A stretch of DNA of 47,814 bases from NCBI GenBank assembly GCA_010405405.1, contig MU004238.1, positions 2,119,530-2,167,343 on the forward strand, in the 5' to 3' direction. The position numbers and the translations under genes were made by a program. This DNA comes from Microthyrium microscopicum (lineage: Eukaryota). The notes beneath the pieces were generated by a model that ran no database searches, was not told the DNA's origin, and was given only the letters and a program-made list of their open reading frames with translations. Shown here in pieces: positions 1 to 47,814 of this stretch. Positions within the stretch are counted from its first letter, which is position 1, and each line of letters begins with the position of its first letter.

Positions 1-584
1 CCGCGCGAGCCGCTTCCCGCTCAAGAACCAGAAGCTTTGACATTGATATATTCCCAGCAGGTGTGGAGTGGAGTTTCTTTGTCTCACCCAGAATCCAGGA
101 CCCTGGAGACTTTTAGCACTGATGCCAAGTGATACTCATCAAGGACGTCGACATTACATCTGTCCTGTCTAATAATGTGCGGTCACTCTAGCAAGGTAAG
201 AACAGTTGCTATTGAGTAATACTTTCAGGAACCTTTTTCTTCAAAAGCACTTTAGACAGTCAAAATGCATCGACGCTATTATGGAAGCTACTCCAAGATC
301 TAGATGCTAATATGACGGGGAAAAAAAGGGTCGACTAACTTAGCCACGGGTACTCGCGGCTGCTAAGCACCAAATCATACGTGCCTCTATTTGAGCCTCA
401 AGTATTATCCGGATCTTGGTATCATTGATGAATCGGCCTTTACTTGGTCCATGGTTTTTACAATTGTCCGGAGCGATGATATAGATTTAGAGCCTCAGTT
501 CCATTGACTACGTAACTCTTAATGACCATGGCCAAGGAAGCTCATATAATATTGCCCGAGTCGTGCATTTCATTCATTTCTACA

Positions 585-1612
585 TCATGTATCTCGTTTC
601 GCAGCCATCATCGCCCGATAGCCTTTAATAATATCCTGTCTCGTCTGTCCCAACTGCTCACGACGCCGTAGACTACCAGCATCTTTCGGTATATCCACAA
701 TCTTCGAGCCTTTGAAAATCTCTCGAGGCAGCTTTCCGAATTTTGGAGGAGCCTTTGCAACATCGAATATGCCTTTGGAATCATCCCTTTGGTTCTTGAG
801 TACTGCCCAAGGATCATCATCCTTCTCGTCAATTTCTCCAATCAGCTTGCCCTTTTTCTTCTTCGAGCCCTTTCCACCAAGCTTGCCCACTGTCATCATG
901 ATTTGCCGAGTATCTTTGTCCAGACTCGCCATCTGCTCTTCTAGCTCTTCCTCGGCTATTTCTCGTTCTTCTTCTTCCTTCTCTTTAATCCGTGCTTCAT
1001 CTTTCCGCCAACCATCTTGTAGTTTCCGTAGTTTCTTCTCGTGCTTCGTCCGTCGTTCTTGTACGCCGTCTACCTTTTTGCCCTTGGTAGATAGACCCGC
1101 TATGGGCAAAGCTTGATCTACGCGAATCGCAAAGTCACCCAGCCTCTCGCCTGGCTGTATTGTAAGCGGCGCAGTTTCGGTGACATGCTCGACAGCGGTC
1201 GGGACTACAGGTGTCTCCGCTTCCGCCTCCGGCTCTGTCTGTCGCTTTCTCTTCTTGCCCTTTGCTGGCCGGTCGCCATTATCCAGTCTGTGAGAAAGAG
1301 GTTTGCCGGTCTTTTGGAGGTTGAGGAGTCGCTTGAAGGCTCGCGGGGTATCATCGCCCTTGTAGTTCGTAATGGCCGGAGTTTCACTCTTCGAGCTTGG
1401 TCTAGTGTTTCTCTGTTGCCCTTTTTGTTGTCCTTTCTGCTGCACATTCTTTGCGTCCTTCTGGGTGTCGCGAACGGGTAGAGGCTTCGCTTTGCTGGTG
1501 GGAGGGAGATCGTAGCTACAATGATGTTAAACTAGTCCAAGTTGCAATATTTTGATAACACATACTGATTCGCTGTGTTGTCTTGCGCTCTGCGCTTGTG
1601 TTTGTGAGGCAT
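585..1612 (-). CDS. Conserved fungal basic/coiled-coil nuclear protein (resembles S. pombe UPF0653 / CCDC137-like family); exons 1612-1566, 1515-585
   Basis: ATG at 1612 gives MPHKHKRRAQDNTAN. A 50-nt GTATGT...TAG intron (1565-1516) joins in frame to H-YDLPPTSKAKPLPVR and the 286-aa ORF (DDTPRAFKRL, IQPGERLGDFAIRVDQALP, DDDPWAVLK, SLRRREQLG). Family name from recall. Confidence 0.85.
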
Positions 1613-2891
1613 TCTGACGTTCGGCAAATGTTAGTGGGATATTTTGTTGCCTCCGCCAGAAAAAATCTGGTCGTTGAAGGGACCAAAAAAGTGGGTGGAT
1701 ATGGCTGCCCGAACTGGACTAGCACCTGGATTTCCCCAACTCCATCTCATCTCTTCCTGAAGAGCCTCATCATTGGGACAACAACTTCAGATTATCTTGA
1801 ACAAAAATCACGCCTCAATTTGAAGATGATGTGGCTGGTGTGTAACTAGGACTCTGTGCGACTCAAGCGTCTTATCTCTATTCCTCAAAAGGTCGAATTG
1901 AGGTAGCCAGAGCATGGCTAGAGATATCTCGTTCTGGTCCAAAATTATCATCAATCCGCGACCCTTTCTTGGATCATTATCTCTAGGTCTCGCACTCATA
2001 TCTACGACACCTATAGATCTCTAACTGGCTTTCTTCTAAGCATTCTCAGCTCCATGCCCGAATAAGATAACGTCGTGACCCTTTGCATTTTCGGGCCCTT
2101 TCCCACCGTAACCCTCTTTCCATATTGTTATTGCAACAAGTAATTGCGTTTGACAAAAGCAGGGAAATTACTACACGTGATGCCAACAAGATCCTATTGC
2201 CAGATTGATGGAAGGATTTTCCTATCATGAGGACTTTGAGAGGACATATGTAGAAGTGAATACATGGTAGTCTCTAGTGTCTCCATTCGCTGAAATTTTG
2301 AAACTTCAACTGCATTGTGGTCACATACTTTGGGAATAAGAGTAACCTCTCAAAGTGCTTGTTGCAATCTTTTGTCACGACTCACGGACATCTCAAGATC
2401 ACTTCGCGCTTTCTATATGTTAACAATGTGGGTTGGGCCTTCCATTTTGTCATGGACCACGATCATGGGCGTGCCTTCTCCGAGGAGTCAGTAGCAAGCG
2501 CTCCTGTCGACACCCAAACGCACTGCTGCCTAACTCAAAGCTCAATATTTCGTTCAAAACTCAATTCTATCCTTGTCTTCTCGTCACCAGTGTCAACGCA
2601 AGCCACGAGGTTCACTAGCTGACCAGAGATTGCGCTCATCGCCAGTGCCAGGAATTGTTGCACCAAATCGAAGCCTACAGGCTCAGTTCCGCAATTGTCC
2701 TGCCTATTTACTGGTTGGACTTCGTAACAGTCACTTTGTCGCAGGCAGAAACTAACCATTTCACACCGTCACATCATATTTTGAAGGTAGGAGGATATTC
2801 CGCTTGCGCAGCAGAGTATACTACAATCTAGCAAAGTGGTTCCTTAGCTTAATTTCAGCCCATTCGATACTGACCTTCTTACAGATTCAAT

Positions 2892-3858
2892 ATGGGTGAT
2901 GACGATGCAGAATTCGAGTTCTGGGACCGCCTGGGGAACGAGTTCTACTCGGAAGAATTCAGCGATGTCACCATTACCTGCGACACCAAGACTTGGAAAC
3001 TGCACAGAGTAATTCTTTGTCAGCATTCACCCTGGTTCAGAGCAGCACTGAGTGGTGCCTATTTCAAGGTATGCAAGCACCGATAGGTGTGCTCGGTTTT
3101 ATTGCTCAAGTTTGACAACTTTCAGGAAGCTCAATCTCAACAGATCTCTCTGCATGACGAAGACCCGCGGATCCTTGAGCCAGTGCTGAAGTGGATGTAT
3201 AGTAACCAGCCAGTTCCAGACACTCTTGAAGGGTTTCCCAACCCTTATGTTCTCTTGCTGGAGCAATTTCGTGTTGCCGATTTCTTTCAAATGCCTTACC
3301 TCCAAAATGTAATCAAAGGCATGATAGTCAACGGATTCAAGAGTGATTTCAAGGGCAAGGCTGATGTCTATCCCGACTTGACAAACGGTGTGGAGTCTTC
3401 TGCCGTTTCCCAATTTGTCGAAGGTCTTAAACATGCTTGCGATATTTTCGGAGCTGACAAGGAAAGCAAACTTTTCACTTGCTTGATCGAGTGTTGTCTT
3501 CGGATATTCCCTTTGCTTATGATCTCTACCTCATACGGAGACTTGATCTCGTCAGACAATGGACACGTCTTTCTCGGATCGCGAGTAATGGCAAATTACT
3601 GTTTCGGGATTGTGCACAAGCAAAGCAAGTATATTCCGCTGCAATGGATCGTATGGTGATATCCAGCTAACAAAAGTAGAGTATTGCTTTGAGATACGGA
3701 AGTCATGCTGGGGCTGCAGCGAACCAGAAGATAAGAACAAGTTTGCCGTTCCTTGCACTTTTGCTACAATGCAGTTCTGTGCTTCATGTGCAGAGCGCGC
3801 CATTTTGCCCATGTCGAAATTGCTTCTGAAATATTATGTCTTACAGGCGAAAAGTTGA
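2892..3858 (+). CDS. BTB/POZ-domain protein, paralogue 1; exons 2892-3068, 3126-3624, 3680-3858
   Basis: BTB signature FSDVTITCDTKTWKLHRVILCQHSPWFRAALSGAYFK|EAQSQQISLHDEDPRILEPVLKWMY across a GTATGC...CAG intron (3069-3125). A second intron GCAAGT...GCTAAC...TAG (3625-3679) restores frame into the CWGC...FCASC tail shared with paralogue 2. Confidence 0.85.
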
Positions 3859-4662
3859 ACTTTCAGACTCTCGGCCACCAAGCGATAGACTGCTCGTGAT
3901 TCGAAAGGTTGACCGAGGAGGCTTCAATAACAAGCAGGACAAAACTAAGTAGTTCGAATGCCAATCATACTTGAAATCATCTCTGACCCAACACTGAGCC
4001 CATGCCACAATGACTCTTAAATAGAACATAAGATATATACGCTTCTATAAGAAAGTCGGACACTTCTCTGATCCTACGCTACTGAAAACGATTGCGATAC
4101 TGTGAATAACTCAATTCCCCTCTAGGTCATAGGAGATATCAAAAGGTACTAGCAGTCGACGTTGACAGCTCGAGTTTATGACCTCCCACATTCTTTCTTG
4201 GTTCAATTGTGTCCAGTGAGCTCAACTCAAAGCACACTTCGAAATCAAGTCTTGAGTCTCATAAAATTACTGTAGCCGGAAACGCTGGCTGAGTAACACA
4301 GTTCTTAAGCTAAGGTGCTTTTTCTGCTCATTCAGCTTTGCAATGAATTGCTAGTTTTGGCAAGTATGCTCAGAAGATGAAGAGCTAAAGTCCAGCTTCT
4401 GTCCTCGAGCCACCAAGTCTTAGACTACTCTTCTAGGAAGCGTGCCTCACTCAAACAAATGTTGTCCGTCAGTGCTTCATCTGTGAACTAGAAAGCATAT
4501 CGAAACTTCACTGATACCTACAATTTCAACTTCCAGTTAAGCGACTTCAGCTGCCAGAGACGACATATAGTCTCGCTTTCGCCAGAACATGTCCTCCTTG
4601 TTTCTTTTACACACATACTACTAGATACCTCGTGTTACTCCATCTGACCGGTATCAAACAAA

Positions 4663-5650
4663 ATGTCCGCCCCAGACCCTGACACCGTCCAGCTTCCTCA
4701 CAGCTTTTCAGAAGTACTGAAAGTTCACTTTGATGACGGCCAATTCAGTGACGTTGTCGTCAAATGTGGCTCGTCTACTTGGAAGCTCCATCAAGTCATC
4801 CTATGTTCATATTCTCCTTGGTTCAAGGCGGCTTGCACTGGTGCTTTCTTGGTACGTACTTGTCTCTCTTTGGTTCAAGGAGCGTTTGCTCACCAAGTGG
4901 CAGGAATCACATACGAAGGAAATCGTTATCCACGATGAAAACCCGATTGCTCTAGAAGCAGTGCTGAAGTCATTGTACGGTCTCGAAATTCACGCCAAAC
5001 TGCCGGGTTCAGACAACGACTTCCTGAATCTGATTGAGCAGTATCGTATTGCAAACTTCCTTCAGCTCAACAAACTAGAAAAGGGACTTTTAGACCTTTT
5101 CATGACGGTATTCACACGTTCTGTTCGAGCAGCAGCAGAGCATTCCATCCGCCACTGCAATCAAGTAGAGTTCAGCATCTATCCGGAAGTCGAAGACGAT
5201 AGCCAACTTGACTCTCACCTGATCCTCGCATTCTGCGAAGCCTTGAGCTGTGCTTGCCTCAATTTTGGAGCCGATCAAGACAACAAGCTTTTCGACATCC
5301 TCATCAGCGCTAGTATGTCAATACTCCCGTTCTTGATGGTATGCAAGCGCTGGGCAGAGCTATGCATGCATAGAGACACAGGTGTTTTCTGTGCACGAGT
5401 GATGGCAGTCGGCTATCAGGACTTGGCGAGTGATTGCGCACTTGATACCACATACAGAACAGCTTGCTGGGGCTGCGAAACTCTCTTTTTTCCTCAAGGC
5501 GAAGATAGATTGGTCTTCCAGGGTCTCAATATGATCATGTTCTGCTCTTCATGCTATGAAGTCGTTGCAAAAGGAAGCCTATCATTGCTGTGGAAGCGCT
5601 CGGGAACGAAATGGAGTGCTGACGATGAGGAAGAACCCACCCCAAAATGA
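4663..5650 (+). CDS. BTB/POZ-domain protein, paralogue 2; exons 4663-4851, 4904-5650
   Basis: FSDVVVKCGSSTWKLHQVILCSYSPWFKAACTGAFL|ESHTKEIVIHDENPIALEAVLKSLY. The GTACGT...GCTCAC...CAG intron (4852-4903) is at the same position and phase as in paralogue 1. Confidence 0.88.
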
Positions 5651-6157
5651 AGACGAAGAGACGTCTAGTGACGCAATAATGGTGGGATCCCAAACTCTGG
5701 TACGGGATGAGAGTGCGAGCAGAATGTTTTGACACTGACTGATCAAAGATATTTTGATGTGTTATTTGTAATGGGAAGAAGAAAACAACCTTCGGTGTGA
5801 AGATCGCCGTGGAAGGGGAAAAAGTTACGGTGCGTGTAATTTGCAAAGGCGATGGCCGGCTTGATGGTCATCGAGTTGATTTTCATCTGTGGCCAACATT
5901 GGAAGTCTTGTTTTACATCTATTGTGGACATTGGTAATCCGAATGGATGCATTTGGAAAAAGTATGATTCTTCAATGACAAAATGTATGTTATGCTTTCT
6001 CGGTGCCACATGTAAAACAGGTGTCTCGAGAATGGATGATGGTAATGTTCTATGGCATTACTGTTGTGTCAACGTTATATAGACGCTGTCCAGCGCTTGT
6101 CAAGGATTTCAATCCAACAACCCCTTACGGTCTTGAGATCTAATGTCGCAGCATTCT

Positions 6158-7100
6158 CTATATACCCCAGAACTCCAACACCTGCTTAGGATGCTGAGGA
6201 ACAACATGCCCAACACCAGCACCAACATAACCCACAAGCTGAGTACCATCACCATACACCATCTTCGTATACCTCGCCTGCGGATCATTCGACACATTCT
6301 TAGCAAAAGGCTGAGCTAACACATCACTCCACTGCTTCATCGCCTCATCATATGTATGCGGCTTAACAATACCATCCGCCGTCCCATGCCACACGCTCAT
6401 CTTCGGTCTCTGGCCCGTATAGCCCGTAAATGCACTTCTAACCAAATCACCCCACTCCTTGCTCGTCTTCGTAACACCGCCCTTTGTGCACGGGCTCGTA
6501 TCACTGAACGGAGAACTACCCTTTGACCCGCTCAAACATCCATACCCGACACCACTGAAAGGTGCACCACCGGCAAAGACATCAGGGTATGCGCCGCATA
6601 GCACAGAAGTCATCATGCCGCCGGAAGAAGAGCCAGTGACAAAGACCTTTTTGGCGTCGCCGTTGTACTTTGTGACGGCGTACTTGACCATGTTGGTGAT
6701 GGACTGTGAGTCTCCGCCGCCATCGTGCTTCAAGGATTTGGCGGTGGCGACGTCCCAGCAGTGAGAGTCGAAGGTGGTTTGTGGGTAGATTAGGATGTAG
6801 CCTTTTTGCTGGGCGGCGGTTTCGTAGGCGCGGGAGGCGGCGTAGTATGCGGCGGCAGATTCACCGCAGCCGTGAAGCTAGAGATAGAGGGTGAGCTTGG
6901 ATTGGAGAAGAGCTGGGAAGGTGGAGACTTACGAGTACGATGATGGGTGCGCCTGCGGTTGGTTTTGGTACGGAGACGTACATGGAGATGGCAGTTGGCC
7001 CCTTTGCCCAGTCGTTGACTAGAGTCAAGGAGCCACTGGAGAGGGACGAAAAGAATGAGACTGCAGTCAAGCTGCTGAAAAGAAGTGAGTTCAACATCAT
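6158..7100 (-). CDS. Secreted PHB-depolymerase-type esterase / CAZy CE1 acetylxylan esterase-like; exons 7100-6933, 6877-6158
   Basis: Signal-peptide-like N-terminus MMLNSLLFSSLTAVSFFSSLSSG. A GTAAGT...GCTCAC...TAG intron (6932-6878) gives PIIVL|LHGCGESA...CWDVATAKSLKHDGGGDS. Nucleophile motif VTGSSSGGMMT, plus WHGTAD and GVGH, typical of fungal AxeA-like CE1. Confidence 0.92.
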
Positions 7101-8160
7101 GAACAGTAGCACCAGCGAAAAATAGCACTTCCTGGTGATTTCACGATGGTAAGTCTTTTCTCAGAGCGTACTGCTGAGTTATATTCGGAGAGACACGAAT
7201 CTTTTGGATCACCTTATTTGCCAAATTTCCGCGACGCGCATCATGACTGAAGTTGAACCAGACAAATAGGCAAAGATCCCGAGTGACACCAAAAGCCCGG
7301 TCCAATCATGAATAGAGTTAATGAGGCACTAAGCTCATATCGTGGATAGAATACGCAGATAGAGCTGACAGTTGTGAGTATGAGGCTGAATACGTAGAAC
7401 GTGTGGTATAGATAGGCCGCCGTAAGGGTCTGTTTTCCAATTAGATTGAAATGTTTGCTTACTCTTCAATCTGGTGATATATTGAAGATTTGCGGTCACT
7501 GCTGGTCATATGGCTGATCCACAGGCAAAAGGGAGTCTCCGTAGGGCAATTTAGATGGCAATCGGAAAATCCGGTCGAGTATATGAAGTAGATGCCCCAT
7601 TGGTATTCAGGGGTAATTTGATAGGTTAGGCTAGAGACGGATTGAAAGACAAAGAATACTCAGCGGCATATAGCGATGGAGTATCGGCTTGTCTGGCTCG
7701 TGTTGTGGAAGATTGGAAAGTTGAATGAGCATGATCTGTATCAAGCTCAGAGTTACCGTTTTTGAATTGATGGTTCGGGCTATTGGTAGTTGAAATGTGC
7801 AAGTCGATGTGGGAATTATAGTGTTCGAACTGTTTCAGCACCATCGCACGTGGTAGAATATGTGTTAGCAGTTAAGCATGGAGAGCCTCTGGGACATGAT
7901 TCTGATAGTTACGAGTCAGCCAATTTGGCAGTCAAAGGTCTAAAGTGGGATTCTTGAAATGGCAAACGGCCTAAATAGGAAATGATGAAGCTATCTCGAC
8001 TCTGCGAAATGAGCAGGGACCAGGCAGGCACAATGATCTGCCGTGCAGCGCACCTAGGTGTCGTCAATTTCACTCGCTTAGTAGTTGCTTTATGTTGTAA
8101 AGGCTGCGCATAGGACTGGACAAAATCAGGAATCAGAGACGTGTTTTCTTTTGCTGTGAG

Positions 8161-8400
8161 ACGCGGGTACTGTCGTTGGTTTTGAGGAAGTTGATAAGTT
8201 CAACTGTTGGGAGCGCCTGGATTCTTGGGAGGGTCGAATTGATTGGCTGAGAGCGATTGACATGGCAACCACGAAGGGCCATGATTGAAACGCGCCTTCC
8301 ACTTTCCTCTGCGACTTTCACGCGTCGTCAACTACCCAACCTCTTAAACTTCAATTGCTGAGTTGATTTCATCTCCTCACCATAACACTCAACTGCGCGT
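8161..8400. promoter_or_regulatory. Cluster of MCB-like (ACGCG) elements upstream of ASF1
   Basis: ACGCGG 8161, ACGCGC 8290, perfect ACGCGT 8320-8325 and GCGCGT 8395-8400, all within 400 bp of the ASF1 ATG. Confidence 0.55.
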
Positions 8401-8550
8401 CTGCTCCATCATAAATACCTAGCGTGTCTGCATTTCCCATCAAACTTGTTTAAAGTTTCCATCTTACCTTACTCTCTCCCACTACACATATACCCCACCA
8501 TCCACCGCCAGTTCTTCCAAGAGAGACCAATACCCAATACCACCGCCAAC

Positions 8551-9486
8551 ATGTCTGTCGTCTCACTTCTTGACGTCAAGATCCTCAACAATCCCGCTCC
8601 ATTTGGCGCATCATACCAATTCGAGATTACCTTTGAAGCGCTCGAAAATCTTCAAAAGGACCTTGAATGGAAGCTCACTTACGTTGGCTCTGCACAATCG
8701 TACGTTGTTCGCCACGACCATCGGAACCAAACCTTCAAAGCTCACCGCTAACCCATCTCACCGCTTCTAGATCCGAACATGACCAAGAGCTCGATAGTCT
8801 CCTCGTAGGCCCTGTTCCACCCGGAGTCAACAAGTTCATCTTCGAAGCCGACCCACCCAACACAGCAAACATTCCATCATCTGAAGTCCTTGGCGTTACT
8901 GTCATTTTGCTCACATGTGCATACGATGGCCGCGAATTCGTGCGCATTGGCTACTACGTCAACAATGAGTACACGGACGAGTCGTTGGCCGAAAACCCAC
9001 CAGCCAAGCCTGTTATCGACAAAATCAAGCGCAACATTCTGGCTGAAAAGCCACGTGTGACGCGCTTCGCCATCAAATGGTATGTACACTTATTAGCTAT
9101 ACACTAAAACTTTGACTAACTTGATTAGGGATTCCGAAGCTACCGCACCAGCAGAGTTCCCACCTGACCAGCCAGAGGTCGACAATGCCCCTGATGACGA
9201 GGAAGCTTATGCCGCCGATGAACCTGAAGTTGTCGAAGTCGAAGGAGCCGCGGAAGAAGAAGAAGTTGAAGGCGAAGACGAGGAAATGGGCGGTGTCGAA
9301 AAGGAAGACAACGTTTCCGAGGCAGGATCTGAAGACATTGAAGATGATAGCAGCGAAGACGATGAAGAGGACGAAGAAGAGGAGGGTGACGAAGATATGG
9401 AGATGGACGAAGCTGGTGCTGCGGACGCTGCTCACAAAGAGCACATCGAACCCGCTGGCCAGCCTGCTGATGTTATGGTCCACTAG
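8551..9486 (+). CDS. ASF1: Histone H3/H4 chaperone ASF1; exons 8551-8699, 8771-9079, 9129-9486 (271 aa)
   Basis: [18 protein letters not shown]...[70 protein letters not shown], then an acidic tail. Two canonical introns with frame-compatible phases. Confidence 0.98.
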
Positions 9487-12171
9487 ATGTGTGCTGTAGG
9501 TCGTACTAGGACGTGATGTGTGATGAAGCGGACTATATTGCAGCGTTCTGAAGCATTCAGGGGCTGTCCCTTGGAAGTAATGACTGTTTGGTTCTGTTGT
9601 TATTTGGTACGTCAAGAACAATATTAGATGCATAATATGAATTACAACTTCATGATGATACTGCAGTCTTGCTTGTGTTTGCCTGCTGGTCGAGTGGCAA
9701 GATAGGCGCCATACTCCAACCAACAGTACGGCAAGGTAAAGTCAATAAAAGTCACAGCAGCCCCTAATGTGCTATCTAGGTGACGACCATTTTTCCTGAA
9801 GTCGCACAACATCATCACACGAGTCAGGTCATATACCATCTACCATCTACCCGCAACAATATCCTTGCTATATAATCCTCCTTACCAATCCACAGATCTC
9901 TTCGAGAAACAGGCATGTTCAATCCATCTGATACCAATGAAAGTCGTGTTTCATCTTCCGCTCTATTTGTGGGATGACGCCAACGAATGAACAGCATGAC
10001 CTACTGTATAACGTTGCCTATAGCGACAACTACATTATGCACATCAGGCATATATTTAGCAGCAGGTTGTGTACATCAGGAATTTTATGTTTGGAGTATA
10101 TAAGTATTGCAGTATTACTGGTGCCTATTAATGGCAGTGAATTCTTCGTTTTGATAAACGAGTTCAAAGAAAAACGATAAACCTGTGAGTGCGTGTTTCT
10201 ACGAGTTGTTTTGTGGATGTTAGGCATGCCCGGTAAACGGTAATTCTTGCGTACAAGAGATGGTGTACTTGTGTAACGCTGTGATTGTGATGCTAATGAA
10301 TTGACTGTAATCAAAAGTCGAGGAGATCTACAAAGCTTGTTCGGAGATCGTAGACATGGTCATATGTCTATCAAACCCAGGATTTCACCAAAGGAAATGC
10401 GGCAAGAAGAAACCGTTGAACATTGATGGAATAATTCTTCCGTTGTTCGTGAAGGTCTTTTTGTGGCCAGATGCTGTGGAACTTGGCGTGACCAAGATCC
10501 ATTAATACATCAATGGAAAGGATTGGCTCATTGCTATTCTTTTATGGCTAAGATCATCAGACCTTACCAAATTTGAAGCTACAACCCGTTGCATTTCAAA
10601 ATCAATTCTCCGAGTCATGTCCGCACAAGATAATTTCACAAATGTTGGCTAATTAGCTTGTAAGGTCGGAAAATACCGTATTGATAGCAGTTGCTAACAC
10701 TCCTAAAGCTGGATTCGGGGAAAAGCGACGATGTCCAGTTATGGATTGCAATCTATTTGACAAAGACAACGATAAATCTCGGACGGCAAACAAATGGGTT
10801 GATTGGTAGAGCAGCATGTTTTGAAGCATCTTTTGCGCTTAGGGCAGTGTTGCTCTTTGCAAGATTTTGACAGATCAAAAGCTAGGGCAGGGGGGTCCAA
10901 GGCGCAGATATGAGTGGAAACTTGCGTTTGTGAAACATGATGTTGGCTACCTATTGACTGGGAAGAAAAAAATATTACTGTGGGCGGACAGCGCTGAGCT
11001 TCTTGTATGACAGATATAGCTTGGAGTTGTTCACGATTGAGTGGTGTTGTTTGCTTTTGTTCCAGGAACTGTGCGGAGTATTTGATCGAGATGCACGATG
11101 GAAGAGTGGGGTTTTGCTTGTTGAGCCGCACGGCCCGAGTCAGCATTCACCATCACGACACCAGGAATAGCTTGCTTTGCTTTAAAATTATGATTACGGA
11201 AAGGTAAGCGAATGGCGATTGGATCGAGCTAGTTTTTGTTGTTCTAAGAGATGATAATCAAAATGTGATCCAAGCTTTTGTTCCCAGCTTGTCTGAACAA
11301 CTTGATCAGAAAGTGGAGGGAAAATCTCTGTACGGGGGAAACCTGTACACAGCATTCGAAACAGCTAAGCGGGCCGATCAAAGTTGACAAGCTTGGCTTG
11401 CATCTCTGGCAGTTTTGAACAAGATTTGGCAGAGGATAGAGTAGCTGCATGAGCAAGTTACAATTCCATGTGTTACGCTTGGCTTGGCTTACATGAGTTT
11501 TTATTGAATTCTAGCTGGCTGGCTGGCTGGCTAGATGTTGATCTACTGCGATTTCTGAACAGCCATGGACAGGCATTGGAGAGCAGGGTGAGTGATAAGT
11601 TGCCAGGTGCAAATGGGCGGTCAAGGCTTAATCTAATCGCACCTGGACGGTTCAAGAGGTTTTGGAACATGGTATAGCTCTCAGCATTGTTTTGTCAAAC
11701 GGCCCTAAGGATGGGGTCGAGGGGAGGAAGAATGGGAATGGGCAAGGGCTTGTGGGCTGAATAGATACGAAACTGGCAAGATCCCATGGCGTTCAGCTCT
11801 TTTACGACCTCGTAGATATGATGCTTGACTTGGGACGAACTGAGCACGAGCACATGCTCAATAGGTGCTGTCTGTTATGCACAGCGGGAGGGAGCATGAG
11901 GGGCGACAAGATTTGTTGGAGATTGATACATAATGGGGCTGATGGTATTAGCAACCATTGTAGTGGACTAGTAGTGGATGAAGAGACAAATTATTGAAGA
12001 ATTCCCGAGTGTAAACTCTGGACAGACAGTTAAGAGATAGAAGTAGGAAAAGAGATAATTATCAACAAGATCACACAATGGCAGATCAAGCTGAGTAAGC
12101 GCGCTTGTGTGTGTGCTTGACTAGGAATTGCCAACACAGAAAAGAAGGAAGGAACTCAAGGAAGGAAGGCA

Positions 12172-12191
12172 CAGTCAGTCAGTCAGTCAGT
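12172..12191 (+). repeat. (CAGT)5 microsatellite upstream of acrB
   Basis: Read directly from the sequence. Confidence 0.8.
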
Positions 12192-12497
12192 CGAGCGCCA
12201 AGCTTTCGCATCCCATCCACCCATCTTCCAACTACTCCTTCCTACCAACACTAGACAACCACATCCAGTCTACAACCACCAATCTTTCCGAACAGCCAGT
12301 CCTTTTCTACCATACACATCACACCACTTCTATTTTACTGCCTGCTGCCTCTTCCCCCCGTCCTCTTTGCAGCGCTGCCTTTCGTCTACACTTTCATTTA
12401 GCCTGTGTGTTGTTCCGCCGTTCCGTGTTAATTCCCAACTCGCGGCTCGTCTCGCTGCAAAGTTGCTGCGTCTCGAGCACAACAACAGCGGCGCTGA

Positions 12498-15400
12498 ATG
12501 CCACCAAGGCCAAAGAAGCCCGCACACGAAAGGAACACTGCCAACCACTCCCACTCCCTTGGCCTTGCTGCTCCCGGTCGCCGTATCCTCCGCTCAAAAT
12601 CAAGTCTCTCGGATCTCAACCGTCAACCTGCTTCCGCCAACACCACCTCCGCTGATACAAATGGGCTTCCGTACTCGTCTTGTCCTTCCGCCTTCCAAGA
12701 CTCCCCTTTTACGGGCCTAGACACTGATTCCTCGAGTTGCGCGCCGCTGGTCAATGAGACGACCGGCGACGCTGCTATCATGGGGTCTACGCAGTCTCAT
12801 CCTGTCTCGTGTCGAAGGAGAACTACTTCCGCCAGCTCAATCAACGATCTCGAGGCGCATGGTGCCGATAACCCATTTACCTACAGCCCAATGTCTTCTC
12901 TAAGCCTTGATACCTCGAATACCACCGTCAAACCTGCGAATCAACACAAGAGCAAGCTTGCTGTTGCTACCACCATCCTATCCGCTTGCCCATTGTGGGA
13001 TGTCATCGCTATCCTCATCATACTCCTCCAACTCCCCCCTACGGTTATCTCGGTTGTCCATGGCTTGTTCGCCATCATGACGTTTGTTCCTCCCTCGTCA
13101 ACCCTGTCTCTCGGAAACCTGCCGACATTTCATGAAATCGTCGCCGTGGATCCCGCCGGAACCCCTTCGTTGCAAACAATATTTCTGGTGGACGCCTTGT
13201 TGATGCTCTGTTTTGTCTGGCTGGCAGTCCCGGCGCAGAACATTATCCTGGATCTCGCCCAAGCTGTAATTGCCATTTCACTAGGCGGCGCTGCTGCTTC
13301 TCAAGGTCAATCTACACGAAGTGTAATATGCTGTCTCTCCATTATTTCCCTGTCGCATATTATGCACTGGAAATCGGCTCGACAATTTGGATTTCGGCTT
13401 GTTGCATCAACTTTGAAGTTCAACCTACCTGCGGAAACATCTGGCTCTTCTCTTTCGACGTATCCGGATAGGATACACACTTTTCCCGGAAAAGCCCGCA
13501 GTATTCTAGGCGCACATATTCTTGCTCAAGGTATTCTTAAAGGAGTCCGTAGATATATTTCCTGGACCAAAAATCAATCAGAATTACAGAGTTCCAAAAA
13601 GAACGACTCTGATCTTTTTGCTGGATCAACTGTCAGTACGCCTCGAACAACTTTTCCCCCCTCAGATTACAACACTGAACCTGGAATGAACGCGACTGGG
13701 GATGGCCGGCCTCCTGGTCCGTCACCGTCAGCCAGTGGCGCAAAAGAGAAAAATACAAGTGTGAAAAAGAAAAAGAAAAAACAAGCGACCCAAGTTCGTG
13801 TTCAGCAGCCGTTTTGGGCTGCCCTTGCAAGTACTAAAGTCACGGTTGCCAAAGAGTATGAACAGTCATTGGCATCTTTAGACGCGCAAGAGGCTCAAGC
13901 GGTTGATGTAACGAACTTAGGGGACGTTGATTTTGCGAATTCCAACAACAGAGTGTGGATATTAGAGGTTGGGGCGATGGATGTTTCTTTTGGCGTTTCT
14001 TTGCTACTTAACCAGACCGATGATGATGATGAGAATGAGATGGAACCAAAGAGATGGTTTGTGAGGGTGAATGGCGCTTCCTGGCATTCAATCAAGAGCA
14101 AGCTTGTGGAAAGAAGTGTGGTTGGTCTTGAAGTTCTGGAGACATGGGAAGCCAGGATCTATGGCTTGACCCCGTTATCTTCGTATCATTGCGAAGTTGT
14201 GGTGGATGCTGAGCATTCGGTGATTTTTGATACTAGTCTGATCACCCAGCCAGCACCATTCACGGAGACAGGTAAGCAGTTGTTCATCGCTAAAGGATTA
14301 CTATTGACACAAGATAGCGACGGTCATCTCATCTCCAACTCAAACTTTACAACCATCCTCTCCAACTACAACCTTGCGAAACTCTATTCATGCCGCGGAA
14401 ATGGACTCGGAAAAGCTCAAGAACAATTTTAGGGTTGCTCGAAAGCAGCACAAGTCCATGCTTGAGCGCTTGCAATCTCAAATTGATCGTGAAAAGTCTA
14501 AAGCCTCCAATACCGGTGGAACGGATGAACGCCAGAGGCAAAGAGCCAAACAGTTGGAGAACTCGATTGCAAAGATCAAGGCCGATCAAGAAGAAACTCA
14601 GCACGCCTTGAATGACATGGGTGATGTTCCCGTTTCAGAGAAGAAGACCTATGGGTCAGCCAAGGATGAAGCTAAGACTAGGCAAAGAAAGATGGATAGG
14701 CAGAAATCTTTGCTTGAAAAGTCGCGAAAAGAGTCGGACAAGAGAGTTGCCTCAGCCAAGGCTGAGATCGACGCTGCGTTGCACAAGCGCACAAGATTCG
14801 AAGCGCGCCAAAAAGAGTATGCCACCAAACTTTCAGATGCTTCCAAGAAAGCCGAGCACGCCGCCCAGGCCAAGTCAAACCGCGTCAATAGAAAACTTGA
14901 GAGTGCTGCAGCCCGGCGTGCTCAAGTAGTGCATTGGGAAGGCCTCAACGCAGAGCTCGACCGATTGATCGCAGAGGATCAAGCCAATTACGCAGCACTG
15001 CACCTGGAGTTCAAGCAGCTCGAAGAATGGACTCCAGCCCCAATCAATGGCTCTAACAATCCTGACCTGCCTGAAGGCGCTCTCCTTCCACCCTCTCTAG
15101 CTTCTGTCAATACAGGTCTTAGCTCCAATTCTCTACCCGGCACTCGTCCTTCCAGTCTCCACGTCTCCCACCCTGGCTTCTCGCCCTCCTTCACTTTCCC
15201 TCAACTCTCCTCTAGCCCCTCCACATTTTCCAGCAGTCTTCTCTCTGGCAATACCCGCCGCCGCGCTTCCTCCCTTGAAGCTTCTGGTCTTTCTGCCGCT
15301 GAGCCATCACCAGCCTACCACACGCCATTCTCCACTTCCGGTCTTGCTGCCCCGCCAGGCTTTGGTCACTTCTCGCCCACTAGCAGTGCGGCGCTTCTGG

Positions 15401-15645
15401 CCAACTCGACGGCACTTGCACCTGCTCCCGGTTTTAGCCCCTTGATGCACCATACCAAGCCGGTTGGTGCGGAGATGGATGGCAGTCGCCGCAAGGGCAG
15501 TAATGGGTCGGGACATAGCTTACGAGGCAGTGACAATGGCAGTCCGAAGATGGGAAATGGCACAGTTGGGAGTGGACTGCGTAATGGGCTGGTTAGTCCT
15601 CCTGCCAGTGCGATTTGGGAGGCTGATGGCCTGAGGGGTCTGTGA
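12498..15645 (+). CDS. acrB: Probable ubiquitination-network signalling protein AcrB; exons 12498-14271, 14318-15645 (~1033 aa)
   Basis: TM region CPLWDVIAILIILLQLPP, basic NLS, QQPFWAALASTKVTVAKEYE, fibronectin-like IYGLTPLSSYHCE. A 46-nt GTAAGC...TAG intron leads into PSSPTTTLRNSI and a long coiled coil, matching the architecture of A. nidulans AcrB as recalled. Confidence 0.85.
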
Positions 15646-16405
15646 AAGAGACTGGTTCCGATCAATGGTCTGGTTTTTGTAGCATGAATGAAATGTGCTG
15701 ATTTGTTCGATTTTATTTGTTTATCGTTGTCCGTGATATGTGACCGCATACAAGATATCTTTGCTTAACCTCAACCAATTGGTCCAATTTACGGCATGTT
15801 CGTTGAATGTATGCTTAAGTTCAACTCGTAAGGGGAGAAAATGTGCTAAGCTCCACTGGGCCATGATATGTCTTGGTATTTGATCTAACGGGCTGTTCAT
15901 TGGGTAAGCATTCCCGTAAGTTTGTGACTTTGCTTACGTAATGCCCATCCATGCCTTTAACTTCCTACCTCAATGCTTTGATGATTGATGTCATGACTTC
16001 TTACCAAACCTTTTCAGCACTTTAAAATGACGGACAAAACATTACGATCAAGTGTAATCAAGATCTACAAAGGTATCGATACTTGCTGTACTTGGTGATT
16101 TGACCTCTCGTCTCTAATCAGTGACCAGAGCTTCTCTTTCTCGGGCGTGAGTATCCTCAAGGCTATACATACTACCGAGATCGACTACATCGTGCGTTTT
16201 GGTCGCAGCGAGAGATCCAAGATGAAGAAAAGATCAAACAAGGTATCAAGCGTGCAGAGTTTGTCAAGAAAGAAATTGAAGCTTTGTAAGTTTCTAGACG
16301 CGAAGGCTTAACATGCCACTCACACTGTCAAAGATACTACTTGAAAAGATATCGAGCTTTAAGACAACGCTATGACAAGATCGATTGAGAAGACACAAAC
16401 GTTTA

Positions 16406-17893
16406 CTACTCCCCAAATGGCTTCAATTGCTTTCGGCCAACCCATGCGCCAATCTCAAGAGACTCACCAGCAGCACACCCATCCATGAGACTCACTGCCA
16501 GTTCATTCCGCCAACGTGTCCACTCTTCCTCACTTTTACCCGAGCTCTCTTGCAAAAAGGGTTGTATAGCATCAATCCATCCGAGTACTACTTCCAGCGC
16601 AATTGATCGCAGCGCCTTCTGCTCCTCCGTAGGGCCTTCGCCTGAATCCACGTCCCACGTCCAAGATGAAGAAAATGGTATCGCCACTCGCCGAAGCTCA
16701 GTATTCTCTGCGGGAATAAAAGGAAACCCCTCTCGATATATCAGCGCTCGCAGTGGATTTACAAGAATATGTTTTGCGGACAGAAGATTGGAAACATAAG
16801 TGTTTGCGTCGTTGATTTCCGATATCTGACTGGGAGCAAAGCGCGCATCGTTGCGCAAATATTGACATCCAAGCTCTCGAGCCGCTTGGTGCTCCTTTTC
16901 TTTGCCTGGCGATGCCTGGAGATGCTCATCGCGCACGACTCGTCGGATAGATAGATCTATCATTACCCATTCCAGAGTGCCACCTGGCTTGAGGGTCCGG
17001 ATCGTTTCTCCATAGAACCTGTTAAATTCCGGCATACTGTGCACGAGGAGGCAGTCTTTGCTAATGATGATATCAAACGACTCATCTGGAAATGGTAGCC
17101 ACTCTGTGATATCGTGCTGGATGAACGTCCAATCCACCCCGAATTGCTTCAAGTCCGGCGGCGCCCTAGCAATGTCGATACCAACAAATGCTGGAGGAGT
17201 AATCTTCAAATGATCACGGAAATACTCGTGGCACATCAAACTCCAGTGACCAGATCCACAGCCCAACTCCAGCACCTTCTTCGGCGGATTGTTCAGATCG
17301 ATAGTCGAGAATACTGGGCCTCCAAGAACGGCACTCGTCAACAAATTACTGAGCTGCTGTCTCTGCGTCTCCTGCAAATCACTCGGCATGAAATACTCCG
17401 AATCCTGCAAATACCACCGCCCATGGCGGAAGATATATCTCGGCTTTTCTCCTTTAACCGGAGCACTCACAACACCCTCGTAATCAACCAACTCATGCTT
17501 CTTGCTCAACACGCTTTCCTGCCGCTGACTACAAGTCTTGCGATGGTGCGGCCGAACTAAACCCTGAAACGGCGGCGACTGCACCAGATCAGAATCAGTA
17601 CGTGCCCGCCTGTCTGAAATATCTGGCCTCGTAAGCGAGCTCGCCCTGTTTTTGGCACCTGCGTTTGTAAGGATATCTCCTTGGTGTATGACGACGGGTA
17701 CAATGCGCTGTGAGCGTGGAGGCGGCACACTGCCGGACTTTCTGCGTGGTGTTGGGCTGTGGCTGCGGTGGCGCGGGAAGCGGAGGTCGTGGAGACGGTC
17801 GATTTGCTTTTCGAGGACGGGGAAGCGGAGGTCGTGGAGACGGTCGACTTGTTTCTCGAGGACGGGGAAGCGGTGGTGGGTGATGGCTGCCAT
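16406..17893 (-). CDS. Class I SAM-dependent methyltransferase (LaeA-like/Methyltransf_25 type), intronless, 495 aa
   Basis: YFMPSDLQETQRQ, motif I KVLELGCGSGHWS, FVGIDIA, FIQHDITEWLPFPDESFDII, RTLKPGGTLE. First ATG is at 17893 (the ORF track used GTG at 17902). Confidence 0.88.
   Translation of the reverse strand: MAAITHHRFPVLEKQVDRLHDLRFPVLEKQIDRLHDLRFPRHRSHSPTPRRKSGSVPPPRSQRIVPVVIHQGDILTNAGAKNRASSLTRPDISDRRARTDSDLVQSPPFQGLVRPHHRKTCSQRQESVLSKKHELVDYEGVVSAPVKGEKPRYIFRHGRWYLQDSEYFMPSDLQETQRQQLSNLLTSAVLGGPVFSTIDLNNPPKKVLELGCGSGHWSLMCHEYFRDHLKITPPAFVGIDIARAPPDLKQFGVDWTFIQHDITEWLPFPDESFDIIISKDCLLVHSMPEFNRFYGETIRTLKPGGTLEWVMIDLSIRRVVRDEHLQASPGKEKEHQAARELGCQYLRNDARFAPSQISEINDANTYVSNLLSAKHILVNPLRALIYREGFPFIPAENTELRRVAIPFSSSWTWDVDSGEGPTEEQKALRSIALEVVLGWIDAIQPFLQESSGKSEEEWTRWRNELAVSLMDGCAAGESLEIGAWVGRKQLKPFGE
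17775..17873 (-). repeat. 45-bp in-frame tandem duplication (~2.2 copies) at the methyltransferase N-terminus
   Basis: GGGAAGCGG recurs at 17775, 17820 and 17865. Peptide RFPVLEKQ(V/I)DRLHDL occurs twice. Confidence 0.95.
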
Positions 17894-19794
17894 TTGTTGC
17901 ACTGGTTTGGGGTATGTTGCTGCTTGGTACTGGCTTGGGGAAAGGTCGATGGGTTGATATGTTTGGCGTGGAGATGAGTATGGAGGAATGGATTTGATTG
18001 ATTGTTGAGGTTTGTGCTACTATATACTAAGAAGAAGAAGATACATGGCTTCCGCAATCTCTGAGAACTCTCTCCTTTCATTAAGGCTCTCCTTTTCTTG
18101 GTCCCAAGCTTCCCCTCTGGGACTTCATCGAAGTTTGGTTGAGCTAGGCTAACTCGCGGCTCGAACCGTTCCAGTCGCCGTAGTGAACCGTGTAAATTGT
18201 AAGTAGAGCAAGTCAAATCGCATCATCTTGAGAATTACTTTGTACTAATGCTTTCAAACTCGTATCTGACTGTTTTCAAGATGATGAAAGACTTCAGGGA
18301 GATCGTCAAACGTTATGCATTGGGTGCTATGTAGGTAGTTCAGGGAATTGATTCAAGAAGTCGACTCATCATGTGGTTGTTGAGCTGTCAGACACAACTT
18401 TGAAGCGCCAAAAGATATTGAGGCAAGATCAATACGAATACAATGAAAGGTAACCATCATCTTGGTAAAGATAGAGCTGTGGGTTTGGTGTTATGAACCT
18501 TGTGGCCGCTATGAGCCGTCATACAAAGTTCAACTGGGTAGAACTAGCTTAGGCCAGGCGTGCCAGGGTTCGTAAGGGTACCGAGAGAACCGACTTGAGA
18601 GATAACCGGTAGCTCAATATAGACATGTCCCAAGTCGCAGACACTGTCATTGCACATTTTCGGATATACGAATTGAAATGGCCGTCTTGTATAGAGACCA
18701 GGTCAGCAGATAGAAGCACCGTAAAAGGTAGGTCGCAAGTTTCAACAGCAAAACATGCAAGGGGTTCAAGATCACTAGGACACATCTGCACGTAAGCAAC
18801 CTTGGCAGCTCAAGAGTCAAGATTGACAGTAGCTGTGGGGATTGTGGTTGTAAACATTTAGTAAATAATCGATACATGTACCAAACGCTGTAAGCTGTAA
18901 ACGCGCAAGACAGTTGAGGCAAAGACAGGCAAATGATTGTTGTTTCAAAGCAATCACGTGTAGCCTTTGTATCGCCGGCTTAGAAAGGACTAGCGTTCTT
19001 GGCGTCAAACCCCAACCGCGCGTATGGGAGCTTGGCGACCTTCAGACAACAGCCAGACCAATGCTCCGCTCTCCAACCACCATCATCATCGCCAAACACT
19101 GCGTATTCACTGCTGGCAGCTGTTCGTTCCCATGTCATTCGCCCTTCCACCTTGGGCATATAGTCACCATCGCCTTCGACTCCTCCTTGCACGTCCATCT
19201 TTCTAGTACTACCAGCCGAAGGCCGCCCAGGCGCAAAGCCACACCCTCGTCGTCCCAATTCACGATCGCATAATCCTTCTCCATTGATTCCAGTCGCGTG
19301 CCTCTCAGCTTGTAAGAAGCCAGGCATCCTACTGTATCCTCCCAACCATAATCCTAATGTATTGAATCGCCAGTGTAGAGATAATCGTCCTCCAACCGCC
19401 CACCTTAAGCGCCAACCACCCCTCAGCGCCTGACGGTACCTAAGGCCGGTTCAATCGCCAAATCGAGCTTTCCAGAGGTAGACTTGAACAACGGGTACCT
19501 TGGATATTTTTAAAGACACAGCGCCATCTTACGTGCTTGCGAGTGTCTACCAAAAGACCGCGGTGACAGTTTTGCAAGGTGACTGCTATCCCAGTTACCA
19601 GCATTGCAAGACTTTGCGATTTTACATCCACCATCACAAACCCACGCCTTTGATGCCCTCTAACACTTACAACTTCCATGCTCCGCAAGAGAAAACATCG
19701 AGTGCGCCCAGAATCAAAACCGTAAACCCTCTCATCGACAATAATTATTCATCAATATCTGCTCCTCCACCCAACTATTTCGAAGCGCCATTGA

Positions 19795-22049
19795 ATGGCC
19801 GATGGTCCCTATCGGTTCCAGCAAGGGAACCAGCATTTCTATCAACCATTCAGTGCAAGAAATAGAAACCAACCTCGCGCTTCGTCCCCCCTCGGCGTCC
19901 GACTACCCTTCGAGACAGACTCCCCATCCCGCTCACCCGGACCACAGTCGCCGTCTAGGCAAGCTTTCGGCATGTACAATACCGGCTCACAACACATCCT
20001 CAATGGCGGACAGCGGGCGTTTGGGTTGCCCTTGAATTTGAATAAGTACCAACATCAAGGTCATCAAGGGCAGCATCAACATCAAGATCCCAATCAAGGG
20101 GGACACTCATATGCTCATCATCATCACACTCACTCGGGGGGTATGGCCAATGGTGCATCTCAATTTGGAGGTGGCAATCATCTGCAAAATGGTTCGCAGG
20201 GTCTAGGCTTTGGTAACATGTCAAAGCCCCCGAACGATCATTGGCAATTGCAGATGACAATGGCGCAGCAGGAGCGCGACTGGAGCTCAAGCAACGTTGG
20301 TCACGCATATGCGCGCTTGGCGCAAGGCTCGAGTAAGGATCTAGTCACAACCACGGCGAGCATGATGACTACGGATGGAGAAAAGGAGCAACGACAGCGC
20401 CCTGGTGATGACGATTCGACGTCAAAACCTAAAAATCAATCGTGGACAGAACTGGATCTTGGGGGTCAAACAATCCGATTCATTTCCCCTTCACTTTTCA
20501 ACTACCGCTTTCTCACCAAGCTCTACTTCAACAACAATAGACTCACATCAGTCCCCGGAGAAATTGGTCAACTCCGAACCCTCCGAAGCCTCGACTTGTC
20601 CATAAACGAACTGCGATCGCTCCCTTCACAGATTGGCATGCTTGTTAACCTTAAAGAATTACTGCTATTCGACAACAAGTTGCAAACGCTGCCATATGAG
20701 GTTGGAAATCTATATCAATGCGCTATATTGGGTCTGGAGGGCAATCCTTTGAACGATGAACTAAAGTCGATCATAATGGATTCGGGATCTCTTGAACTTA
20801 TCAAATATTTACGGGAGAGTGCACCCGGTAAGTCAAATCCAAGCCTCCTTTGAATAAAGTCTAATTTCTTGCAGACCCGGAACCACCCAATGATCGTGAT
20901 TGGCACGTTGTAGATGAGAGTCCCATTGTAGAAGCTGACAAGCTGACCCTCCTCACTTACAATACCTTGTGTCAACACTATTGCAATCCTGGACTTTACG
21001 GCTACACTCCACAACCTGCTTTGTCCTGGGATCACCGACGCGAAGTCATTATGGACGAGCTTCGAAACCGAAACGCCGACATCATGTGTCTTCAAGAGGT
21101 GGAACACGACGCTTTTGAGACGTATTTCCGCCCTACTCTAGCGCACATGGATTACAAAGGAGTGTTTTGGCCAAAAGGTCGCGCAAAAACCATGGGCCCT
21201 AATGAAGCTAAAATGGTGGACGGTTGCGCAACCTTCTACAAAAGCAGCAAATACATATTGCTCGACAAGCAGGTTATTGACCTTGCGGGTACAGCAATCA
21301 ATCGTCCCGATATGAAGGGCGAAGCGGACATTTACAATCGTGTCATGCCAAAAGACAATGTTGCAGTTGTAACTTTCTTCGAAAATCGAGTATCTGGAGC
21401 TCGTGTCATTGTGGCCAATGCACATCTTCATTGGGATGAAGAGTACAAGGATGTCAAGGTGGTTCAAGTCGCTGTGCTGCTGGAAGTCTTGACGAAACTT
21501 TCCACGACATACTCTTCGTGGCCACCACTCAAGGACAAGGAGAAGCAACCATTCCGCTTCAGTAATGGTGATCTACCAGATGGTGAAGAGCACGAGGTTA
21601 TTCAACCTGGTCCTTCTATGGCGTACACGGACCCCATCTCGATTCCGATGATACTCTGTGGTGATTTCAATTCGCTACCAGACTCTGGTCCAGTCGAGCT
21701 AATAAGGAATGGAAAACTGGCGCCAAATCATCCTGATCTTCAAAAACGAAAGTATGGAAAATTCACACGAGATGGCATGGACCATCCCTTCAACTTCAAA
21801 TCCGCATACAGCGAAATCAACGAGATGCCATTCACCAACTACGTTAGCAACTTTGAAGGCGTAGTGGACTACATATGGTATGCGCGCAACAGTCTCGGCA
21901 TACGCGGAATACTGGGCCAAGTGGATCCAGAGTATATCCGTCGAGTGCCTGGCTTCCCGAATATACACTTTCCATCTGATCATTTGGCGTTATTCGCAGA
22001 GTTTGGCATCAAAGCACGGCGCTTGGGGGTGAAGGACAAGGACAAATAG
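19795..22049 (+). CDS. CCR4: CCR4-NOT deadenylase subunit Ccr4; exons 19795-20827, 20875-22049 (735 aa)
   Basis: MADGPYRFQQ start, Q/H/G-rich region, leucine-rich repeats, a 47-nt GTAAGT...CTAAT...CAG intron, then the EEP nuclease domain (TYNTLC, DIMCLQEV, VDGCATFY, NAHLHWD, CGDFNS, FTNY, VDYIWY, FPSDH). Confidence 0.98.
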
Positions 22050-23273
22050 CTCGAAAACCGAAATACTCATTTCTAACACACTCTCTCTTCATGACACTTG
22101 CCAAGCAAAACTGTACGATTCTGCGGGTTGTTTATTACCGTCTATCAAATCTTCCGTAGTTTTTCTCGCTGCTCAACTGCTGGAGTTAAGGTCTAGGAGT
22201 TTGTTGTTGTTTTGGTGCTGCTATGTGAGGAAACAAACCATTATTGATATTGGGCCGAGAGACGGAGGGAACAATGTTCGTTTTTGCTTTTTTTCTTCTC
22301 CTTTCTTTCTTGTTGTTTTTGCAGATGCTTTCTGATCTGACCGGCCTGCTCCTATGTCTTCTCCTTGCTCCCGCGCTCATACACTCTCTGTTCGTTCAAT
22401 CAGATTGGAAGTGTTAGTTGCTCTTTTGGATCTTATCGAGCGGAATGAGACTTTGCTGTTTTCGGGCTGGCATAGAGGCGATTATTTGCAGTTCTGGTTA
22501 GTTTAAGGGGTTCGTGTGGGGTTGGACGGGCTGGCATTACTGTGAGTATCGATTGACACAGATCAACCAAATCAAATGAAAAGATCATTATCACTTTACT
22601 TCAGGGTTTCGTGTCATTGTGATATGCTCTGTTTTCCGGAGCGACATTGCGTTTTGCCGCGTGCTCACACTTTCGATGGTTCGGCGGATTCATTCCCTGT
22701 CTACATCTTACGTTCATGCGGCTTTCCTTTGAGGCGGCTACCATGACATAACTCTTCAATCTTCTAGCAGCTCCAGACCATGATGTTCGGATTTGGTGTC
22801 TTACATAACAAGTCTAAACAGCAAACCCACCCATAATATGTCTCCTCTGCACATCAGATTATCCGGAGAGACACGTAGCTTATGGGAGAGCTGAGCTTTG
22901 AATCCCAGAATTACTTCCTGTTTCCTCGTTGCTAATTCTACTGACTGTCTTGTTGTGCGGAACATTGCAGGTCTAGCGCATATGTCGATAAGCGATGTCT
23001 CATAAAGAGCGTTTGCAGACTCTAAGACATGCATGACGGCTTGATGGCTTTCTAGAGTCGTGAAGACTCGCCGCTTCATACCAGCACTTATATGTCGCCT
23101 TTGCCGCTTGATAGTCAAACCTGTCCATCATCAACACAACACTCGTTCACAGCACACGATTTCCATCTTTAGCAACATTTCGAACCTTACAAATCCCTGA
23201 CTGCATTGTCCAATACTTTTGGGACCGTTCGCATGTTCAAGATCACCCACACCATCGTTCCAATTCACCTCAC

Positions 23274-24086
23274 ATGGCCTCCACACATCTCACTAGCCCC
23301 GAGCAGCTCCGTCGCTTGCTTTTCAACCGCTACAATCACCAACAAACGTGCATCGGGCACGCACTGTCTCTCAGACGCCGATGTCAGGGCATCATCCCAG
23401 AATATGACCGACGATACTGTAGGAGTTTGTGCAATGACGGAGATATCGATTACGTCCAGGCCATGTTGGACGAACTCTTGGAAGCCGGATTGTGCGCCCG
23501 GCACAAGAAGCAGGCCGCTCGCATTTCGAACATACTGGACACATGTGATGGAGTATACGATGCGGATGCAAAGCCATCGATAGCCGACCGTAGATTCTTT
23601 GAGGAAGAGGAAGTCGGTGAGCGAGACAGTCTCGACTTGTGGGGTTTTCAGGTCAAACAAGAGGCGGACTCGCAATCTTACTATTCCGCAATGTCTTGTC
23701 CTCCAGTTGTCACCGCTGCCATAGATCTCCCCGAGGAGCAAGTCGTACCACTGCCCCATCTCACAATGCAGACCAACAAATCTACCAGTGTGTTACATTC
23801 GAACGATATCCCGTCAGCAGCATCGATGGGTTCAAACGCATGCCTTTCTCCACAACTCCAAGTGTCGTCTAATAACACCGGATCCGCCATTACACCACTG
23901 GCACATTACAGCACTACCGGAGCAGCGGGCCGTCGGCTTGTCCAAGCTGCGGCATCTGCCAGCGGTACACTACCAAGAGACGGAAACAAAGGACGATTAG
24001 ATACGGAGAGATGGACTGGAAGACGAAAGATACTGGGCGTAGTTGGCATCCTCATCTGCGGAGGATTTCTTATTTTGCACTGTTAG
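23274..24086 (+). CDS. Hypothetical protein with N-terminal Cys/His motif and C-terminal hydrophobic anchor
   Basis: 270-aa ATG ORF in a good context. TCIG-x7-RC...LCARH pattern, low-complexity middle, terminal RRKILGVVGILICGGFLILHC. Confidence 0.65.
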   Translation: MASTHLTSPEQLRRLLFNRYNHQQTCIGHALSLRRRCQGIIPEYDRRYCRSLCNDGDIDYVQAMLDELLEAGLCARHKKQAARISNILDTCDGVYDADAKPSIADRRFFEEEEVGERDSLDLWGFQVKQEADSQSYYSAMSCPPVVTAAIDLPEEQVVPLPHLTMQTNKSTSVLHSNDIPSAASMGSNACLSPQLQVSSNNTGSAITPLAHYSTTGAAGRRLVQAAASASGTLPRDGNKGRLDTERWTGRRKILGVVGILICGGFLILHC

Positions 24087-24769
24087 ACGTATCAAGTTCT
24101 GTGAGCCATCGAGTCGCGTGCGTCCCGTGAAGCGAGGTTGGTAATAAAAAATCTCTCGGTCTTTGTCTTCGCATTGAATCTTTTTCTTCTCAATATGGAT
24201 CTTTTCTCAGCTCTTTGATATGATGAAAGCACAAAGCTATTGTGGTAAAAGAAAACGCACTTGTACTTAGGAAATGAACATGCCTCACTGAATGTAGAAT
24301 GATAGAAAGATATATTCGGAGAGCAAATTCTACGGCTCCATACTTTTCATCTTTTCATGCACGTTACAGGCTCTCATCGATCTCATACATTTTTTAGAGA
24401 CTAGACTGTTATAGCAATGGCATTTACAAGATATGAGCTAGATGATGATGCTCGCACGTTCAGCAAATGCGCGAACACCCTACCTGCCTACCATAGCGTG
24501 GAGGGGAGGGTTTTGCAATTCATATTGCCATTATAACGATTCCTAAAATAGTACTTAGTACCTATTTTAGTCTAAGTACCTAGTATAATTATAAGATCTT
24601 AGCTAAGCTTCGCAACACTATTATATAATAAAAGAGATAGTTTAATTAATAATTTTTACTAGGAAAAAATCTTAAGATTCTCTTTTATAAACTATATTTT
24701 TATAGTTAAAATTAAGTAAAAGATAAATATAGTATTACTATATAAAAATAATTTAAGATATATTATTAC

Positions 24770-26610
24770 TAAAGATTAGCTTTATACCTTCTCTATTTAG
24801 TAATAGAATTAGGATCTTAGATATAAAATAATTAGACGTAAATATTATAGAGTATATCTAATTAGAATATAGGTTTATCTAATAATATTATCCTATTACT
24901 ATAATATATTAATTCTATATAAGAAAACTATAGCTAGTAAACCTAAATTACTAGATTAATTATATAAAGAAGTAAATTTACTCCTTTAGAAATAGATTCC
25001 TACTTAAGTTATCTATAGCTTAATATAGGTTAGAGATTATTACCCTATATACTTCCTATAAAACGCGTTCTTAATAACTTACTCTTAATACTAAGAGAAT
25101 TTATTATAAACCTCTTATTAAATAAATAGTATAGTATACTTAAAAATAATATAGCTATAGTAATATTACTATATTATTCTTAAAAGGGCTTAAGAATAAT
25201 ACCTTAATAATATTTATATAAGATAATAGTAACTATATAATATAATTATATTTATATAACTTGCTTTTAGTAGAATCTAAACTTCTAGATAAGGTAGCTA
25301 TAATATTCTATTTTAATCTTATTACTATTATATCTTAGTCCTATTACTATAGCTTTAATATATAATCCTTTATATAAATTAACTTAGCTAGCCTATTAGA
25401 TTTACTAGTTATAGTATATATTACTAATAATTTATAAAGTAAGATTAGTAGTAATTATAATAAAGAAGCCTTTCTAGTAGTTATTAATATTAGCTACGTA
25501 TTTCTTTAGTAAGTTAGGATCTAAAGCTAATTATTTAGACTATCTTTATTACTTTATATACTATTAACTTCTTTTTATATTTAGTAGATAAATAGTATAT
25601 AATACTTTCTATTATTTATTAATAGTAGTCTATTATTTCCTAGTTCTATTTTAATAATCTAAATATTATTCTTATATTATAGTAAGTTAATAAGCCTAGT
25701 ATAGAATTTATTAATTTAGTAATAAATATAATAAAGAAGTATTTTAAAATAGTATAATTTACTTCCTAGATTTACTTTATAGTATTACGCCTAATAGTTC
25801 TTCTTCTTATCTATTAGTAATAGAATCTCTATACCTAATTATTTATTTAATTAGTAGAAGAGGTATAGATAATAATTTCTAGATTAAATATTTTACTATA
25901 GAAAGCTTCTTTATATTATTCTACTAACAAGATATAAATCTTACTACTTAGCTAATAAATTTATTTTACTAGAAATATCCTTATTTAATAGTATAAAGAG
26001 AGTAAATACTTTTAAAACTAGATATTTTATAGTAAGTATATACTCTATATTTTTTTATAAGTAAGATTTAGATCTTATTACTTAACTAGTAAATCTTTAA
26101 GGCTAGATATTTTCCTATTTAGTAGATTAGTAAAAGAAAATATAATATAAAAAATATTACTCTTATATATTATTTACTAAAAACTTTTTTATATTTTAGC
26201 TATATATCTTATATAGTAGAGTATTATTCTAGTTGCCTTAGAAAATATTATTTTAGTAAATTAAGAAAAGTTTATTATATTTTAAGTAGATTACTAAAGA
26301 ACTACGTTTACTATATATTTTTATAATAATAAGGTATTTATTTAGTATTTCTTTTTTATACTTATTATACTTAGAAAAAAAGAATATTAGTAGCTACTAA
26401 CGAGATTTACCTACCTAGCTATATAAGTAAGCAACTATATTTTTTATATTAGGTTTAGCTTTAAAGCTATATAGCTTATTATTATAATAATTACTTACTT
26501 TATTAAAGAAAATTATTATTTAAAAGCGTATAAGAAGGATTCTATTAAGAAATATATCTATTAGAAATATTAATTACTTTTAATACTTTTTATATAAAGG
26601 TAATAGGCTT
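24770..26610 (-). pseudogene. RIPed multi-intron gene C2 of unknown function (limits approximate)
   Basis: Minus-strand intron-like segments GTAGGT...TACTAAT...AG (~26414-26370) and GTAATA...TACTAAT...TAG (~26160-26115), and a further TACTAAT...TAG acceptor at ~25835. Intervening frames read as protein with only TAA/TAG stops. Confidence 0.5.
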
Positions 26611-26689
26611 ATAGCTTTATAGATTAGTTATAATATTAGATTATATTATAAAATAAGAATAAAAAGATATAGTAATAATTATAATTATA

Positions 26690-27489
26690 TTTAGTAAAGA
26701 CTATAAAGTTATATCCTAGTTAAGCTATAATAGCAAAGAATATTTAGAGAAATAAGCTAAAAGATTAGAAAATAAAACAAAATTAATACTATACTTAAGA
26801 TATAAGATATATTTTACTTAGAAGTAAAAACATTTACCTCTACTACCTTTATCTCTTTTACTTTTACCTTTATATTTATAATATATTCTTAGATAGTATT
26901 ACTTATTTTTATATTATTTATAATTACTAGAATTATAAAGAAATAGTTTATATTAATATAATTTTTCTTCTTTAATACTAGCTTCTTATTATCTATCTCT
27001 AGCTATATAATTAATTATTTATTAGTAACTTTTTCTACTTCTAATTCTTTAATCTTTATATTAGTAGTATTAAGTTACTTTTATATCTTTTAAATAAGCT
27101 TATATTAGAAGTTATATTATTCTATTATTAGTAAAGTACTTAGCTATAATAATAAGTAGTTTGCTACCTTTAATTAGGTAGAAAGTAACTATATTTTATT
27201 CTTTAAGTTATTATATATTTTAGAGCCTAAATAAGAAGTTATATTACTAGCTTAAATAGCTTAGGTAGACTCTTATGTAGTTATATTATTAATACTTTTA
27301 ACTTTCTTTTTTACTAGCTTATTATTAGATACTAGGGTAGCTTATTTTAAAAGTATTACTAATAATTTTATATTACTCTTATTCTATATCTCTATATTAC
27401 TATTAATCTTATTTTTTATAGGCTTATCTTTATAAATAGAAGTAGCTAATTTTAGTAGTACTAATAATAACTTTTCTTTAATCTTATCC
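26690..27489 (-). pseudogene. 3' part of RIPed gene C1 (acidic repeat, coiled coil, intron ~26837-26757)
   Basis: The frame from 43854-46143 continues exactly when element B and one TSD are removed. Coiled-coil-like KIKELEVEKV, then a phase-0 GTAAAT...CTAAT...TAG intron. Confidence 0.6.
27385..27489 (-). repeat. 105-bp (35-codon) tandem repeat unit, separated from its siblings at 43859-44130 by element B
   Basis: Same unit as at 43859, 43964 and 44069, and ends exactly at the TSD. Confidence 0.9.
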
Positions 27490-27849
27490 TATTAGAGATT
27501 AGGGTTATAGAGTAGGTAAGAAGGTTATAAAATACTTAATAGATTAAGTATATAGAAATAGGGATAAAAGTAATTGCTAAGGAACTATAAAGGGATTCCT
27601 TAGCCTTTATCTTATTACTTAGGAACCTCTAAGATTCTTCTCTAAGCTAGAGTAGTCTATTTATAAGCTAAAGTACTTTAAAGGTATACTTAGCTACTAA
27701 TTATAATAGTTAGGGACCTATTAGTTCTTTTAACTATAGAATATACTAAAGCTAAAGAAGTAGCTCTACTAGCTTCTAATAGCTATTAAGCTAAGGTACT
27801 TAAGCTATAATACCTATCTTAAAGAGTTCGTTAAGTTTAATTCCTAATA
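27490..27849 (-). repeat. 3' LTR of element B
   Basis: TATTAG...CTAATA (RIPed TG...CA termini), direct repeat of 43494-43853. Confidence 0.95.
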
Positions 27850-29735
27850 TTATCCTCTTAATAAGAACCCTAATGTCTTTATAAGTCTTTAAAAGGTTAA
27901 CTACGTTCTAATAGTACTAATATACTTTAAGATATATTATATTATAATAGTATAAACTACTTAGCTACTATCTAGCTAGCTAAATAATAATTTTAGTAAA
28001 TCTTAGTAAACTTATTATTAATTTTAAACGTTACTTAAAGAGGTACCTCTTAAATAATGATTTATAAAGCTAAACGTTACTATTAGGTACTTGTTTAGAT
28101 TTATCTAGGTTTATTAAAAACTTAGGTATTTTTAAGTTTCCTTAAGCTATTATTTTAAGCCTACCTAATCTATAGGTTATTACCTACTAAGAACGACTTC
28201 CCTCTTTAGAACCTTTACTTATAGTAAGAATTAATATTAAAGCTTTCTTTAATAGAAAGTACTTAATAAAGTAAATATTTACTTTTTACTAATCTAACTA
28301 GGTAGAAGAGTATTAAATAAGGTATATTTAATCTTATAATTATATACTTTTTTTAATTCTTCTTTATTCTATTTTTATAGAATTAAGGTATATACCTAAG
28401 TAAACCCTAGCTAACTAAGTAAAGCTAACCTTTATAAATAGAGCTATAATATAAAAATAAGTCTTAACTAGTAATCTTAACATTTTACTAGTAGCTTCTT
28501 TATAAATCTACTTAGTATACTTTATATCCTTTTATATCTATTCTCTCTAATAGCTACTATAAAGAATAAAGTAGAAACTAATAAGGCTCTAAATAGATCT
28601 AGTTTATCTCTATCTAACGCCTTTAAGGTTTTTAAAGATACTATTAATTTACTAAAGACTCTAATTACTAGCGTTATAAAACTAACTAATTTTACTAATA
28701 CTAATATTACTAAAAAGGTAACTAACTAAGTTAAATTTATTAATAGTACTAAAATTAATACTAATAATAACTATATTAAACTATTAAGTTTAGGCTACTC
28801 TTCTTTAAAGCCTTCTAAATCTAAAGAGATTAAAAAGAATACTACTTAGGTTAAGAAAAAAGAAAAGATTTTTAAGCGTAATTATAGTAATAAGTCTAAA
28901 CCTTCTTAGCTTAATATAAAGTAAATATATATTAATAATATTATATATACTAATAAAGCTTAGACTTAGTTTAAATTATACTAAACTTTTTTTATCTATA
29001 ACGTATTAATTAATTATAGTTAGTTAAGTAGTAAACGTTTTCTATATAACTTTAATAATAATAAAATAAAACTATCTAATATAGATAAGTTTATTCTATA
29101 TAAGAATAAAACTAAATTAATTATTAAATAGTTTCTTTTACTTAATCTATATTAGTAATATACTAAAGTATATACTAAAACTTTCCTATATATTAATCTA
29201 AAGGATTAGTACTATATAGCTTATAAGAACTACGTATTAGCCTTTAAGGTTTAAAATAATTATTACTATATAACCTATAAGACTATAAAGTCTTATTAAT
29301 AGTATTTTAAGGTAAGTTATTTTTAATTAATTTAATTTAAATTTAATTATTACTAATTATTTTCTAGGTTATTTCTTATAAGAAGAGTATTACTAAGAAC
29401 CTTATTATAAAGCGTTATAATATATTAAAAGTCTATATACTTTATTAATAAACTTATAATAACGATCTAAGTAAATATAATATAGATTAGCTTCTTTATA
29501 CTAAAAAAATAGTTTATATTACTAATAAAAACGTTATAAAGGCTATCTAGATATAAGTAAACCTTCTTATTATACTTAGGTTTAAACTAATATAAATAAG
29601 TATATCTATATTAATGCTATAAATAATACCTTCCCTCTATATTCTAGTATTGCTAAGAATAGATATAATAATATCTATATAATGCTAATATATTATAAAA
29701 ATAGTAAGGATATCCTTAAGGCTAAGAAAGCTACC

Positions 29736-29961
29736 TGTAACGAGCTATAGAACTTAAGCAAGTAGATAATTAGATTATATTCTAGAATCTACGAATGGGA
29801 AAGAGAGAGAAGAAGATCTAGAAGAGCTATAGATCTACGAGGGAAGTAAGTCCGCTTAGTAGATCCTTAGGCGCGCTAACCTCCTTAGGTCTAGCGCGTA
29901 ATCTTATAATAAGATCTTTCTTATAATACTACTATGAAGCCTATAAAGAGGAATTATTATA
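29736..29961 (-). repeat. 3' LTR of element A
   Basis: Begins TGTAAC, direct repeat of 37163-37388. Confidence 0.97.
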
Positions 29962-30039
29962 TAACTCTTCTTTTTAGTATAGCTCTCTAGGCTATAGACT
30001 ACTAATTATATCTACTTTCTTAATCTATTTTATTTTAAT

Positions 30040-30082
30040 CTAGTCTAGCCTAGTTTAGTCTAGTTTAGTCTAGTCTAGTCTA
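30040..30082 (+). repeat. (YTAGY)n pentanucleotide array in the 3' UTR of element A
   Basis: ctagtctagcctagtttagtctagtttagtctagtctagtcta. Confidence 0.85.
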
Positions 30083-33000
30083 ATAAACTTTTTAATAATA
30101 AATAATATTTTAATCCTTCTATAGTATAATACTAACCTTACTAGTTATTTAGAGTATCTTAACCTTTAGCCTACTAAGGTAACTATTAAGAAGCATTAAT
30201 AAACTCTAAGATGTCCTTAGAATACTCTAGTTCTTAAGTCCTAGTAGTCTAGTAGTTAGTAGTCTTATTAATATAAAGGAATTAGTAGTATAATTATTTA
30301 CTCTTTCTAATTAGTAGGAACGCTATTAGAGTTATAATTAATACTATTACTAGTAGGCTCTAGTATTAGTAGTATCTAGGTAGAATATAGGCCTAGCTTA
30401 CTAAAGTACTAAGCGTAAAACTTAGTAATAAGCTTTAGTATATTCTTAGTAGCTATCTAATTATACTATTTAGCTTTATTATAATTAGTATACTTAATCT
30501 TATATTATAGCTTCTTATATTAATTAGTAAAGTAGCTATTAATAATAGCGTTAATAGACTATTTATTATTATTTATAGTTTCTTTAATAACTACTAGTAG
30601 TAAATTAGTATACTTAAGTAGCTTAGTATCGTCTATAATATAGTAGAGGACTTAGGCGTAAAAGATATTATATATCTTTATAAAAGAGAAGAGATTAAGT
30701 TTATAGGTAATAGTATTAATCTTCTTAATTATATAAAAGGAACTTATATTCTTATTATCTAGAGTCTTTAAAGGACGTAAAGTAGAGTAGTTCTATGTAT
30801 CTAAGCGAACCTAGTTGCTTAGTAATAGGTCTAGAGCTACGTAGTAATAGCGATTAGTGTATTCTGCTTATTAAGCTTATGCCTAGATTAATTACTCTAT
30901 TAAATAATTATATATCTTAGTACGACCTTTCTATATTATGTCTATATTAATAGCTTCTTTATTAGTAGCTATAGAGGCGTTTATAAGTTTTAGGAAGTAA
31001 TATAAGAACTTAAGGCCTAATTAAGGGTTAAATTTATTTTAAGCTTTAAAGGATATAACTCCTATAGTAGTATTTATAGCAAAATTAACTATAAATTTAG
31101 TAAAGAGTAGAAGAGCTACCTAGTTATCTTAATCTTAATTAATAAACGCGCATAGGAATTACTTAAGTACTATAACTAAGATTTCTATTATGCTATTAGT
31201 CTTAGAGTAGAATGCTATACTAAGATAGAGTATTATGCCTATGTATTTATATAAGTACTTCTAGAATATAGAGGTAAATTAGCTACTATAGTTTAAAAGA
31301 ATTATTAATAGCTAGCTAACAAGTTTCTATATATAGTTAATAAAGGCTAGTACTATTAAGTCTATAAATAAGTCTAGTAGTAAGATAAAACGTTAGGTCT
31401 ATATATAGTAATTAATAACTACTATAATATACTAATAGATTATACCTTAGTATAAATAATAAGGTAATAAAATAGTAAAGTTAATAGAAATATTAGACTA
31501 TATACGCTTAGGAAGAGAAAATTAATATAAGAAGCTTTACTTCTTTTAGTAGATAGGTTTAGTAAATACACATTTATAGCCTTTAATAAAGCTTTTAACG
31601 TTTTATAATATCTTAGGCTACTAGTAATCTTTTTATAGGTAGTAGTAAGTTATTACTACTCTACTATAGCTTATAGCTTTATAGCTATATGCGCTCTATA
31701 TAGCGCAACGCTAAAGCTTATCTTAAGGAATAAAGATCTAGTTATAGTAGAAGATTATCTTATTAGTAGCTACTACGTAGTCTCTAAGCTTAATTTACTC
31801 TTATTTTAAAGTACTAAAGGGTAAGAAGAGCTAGTAATTAGTCTTAACGTAGTAAATAGTAATTATTATTTTATTATGCTTTACTACGTTTATAATATCC
31901 TATAGAAACTAGTTGCTATTAAAATCTAGGAATAGGTTATCTCTTAAGGGATTAAGTAGCTTACCCTTAAGCGTCTTATTATTACTAAGAGACTCTTTTA
32001 TAGAATTAAGTAGCTTACTTATAAGATTAGAAATATCTAACTTATTCTAAACAATAGTAACTAAGTATAGTATTAAGAAATAAGTAGGTTTAATAAGCAA
32101 TATAGCTAACTTTACTATATATTTTATATTAAATTAGTATAGAAATAGTAAAGATTAGACCTATTAAGAGACGTAAAGGTTATTATTACTTTATAAAATA
32201 TCTTATAACTAATAAGTAAGGGTATCTACCTTTCTATTAGCTATACCTAAATAGTACTTTATCTTAAAGTAAAACTAGGAGAGGAACTTAGCCTATCTAG
32301 CTTATTATTAAAAGAGACGTTTTATTATTATAAACGTTTAAAGGTTATAGTAATTAGAGAATACTTAAATAAGGTTAATAAAGCTAAATAGCTCTAGTTC
32401 TTACTCTTTAAATATATAGATAATAGCTAAAAGCTCTTTATTATAAATATTATAATTATATTCTACTAAAGTTATCTTCTTTAAGAGGTACGTAACTAGG
32501 TAAAGCTTCCTATTATTATCTTTTTAAGAAAGAATTATAGTATAAACCTAATCTAAAGTATCTATTTCTAGCTATATTTCTTTTATATAGTTAAAATAAC
32601 GTAATATCTTAATAAACGTAAAGTCTTACTTTAGCTTCTTAAACGTACGTTCCTTTAGTTTATTAAAGTCTTAAGAGAAGATTACTATAGCGTCCTTCTT
32701 TATAAGTACTATTAGTAGTACTATAATTTTTAAATATTTAAGAATAAATTAGTAATAAAAGTTAGTAAAGCTAAGGAAAGCTTAAACGTCTTTTACTAAA
32801 AAGGAATATTACTAGTTAACTATGCTTTAAATCTTTTCTAGGTCTATCTTAATACCTTTAGTAGTAATAATTAGGCTAAGGTATTTAACTTATTAAGTAT
32901 TAAATTTATACTTTTAGATATCTAAGTATAATCCTACTTTACTTATTACTTCTAGGACTAGATAGGTATAGATAGTATAGCTAGCTTTAGTATTACTAAA

Positions 33001-36000
33001 GACTAATAGATTATTTATATAATCTATAATAAAGTCATCTAAATAATTAATTAGGATATAGTTAAGATAAGCTTAGAAAGTCTTTAGGACTTTAGTAAAG
33101 CTAAAAGGCATAACTTTAAATTTATATAACTTATAATAAGTTAGGAATATAGTTTTGTATTTATTACTAGGTTTAATATAGATATATATAAAGGTAGTAA
33201 TAATATTAAATTTAGAGAAATATTTTACGTAATAAATATAGGTAAGTATTTCTAATAGCTATAGAGGAATATTATAATTCTTTTATATAATCTTATTAAG
33301 TTTATAATAATTAATATAAACTTAAATTCTTTTTCTTAGCTTATATATATATAGTATTAGTATAGCGTAATATAACTTACTAGCTTAAACTTAATCTTAA
33401 CTAAGTATTTAATTAACATATTATTTAATAATAAGGAATTCCTAATAACCTAAGCTACTATAGTAGTGTTTAGGAATTATAGCATTAGAGATAATATTAA
33501 TAAAGTAATCTTATTTACTATAGTATAGTATAAGTTTATTGCCTAATTTTAGGTTAAAGACGTCTATATAATAATAATATTTCTTTAGTAAGTATTTAAG
33601 AATCTCTTTTTATAAAAGAGAAGGCTTATTATACTTTTCTTACTACTTTTTAAAATCCTTAGGTAAGATTTTGCCTAAGTTAATAGTAACGTCTTTCTTT
33701 AGTATAGGATTTAGATTTAGAGGTTTCTTTTCCTTTCTATTTTTAAAGTTATTAGGCTAGATTTTGCTAAATTACTAGCCTTATTCTAATAACTTAATAA
33801 AGGTAGTAACGCTAATTATAGTAACGTTTTTAAAGTAAAAGTCTATTAGATTAACTAAGTAGCCTTTATAATCTACTAAGATTAGGTAGCCTACTAATAA
33901 GTAATATATAAGGTAGTAGTCTAAGTTAAAGTAGATTTACTTCTTACTTTCTTTAAAAGTAATCTTATAGAGGTTAATTTAAGGGTTACTAAGGATAAGG
34001 TTATAGCTAGTAACGTTTATAATAAAGTAGTAGATTTATTTAATATACTCTTCTAAATAGACGTTAACTATAGTAACTTTATTAACTTTTATAATAGTTT
34101 TATTATTAGCTAATTATATAATTTAGGGGGTAGAAAGATTAATAGTAGGGATTCTATATTATTTAATAAAGTTAGGGTAAATAATTCCTATTACTTTACT
34201 ACTAGTATCTATAAGAATATTAATTTTTAAGTAGTAGCTTTATCTTAGAGAGAATATAGTACTAGAAGTAGTCTATTAGTTACTTATTATAAATATAGTA
34301 GCTACTTCTTAGAGACGAAAATTATATACTATAGAAGTAAGGGATATCTTAATAATAGCTAGTTTAATATTATTAAATATAATAGGCTCTAAGGATAACG
34401 CTTATTAGAGATTACCTTCTAGGCGTTAGATAGTCTTATTAACCTTATATTAGATTTATTCTTTAAAGAAAACTAGCTTAGGGTTAGGTTCCTCCTTCTT
34501 CTATTACTAATTATATACTTCTTACTTATTTAGCTCCTTTACGCATTTCTATAGAAAAGCTTTTAGTTTTCTATATTATTACTATAATTATACTTATTAT
34601 AATTATCCTCTATAGTTAGGAACTAAGGAGATTAAGTAGTAATTTAATTATAGATAATAGCAAACTCTATAATAATAGTAGCAACCTTTAGTTATATTTT
34701 AGTATCTAAAAGAGCGTCTCTATCTTTATATAGTGCTAAGTTATACTAATAGCTATAACTCTTCTTTTTATACTTTATATAATAGTTATTAGCCTTTAAG
34801 GCGTTATAGATATTTAAAGAGTAGTTAAACTTTAGTTTCTATTTACTACTCTTAGCTACTAAATAATTATTATTATTATAGCTTTGTAGATTAATAAAGG
34901 GGACGTATTTAATATAATAAGCTATAGTATATAAGCTCTTAAGGAAGTCTATAAATGTTTTTAATTCTATAAAGAGCACTCTCTCTATAAACTTTAAAAG
35001 TAGAAGGAGACGCATTTTAATAATCTTATCTTAATTACTAAGCTTAGCTTCTTATAAGTTCTTTAAGAAGTAAGCTAGAAATTATTTAAGCTTCTTAATA
35101 GACTTTATTATAGCTTCTTAACTTTTAAGCTAGGTCTTAGTAGTAATATAGCTATCTTTAATACTATACTTATAATCTAAATTAGACTATATCTCTACTA
35201 TAGATAAATATAAGTTAGTTAACTTATAATTACTCTACTTGTTAATAGTACTAAATGCTTAATCTTTTATTACTCCTTAAATAACTTAGATTTTAGAGGC
35301 TTTTATAAGATAAACTTATATGTTATTATTAAGGTAATCTAATACTTTATCTTTTTAAGCATAGTACTTCTACTTATTCTTTCCTAAAAAGAGTAAAGGC
35401 TTATTATCCTATATCTTAAGGAAAGAGGCGCTACTAATTAAGTTAAGATTAAAAAAGAAAATAGTTTAACGTAAGTCTAGTATTCCTAAAGATATATTTA
35501 AGTTAGGTTAGTCTATATCTTAAGCTAAGGAGATTTAACAAAATAGATTATTATTTACTAACTCATTACAATTAAGATAAAGATTAGTTACCTTAGTAGT
35601 TAAGGGTTTCTTTTAAAGGGCGTTAACCTAAGCTTAAAGAATAGTAGCTTTATTTATCTTTTTTTATAGAGCCTTATAGTATTTACTAATCTTATTAACG
35701 TAAGTAGTAAGTACTTCCTTAAGTAGATTATTATCGTATTATAGTTCCTATACTTTTTAATAAGTAGTTGCTACTTTCTTAAGAGTAATAGCGTTATTTT
35801 AGATTTACGCTTTAAAGTAAGTAATCTACTTTACGCGTTTATTATTAGTTTTAGCTAAGTCCTATATTTCTCCTTAAGCTTCTAGAACTTCTTCTTAAAG
35901 AGTATAGATTAAGTCTATATTATAAGTATTTATATTCTACTTAATTTTAAAGAGATAGGCTATAGTTTAGAAGGCTAATAAAGAAGCGTAAAGCTATATA

Positions 36001-37162
36001 ACTAAGTTGTCTAGTATTAATTCCCCTTTTAATAAATATTCTAAATCTATATCTAATTTAATTAGGTAGTAAGAGTAATAATAGAGATCTAATTACTTTT
36101 CTTTATAATAAAAGTATACTCCTACGTTCTTTAGCTTATCGCCTTCTTTACTAGGCATCTTTTATACTTAAGTAGCTTAGAAGATTAAAGGGTTCTTATT
36201 AATAGTTAAAGTAACTAGTTAATTAAGGTTTACTACTATAAGGTAATAAGATATTAATATAAGTAGTACTCTAGGGCCTTTAGCTTATTAACATAGTTCT
36301 ATTAGCTATTTATATATTTTAAAAGAAAGTCTAGTATTATCGTTAGGTTAAAAAGGAGCTAGTAGTTAGTTATTTCCTATATTTATTTAGTTTAGTAAAG
36401 TTATTTAACTAGTATTTTAAGGAGCATCTTCTAACGCTTTAGTCTCTTTACCTTTATAGCCTCATTCTAATAGATAATTATCTTCTAACTTATCTTTATC
36501 TTCTAATAACGCTTTTAAGTTTAGTTCTAGCGATTTTAATAGTCCTAAGACGTTCTCTACTAAATCTACTACTTTCTAGGTAGTATTTAGTTATATTATA
36601 TTCTAGGTATTAGGTTTACTTTAATACTTAGTATATATAGTAAAAGGGTAACGTAATAGAAATAAGTAACGCAAACGTATAGGAGATAGAGATTAACGCT
36701 AATTATAAGGCTAAGTATAAATAATTAAAGATAGCAAGTAGGCTATATAGCTATTAACTTAGGTCTATTAAGTAGAAGCCTTATTAGCTATAATTATAAA
36801 TAATAAAGAAGAGTACTAGGAGAGAATACTTATTTATTTAACGCGTTTTAATAATAAGTATATTAAGTATAATTATAGATATTTAATAGTAGTATAGAAG
36901 ATAAACTTTAGTATTCTATAGAACTAAGGATAAGGAGCAATTAACGCTTAGACTATTAATAAGTTAAAGAGTATTAAGAAATCCTAACGCTCTAATTAGA
37001 TAGGGGGTTAGCAGAGCTAATAAATTTAGTAAATCTATAAAGAATCTTTAATAGAGTTTAAGACTATATGCATAGAATATTAATCTATATAGGTACTTCT
37101 TTAGAAGTAAATTCTAGGGTATGTAGTATAAGCATATAAATATTTAAATAGTTTATAGATTA

Positions 37163-37388
37163 TATAACGAGCTATAGAACTTAAGTAAGTAGATAATTAG
37201 ATTATATTCTAGAATCTATAAACAAGAAAGAGAGAGAAGAAGATCTAAAAGAGCTATAGATTTACAAGGGAAGTAAGTTTGCTTGGCAGATCCTTAGACA
37301 CGCTAACTCCCTTAGGTTTAGCGCGTAATCTTATAATAAGATCTCTCTTATAACACCGCTATAAAGCCTATAAAGAGGAATTATCATA
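37163..37388 (-). repeat. 5' LTR of element A
   Basis: Same length as the left LTR. About 25 differences by manual count, all transitions, no indels. Confidence 0.97.
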
Positions 37389-40300
37389 CTACCTATTACT
37401 CTAAAGTAGCTTTACTTAAAGCTACTATTAGTACTACTTATATTAAGCGCTATAATAACCTTTATACCTATTATTATAAATTTAAACTACTTATAAATAA
37501 TAACTAAGAAAGTATAAGTACTCTAATTATATTACTTAAATTCTAATTAACTTTATTTTAGGTTATAGATACTTTATTACGTTAAATTAGTAAGCTTACT
37601 AACGTTATAAAGATATTTACTTCTTAGTAGGCTAATAGTACTAAAAAGAAGAAAAAGGCTTTTAATACGAGTTAGTTTATAATTCTCTAAAGCTAGATTA
37701 ATAAGTATAAGCTTAGTTTAAGTAAGCAAATAGTTCTTTGTTGCTATCTAGTTATAATAGGTTAGATTAATTCTAATAATAACGATTTAGAAACTAAAGA
37801 GTCTAAAGAATAGATATAATATCTAGTAAATATATCTAATATTAAGTTAATATATCTAGTATTTAATAGATAAGGTTAATTATATTTTAGGTTTATTATA
37901 AGCTATTTATTAGTACTTAGTAGCTATTAGGTTCTATTTAAACTAATTTATATAAATAGTATAAGATAGTTTCTCTTAATAAAATACTTTCTTAAATTTC
38001 TAAGTCTTCTCTTATAAACCTAGATAGTACTTAGGAGTATATTCTTATAAACTTAGAATTATTATTTTAAGGTATTTAAAGGATACCTTTTTAAGGGTTA
38101 ATAAGTAAAGCTAAAGTAATATTAATAGTTTTAGATTTAGGTTTAAAATTAGTTCTATATCTAGTTTTAAATTTTTTCTAAGTCTTTTCTATTTAGACTA
38201 TATTTATATATATATCTATAGGAACCTATTTATTCTAAAGTATTATAATAATACTATTTAAATACTATTTAGTTTTATTTAAATAAGCTTATCTTAATTA
38301 TAAGTAAAATAAATTATTATTATATATCTATATATACTATAAAGTAACTATGCTTTTATACTTATCCTCTCTATAAAAAGAAGCTCGTTCTAAGTCTTAT
38401 TATAACTATTTTAGTCTACTTAGCCCTTTCTTAGCTAGTATAAGTTTAGTAAATACTAAAAGCTTCTTTAGACGTTTTCTTAGCTTCTTAAGCTCTAAAT
38501 AGGGTTTATCTAAGTTAAGTTATTCTAATTTATATTTAATTACTTCTATTAGAGCTAATTTAGCTAAAAAGATACTCTTTTTCTTTAACTTCTCTTAATA
38601 GCGCTTTAATATAACTAAGAAAAGGTTACTAATAGGTTCTTAGCTTACTTTAAATATAGAATAGTTTTTTTACTTTACTTTATAGTAATAGATACTATCT
38701 TTATTAACCTTATATCTAATTATATCTTTAACTTTATAGTAATTAGTCTCTTTAAAGTCTAAGATTTCCTAAAATAAGATTATTTACTATAAGAAATATA
38801 TATTAAGTATATATTATTATAATAAGGAGATATAAAAGATATTATAAACTAGAGCGCCTTTAAGTAAGTTAATATAGTATATATTATAGTTAATAACCTC
38901 TATTACTTTAAAGAGGCTTATATACTTAATATTTAGTTTCTTTTTAGACTTAGCTATTCTAATATTCTTTATATTAAATAAAACTTAGTTATTTACCTTT
39001 AAAGTAACATCCTTATAGCCTTTATTATAGTATTTAGCTTATAGAGTTTAAACATTTTCTAAATAAGCTTAAAAAGCTCTTTAAAGAGATAGAATATATT
39101 CTACTAGTTCTTTTACGTTAAGAGTAATACTTATTAGGTACTCTTTAAGTACTTCTAGTACGTATAAGTATTTACTTATATATATTATAAATAGAGTAAT
39201 ACTAATTAAGTTATATATACTATTATTATATATAAATTTAGTAAAATTAAGCTTTTTAGCCTAATTATTCTACTCTTAGCTATAATAGATATATAAATAG
39301 TATTTAATCTCTTAGTTTTAATGCTCTATTTACTTATCTATCTAAGGTTAAAACGTAGTAAATAACTTCTATTAGATTCCTAAATAATAGAGGAATATAT
39401 TCTAGAACTTAAAGATAAATATAAAGCCTCTATTAAATATAATTATATTTAATACGCTATAAAGTTATACTACTTTATATAAAAAGAGCTTAGCAAGATT
39501 ATTTACATCTATATCTTTATAATAAAGTATATAATAAGCTATTTTAGTTAGCTTATAGATAACTACTATAATAAAGTTATATAGCTATCCTTAGAAGACG
39601 CTTAAAAATAAGTTAATAATAAAATTAACTATAATATCTTTCTAAAGGGCTATTAGTACTAGTAAAGATAGAAAGAGTCTATTTTAGCCTTATTTAATAG
39701 ACGTATTTTATTTATACTCTAAATAGGCTATATAGTACTCTTAGATATCCTTATTAATATTATCCTAAGTATAATAGCGTTAAATCTTCTCTAATATCTT
39801 ATATTAGCTTCTATAGCCTCTTTCTAAGAGATTATTATAAAAATATTAGAAAACTTAGACTTTACTATTCTTTATAGTAACCTCTATCTATAAATAAGTT
39901 TATTTATTTTCTATTAGCTTAGTAAAAGAGCTATTAAGTACATCTAATATAGTAATAATATCTACTTTTTAAGAATTATTTCTTAGATACTATAATAAGG
40001 TACTAATAGATATAACTAAAGCGTTAATAAACCTAATTAAGTCTTTATTAGACTTAGGCGCCTTAGATAGTTATAATTTATCTTAGATAAGGTTTAATAA
40101 GGTATTTATAGTTCTTTTCTACTTTATATTATCTAAAGAGACATAGTCTAGTCTTTATAAAGGTCTATTTATAAAGTTTATCTTTCTTAAATAATATTTA
40201 ATATTAAACTTAAACTTAGTAAGAAAATCTACTTATCTTATATATATAGTAAAGATATTTTAGGATATATTAAGTAAATAAAGGTTTATATAATCTATTA

Positions 40301-43300
40301 GGATTAAAAACTTTAGAATACTATATAGGTACTTATAAAAAACTCTTATAGAGTTAATAATAGCTAGAAACTTCTACTATAGAGTCCTATAGTAACTCTT
40401 AAGTCTTAATAGCTTTCTTAAGTAAAACGCTATAAGTTACTATTAGTCTTCTTAACCTAGCTTAATTTATTTCTAGCTTAAAATACTATAAATTACTTAT
40501 CTAAAAGCGTCTATTTTTAGATAAGTCTTTAATATAAGATTATAGTAAGTAAAAATTAATACGTATATAAAGGTAGCCTTTAAGTTATTAAAAAATTAAA
40601 TAGCTTTAAGAGAAAGATTAATAGAAACTAATTCCTTATTATATAGCTATTAGCTTTTTAAGGCCTACCCTAAAAGCTTCTTAATTAAAGAGTTTAATAA
40701 AGAAGTAATATAAGAGAAGTTAGTAATAAAATATTAATAATAGTTTATAAAGCTAATAAACTTTCTTACTTAGTATATATTACGTAGTGTTAACTAATCT
40801 ATAACTATTATAATTTATTCTAATTTTATTATAATACTATCTAAAGTTATAATATATTTAAAGTACTTAGTTTAGTCTATATAAAAGCTATACTTTAATA
40901 ACTTAATATATAACTTAAACTTAATAAGTCTTTTAAGTACCTCCTTTATATATTTAATATAATCTTCTTTATTCTTAAAGAAAATAAAAATATTATTAAA
41001 GTAGATAATATAAGTTATATTAATAAGGCTATATAGGGCTTAATTAATATATACTTAAAAAGTAGTAGAAACGTTAGTAAACTTAAAGAGTATTACTTAA
41101 TACTTAAAGGACCTATATTTAGTTTAAAATACTATCTTTTACTCATTACTAATATAAATATAAATATAATAATATATTTTATAAAGATCTAGGCTTATAA
41201 AGAACTTAGCTCTTAATAATTAATTTAATAACTCTTTAATTAGTAATAAAGCATAATAGTCCTTAACTATAATATTATTTAAGCCTTTATAGTCTATATA
41301 TAAATATAAGGTACTATCCTTCTTCTTTATAAAGATAATTAAGGCTCTAATAAAAAACTAAGATTTATAAATAAATCCTCTCTTAAAATCTTTCTTAAAG
41401 TATTTATATAGAATAACTAGTTTTGCTTCTAATAAGTCGTAAATAAGCTAATAAAGTATACTTATACCTAACTTAAGATTAATAACTAAGTCCTATAAAC
41501 TATATTCTACTAAATTCTATACTTTATCCTTACTAAAGGCTTTTATAAGCTTCTTATAGTAATATAGTAAGTCTTATAGACTAACATAGTTTAATAAACT
41601 TACTAAATACTTAAAGAGCTAAGTAGATCTATCTTAACCTAATTAGAGTAACTCTTTTAGGAAGATAAATCTAATCTTATTATAGTAGTTATCCTTTAAA
41701 TAAATAAAGAATAAAGTCTTAGCCTTAAAGTCTAGTAAAAGGTTCTAGTCCTTAAGCTAAGGTATCTTTATAATAATTATATAGTATAATAAATCTATAA
41801 TATAAAATAATACTTCATTAGTCTTTAAGATCCTATTAAAGTTAACTACTATTACTTTAGTAGTTACTATCCTATAAATAGTTATAAGTATATTATTTAG
41901 ATACTTAGTTAACTCCTCTAGAAAATAATATATCTCTAATTAAAGCTTCTTAGCTAAGGCGTAGTCTATAATATTAAAATAGGCTCTACTATTTATTATT
42001 ATACTTTATAGTACATAATCTTAGCCTACTTAATTCTAAGTAGTTCTTTATAAGATAATTTAGCGTAATTTCTTTAATTAGTATACCTTCTTATCTAGAA
42101 TCCTCTTATTCTTTATTACTTCTAAGACTTAAGTAATAACGACTTTATAAAAGTTACTAAGAAAGTTAAAAACTAGATTATTTATAATAAAAACTATAAA
42201 ATCTTAGTTAGCTACCTTATAGCTTAGTCTTTTCTCTTAATTCTCTTTAGCTTTAAGTTAAGGTAATTATAAGCTATATAACCTACTTTACTATAATTCT
42301 AATACTTACTTTTACTAGAGTTACTAAGAAATAGCTATTTAACTCTAGGTATTATATTACTCTTTAGTTTATCTAGCTTTAAAGCCCTATTAGAAGGGCT
42401 TAGTCTAGACTTCTTTAACTTATTCCTTTAAGAACCTTATTAAGTCTTATCCTTTAAATCTATAAATATTAAACGCTATTTAGAGAATTTACTATTCTTA
42501 ATATCTTTTTTAAGAGTAGTTAGTATCTTCTAGTTACTAATAAATCTTAAATACTTTAAAATATATTAAGATAAGGCTTCTTTAGCTATCTTAACTATAT
42601 AGTTTAGGTTAAAGATTATATTATTTCTAAGATAAGTAAATAGTCTATTACTAAAGAATAATAAATAAATTAATACGTTATTAATCTTATACTTATAAAA
42701 GAGAAGTACAAATTTATTAAAGTATTCTTAGAAGGTTTTTTTCTTTATTATAGTAGTTAAGAAGCTCTAAAAGACCTTATAACGCTTCTTAATAGGCAGA
42801 CTAAGAAGTTTAAGAGCCTATTATTCTATAAGGGCCTATATAGGTTCGTATTAGTCTAGTTTAGCTAACTAGATCTAGAAATTAATATAATTATTCTAAA
42901 TAGGTTACATAACCTTCTTATTAAGATAATTATAAGCTTAGAGAACTACTAGATATAAGTCCTCTTTATATTTCTTTATAGTAAGTATATTAGTTATATT
43001 AAAGACCTAATCCTTATACTCTTATAAACTTTTAGCTTTATATATCTATAGTTTATTACTACTATAAGCTAATTTAGAGCTATTATATTTAATATAGGCC
43101 AAAATAGCTAGGCTAGCGTTATATTAACTCTATTTATTAATCTACTTAACTAAATAAAGTTCTCTATATTTATAAGCTACTTTTATTACTTTAAATTATT
43201 TAATTTTAAGTATATTACGTATTTACTATATTTTAGCTTATAGCTATTCTAACGTCTCTTTTATATTTACTACTAGTTCTAAATAAGCTTATTCTATATT

Positions 43301-43493
43301 ATTAGGATTACCTATAGAGCTACTTAGTCTTACTAGAGTTAGTATAACTATATCTAGTATAACTAGATTTAATCTAGCTAGTTTTATTTTAAAAGCCTTA
43401 CCCTTAGGTTTTATTAGTTTATTACTTATAACTAATCGTAGTATTTTAAAGAAAAAGCTTTATAAATACTTTATTAGTAAGAAGTAATTATAA

Positions 43494-43853
43494 TATTAGA
43501 GATTAGGATTATAAAGTAGATAAGAAGGTTATAAAATACTTAATAGATTAAATATATAGAAATAGAAATAAGAGTAATTACTAAGGAACTATAAAGAGAT
43601 TCCTTAGCCTCTATCTTATTACCTAAAAACCTCTAAGGTTCCTCTCTAAGCTAAAGTAGTTTATCTATAAGCTAAGGTACCTTAAAAGTACGCTTAGCTA
43701 CTAATTATAATAGTTAAGGACCTATTAATTCTCTTAACTATAGAATATACTAAAGCTAAAGAAGCAGCTCTACTAACTTCTAATAGCTATTAGGCTAAAG
43801 CACTTAGGCTACAATGCCTATCTTAGAGAGTCCGTTAGGTTTACTATCTAATA
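43494..43853 (-). repeat. 5' LTR of element B
   Basis: 360-bp direct repeat of 27490-27849, followed by TSD TATCC. Confidence 0.95.
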
Positions 43854-43858
43854 TATCC

Positions 43859-44130
43859 TATATCTTTATATTACTATTAATCTTATTTTCTATAGGCTTA
43901 TCTTTATAGATAGAAGTAGTTAGTTTTAGTAGTACTACTAGTAACTTTTCTTTAATCTTATTTTATATCTTTATATTACTATTAATCTTATTTTTTATAG
44001 ACTTATCTTTATAGATAGAAGTAGCTAATTTTAGTAGTACTACTAGTAATTTTTCTTTAATTTTATTCTATATCTTTATATTACTCTTAACCTTCTTTTT
44101 TTAAGGCTTATCTTTATAGATAGGAGTAGC
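43859..44130 (-). repeat. 105-bp coding tandem repeat, ~2.6 copies (plus one at 27385-27489)
   Basis: Unit starts TATATCT at 43859, 43964 and 44069. Confidence 0.92.
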
Positions 44131-45759
44131 TTATTTCGCTAACTTTTATAAAGATTTTATAATAGCTTTAATAGATATATTAAAGATACTATTATTTAGA
44201 TTCTTTATTATAATAACTTTAGAGCTTTAGCTAGTAGTTTTTTTAGTAACTTTAATATTTTTAGTCTTAGCCTTAATAGCTATATCTTCTTTAATTATAT
44301 CTTTAATTATAAAGAGAATATATACTATAATTATTTTAGTATCTTATCTCTTAAAGTATTTAAAGCAGCCTTTAGATAAATTAGCTACTAAGTTAGTTAA
44401 TTCTTTAGAATTAATTTATATACGTAGTCTTAGCTTTATTAGGCTAAATTAATATTTACTTATAGCTATATTTACTTTACCTTTCTTAGGCTTCTTTTTT
44501 ATTTTTATATTAAGAAGAAACTTTTAAGAGAGTTTAGATTAAATTTCTTTATATAAGTAATCTATAGTATTCTCTACTATACTAGTATTGTTAATAATTT
44601 ATTAAAGTTTAGTTTAATCTAAATCTTTAATTTATAAAATAGACTTAAAAGTTATAAAGACTTTATATTTATATATAATATCTAAGCTTTTATTAAAGTT
44701 ATAAAGTTCTTCTTTATTTTTAAGATCTTATTACTTAGTCTTAGTAATAATAACCTAAAGCTTCTTTATTAAGATCTTTTTCTATTTAGTAGTAGACTTT
44801 TTATTATACTTTTATTATATATAAAACTTACTAGTAATATCTAAAAATACTACTAGCTTAATAGCTATAAATATAGAAGGGACTTAAATATATAGGTCTT
44901 TTTTATCTAGTTTATTATAAAAAAATACTAATATATTTATATAACGTTAAGAATAAATAAGATTACGTAGCTTTAATAGTTTATTTTAAGCTATAGTAAT
45001 ATATTATTCTCTAATATATACTTACTCTTTATATATATATATATCTTCTACTAAATAAAGTTATTATTTAATATTAAAAAAAGCGTAATTAATTTTAAAG
45101 ACTTAGCTACCTTCTCTATCTTTAAGTACTATTATAATAAGAGCAACTTAAGTATATATCTTATTAAAGTATATATTTAGTAATAACGTTACTAATTCTA
45201 TATCTTAAGCCTATATAAAGATTTTCTAGCCTAGGGCGTTATATACTTTTACTAACTCTTTATTTTCTTATAGTAGTAAAGTACTATCTAGAGTATATAA
45301 TTATAAAAAGAAGAGATAATATAATATATCTTTATAGCCTTTACGCTTAAATATATATTATAATTATAGGATTATAAAGTACTTATTTATAATCTTAAAA
45401 CTAGCTTTATAGTGAAACTAAGAGTTATTTCTTAAGAAGCTATACTTAATAAAATCTAGGTTTATAATTTATTATATCTAATATAGACTTATAGATTTAC
45501 TATTTACTAGGTAAATTTTAAGATATTTCTTAATATAGTTAATATACTATAAATAATTAACCTAATTAAATTTTAGTAGCTAAATTAATAAAAGATTTTT
45601 CTTATTATTAAATTACTTAAAGGTCTTTTTTTTAGTCTTATTTTATAGCTATTTAAGACGCTTATTATTCTTAGTTATAGTTTACTTAATATATTTTTAG
45701 AGATTTTAGTTTGCTTTAACTCCTTCTTTCTATATAACTTATTTTTTCTTTATAGCTAG

Positions 45760-45828
45760 CTTTTTAGGTTTAGACTTAAGCTTTTTAGGTTTAGACTTAG
45801 ACTTTTTAGGTTTAGACTTTAGCTTTTT
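45760..45828 (-). repeat. 21-bp coding tandem repeat x3 (xKSKPKK as read)
   Basis: CTTTTTAGGTTTAGACTT at 45760, 45781 and 45802. Confidence 0.9.
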
Positions 45829-46732
45829 ATTACTTCTAGCTATCTTGTTATTAATTATAATATTAGAAAACGTATTCTTATCTTTATTTATTATAAGCTC
45901 TTTAATAATATAACTAGACTTATAAGGTTTAAATTTCTTAGCTTATACTAATATAGGTTTATTTTTCTTAGCTTTTTTATTATTCTCCTTATTTTACTTA
46001 AATTCTAATATTTCTTAAAGAGTTTCTCTTATATTAGGATTATTTTTAAGTTACTATTACTACTTTTTAGTAAAGAGTTTTTATATTAGCTTTAGATTCT
46101 TAGGAAGGGCTAGTTTATTTTTAGCGTTTTTAGTTCTTACTATAGTAAGAATAGGAAGTCTATTAAAGTTAGCCTTTTAGCTCTAATAAATATAAAAAAA
46201 TAAGGCTTTAAAACTTATATATTAGGTAGAGAAATAGGTTAATAAGAAATAGATTATAATAGTAATATAGAGTTATATAAATTAAGTATAATTAGTAGTT
46301 TTAGCTATCTTTATAGTTATTCTTAAAGACTTCTAATAATTATATAGAGATAGTTAAAAAGAAATAATAGTATAGGTCTAAAAAGCTTTATACTATATAG
46401 CTAGCTAACTTTACTTATTTAATAATTATAATCTAAGCTTACTTAACTAAAGTAATACTTTAAGCTAAGTAAGTAACTAGTATAAAAGAGTATAATAAGA
46501 TTAAGTAAGCTTATAAATAATAACCTACTATATTAGGAAATTAGCTCCTATCTACTTTTAACTCCTAAAATAGTAGTAAGTACCTATATAGATTATATTA
46601 CGTTATTATAGCTAATAATAAAATTAAGTTATTAAATTTATATAGTAAAAGAGTTTAGTATAAAGAATAGATAGTACTATAAGTTTAATAGGATTATTTT
46701 TAGTTTCTATAATTATAAGCTTATAGATAGTA

Positions 46733-46762
46733 NNNNNNNNNNNNNNNNNNNNNNNNNNNNNN
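46733..46762. other. Assembly gap (30 N)
   Basis: Run of N. Confidence 1.
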
Positions 46763-46763
46763 A

Positions 46764-47814
46764 ACGTAAAATAATTAAATTAAGTAGACTTATAGCTAAC
46801 GTTAAGTTTTAAAATAAGAAGAAGTTAAGAGTATTAATATATTATAGTATTAACTAAAGTTTATAGAGTATAGCTATAACGTAGTTTTATTAAATATATT
46901 AATATTAAGGCTAATAAAGAAGCTTAGTATTAAAGTAATATAAGGTATATATATATTATAATATTAATTTCTTAGTTTTAATCGTAAGAGTACTATAATA
47001 TAACTAGACGTAAAGTATATATAACTAATAACTTACTCTATAAGATATATAGTATTAACTATATCTAAATCTTAAAGTTAATTATTACTAAGTATTATAA
47101 TAGTATAATATATTAGCGTACGTTTTAATTTAGCTAAGTTATTTTTAATATTATTAAAATAATAATATAAAGAGACATTAAGATTAATATAGAGATTTCG
47201 TCTAAAGAGAGACTTAAGCTTTTATTTTTTTTATTTAATAAATTTTACTAATAACTAAATAAGTAGCTAGATAATATATTTATTAATATAGACTATTAAG
47301 GAGTTACTAAGTTTTAAGACTTACCTATTTAGTATCCTATATTTCTAGGAAATTCTTTACTACTTAGGTCTAGCATTATATAAAGTCTTAGTATTAATAT
47401 TATAAAGACTATATAAAGATTTATAGTATTAAATTAAGAGCTTAATAATCTCTTTTAGTACCTATTATAGCTTCCTTAATTTTGCCTTATAATATTTATT
47501 AAAAAAACTCTAAGTCTATAAATAAAGCATCCTTAATAACTATAAATTTATAAGTATAGGCTATAATATAGTAGTTACTAAAGAAGGAATTTAGTATATA
47601 CTTAAAGTATATACTATACTATATAACTTATTTTATAATTTTAAATAATAGCTTTTATTATAGAAGTTATAAGTAACTATACCTAAGAGCTATACTTAAC
47701 GAAATACTATATAAGTAACGAAGTAAGATCTTCTATTATAGAAATAAGTTTATACTACTAGGTTTAGTAATTAAGACAAGATAGACTTTCTTATAATTTA
47801 TCTATATAGTAAGT
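46764..47814 (+). pseudogene. RIPed coding relic C3, unidentified, open at both ends
   Basis: One plus frame reads protein-like for ~350 codons with TAA/TAG stops only (e.g. RDIKINIEISSKERLKLL, IGYNIVVTKEGI). No motif recognised. Confidence 0.4.

Follow-up and report, generated by a model that had tools for sequence, protein, structure and literature searches.

A 47,814-nucleotide stretch of Microthyrium microscopicum DNA (hereafter, the window) was analyzed, and its outer unit, C, which is marked by repeat-induced point mutation (RIP), a fungal defense that mutates repeats, is old, heavily mutated, now approximately single-copy fungal DNA into which the Ty3/Gypsy retrotransposon B and, nested within B, a second one, A, later inserted. 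C is an ordinary, unclassifiable RIP relic from which a new kind of mobile element is not demonstrable. Nothing in these results favors the origins that an earlier reading of the letters (the sequence-only reading) had proposed for C, namely giant-transposon cargo, an endogenous viral element or a novel class of transposable element (TE).

Anatomy of the RIPed block

RIP was uniform and extreme from ~24.53 kb to the window end at 47814. Within this block GC was 0.17-0.25, TpA/ApT was 1.5-1.9 and the composite index (CpA+TpG)/(ApC+GpT) was 0.00-0.19, compared to 0.41-0.53, 0.43-0.97, and 1.1-1.7, respectively, in the flank. TpA/ApT was therefore high and the composite index very low relative to the flank, as in a RIP relic, and the uniform RIP previously claimed for C was borne out. 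The duplicated parts of the block (B LTRs, A LTRs, and 105-bp units) differ almost solely by transitions, and a purine/pyrimidine (R/Y) code, which is transition-proof, was used to align RIPed DNA and to measure 3-periodicity. Excision of B together with A joins 27489 to 43859, exactly as the sequence-only reading had it, and the 16369 bp taken out leave 2958 + 2874 = 5832 bp of C (Table 1). Pfam matches on the minus strand of B were RVT_1, RT_RNaseH, RT_RNaseH_2, and SH3_Tf2-1, and a contig joint (29733 to 37394, contig set X3) showed that copies of B exist without A.

Table 1. Features of the RIPed block (window positions; the strand given for C1 and its repeats is the plausible one).
Feature	Position	Strand	Evidence or remark
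Step-like left RIP edge, <200 bp wide	24500..24700		CpA+TpG per 100 bp
C-left arm, low-copy, RIP-saturated, between unique flank and B	24532..27489		GC 0.18
Degenerate tandem array, period ~134 bp, in place of "C2"	25400..26700		not a multiple of 3; no 3-periodicity (p 0.86)
C1, 3' part, with 2 of the 35-codon repeat units	26700..27489	-	R/Y periodicity
105-bp tandem units left of B	27276..27489	-	TRF 27293-27492, period 105, 1.9 copies
TSD of B, TATCC, left copy	27485..27489		junction sequence
Element B, Ty3/Gypsy LTR retrotransposon, in C1 repeat array	27490..43853	-	8.7 kb without A
B LTRs	27490-27850 and 43494-43853/4		88.6% base identity, 99.4% R/Y
Element A, Ty3/Gypsy, nested inside B	29736..37413	-	Pfam RT_RNaseH_2 at 1.7e-12
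A LTRs	~29736-29986 and 37163-37413		89.3% base identity, 98.4% R/Y
TSD of B, TATCC, right copy	43854..43858		junction sequence
C-right arm, low-copy, RIP-saturated	43859..46732		GC 0.193, CpA 2.1 per kb
105-bp (35-codon) tandem units right of B	43859..44285	-	TRF 43854-44136, 2.7 copies, 90%; BLASTn extends to 44285
C1, main body, ~850 codons	43859..46408	-	R/Y periodicity, stop counts
21-bp x 3.4 in-frame repeat, now reads KSKPKKL	45758..45829	-	TRF, 90% matches
Assembly gap, 30 N	46733..46762		Logan contig carries on beyond 46732
"C3", RIPed DNA past gap	46763..47814		GC 0.189

C shares its RIP history and AT-rich block with A and B, and C1, its former reading frame, may share their strand. 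Unlike them, it lacks an LTR pair within the window, gave no signal for RT, RNase H, IN or SH3, and resembles neither element in protein or in R/Y DNA. In agreement with the earlier statement that no mobility enzyme is recognizable, the two C arms matched 0 Pfam families at E<=1 (12/12 frames), while the identical scan still detected RT/RNase H (and SH3) in the RIPed A and B. By Pfam, the sensitivity of which is lowered by RIP, C has no gag/pol set (PR, RT, RNase H, IN), and neither C nor C3 has a DDE transposase, RepHel, tyrosine recombinase, DUF3435 captain or viral domain. A RIP-tolerant CCHC pattern keeping a Cys or His was absent from all 18 frames of C-left, C-right, and C3. R/Y self-BLAST of 24401-47814 returned the LTR pairs of A and B, but at the ends of C no match exceeded the null; the left end of C (~24532) had no inverted match in the window, and its right end may lie outside. 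Thus, C showed neither terminal repeats nor a TSD within the window, nor any other hallmark of a TE. As a control for homology, the gag region of B, with X at stops, was searched and gave 0 homologues among 1993 candidates; therefore, the lack of a known domain in C is not evidence of novelty.

Coding remains and tandem repeats in C

Our results support one long former reading frame, C1, over ~46400-43859 and 27489-~26700. R/Y 3-periodicity was found at 44286-46200 (p = 2.6e-4), with R1>R2>R3 as in the pol of A and B, and the log-likelihood in C-right was positive in one frame at 43859-44908 and 45659-46408. On the other side of B, 26700-27292 was periodic as well (p = 0.005), and its frame continues that of C-right once B and its TSD are removed; in 300-bp windows the frame signal across 26700-27489 is weak. 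Minus frame 0 contains 64 stops per 800 codons, whereas the two remaining minus frames contain 158 and 92, and C1 therefore combines frame-consistent 3-periodicity with a stop deficit in one frame, as a coding gene does. The sequence-only reading had placed a gene of ~1000 codons on the minus strand; the single long frame, periodic and in the same frame across B, was upheld, but the strand remains ambiguous: across those 800 codons, 66 stops fall in the in-register antisense frame and as few as 47 in another plus frame. The minus strand, which is the purine-rich one, is plausible. The coding repeats described earlier are real, since the 105-bp (35-codon) array straddles B and is in phase across the junction of 27489 with 43859, and 27380-27492 and 43854-43966 share 91% of their bases and 99.1% of their R/Y code. 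No CCHC knuckle relic was found in the C1 frame, and a phmmer search with C1 gave 0 matches, a result of little weight since the RIPed gag control likewise gave 0.

The description of C as a multi-gene, multi-intron unit drew no support from stops, periodicity, window likelihood or the array of ~134-bp units in C-left, and the coiled coil ascribed to C1 is likewise not supported from sequence this heavily RIPed. Its proposed second gene, C2, with at least three introns, falls in a region (24532-26699) that showed no 3-periodicity (p = 0.86-0.91), no frame poor in stops and a best window log-likelihood of 1.6 nats. Across 25400-26700, R/Y autocorrelation peaked at lag 134 (0.61, z 5.8) and also at lags 268 and 403; BLASTn paired 25666-26523 with 25801-26656 (E 4e-38), and R/Y BLAST paired 25871-26009 with 26005-26143 (score 59 vs. 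a null maximum of 38). No exon-like coding blocks of C2 were detected, and this array, with a period indivisible by 3, fills the region. C3, which had been taken for a divergent relic of C, scored no better than chance (best tblastn 32.3 bits vs. 26.6-37.4 for the null; R/Y BLAST also within the null), and it showed no 3-periodicity (p 0.59) and zero Pfam matches.

RIP depth, copy number, and the origin of C

Both GC and CpG were lowest in C. GC was 0.18-0.19 in C, 0.214 in B, and 0.246 in A, CpG per kb was 5.7-8.4, 11.5-12.5, and 22.7, respectively, and CpG and CpC were depleted in C at least as strongly as in A and B. The lower GC of C could partly stem from its original composition. CpA in C-left was 3.2 per kb, compared to 137-147 per kb in the flank (137 at 24087-24530). 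RIP density did not fall with distance from B, as it would in RIP leakage: going away from B, residual CpA was 6.4, 3.0, and 1.0 per kb in C-left, where the far end (1.0 at 24700-25700) is the most depleted, and 2.1, 3.0, and 1.1 per kb in C-right. The left edge is a step, with CpA+TpG per 100 bp going 16, 5, 2, 0 across 24400-24799 as TpA rises from 9 to 25, and the unique flank 100-400 bp from it is nearly untouched. It lies ~445 bp beyond the stop of ORF 23115-24086, and selection on the 3' end of that neighboring gene could sharpen it. Given that RIP in C is heavier than in B and A, lacks a gradient and stops at a step, these results argue for direct RIP of once-duplicated DNA rather than leakage, and they back the earlier premise that RIP this uniform implies formerly repeated DNA.

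Present copy number was judged over 26733-46732 from the summed depth of source-organism Logan contigs that were >=80% alike. The summed depth of C-right was 126-148, compared to 109 for its own error-free 7240-bp contig, whereas in set X1 it was 3000-4100 for B bins and 7000-12000 for A bins; this corresponds to tens to >100 copy-equivalents for B and A and about one for C, although contig depth is a poor copy counter, C-left and C-right being 2.5-fold apart in X3 and differing in the opposite direction in X1. The 7240-bp contig spans 43965-46732 with 0 differences and continues 4472 bases further, and C-left lies in one unbroken 3642-bp contig, also with 0 differences, that ends 30 bases inside the LTR of B (the copy status of 24532-26732 assumes that this contig is colinear with the window). 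The contigs over A and B, in contrast, are short (0.4-1.2 kb). Considering that the depth of C-right approximates that of its own contig and that the contigs over C are long and unbroken, C is not a present-day repeat family. No second copy was found at >=80% likeness in the four contig sets, a threshold at which more diverged copies would be missed. The contigs of a second organism gave only short matches at an even background level, and 58% of these continue as unlike sequence. Hence, of the large repeat that C had been taken for, former repetition agrees with the RIP pattern while multiplicity today does not agree with a Logan depth of about one copy; a single-copy C with intact syntenic orthologues in relatives had been named as evidence against such a repeat, and the approximately single-copy state is the half of it that was observed. 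Since no second copy was seen, it is the RIP pattern by itself that points to former multiplicity.

On balance, we favor the view that C is an ancient relic of DNA once present in at least two copies, RIPed directly to saturation, the sister copies of which have since been lost. Its source would most likely be an old, now unclassifiable transposable element, a one-off segmental duplication being less likely. C would have held C1, with ~1000 codons and in-frame 35-codon and 7-codon repeats, followed by the non-coding ~134-bp array, and RIP would have struck the duplicated C directly. B would have landed in the 35-codon array once C was AT-rich, creating the 5-bp TSD TATCC, and A would then have landed in B. 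Each later sexual cycle could have added RIP to all three layers, which would explain the decay order C > B > A, and later deletion or loss of the sister copies would explain why C is approximately single-copy today. An observation that runs against this history is that two saturated RIP partners should remain >80% alike, as the LTR pairs do (88-89%), yet no partner was seen.

It is also conceivable, if unlikely, that C never had a second copy and was host DNA, a dispensable repeat-rich gene with a minisatellite, that came to lie within a transposon nest, and that RIP spread into it through heterochromatin-related DIM-5/DIM-2 activity until selection at the 3' end of the neighboring gene halted the front. 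The position of the RIP edge just past that gene, the long unique contigs and single copy of C and its lack of any TE hallmark or enzyme domain would all fit. Spreading has precedents, since the Neurospora DIM-5/DIM-2 pathway is described as carrying RIP into adjoining single-copy DNA, with DIM-2 RIP mutating such non-repetitive DNA at repeat-like levels (bioRxiv 10.1101/115501), and leakage into single-copy genes has been documented (PMC2973834, PMC4943192), in the AvrLm6 region of Leptosphaeria maculans with a gradient falling with distance from the repeats (PMC2973834). As in those cases, C is single-copy sequence that adjoins high-copy RIPed repeats and carries RIP mutations. However, saturation extends through the 2.9 kb of C on either side of B with no gradient, the end farthest from B being the most depleted, and C stops at a step edge and is more mutated than its would-be source repeats. 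The nearly untouched flank implies that spread is short-range here, unless masked by selection. Furthermore, DIM-2 RIP is reported to be even more CpA-specific (bioRxiv 10.1101/115501), yet the CpG and CpC depletion of C at least equals that of A and B.

Somewhat less likely still, C could be a fragment of a described family (for example, an untranslated or gag-side portion from an LTR or LINE element, or a non-autonomous derivative) made unrecognizable by RIP and truncation. RIP at this level does erase non-enzymatic homology, as the gag region of B demonstrates, and the arrangement in C, a long ORF and then a tandem array, is reminiscent of an ORF with a repetitive untranslated region; on the other hand, the lack of likeness to A or B and of a CCHC relic in the C1 frame speaks against it, as does the absence of RT, RNase H or IN from C-left, where pol should follow gag. 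The Starship giant cargo transposons of Pezizomycotina are low-copy, and their cargo genes without mobility domains could resemble C. That C is cargo, or the portion without enzymes, of some large mobile element present in few copies (Starship-like, Crypton, Helitron-like, endogenous viral or a new class), with its mobility gene beyond the right window end, is nevertheless improbable. A direct-RIP signature at low copy number, a long ORF ghost without a known domain, and a C-right contig that makes the low-copy RIPed block at least ~10 kb long would suit it, but no captain, YR, RepHel, DDE or viral domain occurs in 12 frames of C and C3, no terminal structure or insertion-site evidence is found within the window, and nothing speaks positively for mobility; homology searches are powerless here, as the blank gag control illustrates. 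Most improbable of all is that C and the low-copy RIPed DNA past the gap, of which there is at least 4.5 kb, are what is left of a large mobile or viral element, low in copy number and of a kind not yet described, which would have made chiefly a ~1000-residue repeat-rich protein without a known mobility enzyme, been duplicated at least once and then been killed by RIP.

Comparison with other RIP relics and implications

AT-rich mosaics of RIP-degraded transposons are exemplified by Leptosphaeria maculans. In the Pezizomycotina, RIP relics and AT-rich isochores have been described as mosaics of RIP-degraded nested transposons (PMC4943192), and the present block is like them in its dinucleotide signature, its abrupt GC/AT border, its nested LTR retrotransposons, its lost open frames and its location at the end of a contig or at an assembly gap. 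It differs in that its outermost layer, C, is approximately single-copy and has no recognizable TE protein, and in that CpG has been removed as fully as CpA, leaving 17-25% GC.

The main use of C is as a calibration case, in which RIP-erased homology and lost sister copies can mimic an exotic, enzyme-less element. R/Y periodicity and alignment made it possible to trace reading frames, insertion sites, and LTR pairs at a GC content of 18%, and the order of decay provides a relative clock for nested insertions. The case for C could be reopened if intact relatives of C1 exist elsewhere. Finally, the step edge beside an untouched flank suggests that RIP spreading is very short-range in this fungus, which bears on how far RIP endangers genes beside repeats.

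Nested Ty3/Gypsy elements and the RIPed block

Two compositional parts make up the window: 1-24.5 kb has normal dinucleotide ratios and a GC content of 0.41-0.53, and the part from ~24.53 kb to the end bears repeat-induced point mutation (RIP; GC 0.17-0.25, TpA/ApT 1.5-1.9, (CpA+TpG)/(ApC+GpT) 0.00-0.19). In the normal part there are ordinary host genes (see table), including an LRR and Exo_endo_phos pair that looks CCR4-like. The nearest intact neighbor of the AT block is a 323-codon frame whose stop lies 445 bp short of the RIP edge. Across 24700-47814, CpG was lost almost as fully as CpA (from 105 to 0-23 per kb and from 147 to 1-10 per kb, respectively), CpC was thinned and CpT was spared (from 125 to 145-182 per kb). 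GC is as low as 17-25% because RIP here strips CpG nearly as thoroughly as CpA. Scans for tRNAs and Rfam families found no matches in the window.

Since RIP makes only transitions and cannot alter a purine/pyrimidine (R/Y) alphabet, R/Y recoding was used. Self-comparison showed two nested LTR pairs, with R/Y identities of 99.4% over 361 positions in the outer element, B (vs. 88.6% in bases), and 98.4% in the inner element, A (vs. 89.3% in bases); B is bounded by a 5-bp target-site duplication (TSD), TATCC. When stops were read as X, minus-strand translations of A matched the Pfam families RT_RNaseH_2 (1.7e-12), RT_RNaseH and SH3_Tf2-1, and those of B matched SH3_Tf2-1, RVT_1, RT_RNaseH and RT_RNaseH_2; therefore, both are Ty3/Gypsy elements. 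These matches also served as a positive control, i.e., enzyme domains are still detectable through RIP of such degree. If B and one copy of its TSD are cut out (16369 bp), 27489 meets 43859 and 2958 + 2874 = 5832 bp of the surrounding RIPed DNA, C, remain. The arms so obtained are exactly those proposed by the sequence-only reading, which also described the anatomy of B, A and the long former frame in C, C1, accurately.

Features of the window and of the RIPed block
Feature	Position	Strand	Remarks
Methyltransferase-domain ORF	16406-18016		normal part
LRR + Exo_endo_phos pair	19795-22049		normal part
Open frame, 323 codons	23115-24086	+	no Pfam family; hydrophobic C-terminus
C, left arm	24532-27489
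105-bp tandem array, left of B	27293-27492		1.9 copies
TSD of B	27485-27489, 43854-43858
LTRs of B	27490-27850, 43494-43854
LTRs of A	29736-29986, 37163-37413
105-bp tandem array, right of B	43854-44136		2.7 copies at 90%; fades by 44285
C, right arm	43859-46732
21-bp in-frame repeat	45758-45829		within C1
Assembly gap	46733-46762		30 N
C3, RIPed DNA past the gap	46763-47814

Several observations concern the two elements themselves. B has ~3.3 kb (27851-29735 + 37414-38800) between its 3' LTR and the SH3 domain of its integrase, with coding-like R/Y periodicity at 28300-29199 (p about 1e-3 and 3e-3). Since its summed depth in Logan contig set X1 of the source sample (3100-3800) is the same as in the rest of B, this stretch belongs to the B family, and could represent an additional ORF of this 8.7-kb Gypsy element. 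By R/Y periodicity, the B gag (42100-43300) and pol (38650-42250) regions lie in different frames (first codon base mod 3 = 1 vs. 2), which fits a gag-pol frameshift. A contig of a second source-sample set, X3, joins 29733 to 37394 with two letters between, i.e., a B copy without A; thus, A entered the present B copy after B had spread.

A ghost reading frame and tandem arrays in C

No open frame survives RIP in C, and coding was tested by R/Y 3-periodicity instead. The pol regions of A and B served as controls (p = 1.6e-12 and 2e-8, respectively), with purine content declining from codon position 1 to 3. In C, periodicity was found outside the array in the right arm (44286-46200; p = 2.6e-4) and at 26700-27292 in the left arm (p = 0.005); the two share an R1>R2>R3 pattern and form a single continuous frame after removal of B, positive in sliding windows over 43859-44908 and 45659-46408. 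Among the minus-strand frames it is the poorest in stops, with 64 in 800 codons vs. 158 and 92 in the other two. Tandem units of 105 bp keep register over the 27489|43859 join, so B landed within a 35-codon repeat array, and these units together with the in-frame 21-bp repeat fit a coding origin. Considering periodicity, stop counts and in-frame repeats together, C1 is real as the ghost of one long frame of roughly 1000 codons, as had been proposed along with its coding repeats. The coiled coil proposed for C1 is putative at most, the residues of this frame having been rewritten by RIP. Stop counts alone do not fix its strand, since the in-register antisense has 66 stops (800 codons) and the third plus frame only 47, the latter because its second codon position sits on the pyrimidine-rich phase. 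C1 may lie on the minus strand; the only argument is that this strand is purine-rich (0.556), which is not proof.

The sequence-only reading described C as multi-gene and multi-intron, with a second intron-containing gene, C2. At 24532-26699, the place of C2, there was neither R/Y 3-periodicity (p = 0.86-0.91) nor a stop-poor frame; instead, R/Y autocorrelation over 25400-26700 peaked at lag 134 (z 5.8), and harmonics appeared at 268 and 403. This stretch is a degenerate tandem array with a period that is not a multiple of three. Neither C2 nor its introns could be confirmed, and a description of C as several genes is not supported. The proposed kinship of C3 with C likewise found no support: C3 lacked R/Y periodicity (p = 0.59), its best score against C was 32.3 bits (null 26.6-37.4), and R/Y BLAST was also within the null.

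Copy number and homologues of C

Logan contigs from four runs, three of the source sample and one of a relative (organism B; set X5), were compared with 26733-46732 at a likeness of at least 80%. Summed depth in X1 was 126-148 in right-arm bins of C, 51 in the left-arm bin, 3000-4100 in bins of element B and 7000-12000 in those of A, although contig depth is a poor copy counter and the C contigs themselves differ 2.5-fold between arms. The right arm is covered at 43965-46732 by its own 7240-bp contig (depth 109), and in X3 a single 3642-bp contig runs from left of 26733 to 27519, i.e., 30 bases into the B LTR; its start would fall near 23878 if it is colinear with the window. The longest A and B contigs among the matches listed are just 0.4-1.2 kb. 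The 30- to 100-fold depth contrast and the unbroken contigs nevertheless show that C does not form a repeat family today. None of the 15 joints listed, of 58, crosses B (27489 to 43859). The 7240-bp contig, recovered in two runs with 0 differences, extends 4472 bases past 46732; thus, the 30-N gap is closable, and the low-copy RIPed block probably reaches about 3.4 kb past the window end, assuming a gap of about 30 bases.

In X5, depth was flat (6-35) across A, B and C alike, and 58% of matching contigs continue as unlike sequence. Peaks occurred only at the RT regions (A 32069-33402, depth 182-411; B 40740-41406, depth 125), and related Gypsy families therefore exist in organism B; the background was not taken as copies of C.

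No Pfam family reached E<=1 in any of the 12 frames searched across the C arms and C3. The earlier statement that C has no recognizable mobility enzyme stands. The 782-residue right arm of C1, with X in place of stops, had no phmmer hits at E<=1e-3 among 1.84 billion representative proteins. The B gag region, searched as a control among proteins of 220-700 aa only, likewise gave 0 of 1993 candidates at E<=1e-3; considering that this gag surely has relatives, the negative results for C carry little weight where non-enzymatic proteins are concerned. When C was compared with A and B by tblastn, composition-driven noise was all that emerged, and by tblastn and R/Y BLAST, C is unrelated to either. 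C1 was also considered as a gag with a CCHC knuckle and rejected, there being no knuckle pattern and no Retrotrans_gag match in Pfam.

Origin of C

RIP is known to arise by two routes, directly on duplicated DNA and by leakage, or spreading, from adjoining repeats. Leakage is described in two reports as a gradient proportional to repeat proximity that reaches at least 930 bp in Neurospora (PMC2973834, PMC4943192). On the left, RIP sets in as a step (CpA+TpG counts of 16, 5, 2 and 0 in successive 100-bp bins over 24400-24799), and the flank at 24087-24530 retains 137 CpA per kb. In the left arm, residual CpA is scarcest at the far end from B (1.0 per kb, then 3.0 and 6.4 closer in), and the right arm has no gradient (2.1, 3.0 and 1.1 per kb). 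Depletion follows the nesting order, C > B > A, in GC (0.18-0.19, 0.214 and 0.246), CpG (5.7-8.4, about 12 and 22.7 per kb) and CpC (16-18, 24-32 and 31 per kb). This pattern fits direct RIP better than leakage. Together, the step edge, intact flank, lack of a gradient and greatest depletion of C suggest that C itself was once duplicated, its partner copies having since been lost, and that it would already have been an AT-rich relic when B inserted.

However, two saturated partners should still resemble each other at >80%, like the LTR pairs, and a survivor of any former duplication would be expected among the contigs. Mutation of single-copy host DNA by spreading seems unlikely to us. It is less likely still that C is a fragment of a described family made unrecognizable, and quite improbable that C is part of a large low-copy element with its enzyme outside the window, where the block probably continues. 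The proposal of a novel class gained no positive support, and the absence of a homologue is not evidence of novelty. With slightly better than even confidence, we take C to be an old RIP relic, now alone and of no assigned class, that holds a single ghost ORF plus a non-coding tandem array. It served as the landing pad of the nested Ty3/Gypsy elements. AT-rich regions of such fungi are known to contain RIP relics that defy classification, and the interest of C is therefore low.

Follow-up and report, generated by a model that had tools for sequence, protein, structure and literature searches.

Antisense accessory genes in LTR retrotransposons

Accessory genes lying antisense to gag-pol are already known in LTR retrotransposons, as brtn of Boty and in Grande, RIRE2 and Retand of plants. 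In published accounts, the Boty-like elements of Botrytis carry a CHROMO domain together with the antisense gene brtn (PMC4227169, PMC7264820, PMC8365987, PMC5987419), and brtn is placed with the antisense ORFs between pol and the 3' LTR (PMC7264820). The plant ORFs of that interval include gene23 of maize Grande, the ORF of rice RIRE2 and those of Retand in Silene and others, with TRP28 (PMC7264820, PMC11963269); the word "intron" is absent from the main text of these two papers. The deltaretrovirus genes HBZ (HTLV-1) and APH-2 (HTLV-2) are likewise named as antisense genes in one of them (PMC11963269).

A stretch of 47,814 nucleotides from Microthyrium microscopicum (the window) was analyzed, in which a minus-strand chromovirus, element B, carries a coding-like block on the opposite strand between pol and its 3' LTR. 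Boty resembles B in that both are LTR retrotransposons of Pezizomycotina, have gag, RT, IN and CHROMO, and carry an extra gene, putative in B, antisense to gag-pol; the likeness is one of arrangement, and RIP may mask any relationship to BRTN in sequence. The host differs from that of Boty, as the best named matches of a CCR4-like gene (~56% identity) were Dothideomycetes, lichen-forming fungi and Eurotiales, not close to Sclerotiniaceae. The plant antisense ORFs share with the putative one of B the position and orientation, a long pol-to-LTR region (2.9-6.6 kb for Retand, ~3.1 kb in B), the occurrence across family copies, the lack of a clear database homologue and a suspected nuclear or regulatory role. 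Unlike the chromovirus B, Retand is assigned to a non-chromovirus lineage (PMC11963269), and the TRP28 domain (PF04195) of its ORFs was not detected by Pfam in the segment of B. HBZ and APH-2 are similar to the proposed gene in being antisense genes of reverse-transcribing elements, expressed from the 3' end and acting as nuclear regulators, but their carriers are exogenous animal retroviruses, their sequences are unrelated, and the analogy is functional only. HBZ, which has a spliced isoform, follows the same logic that an antisense orientation allows introns. The canonical gag-pol-only chromoviruses of fungi include the MAGGY-type elements. The preliminary description of the locus had taken canonical fungal chromoviruses to encode gag-pol only, a premise that passes over the precedent of brtn in CHROMO-bearing Boty-like elements.

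Structure of element B and the nested element A

Element B, which lies on the minus strand, is a Ty3/gypsy chromovirus mutated by RIP (Table 1). Its two LTRs were 99.4% identical when transitions were ignored, and their termini corresponded to TG...CA ends as altered by RIP. The element was flanked by a 5-bp target duplication, TATCC, with the left copy at 27485-27489, and in purine/pyrimidine space the array unit at 27380-27492 shared 99% identity with 43854-43966 beyond the element. Four Pfam families were matched in pol, in one of the three minus frames and with stops read as X; the chromodomain lay in one frame with RT, RNase H and SH3. The chromodomain, whose match to PF00385 was below threshold (19.1 against a cut-off of 25.1 bits), came after SH3_Tf2-1 and was the last recognizable domain of pol. 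From there to the 3' LTR, ~3.08 kb remained after excision of element A, or ~2.4 kb when counted from the end of pol placed near 38000 in the preliminary description, in agreement with the ~2.5 kb of extra sequence noted there. Because B has canonical bounds (LTRs, the 5-bp duplication and the polypurine run), this segment is located inside the retrotransposed unit, and no inverted or terminal repeats and no target duplication of its own were found around it.

Table 1. Positions of elements B and A and of the putative antisense gene in the window
Feature	Position	Strand	Remarks
Left flank of B	27282-27489		105-bp tandem-repeat array, the insertion target of B
3' LTR of B	27490-27849	-	360 bp; ends TATTAG...CTAATA, 6-bp inverted
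Polypurine-tract-like run	27850-27859	-	AAGAGGATAA on the minus strand; adjoins 3' LTR; candidate from sequence
Spacer, ~690 nt	27860-28549	+	No periodicity (HMM non-coding state); possible site of antisense promoter and 5' leader
Putative exon 1	28550-29311	+	254 codons, 15 RIP-type stops
Putative intron 1	29312-29367	+	56 nt, GTAAGT...TACTAAT...TAG, phase 0
Putative exon 2	29368-29552	+	Periodicity
Tentative intron 2	29553-29599	+	47 nt, RIP-degraded ATAAGT...ACTAAT...TAA; weak alone
Putative exon 3, before A	29600-29735	+	Periodicity and open run; ends with CTACC duplication 29731-29735
Element A, nested Ty3/gypsy	29736-37388	-	LTRs 29736-29961 and 37163-37388
Putative exon 3, after A	37394-37800	+	Periodicity ends near 37800
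Spacer, ~790 nt	37801-38591		Between antisense coding-like region and B chromodomain; no periodicity
Chromodomain of B pol	38592-38738	-	PF00385, E=0.0013, 19.1 bits, profile positions 1-52 of 53
B pol domains	38811-41330	-	RT 40869-41330; RNase H 40257-40595; SH3_Tf2-1 (integrase) 38811-38987
5' LTR of B	43494-43853	-	Followed by TATCC at 43854-43858, then 105-bp array to ~44285

Element A is a second chromovirus inserted between pol and the polypurine tract of B, with the target duplication CTACC at 29731-29735 and 37389-37393. It interrupts exon 3 of the putative gene and is no part of the gene itself. As a gag-pol-only element, A is similar to B in the order of RT, RNase H, integrase-SH3 and chromodomain, in its short LTRs and in its 5-bp duplication, but only ~400 nt separate its chromodomain region (read by eye) from its 3' LTR. 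The long tail of ~3.1 kb with the coding-like antisense block is thus specific to B when compared with A (~0.4 kb) in the same window.

DNA contigs were obtained from runs X1-X3, all of one sample and maybe the source of the assembly itself. Contig depth in X1, which is not a copy number, was 2.6-7.8 thousand for the segment and 3.3-7.8 thousand for gag-pol of B, and no contig linking the segment with the pol of a further copy was shown. One contig joined 29733 to 37394, with TT replacing CC, and represented a copy of B without A. On account of the comparable depth and of this empty site, the segment seems to belong to a multicopy family. No RNA runs with this stretch were found.

Periodicity and intron signals in the segment

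Transitions leave the purine/pyrimidine pattern unchanged, and RIP is therefore unable to erase purine/pyrimidine periodicity. This periodicity marked ~1.6 kb as formerly coding, from 28550 onward and with two phase changes, and no frame of the 23-kb RIPed block showed a stronger three-base purine periodicity than the plus frame from 28550. The chi-square test gave p=1.6e-6 for 28550-29311, p=0.0011 for 29368-29547 and p=6e-7 for 29548-29735 joined to 37394-37800 (p=0.0016 for 37394-37800 alone), whereas the adjacent spacers had none (27860-28549, p=0.51; 37801-38570, p=0.39). Chi-square values reached 26.7 and 28.6 in the segment against a maximum of 13.0 among 103 flanking windows of 600 nt. 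A periodicity HMM entered its coding-like state at exactly 28550, the start given for a plus-strand frame in the preliminary description; the frame itself is not open, with 15 stops in 254 codons. The HMM is conservative: over 24500-47814 it called only exon 1 and gag-pol of A, missed the pol of B itself and made no coding call in ~7.6 kb of non-genic RIPed flank. Its emission values were fixed after the composition of exon 1 had been seen, and the chi-square tests are independent of them. Only trivial tandem repeats were present, and they do not account for the periodicity. In the spacer upstream of exon 1, intron-like motifs were visible at 28320-28440.

A model with two phase shifts was better than one without shifts by 51 nats and better than one with a single shift by ~10 nats, and it placed the breaks at 29270-29371 and 29527-29603. 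Each interval contained an intron-like signal on the plus strand with a length of 2 mod 3, as the shift requires, and neither contained an intron signal on the minus strand. The first break takes the phase from 2 to 1 and so requires the length class of the 56-nt intron, which had been proposed earlier in phase 0 and falls within the first interval. Patterns of this type are not unusual, as 23.3 kb contained 6 of them on the plus strand, and degraded motifs of the intron 2 type numbered 18 on that strand in the same 23.3 kb; from these densities, the chance of coincidence with the breaks was estimated at ~0.005 and ~0.015, respectively. A third candidate of 48 nt (ATAAGT at 37514, TTTTAG ending at 37561) is phase-neutral. 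Other frameshifting indels were not evident in B, as its four pol domains share one frame. The phase of the periodicity was kept across the insertion site of A, where a stop-free run of 87 codons extended from 29586 to 37504 (A and one copy of the duplication excised), which bears out the earlier statement that the frame stays open over the insertion. The terminal KKKKK of that description was present as a K5 run at 37643-37657, and the stop named there lies downstream of it at 37673-37675.

Strand, origin and proposed role of the putative antisense gene

No frame in the segment is open today. Of the 454 codons in the frame of the putative gene, 25 were internal stops (5.5%), compared with 7.8% in the two pol frames; every stop can be explained by RIP in any frame, and stops therefore cannot prove coding. 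A decayed, intron-bearing accessory gene of the B family, antisense to gag-pol, is the best-supported explanation of the segment, and we assign it a probability of about 0.6. The preliminary description had proposed such a gene, and the core of the proposal gains from the periodicity, the intron-matched shifts, the phase kept across A and the parity of depth, while its CxxC motif, coiled coil, NLS, anti-silencing or chromatin function, promoter near the LTR and third intron are conjectural. No homologue was found. Pfam detected no family in nine translations, phmmer with exon 1 returned no match at E<=0.001 among 1.84 billion representatives, and a word search with 37394-37801 gave none.

Purine periodicity is blind to strand, and the segment could in principle be read on the minus strand as a third sense ORF after pol (env-like or another ORF3) with two frameshifting indels in this copy. 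Long sense ORFs after pol do occur in metagenomic chromoviruses (454 aa in L048, 424 aa in L055 and 495 aa in L059; nine pol-to-LTR gaps examined), and a stop of the minus partner frame is located exactly at 28547-28549. Stop counts were level in exon 2 (3 plus, 2 minus) and in block 3 (12 and 13). In exon 1, however, stops numbered 15 in the plus frame and 23 in its minus partner, and 2 and 11, respectively, in the first 100 codons; among 197 control windows from pol, so large a gap occurred in the wrong direction in 1% and in the right direction in 12.7%. Beyond these 100 codons strand discrimination is weak, and a codon-class test in purine/pyrimidine space yielded ~+1 nat in the segment, with only 13 of 20 control chunks called correctly. 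The two longest open runs of the region were both on the plus strand, namely the 87-codon run and one of 82 codons (28481-28726) that takes in the first 59 codons of exon 1 (28550-28726); a 67-codon run on the minus strand (28525-28725) is in a frame at odds with the periodicity. Together, stop counts and open runs gave odds of roughly 10 to 1 for the plus strand. A sense ORF would also need two indels within 1.6 kb, compared with none over ~2.7 kb of B (41330-38592), and both shifts coincide with intron signals of the plus strand and neither with those of the minus strand. The segment had no tblastx match in any of the 80 loci compared, a test weakened by the stops. The strand call rests on the stop odds and the intron coincidences, without a homologue or a transcript. 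We consider a sense ORF quite unlikely.

The segment might instead be foreign cargo, a piece of another transposon or of a host gene that inserted into an ancestral B, or was transduced by it, and was then replicated as a passenger, possibly when it had already become a pseudogene. Such an origin fits the lack of similarity to retroelement proteins (Pfam, phmmer and word search); gene capture is one proposed origin of the plant antisense ORFs (PMC7264820), and a genomic gene captured in antisense orientation would keep its introns. On the other hand, the segment lacks terminal repeats or a duplication of its own, its depth, equal to that of B pol, indicates that it spread with the family, and a periodicity stronger than in B's own pol disfavors long decay before RIP. 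We consider passive cargo unlikely. As a statement on origin and function, it shares ground with the reading as an accessory gene. Very unlikely is that no gene ever existed and that the composition of RIPed, AT-rich DNA of low complexity produced the periodicity and the open runs by accident. GC is ~22%, the translation of the N-terminal part is of low complexity and rich in N, K and T, and several frames are stop-poor at 28525-28725, but the chi-square values far above the flank maximum, the silence of the HMM in the non-genic flank, the trivial tandem repeats and a phase coherent along 1.6 kb, including the A junction, all stand against it.

Under the favored reading of an antisense accessory gene, B would come from a multicopy family of chromoviral Ty3/gypsy elements, 8.7 kb long, in a RIP-competent filamentous ascomycete; the family carried gag-pol and an accessory gene of ~450-500 codons. 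The gene would run against the direction of the genomic RNA in the interval bounded by the polypurine tract and the chromodomain end of pol; one spliceosomal intron (29312-29367) would be the minimum, and a second (29553-29599) is probable. Introns of an antisense gene survive reverse transcription since they are never in splicing orientation in the RNA template. The gene may have had its own promoter, either within the 3' LTR or in the adjoining spacer of ~690 nt. This copy of B is dead, as RIP has introduced 25 internal stops and A has split exon 3. By analogy with other antisense genes of retroelements, the product would most likely have been a nuclear regulator of the element.

Element B and its setting in the low-GC block

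The base composition of the window switched at ~24.3-24.5 kb from a gene-bearing part with 41-53% GC to a block with 17-31% GC that reached the window end. The boundary was sharp and lay ~2 kb downstream of a gene encoding a CCR4-type LRR and exonuclease protein, whose best named relatives (~56% identity) were from Dothideomycetes, lichen-forming fungi and Eurotiales and whose closest matches (72-92% identity) were metagenome proteins. These matches place the host among the filamentous ascomycetes, with no named relative in the searched collection being close. The low-GC block showed the signature of repeat-induced point mutation (RIP) as known from fungi, with TAA and TAG stops crowding every frame. 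Differences between the repeats in this block were almost only transitions, and the LTR pairs, which were 88-89% identical as written, reached 98.4-99.4% when purines and pyrimidines were pooled. In the right flank (44286-47814), a Pfam search of six frames returned no family; this flank also contained a run of 30 N, which was a gap or a masked stretch.

The block contained element B, a RIP-mutated Ty3/gypsy element and probable chromovirus on the minus strand, with a second minus-strand Ty3/gypsy element, element A, nested inside it. The LTR termini of B (TATTAG...CTAATA) corresponded to RIP-altered TG...CA, the element was surrounded by the 5-bp target-site duplication TATCC, and a purine run (AAGAGGATAA, as read on the minus strand) adjoined its 3' LTR as the putative polypurine tract (PPT). 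B was inserted into a 105-bp tandem array, whose units were 99% identical across B when transitions were ignored, and which made the LTRs of B seem circularly permuted at first sight. The array may be a satellite or may belong to the LTR of another element. An alternative placement of the LTRs at 27282-27783 and 43488-44176 was rejected because its blocks occurred in swapped order and its 105-bp units belonged to the flanking array, which accounted for the “swapped” repeat block.

Pfam analysis with X at the stops revealed the order RT, RNase H, integrase in a single minus frame from 43490. RVT_1 matched with E=1.4e-6 and 28.6 bits, slightly under the cut-off of 29.6; RT_RNaseH (E=7.7e-6), RT_RNaseH_2 and SH3_Tf2-1 (E=3e-7) were also matched. 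The integrase core had no Pfam match in B. A putative chromodomain (PF00385) was found in the expected place and covered positions 1-52 of the 53 in the profile, with E=0.0013 and 19.1 bits against a cut-off of 25.1; BLASTP against a chromodomain-bearing relative gave no significance over this part of B. Across the three minus frames of 37387-43490, Pfam detected nothing besides the pol domains.

Without A, element B was 8.7 kb long. The distance from its chromodomain to the PPT was ~3.1 kb, whereas the corresponding distance in A was ~0.4 kb; therefore, the extra sequence that follows pol and precedes the 3' LTR, pointed out in the preliminary description, is real and specific to B. That description had named boundaries of its own as the mark of a separate DNA transposon, and no inverted repeats or duplications were found bounding the segment.

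Positions of the elements and of the parts of the putative antisense gene in the window
Feature	Position	Strand	Details
CCR4-type LRR and exonuclease gene	19795-22049		
GC boundary	24300-24500		
105-bp array, left of B	27282-27489		2 units
LTRs of B	27490-27849; 43494-43853	minus	360 bp; 99.4% identity ignoring transitions
Putative PPT of B	27850	minus	
Extra segment of B	27860-38591		A excised
Putative exon 1	28550-29311	plus (favoured)	
First candidate intron	29312-29367	plus (favoured)	GTAAGT...TACTAAT...TAG; 56 nt
Putative exon 2	29368-29552	plus (favoured)	
Second candidate intron	29553-29599	plus (favoured)	ATAAGT...ACTAAT...TAA; 47 nt
Putative exon 3	29600-29735; 37394-37675	plus (favoured)	split by A
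Element A	29736-37388	minus	Ty3/gypsy; 226-bp LTRs; duplication CTACC
Putative chromodomain of B	38592-38738		PF00385
105-bp array, right of B	43859-44285		~4 units
Run of 30 N	46733-46762		

Coding-like periodicity, phase shifts and candidate introns in the segment

No Pfam family was found in nine translations of the segment with X at the stops (27784-29738 in six frames and 37389-38602 in three plus frames). Translation-based tools were blind in this region, and therefore a signal that is invariant to RIP was used. RIP makes transitions only, so a mutated copy keeps the purine/pyrimidine sequence of its ancestor; in coding DNA, this sequence has a three-base period of the form purine-N-pyrimidine. 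In exon 1, the purine fractions at the three codon positions were 0.63, 0.53 and 0.40 (chi-square p=1.6e-6), a periodicity exceeding that of B's own gag-pol and of A's pol. The stretch 29368-29547 was also periodic (p=0.0011), as was block 3, the part that includes exon 3 (29548-29735 joined to 37394-37800, p=6e-7). No periodicity was detected in the spacers on either side (27857-28549, p=0.51; 37801-38570, p=0.39), and the maximum chi-square among 103 flank control windows of 600 nt was 13.0. Tandem repeats were trivial in the segment and were rejected as the source of the periodicity.

A four-state HMM applied to the A-excised sequence assigned 28550-37800 to a coding-like state with three phases, which placed the coding-like block between the chromodomain and the PPT, inside B. 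The emission values of the HMM were picked after exon 1 had been seen; the chi-square tests were independent of that pick. On the whole RIPed block, the calls of the same HMM were limited to exon 1 and A's gag-pol, with none in the flanks or in B's pol, so the HMM was conservative. Within element A, it showed a single phase change at ~34385 (30310-34385 versus 34386-35966), as expected for the gag/pol boundary; hence, changes of frame within an established gene can be located in this way too. The plus frame from 28550 proposed in the preliminary description was thus recovered by its periodicity and by the HMM start, but it was not open, with 15 stops in 254 codons.

Profile likelihood located the two phase breaks at 29354 (support 29270-29371) and 29548 (support 29527-29603), in intervals of 102 and 77 nt, and the model with two shifts was better than that with none by 51 nats and than that with one by ~10 nats. 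The shifts could have been produced by introns or by two frameshifting indels. The first candidate intron, which had been picked out earlier from its splice and branch motifs, lay inside the first interval and had the features of a fungal intron (GT...AG borders, a CTRAY branch site towards the 3' end, ~45-100 nt in all); its length of 2 mod 3 was exactly the class needed to move from phase 2 to phase 1. Six canonical intron patterns occurred on the plus strand and none on the minus strand in 23.3 kb, and therefore the motif alone was weak; the chance of a canonical pattern in this interval with the right length class was estimated from pattern densities at ~0.005. The second candidate intron lay inside the second interval and was also 2 mod 3, and it showed intron features only if RIP changes were allowed. 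Such degraded patterns were commoner, with 18 on the plus strand, and the estimated coincidence for this interval was ~0.015. No minus-strand intron pattern was found in either interval. At both breaks the phase moved by the amount that the intron length predicted, and frameshifting indels were otherwise not evident, as all four pol domains of B remained in one frame. Therefore, introns explain the shifts better than two frameshifts. A third intron suggested in the preliminary description (37514-37561) was phase-neutral, and the CxxC motif, coiled coil and NLS suggested there are tentative in a RIPed sequence.

Introns would imply the plus strand. The stop counts were in the same direction: the 15 stops on the plus strand of exon 1 compared with 23 on the minus strand (2 versus 11 in the first 100 codons), giving a log-likelihood ratio for the plus strand of 2.45 nats in exon 1 and ~0 elsewhere, with level counts between the strands in exon 2 and block 3. 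Among 197 pol control windows, a gap of this size pointed the wrong way in 1% and the right way in 12.7%, and stop counts thus point weakly to the plus strand. A strand test based on purine/pyrimidine codon classes was uninformative, since it was correct in only 13 of 20 control chunks. Overall, the plus strand, opposite to gag-pol, is favoured for the putative gene.

The phase was kept across the A junction when A and one copy of its duplication were removed, and, of all stop-free runs in the segment, the two longest (87 and 82 codons) both lay in plus frames of the gene model, the 87-codon run bearing out the earlier statement that the frame continues across the A insertion. The model joining the three exons had 454 codons, and stops made up 5.5% of it compared with 7.8% in two pol frames. 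The periodicity and the intron-matched phase shifts agreed with the antisense gene proposed earlier, but this copy was not intact, owing to 25 internal stops and the splitting of exon 3. Taken together, the analysis confirmed what the preliminary description had observed and supported its interpretation in part.

Copies of the family and searches for relatives

Contigs from three of the four DNA runs of one sample, which may be the assembly's own source, were mapped to 27200-44300 at 80% similarity. This yielded thousands of contig pieces whose differences from the window were nearly all transitions; A and B are therefore both multicopy. In run X1, contig depth, which is not copy number, was 2.6-7.8 thousand over the segment versus 3.3-7.8 thousand over B's gag-pol, and runs X2 and X3 showed the same pattern; by the same measure, the depth of A was about three to five times that of B in the three runs. 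One contig joined 29733 to 37394 with TT for CC and represented precisely the vacant insertion site of A in a further B copy with a different RIP pattern. In other contigs, the LTR of A ran into that of B (29881 to 43684), an indication that A was inserted into B copies repeatedly. No RNA run was listed as containing the stretch, and in a presumed RNA run (X5) a single contig matched, on A's LTR only.

A phmmer search with exon 1 against 1.84 billion representatives found no protein at E<=0.001, with sensitivity lowered by RIP, and a word-indexed search with the C-terminal block (37394-37801) against longer proteins gave no matches. The same type of search with B's pol found only seven relatives (21-36% identity), a number insufficient for placing B or linking it to Boty, which shows how strongly RIP blunts such searches. 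A RIP-tolerant degenerate pattern from 29075-29126 (16 plain bases) had no matches in metagenomes. Of 80 metagenomic chromoviral pol loci collected, 45 were checked for LTR pairs and 15 had them; nine gaps between pol and LTR were inspected, and eight exceeded 1.1 kb. None of these loci was measurably close to B, as tblastn identities were 20-27% for all and tblastx with the segment gave no matches. No convincing antisense gene was found in the nine gaps, where antisense ORFs reached at most 140-221 aa and were low-complexity or overlapping. Long sense ORFs in the stretch from the pol match to the 3' LTR were observed in L048 (5581-6942, 454 aa), L059 (6492-7976, 495 aa) and L055 (7754-9025, 424 aa), three loci with LTR pairs and ~47-48% GC; these were C-terminal extensions of pol or third ORFs.

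Comparison with known antisense accessory genes

Of all parts of LTR retrotransposons, accessory genes are the least well understood, and antisense ones have been documented mainly in plants. Boty-like elements with the antisense gene brtn were reportedly described by Zhao et al. in 2011. Several papers describe these elements, found in Botrytis cinerea and in Sclerotinia sclerotiorum, as carrying gag, RT, IN and CHROMO together with brtn (PMC4227169, PMC7264820, PMC8365987, PMC5987419); the premise of the preliminary description that fungal chromoviruses encode only gag-pol was not quite right. This was the only published fungal case found in the literature. For plants, two papers describe antisense ORFs in the stretch from pol to the 3' LTR as frequent (Grande, RIRE2, and Retand with TRP28), with one product being nuclear (PMC7264820, PMC11963269).

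The coding-like block of B shares with this kind of ORF (aORF-3R; brtn, Grande gene23, RIRE2 and Retand) the position between pol and the PPT or 3' LTR, and is probably similar in orientation and family-wide presence, whereas the copy described here is not intact. Its intron content may be a distinguishing feature relative to brtn. We consider the segment to be probably the decayed remnant of an antisense accessory gene with introns that belonged to a multicopy family of chromoviruses (probability about 0.6). Since the copy is dead, no homologue was found and a function may be proposed by analogy only, the biological weight of the finding is moderate. From purine/pyrimidine periodicity, the reading frame, its shifts of phase and the extent of a putative gene hidden from translation-based searches were recovered, and further regions destroyed by RIP could be annotated in this way.

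A second fungal family with such a gene, apparently intron-bearing, would widen the picture and would also clearly mark how the survival of introns through retrotransposition depends on their orientation. A bolder and rather doubtful reading is that a fungal chromovirus lineage outside Sclerotiniaceae acquired, independently of Boty and brtn, a spliced antisense gene unrelated to known proteins. If so, LTR retroelements would have invented antisense accessory genes repeatedly and convergently, in plants, in deltaretroviruses and in at least two lineages of fungi; the presence of introns would then indicate an ordinary nuclear gene, either as the source of a capture or as the form in which the gene evolved, and this gene may target host silencing or the transcription of the element itself.

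What the first reader, a model, noticed from the sequence alone, without database searches (positions are those of the whole stretch)
38050..38745. Integrase tail with chromodomain + AT-hook + possible second chromo-like module
Seen: after the chromodomain (YKVKDIIRYKVNKDSIYYYKVK*KNYSIFKVS*EPISNL, ~38740-38620) the same frame runs ~190 more codons. At ~38432-38409 it reads AAG AAA GGG CTA AGT AGA CTA AAA, which reverts by RIP-type changes to KKGPGRPK, a canonical AT-hook. At ~38320-38215 it reads ...LFYL*LR*AY...L*NK*VP (possibly WNEWVP), reminiscent of chromo-barrel ends. Inference: an integrase reading both heterochromatic histone marks and AT-rich DNA would be steered into RIPed isochores, which is where this copy landed. 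That would let RIP create the element's safe-harbour targets.
Basis: partly seen in the sequence, partly recalled or inferred. Interest (0 to 1): 0.7.

Follow-up and report, generated by a model that had tools for sequence, protein, structure and literature searches.

The report
Dead chromovirus integrase ending in AT-hooks
This is the mutation-wrecked end of a fungal jumping gene whose integrase carries a histone-reading chromodomain followed by a short basic tail with one or two AT-hook motifs (small motifs known to bind AT-rich DNA), a tail shared by many intact relatives; the proposed long extension with a second chromodomain-like module is not there.

Summary
Partly right. The quoted letters are exact, and the chromodomain is real (RIP-aware profile rank 1 of 46,326).

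The AT-hook idea holds, but mainly through relatives:
- 71 of 293 chromodomain-bearing relatives carry G-R-P in the tail after the chromodomain. Residue-shuffled tails give 8.0 +/- 2.6.
- The motif lies 0-12 residues from the C-terminus.
- The window's 75-codon tail aligns with relative P0272, which ends in a hook (z 6.4, 0 of 1000 controls).

Sister copies in public contigs show a second, better hook upstream at 38483-38463. It reads R-G-R-(L, from P?)-K-K-P.

It needs three reversals that I did not observe.

Coding signal stops right after it. Pol-frame stops are 2 of 75 codons before and 15 of 119 after. So the "190 more codons" and the second chromo-like module are not supported.

Targeting of RIP-made AT-rich heterochromatin is plausible but untested here.

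Eight literature searches found no description of an AT-hook on a chromovirus integrase. This scan noted the same arrangement before on another genome (e1-7587238).

The parts
43488..44285 (-). 5' LTR of element B, with 105-bp internal tandem repeats. The outer end is approximate.
   Evidence: Matches 27237-27850 at 72-91% identity.
40869..41330 (-). Reverse transcriptase of B pol (P0001 residues 891-1044).
   Evidence: Pfam RVT_1, E 1.7e-06.
40257..40595 (-). RNase H of B pol.
   Evidence: Pfam RT_RNaseH, E 9.4e-06.
38811..38987 (-). SH3-like C-terminal integrase domain.
   Evidence: Pfam SH3_Tf2-1, E 4.2e-07, 30.4 bits.
38595..38738 (-). Chromodomain. The barrel ends with (W)EP at 38634. The Trp codons now read as stops.
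   Evidence: Pfam Chromo E 0.14. phmmer alignments run to query residue 511. RIP-aware profile rank 1 of 46,326.
38409..38633 (-). Basic Lys/Leu (formerly Pro)-rich C-terminal tail of pol, 75 codons.
   Evidence: Pol frame has 2 stops in 75 codons, against 17 of 74 and 11 of 74 in the other frames. Aligns with the P0272 tail: plain score z 6.4, RIP-aware z 5.7, 0 of 1000 controls each. Most sister copies have CCT (Pro) where the window has CTT at 38491, 38461 and 38443.
38463..38483 (-). Hook 1 (tail codons 51-57). The window reads L R K R L K K. Sister copies show AGG GGA at codons 52-53 and the window keeps CGT at codon 54. This gives R-G-R-(CTA: L, from P?)-K-K, followed by P.
   Evidence: Loose ends at 38470 and 38480 and the rows for 38478 and 38461, compared by hand. 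RIP-aware profile rank of the window copy alone: 457 of 46,494.
38409..38432 (-).
   Evidence: Letters confirmed. RIP-aware hook profile rank 13 of 46,494. The form R-G-P-G-R-P occurs twice in relative P0160.
38397..38408 (-). Stop cluster TAG TTA TAA TAA. Most likely the end of pol.
   Evidence: Relatives end 0-12 residues after G-R-P, median 7. Stop density returns to background after this point.
38050..38396 (-). Non-coding spacer between pol and the post-pol module. It includes the claimed second chromo-like stretch.
   Evidence: 15 stops in 119 pol-frame codons. No chromodomain signal. No relative aligns here.
29738..37388 (-). Element A, a second chromovirus nested in B's post-pol region. 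It has 224-bp LTRs and a tail of the F-H-x-x-Y-P-x-K-P type without a hook.
   Evidence: LTR pair at 89% identity. RT and integrase similarity to B. Tail reading, and best hook-profile rank 203.
27237..27850 (-). 3' LTR of element B.

Best explanation
Window 27237-44285 is one RIP-killed Ty3/gypsy chromovirus (element B) on the minus strand.

Its pol ends with, in order:
- the integrase;
- a chromodomain (38738-38595);
- a tail of about 75 codons that was basic, proline- and lysine-rich and probably disordered (38633-38409);
- the pol stop at or just after 38408.

The DNA from 38396 to 38050 is non-coding spacer, not more integrase.

Shown here: the domain order, the coding footprint of the tail, its homology to hook-bearing tails of intact relatives, the specific over-representation of G-R-P in those tails, and the disorder of the hook region in one modelled relative.

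Inferred: when the element was alive, the chromodomain held the integration complex on H3K9-methylated nucleosomes and the hook(s) sat in the narrow minor groove of AT-rich DNA. Insertions would then have been biased to AT-rich heterochromatin such as RIPed repeat blocks.
For: Relatives:
- Across three searches I collected 317 proteins. Of these, 293 have a chromodomain plus a tail of at least 5 aa, and 71 of the 293 have G-R-P in that tail (64 with basic or Pro flanks).
- The five other orders of the same three residues occur in 4-11 tails each. Residue-shuffled tails give 8.0 +/- 2.6, maximum 17 in 1000 shuffles.
- G-R-P occurs 4.85 times per 1000 aa in tails and 0.15 upstream.
- It lies 18-78 aa after the chromodomain and 0-12 aa from the C-terminus.

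Link to B:
- Hook bearers are enriched among B's best hits: 4 of the top 10 judged, against 9 of the other 121 (Fisher p = 0.009).
- FastTree puts B in a starred clade of 35 relatives, 19 with G-R-P. Three more have one-step variants such as R-G-R-S or R-G-R-L.
- B's tail aligns with the P0272 tail, which ends in a G-R-P hook: plain z 6.4, RIP-aware z 5.7, 0 of 1000 control windows each.

Sister copies:
- About 170-180 contig pieces at 80% likeness or more were laid in each of runs X1-X3.
- The differences are nearly all transitions.
- Pro codons replace the window's Leu codons at 38491, 38461 and 38443 in most of the depth.
- AGG GGA stands in sister copies at tail codons 52-53 and the window keeps CGT at codon 54. 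This gives R-G-R before CTA-AAG-AAG.

Other:
- Hook 2 ranks 13 of 46,494 in the RIP-aware profile scan. That predicts about 0.018 such sites in the 63 in-frame positions where relatives carry hooks.
- Pol-frame stop density falls to 2 of 75 in the tail and rises to 15 of 119 after it.
- In the AlphaFold2 model of relative P0002 the chromodomain blocks have mean pLDDT 82-90. Residues 522-536 and 540-542, which take in the R-G-R-P-P-K-K-R-R-G hook, are below 50, and the whole last 21 residues have no secondary structure.
Against: - Hook 2 needs three reversals that I did not see in any copy. One of them, AGT from GGT, is in a CpT rather than a CpA context. No variant row was shown for 38388-38442, though 114 rows were cut from the table.
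- In hook 1 the Pro is also only inferred: all three versions read CTA or TTA there.
- The RIP-aware scan is permissive. Twelve other sites score as well or better, and hook 1 in the window copy alone ranks 457.
- B's nearest rows on the tree (P0159, P0162) end in K-K-R-K-R-R without G-R-P. The motif needs 18 changes on the tree, at least 12 of them forced by starred branches.
- 222 of the 293 relatives lack G-R-P, and 139 of 293 end in a run of three or more K/R. The conserved property may simply be basic charge.
- The Pfam AT_hook model reaches only 9.3 bits (cut-off 17.4) on P0010 and was not reported for the five other relatives scanned.
- No DNA-binding, histone-binding or insertion-site data exist here.
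- The hook-less element A sits in the same AT-rich block.
Confidence: 0.7

Rival explanations
1. The basic C-terminal tail is mainly a nuclear localisation signal or an unspecific nucleic-acid or nucleosome binder. The G-R-P core is a frequent but functionally incidental variant of a K/R-rich tail.
For: - 139 of 293 relatives have three or more consecutive K/R in their last 25 aa, and 222 of 293 lack G-R-P.
- B's nearest tree neighbours end in K-K-R-K-R-R.
- The motif is gained or lost many times: 18 changes on 90 rows.
- Integrase C-terminal nuclear localisation signals are known for yeast Ty elements (recalled, not checked here).
Against: - G-R-P is about nine times more frequent than in residue-shuffled tails of the same composition. 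It is 6-18 times more frequent than the other five orders of the same residues.
- Its flanks are stereotyped: R-R-G-R-P-P-K and G-R-G-R-P-P-K.
- A localisation signal would not need that core. The two functions are also not exclusive.
Confidence: 0.2
2. Chance resemblance: pol ended right after the chromodomain, and the hook-like letters lie in non-coding RIPed DNA.
For: - Almost any A/T-rich codon can be 'reverted' to G, R, P or K.
- Twelve other sites in the block score at least as high as hook 2.
- Some relatives end 20-24 aa after the chromodomain.
Against: - The pol frame has 2 of 75 stops in the tail, against 17 of 74 and 11 of 74 in the other frames.
- Without any reversal, the first 27 tail codons align with P0272 at z 6.4, 0 of 1000 controls.
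- Sister copies show Pro codons and R-G-R directly.
Confidence: 0.05
3. One reading: the integrase continues for about 190 codons and carries a second chromo-like barrel at 38320-38215.
For: In plain reading, the best chromodomain-profile score in that stretch falls in the pol frame (start 38261, rank 71 of 46,326).
Against: - With 73 in-frame positions tried, that rank is about p = 0.11. The RIP-aware rank is 680.
- Stop density is at background: 15 of 119.
- There are three stops in the four codons right after hook 2.
- None of the 150 best hits aligns here.
- In relatives G-R-P lies 0-12 aa from the C-terminus.
- The only relative seen with a long tail (P0160, 156 aa) shows no second Chromo stretch in Pfam.
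Confidence: 0.03

Closest known systems
Chromoviruses: Ty3/gypsy LTR retrotransposons with a chromodomain at the integrase C-terminus (for example MAGGY and the Tcn1-like elements)
   Same: The order RT, RNase H, integrase, chromodomain, plus LTRs. Aromatic positions of the chromodomain are kept, with Trp now a stop codon. The chromodomain is reported to read histone marks and steer integration; I saw this as a passage citing Gao et al. 2008 in PMC5053271. The 2008 paper itself is not held.
   Different: A basic tail with one or two AT-hooks follows the chromodomain. Two fungal or interkingdom surveys have no occurrence of the word 'hook' as a motif: PMC3248453 and PMC2864245 (term searches of the full text).
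LEDGF/p75, the host tether of lentiviral integrase
   Same: A histone-mark reader (PWWP) combined with AT-hooks places an integrase on chromatin. I saw this in the figure legend and passages of PMC5053271 and in search listings.
   Different: LEDGF is a separate host protein that binds integrase through its own domain and, according to the section heading and abstract listings seen, tethers lentiviral complexes to actively transcribed chromatin. Here reader and hook are part of the integrase itself and would point to silent chromatin.
AT-hook proteins (HMGA type; Pfam PF02178)
   Same: In relatives, a core R-G-R-P with K/R flanks in a disordered stretch. The definition of the motif is recalled.
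   Different: There are one or two copies only, at the very C-terminus of a polyprotein. The Pfam model stays below its cut-off.
   Same: A dead chromovirus integrase whose relatives carry chromodomain plus AT-hook; that note counted 29 of 165 judged.
   Different: Different genome and element. Here the tail is longer and a second hook is seen through sister copies. My own count is 71 of 293.
Boty-like elements with an antisense gene after pol
   Same: Earlier notes of this scan place such a post-pol module at 27850-37950 of this window, directly downstream of the stretch studied here.
   Different: It is not part of the integrase tail, and I did not test it.

Membership tests
Chromovirus (Ty3/gypsy, Metaviridae) | pol order RT, RNase H, integrase in one frame | tested here: met
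   RVT_1, RT_RNaseH and SH3_Tf2-1 all hit in one frame of P0001.
Chromovirus (Ty3/gypsy, Metaviridae) | Chromodomain C-terminal to the integrase | tested here: met
   Pfam Chromo E 0.14, below its cut-off because of RIP. RIP-aware family profile rank 1 of 46,326. Relatives' Chromo hits reach E 3.9e-13.
Chromovirus (Ty3/gypsy, Metaviridae) | Flanking LTRs | tested here: met
   27237-27850 matches 43488-44285 at 72-91% identity. Target-site duplication not examined.
AT-hook (PF02178) | Core G-R-P (typically R-G-R-P) with basic flanks | tested here: inconclusive
   Met in 71 of 293 relatives. In B, R-G-R of hook 1 is seen only by combining copies and its P is inferred. Hook 2 needs three inferred reversals.
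AT-hook (PF02178) | Match to the Pfam model above the gathering score | tested here: not met
   P0010 scores 9.3 bits against a cut-off of 17.4. Nothing was reported for the five other relatives or for B. A single 13-residue motif rarely reaches this whole-protein cut-off (my own knowledge).
AT-hook (PF02178) | Lies in an unstructured segment | tested here: met
   In the AlphaFold2 model of relative P0002, residues 522-536 and 540-542 have pLDDT below 50 and the last 21 residues have no secondary structure. This concerns the relative only.
AT-hook (PF02178) | Binds the minor groove of AT-rich DNA | not testable with these tools
   Needs a binding assay.

The most novel reading that the evidence does not exclude
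A large lineage of fungal chromoviruses carries, in the integrase itself, a two-part address: a chromodomain for H3K9-methylated nucleosomes and a C-terminal AT-hook for AT-rich DNA. RIP turns repeats into AT-rich, H3K9-methylated DNA. The genome defence would then build the landing pad for the next insertions, and AT-rich isochores would grow as self-reinforcing transposon sinks.
Probability: 0.3. Interest if true: 0.7.

Novelty: new variant of a known kind. Interest (0 to 1): 0.45.

Why it matters
Why transposons pile up in AT-rich, gene-poor compartments of fungal genomes is usually put down to selection and to RIP acting after insertion. A DNA-composition reader fused to a histone-mark reader on the integrase would add active targeting.

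The idea can be tested:
- peptide-DNA binding assays;
- chromodomain-swap assays in fission yeast with and without the hook;
- insertion-site statistics of hook-bearing against hook-less lineages in one genome.

It is also a natural, in-cis counterpart of the LEDGF/p75 tether of lentiviruses.

The copy in this window is dead, so its value is as a pointer to the family trait.

Tried and rejected
- No whole genome is held, so B copies could not be collected genome-wide. Flanking AT content of A-family and B-family insertions could not be compared.
- Reads laid on 38200-38800: no variant row is shown for 38388-38442, but 114 rows were cut. Hook 2 is therefore neither confirmed nor refuted by sister copies.
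I took the top sites, 45795 (minus) and 28844 (plus), for lysine-rich stretches without reading them.
- RIP-aware tail alignments were weak or not significant for other relatives. P0002: 29 of 200 controls as good. P0166: 4 of 200. P0160: z 2.8, 4 of 1000. P0273 without reversal: 196 of 1000.
- Pfam on all six frames of both flanks (24500-27236 and 44286-47814): 0 families in 12 translations. What B inserted into remains unknown.
- Look-ups of earlier notes by sequence found nothing.
- P0160's long tail is not shared: other hits cover only 45-83% of the query, most 62-72%.
- Gao et al. 2008 is not held.
- One search term was malformed.
In one search one control window probably overlapped the locus itself, since the null maximum equalled the observed score. 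One search excluded 38250-38800 from the controls.
Full report
**Setting.** From about 24.5 kb to its end the window has 17-25% G+C. The left half has 41-53%. The AT-rich block holds a Ty3/gypsy element on the minus strand, called B here. Its LTRs are at 27237-27850 and 43488-44285. A second, related element (A, 29738-37388, with 224-bp LTRs) is nested in B's post-pol region on the same strand. One minus-strand frame, read with X at stops (P0001), carries RVT_1, RT_RNaseH, SH3_Tf2-1 and Chromo in that order. No whole genome is held for this window.

**Checking the observation.**
- The chromodomain is real. Pfam alone is weak (E 0.14). A position matrix from 137 relatives' chromodomains, scored so that each window codon may be read back through C>T/G>A changes, puts this site first of 46,326 positions in the RIPed block (63.3 against 45.3 for the next).
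- The two broken Trp codons and the Tyr positions line up with the family consensus.
- The frame does not run 190 more codons in any meaningful sense. It has 2 stops in the first 75 codons after the barrel, against 17 of 74 and 11 of 74 in the other frames. TAG, TAA and TAA then fall within four codons. After that the pol frame has 15 stops in 119 codons, like the other frames.
- The stretch said to recall a chromo-barrel end scores at chance level: best pol-frame rank 680 RIP-aware, and 71 plain among 73 positions.

**Relatives.** A full HMMER search of 1.84 billion representatives, using integrase plus tail with X at stops, gave 3347 hits. None of the 150 listed aligns past the chromodomain. 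Their own C-termini are informative, however. The best hit ends ...K-R-A-R-G-R-P-P-K-K-R-R-G, and hits 9 and 10 end in similar motifs. Two further searches seeded with such relatives brought the total to 317 proteins.
- 293 of the 317 have a chromodomain and a tail of at least 5 aa. Of these, 71 carry G-R-P in the tail, 64 with basic or Pro flanks.
- In the first two sets G-R-P sits 18-78 aa after the chromodomain (median 33) and 0-12 aa from the C-terminus (median 7).
- This is not composition. The other five orders of G, R and P occur in 4-11 tails each. Shuffled tails give 8.0 +/- 2.6, maximum 17 in 1000.
- The density is 4.85 per 1000 aa in tails and 0.15 upstream.
- A different tail type, F-H-x-x-Y-P-x-x-P, is found in 63 relatives, of which 3 have G-R-P. 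Element A has this type.
- Named sources are few. Parastagonospora nodorum has the hook. Curvularia clavata, Rachicladosporium and Elsinoe fawcettii lack G-R-P. Most proteins come from unnamed metagenomic contigs.

**Does B belong with the hook bearers?**
- Among the judged hits to B, 4 of the top 10 carry the hook, against 9 of the other 121 (Fisher p = 0.009; rank test p = 0.003).
- A FastTree of integrase plus chromodomain (90 relatives plus B; relatives' tails left out) puts B in a starred clade with 35 relatives, 19 of them with G-R-P. Three more have one-step variants such as R-G-R-S or R-G-R-L.
- B's branch is long (1.95), so the tree alone is weak.
- The tail gives independent evidence. 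Without any reversal, B's first 27 tail codons align with the tail of P0272 at z 6.4 (0 of 1000 control windows). RIP-aware, 56 codons align at z 5.7 (0 of 1000). P0272's tail is 62 aa long and ends in a G-R-P hook.
- Against this, B's nearest tree neighbours (P0159, P0162) end in K-K-R-K-R-R with no hook. The motif needs 18 changes on the tree, so it is evolutionarily labile.

**The hooks in B.**
About 0.018 such sites are expected in the 63 in-frame positions where relatives carry hooks.
- Hook 2 needs three reversals. Two are CpA-type (CTA from CCA). One is CpT-type (AGT from GGT).
- The form R-G-P-G-R-P that it would give occurs twice in relative P0160.
- Public contigs of the same organism gave about 170-180 pieces at 80% likeness or more in each of three runs. 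Their differences are almost all transitions.
- Among the 33 listed sites where the window has A or T and other copies have G or C, 21 are CpT and 7 CpA. I read this as CpA sites being mutated in nearly all copies, so that they no longer vary.
- Most of the depth has CCT (Pro) where the window has CTT (Leu) at tail codons 48, 58 and 64.
- Two loose contig ends at 38470 and 38480 read AGG or AAG, then GGA, then TAT, where the window has AGA AAA CGT (compared by hand). Taking the G/C state at each transition gives R-G-R, followed by CTA (Leu, or a former CCA Pro), K, K and P.
- This hook 1 (38483-38463) needs a single inferred reversal in the saturated context.
- No variant rows were shown for 38388-38442, and 114 rows were cut. 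Hook 2 therefore stays unverified at the DNA level.

**End of pol.** In relatives G-R-P lies 0-12 residues from the C-terminus. In B the stop cluster follows hook 2 directly, and the coding footprint ends there. Every stop could in principle be a RIP product, so the exact last codon is uncertain, but only by a few codons.

**Structure.** An AlphaFold2 model of relative P0002 (18-sequence alignment, mean pLDDT 70) shows the following. The 10-residue blocks of the chromodomain (461-510) have mean pLDDT 82-90. A helix spans 498-520. The last 21 residues, with the hook, have no secondary structure, and 522-536 and 540-542 have pLDDT below 50. There is no second folded module.

**Mechanism.**
- Shown: the anatomy above.
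- From established knowledge: AT-hooks bind the minor groove of AT-rich DNA (recalled). Chromoviral chromodomains read histone marks and steer integration (passage citing Gao et al. 2008 in PMC5053271; the 2008 paper is not held). RIPed AT-rich DNA nucleates H3K9 methylation in Neurospora (recalled).
- Inferred: the two readers act together to favour AT-rich heterochromatin.
- The main rival is that the basic tail is a nuclear localisation signal or an unspecific binder. 139 of 293 tails end in K/R runs. The two roles are not exclusive.
- Nothing in this window tests targeting. The flanks have no recognisable family, and the hook-less element A sits in the same block, inside B.

**Novelty.**
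- Eight full-text searches coupling AT-hook with chromodomain, chromovirus, LTR retrotransposon, gypsy, integrase, polyprotein or RIP were answered. By their titles and listed abstracts, the papers they returned are reviews of retroviral integration and of LEDGF/p75, or unrelated work. None describes an AT-hook on a retrotransposon integrase.
- Two surveys of fungal and plant chromoviruses have no such term in their text.
- Subscription journals and curated repeat databases were not searchable.
- This scan noted the same arrangement before in another genome (e1-7587238). It also noted a different AT-hook placement in a third genome (e1-7640953).

**Verdict.** This is a new variant of a known kind, seen here in a dead copy. 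The AT-hook part of the finding stands and is extended. The long tail and the second chromo-like module do not stand.

Noticed in passing
window 43756-44176: The 5' LTR of element B holds three to four tandem copies of a 105-bp unit. The matching stretch of the 3' LTR (27282-27492) is the single reference copy of that repeat family.
   Followed up: no
window 46733-46762: A run of 30 N, probably an assembly gap, inside the AT-rich block.
   Followed up: no
window 38205-38336 and 39175-39346: Two stretches match their own reverse complement at 62-68% identity: AT-rich imperfect palindromes. The first lies in the spacer just after the end of pol.
   Followed up: no
window 38385-38387: The window copy keeps CGA where about 88-96% of the laid contig depth reads TAA. 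This copy is less mutated than most at that codon.
   Followed up: partly
window 38200-38800: Sites that still vary between copies are mostly in CpT context (21 of 33), with 7 in CpA. This suggests that CpA sites are saturated by RIP in this family.
   Followed up: partly
window about 28837, plus strand: Second-best RIP-aware chromodomain-profile score (45.3) and a high plain hook-profile score (28844). Both lie on the strand opposite pol in B's post-pol module, where earlier notes place an antisense gene. This may be low-complexity sequence.
   Followed up: no
protein P0160 (relative, from a 42-kb contig): A 156-aa tail after the chromodomain carries two K-R-G-P-G-R-P hooks 33 residues apart. 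The tail is not shared by other hits.
   Followed up: partly
window 30159-30504, minus strand: Element A's chromodomain is followed by a short tail of the F-H-x-x-Y-P-x-K-P-G type without a hook signal: best rank 203 of 46,494.
   Followed up: partly
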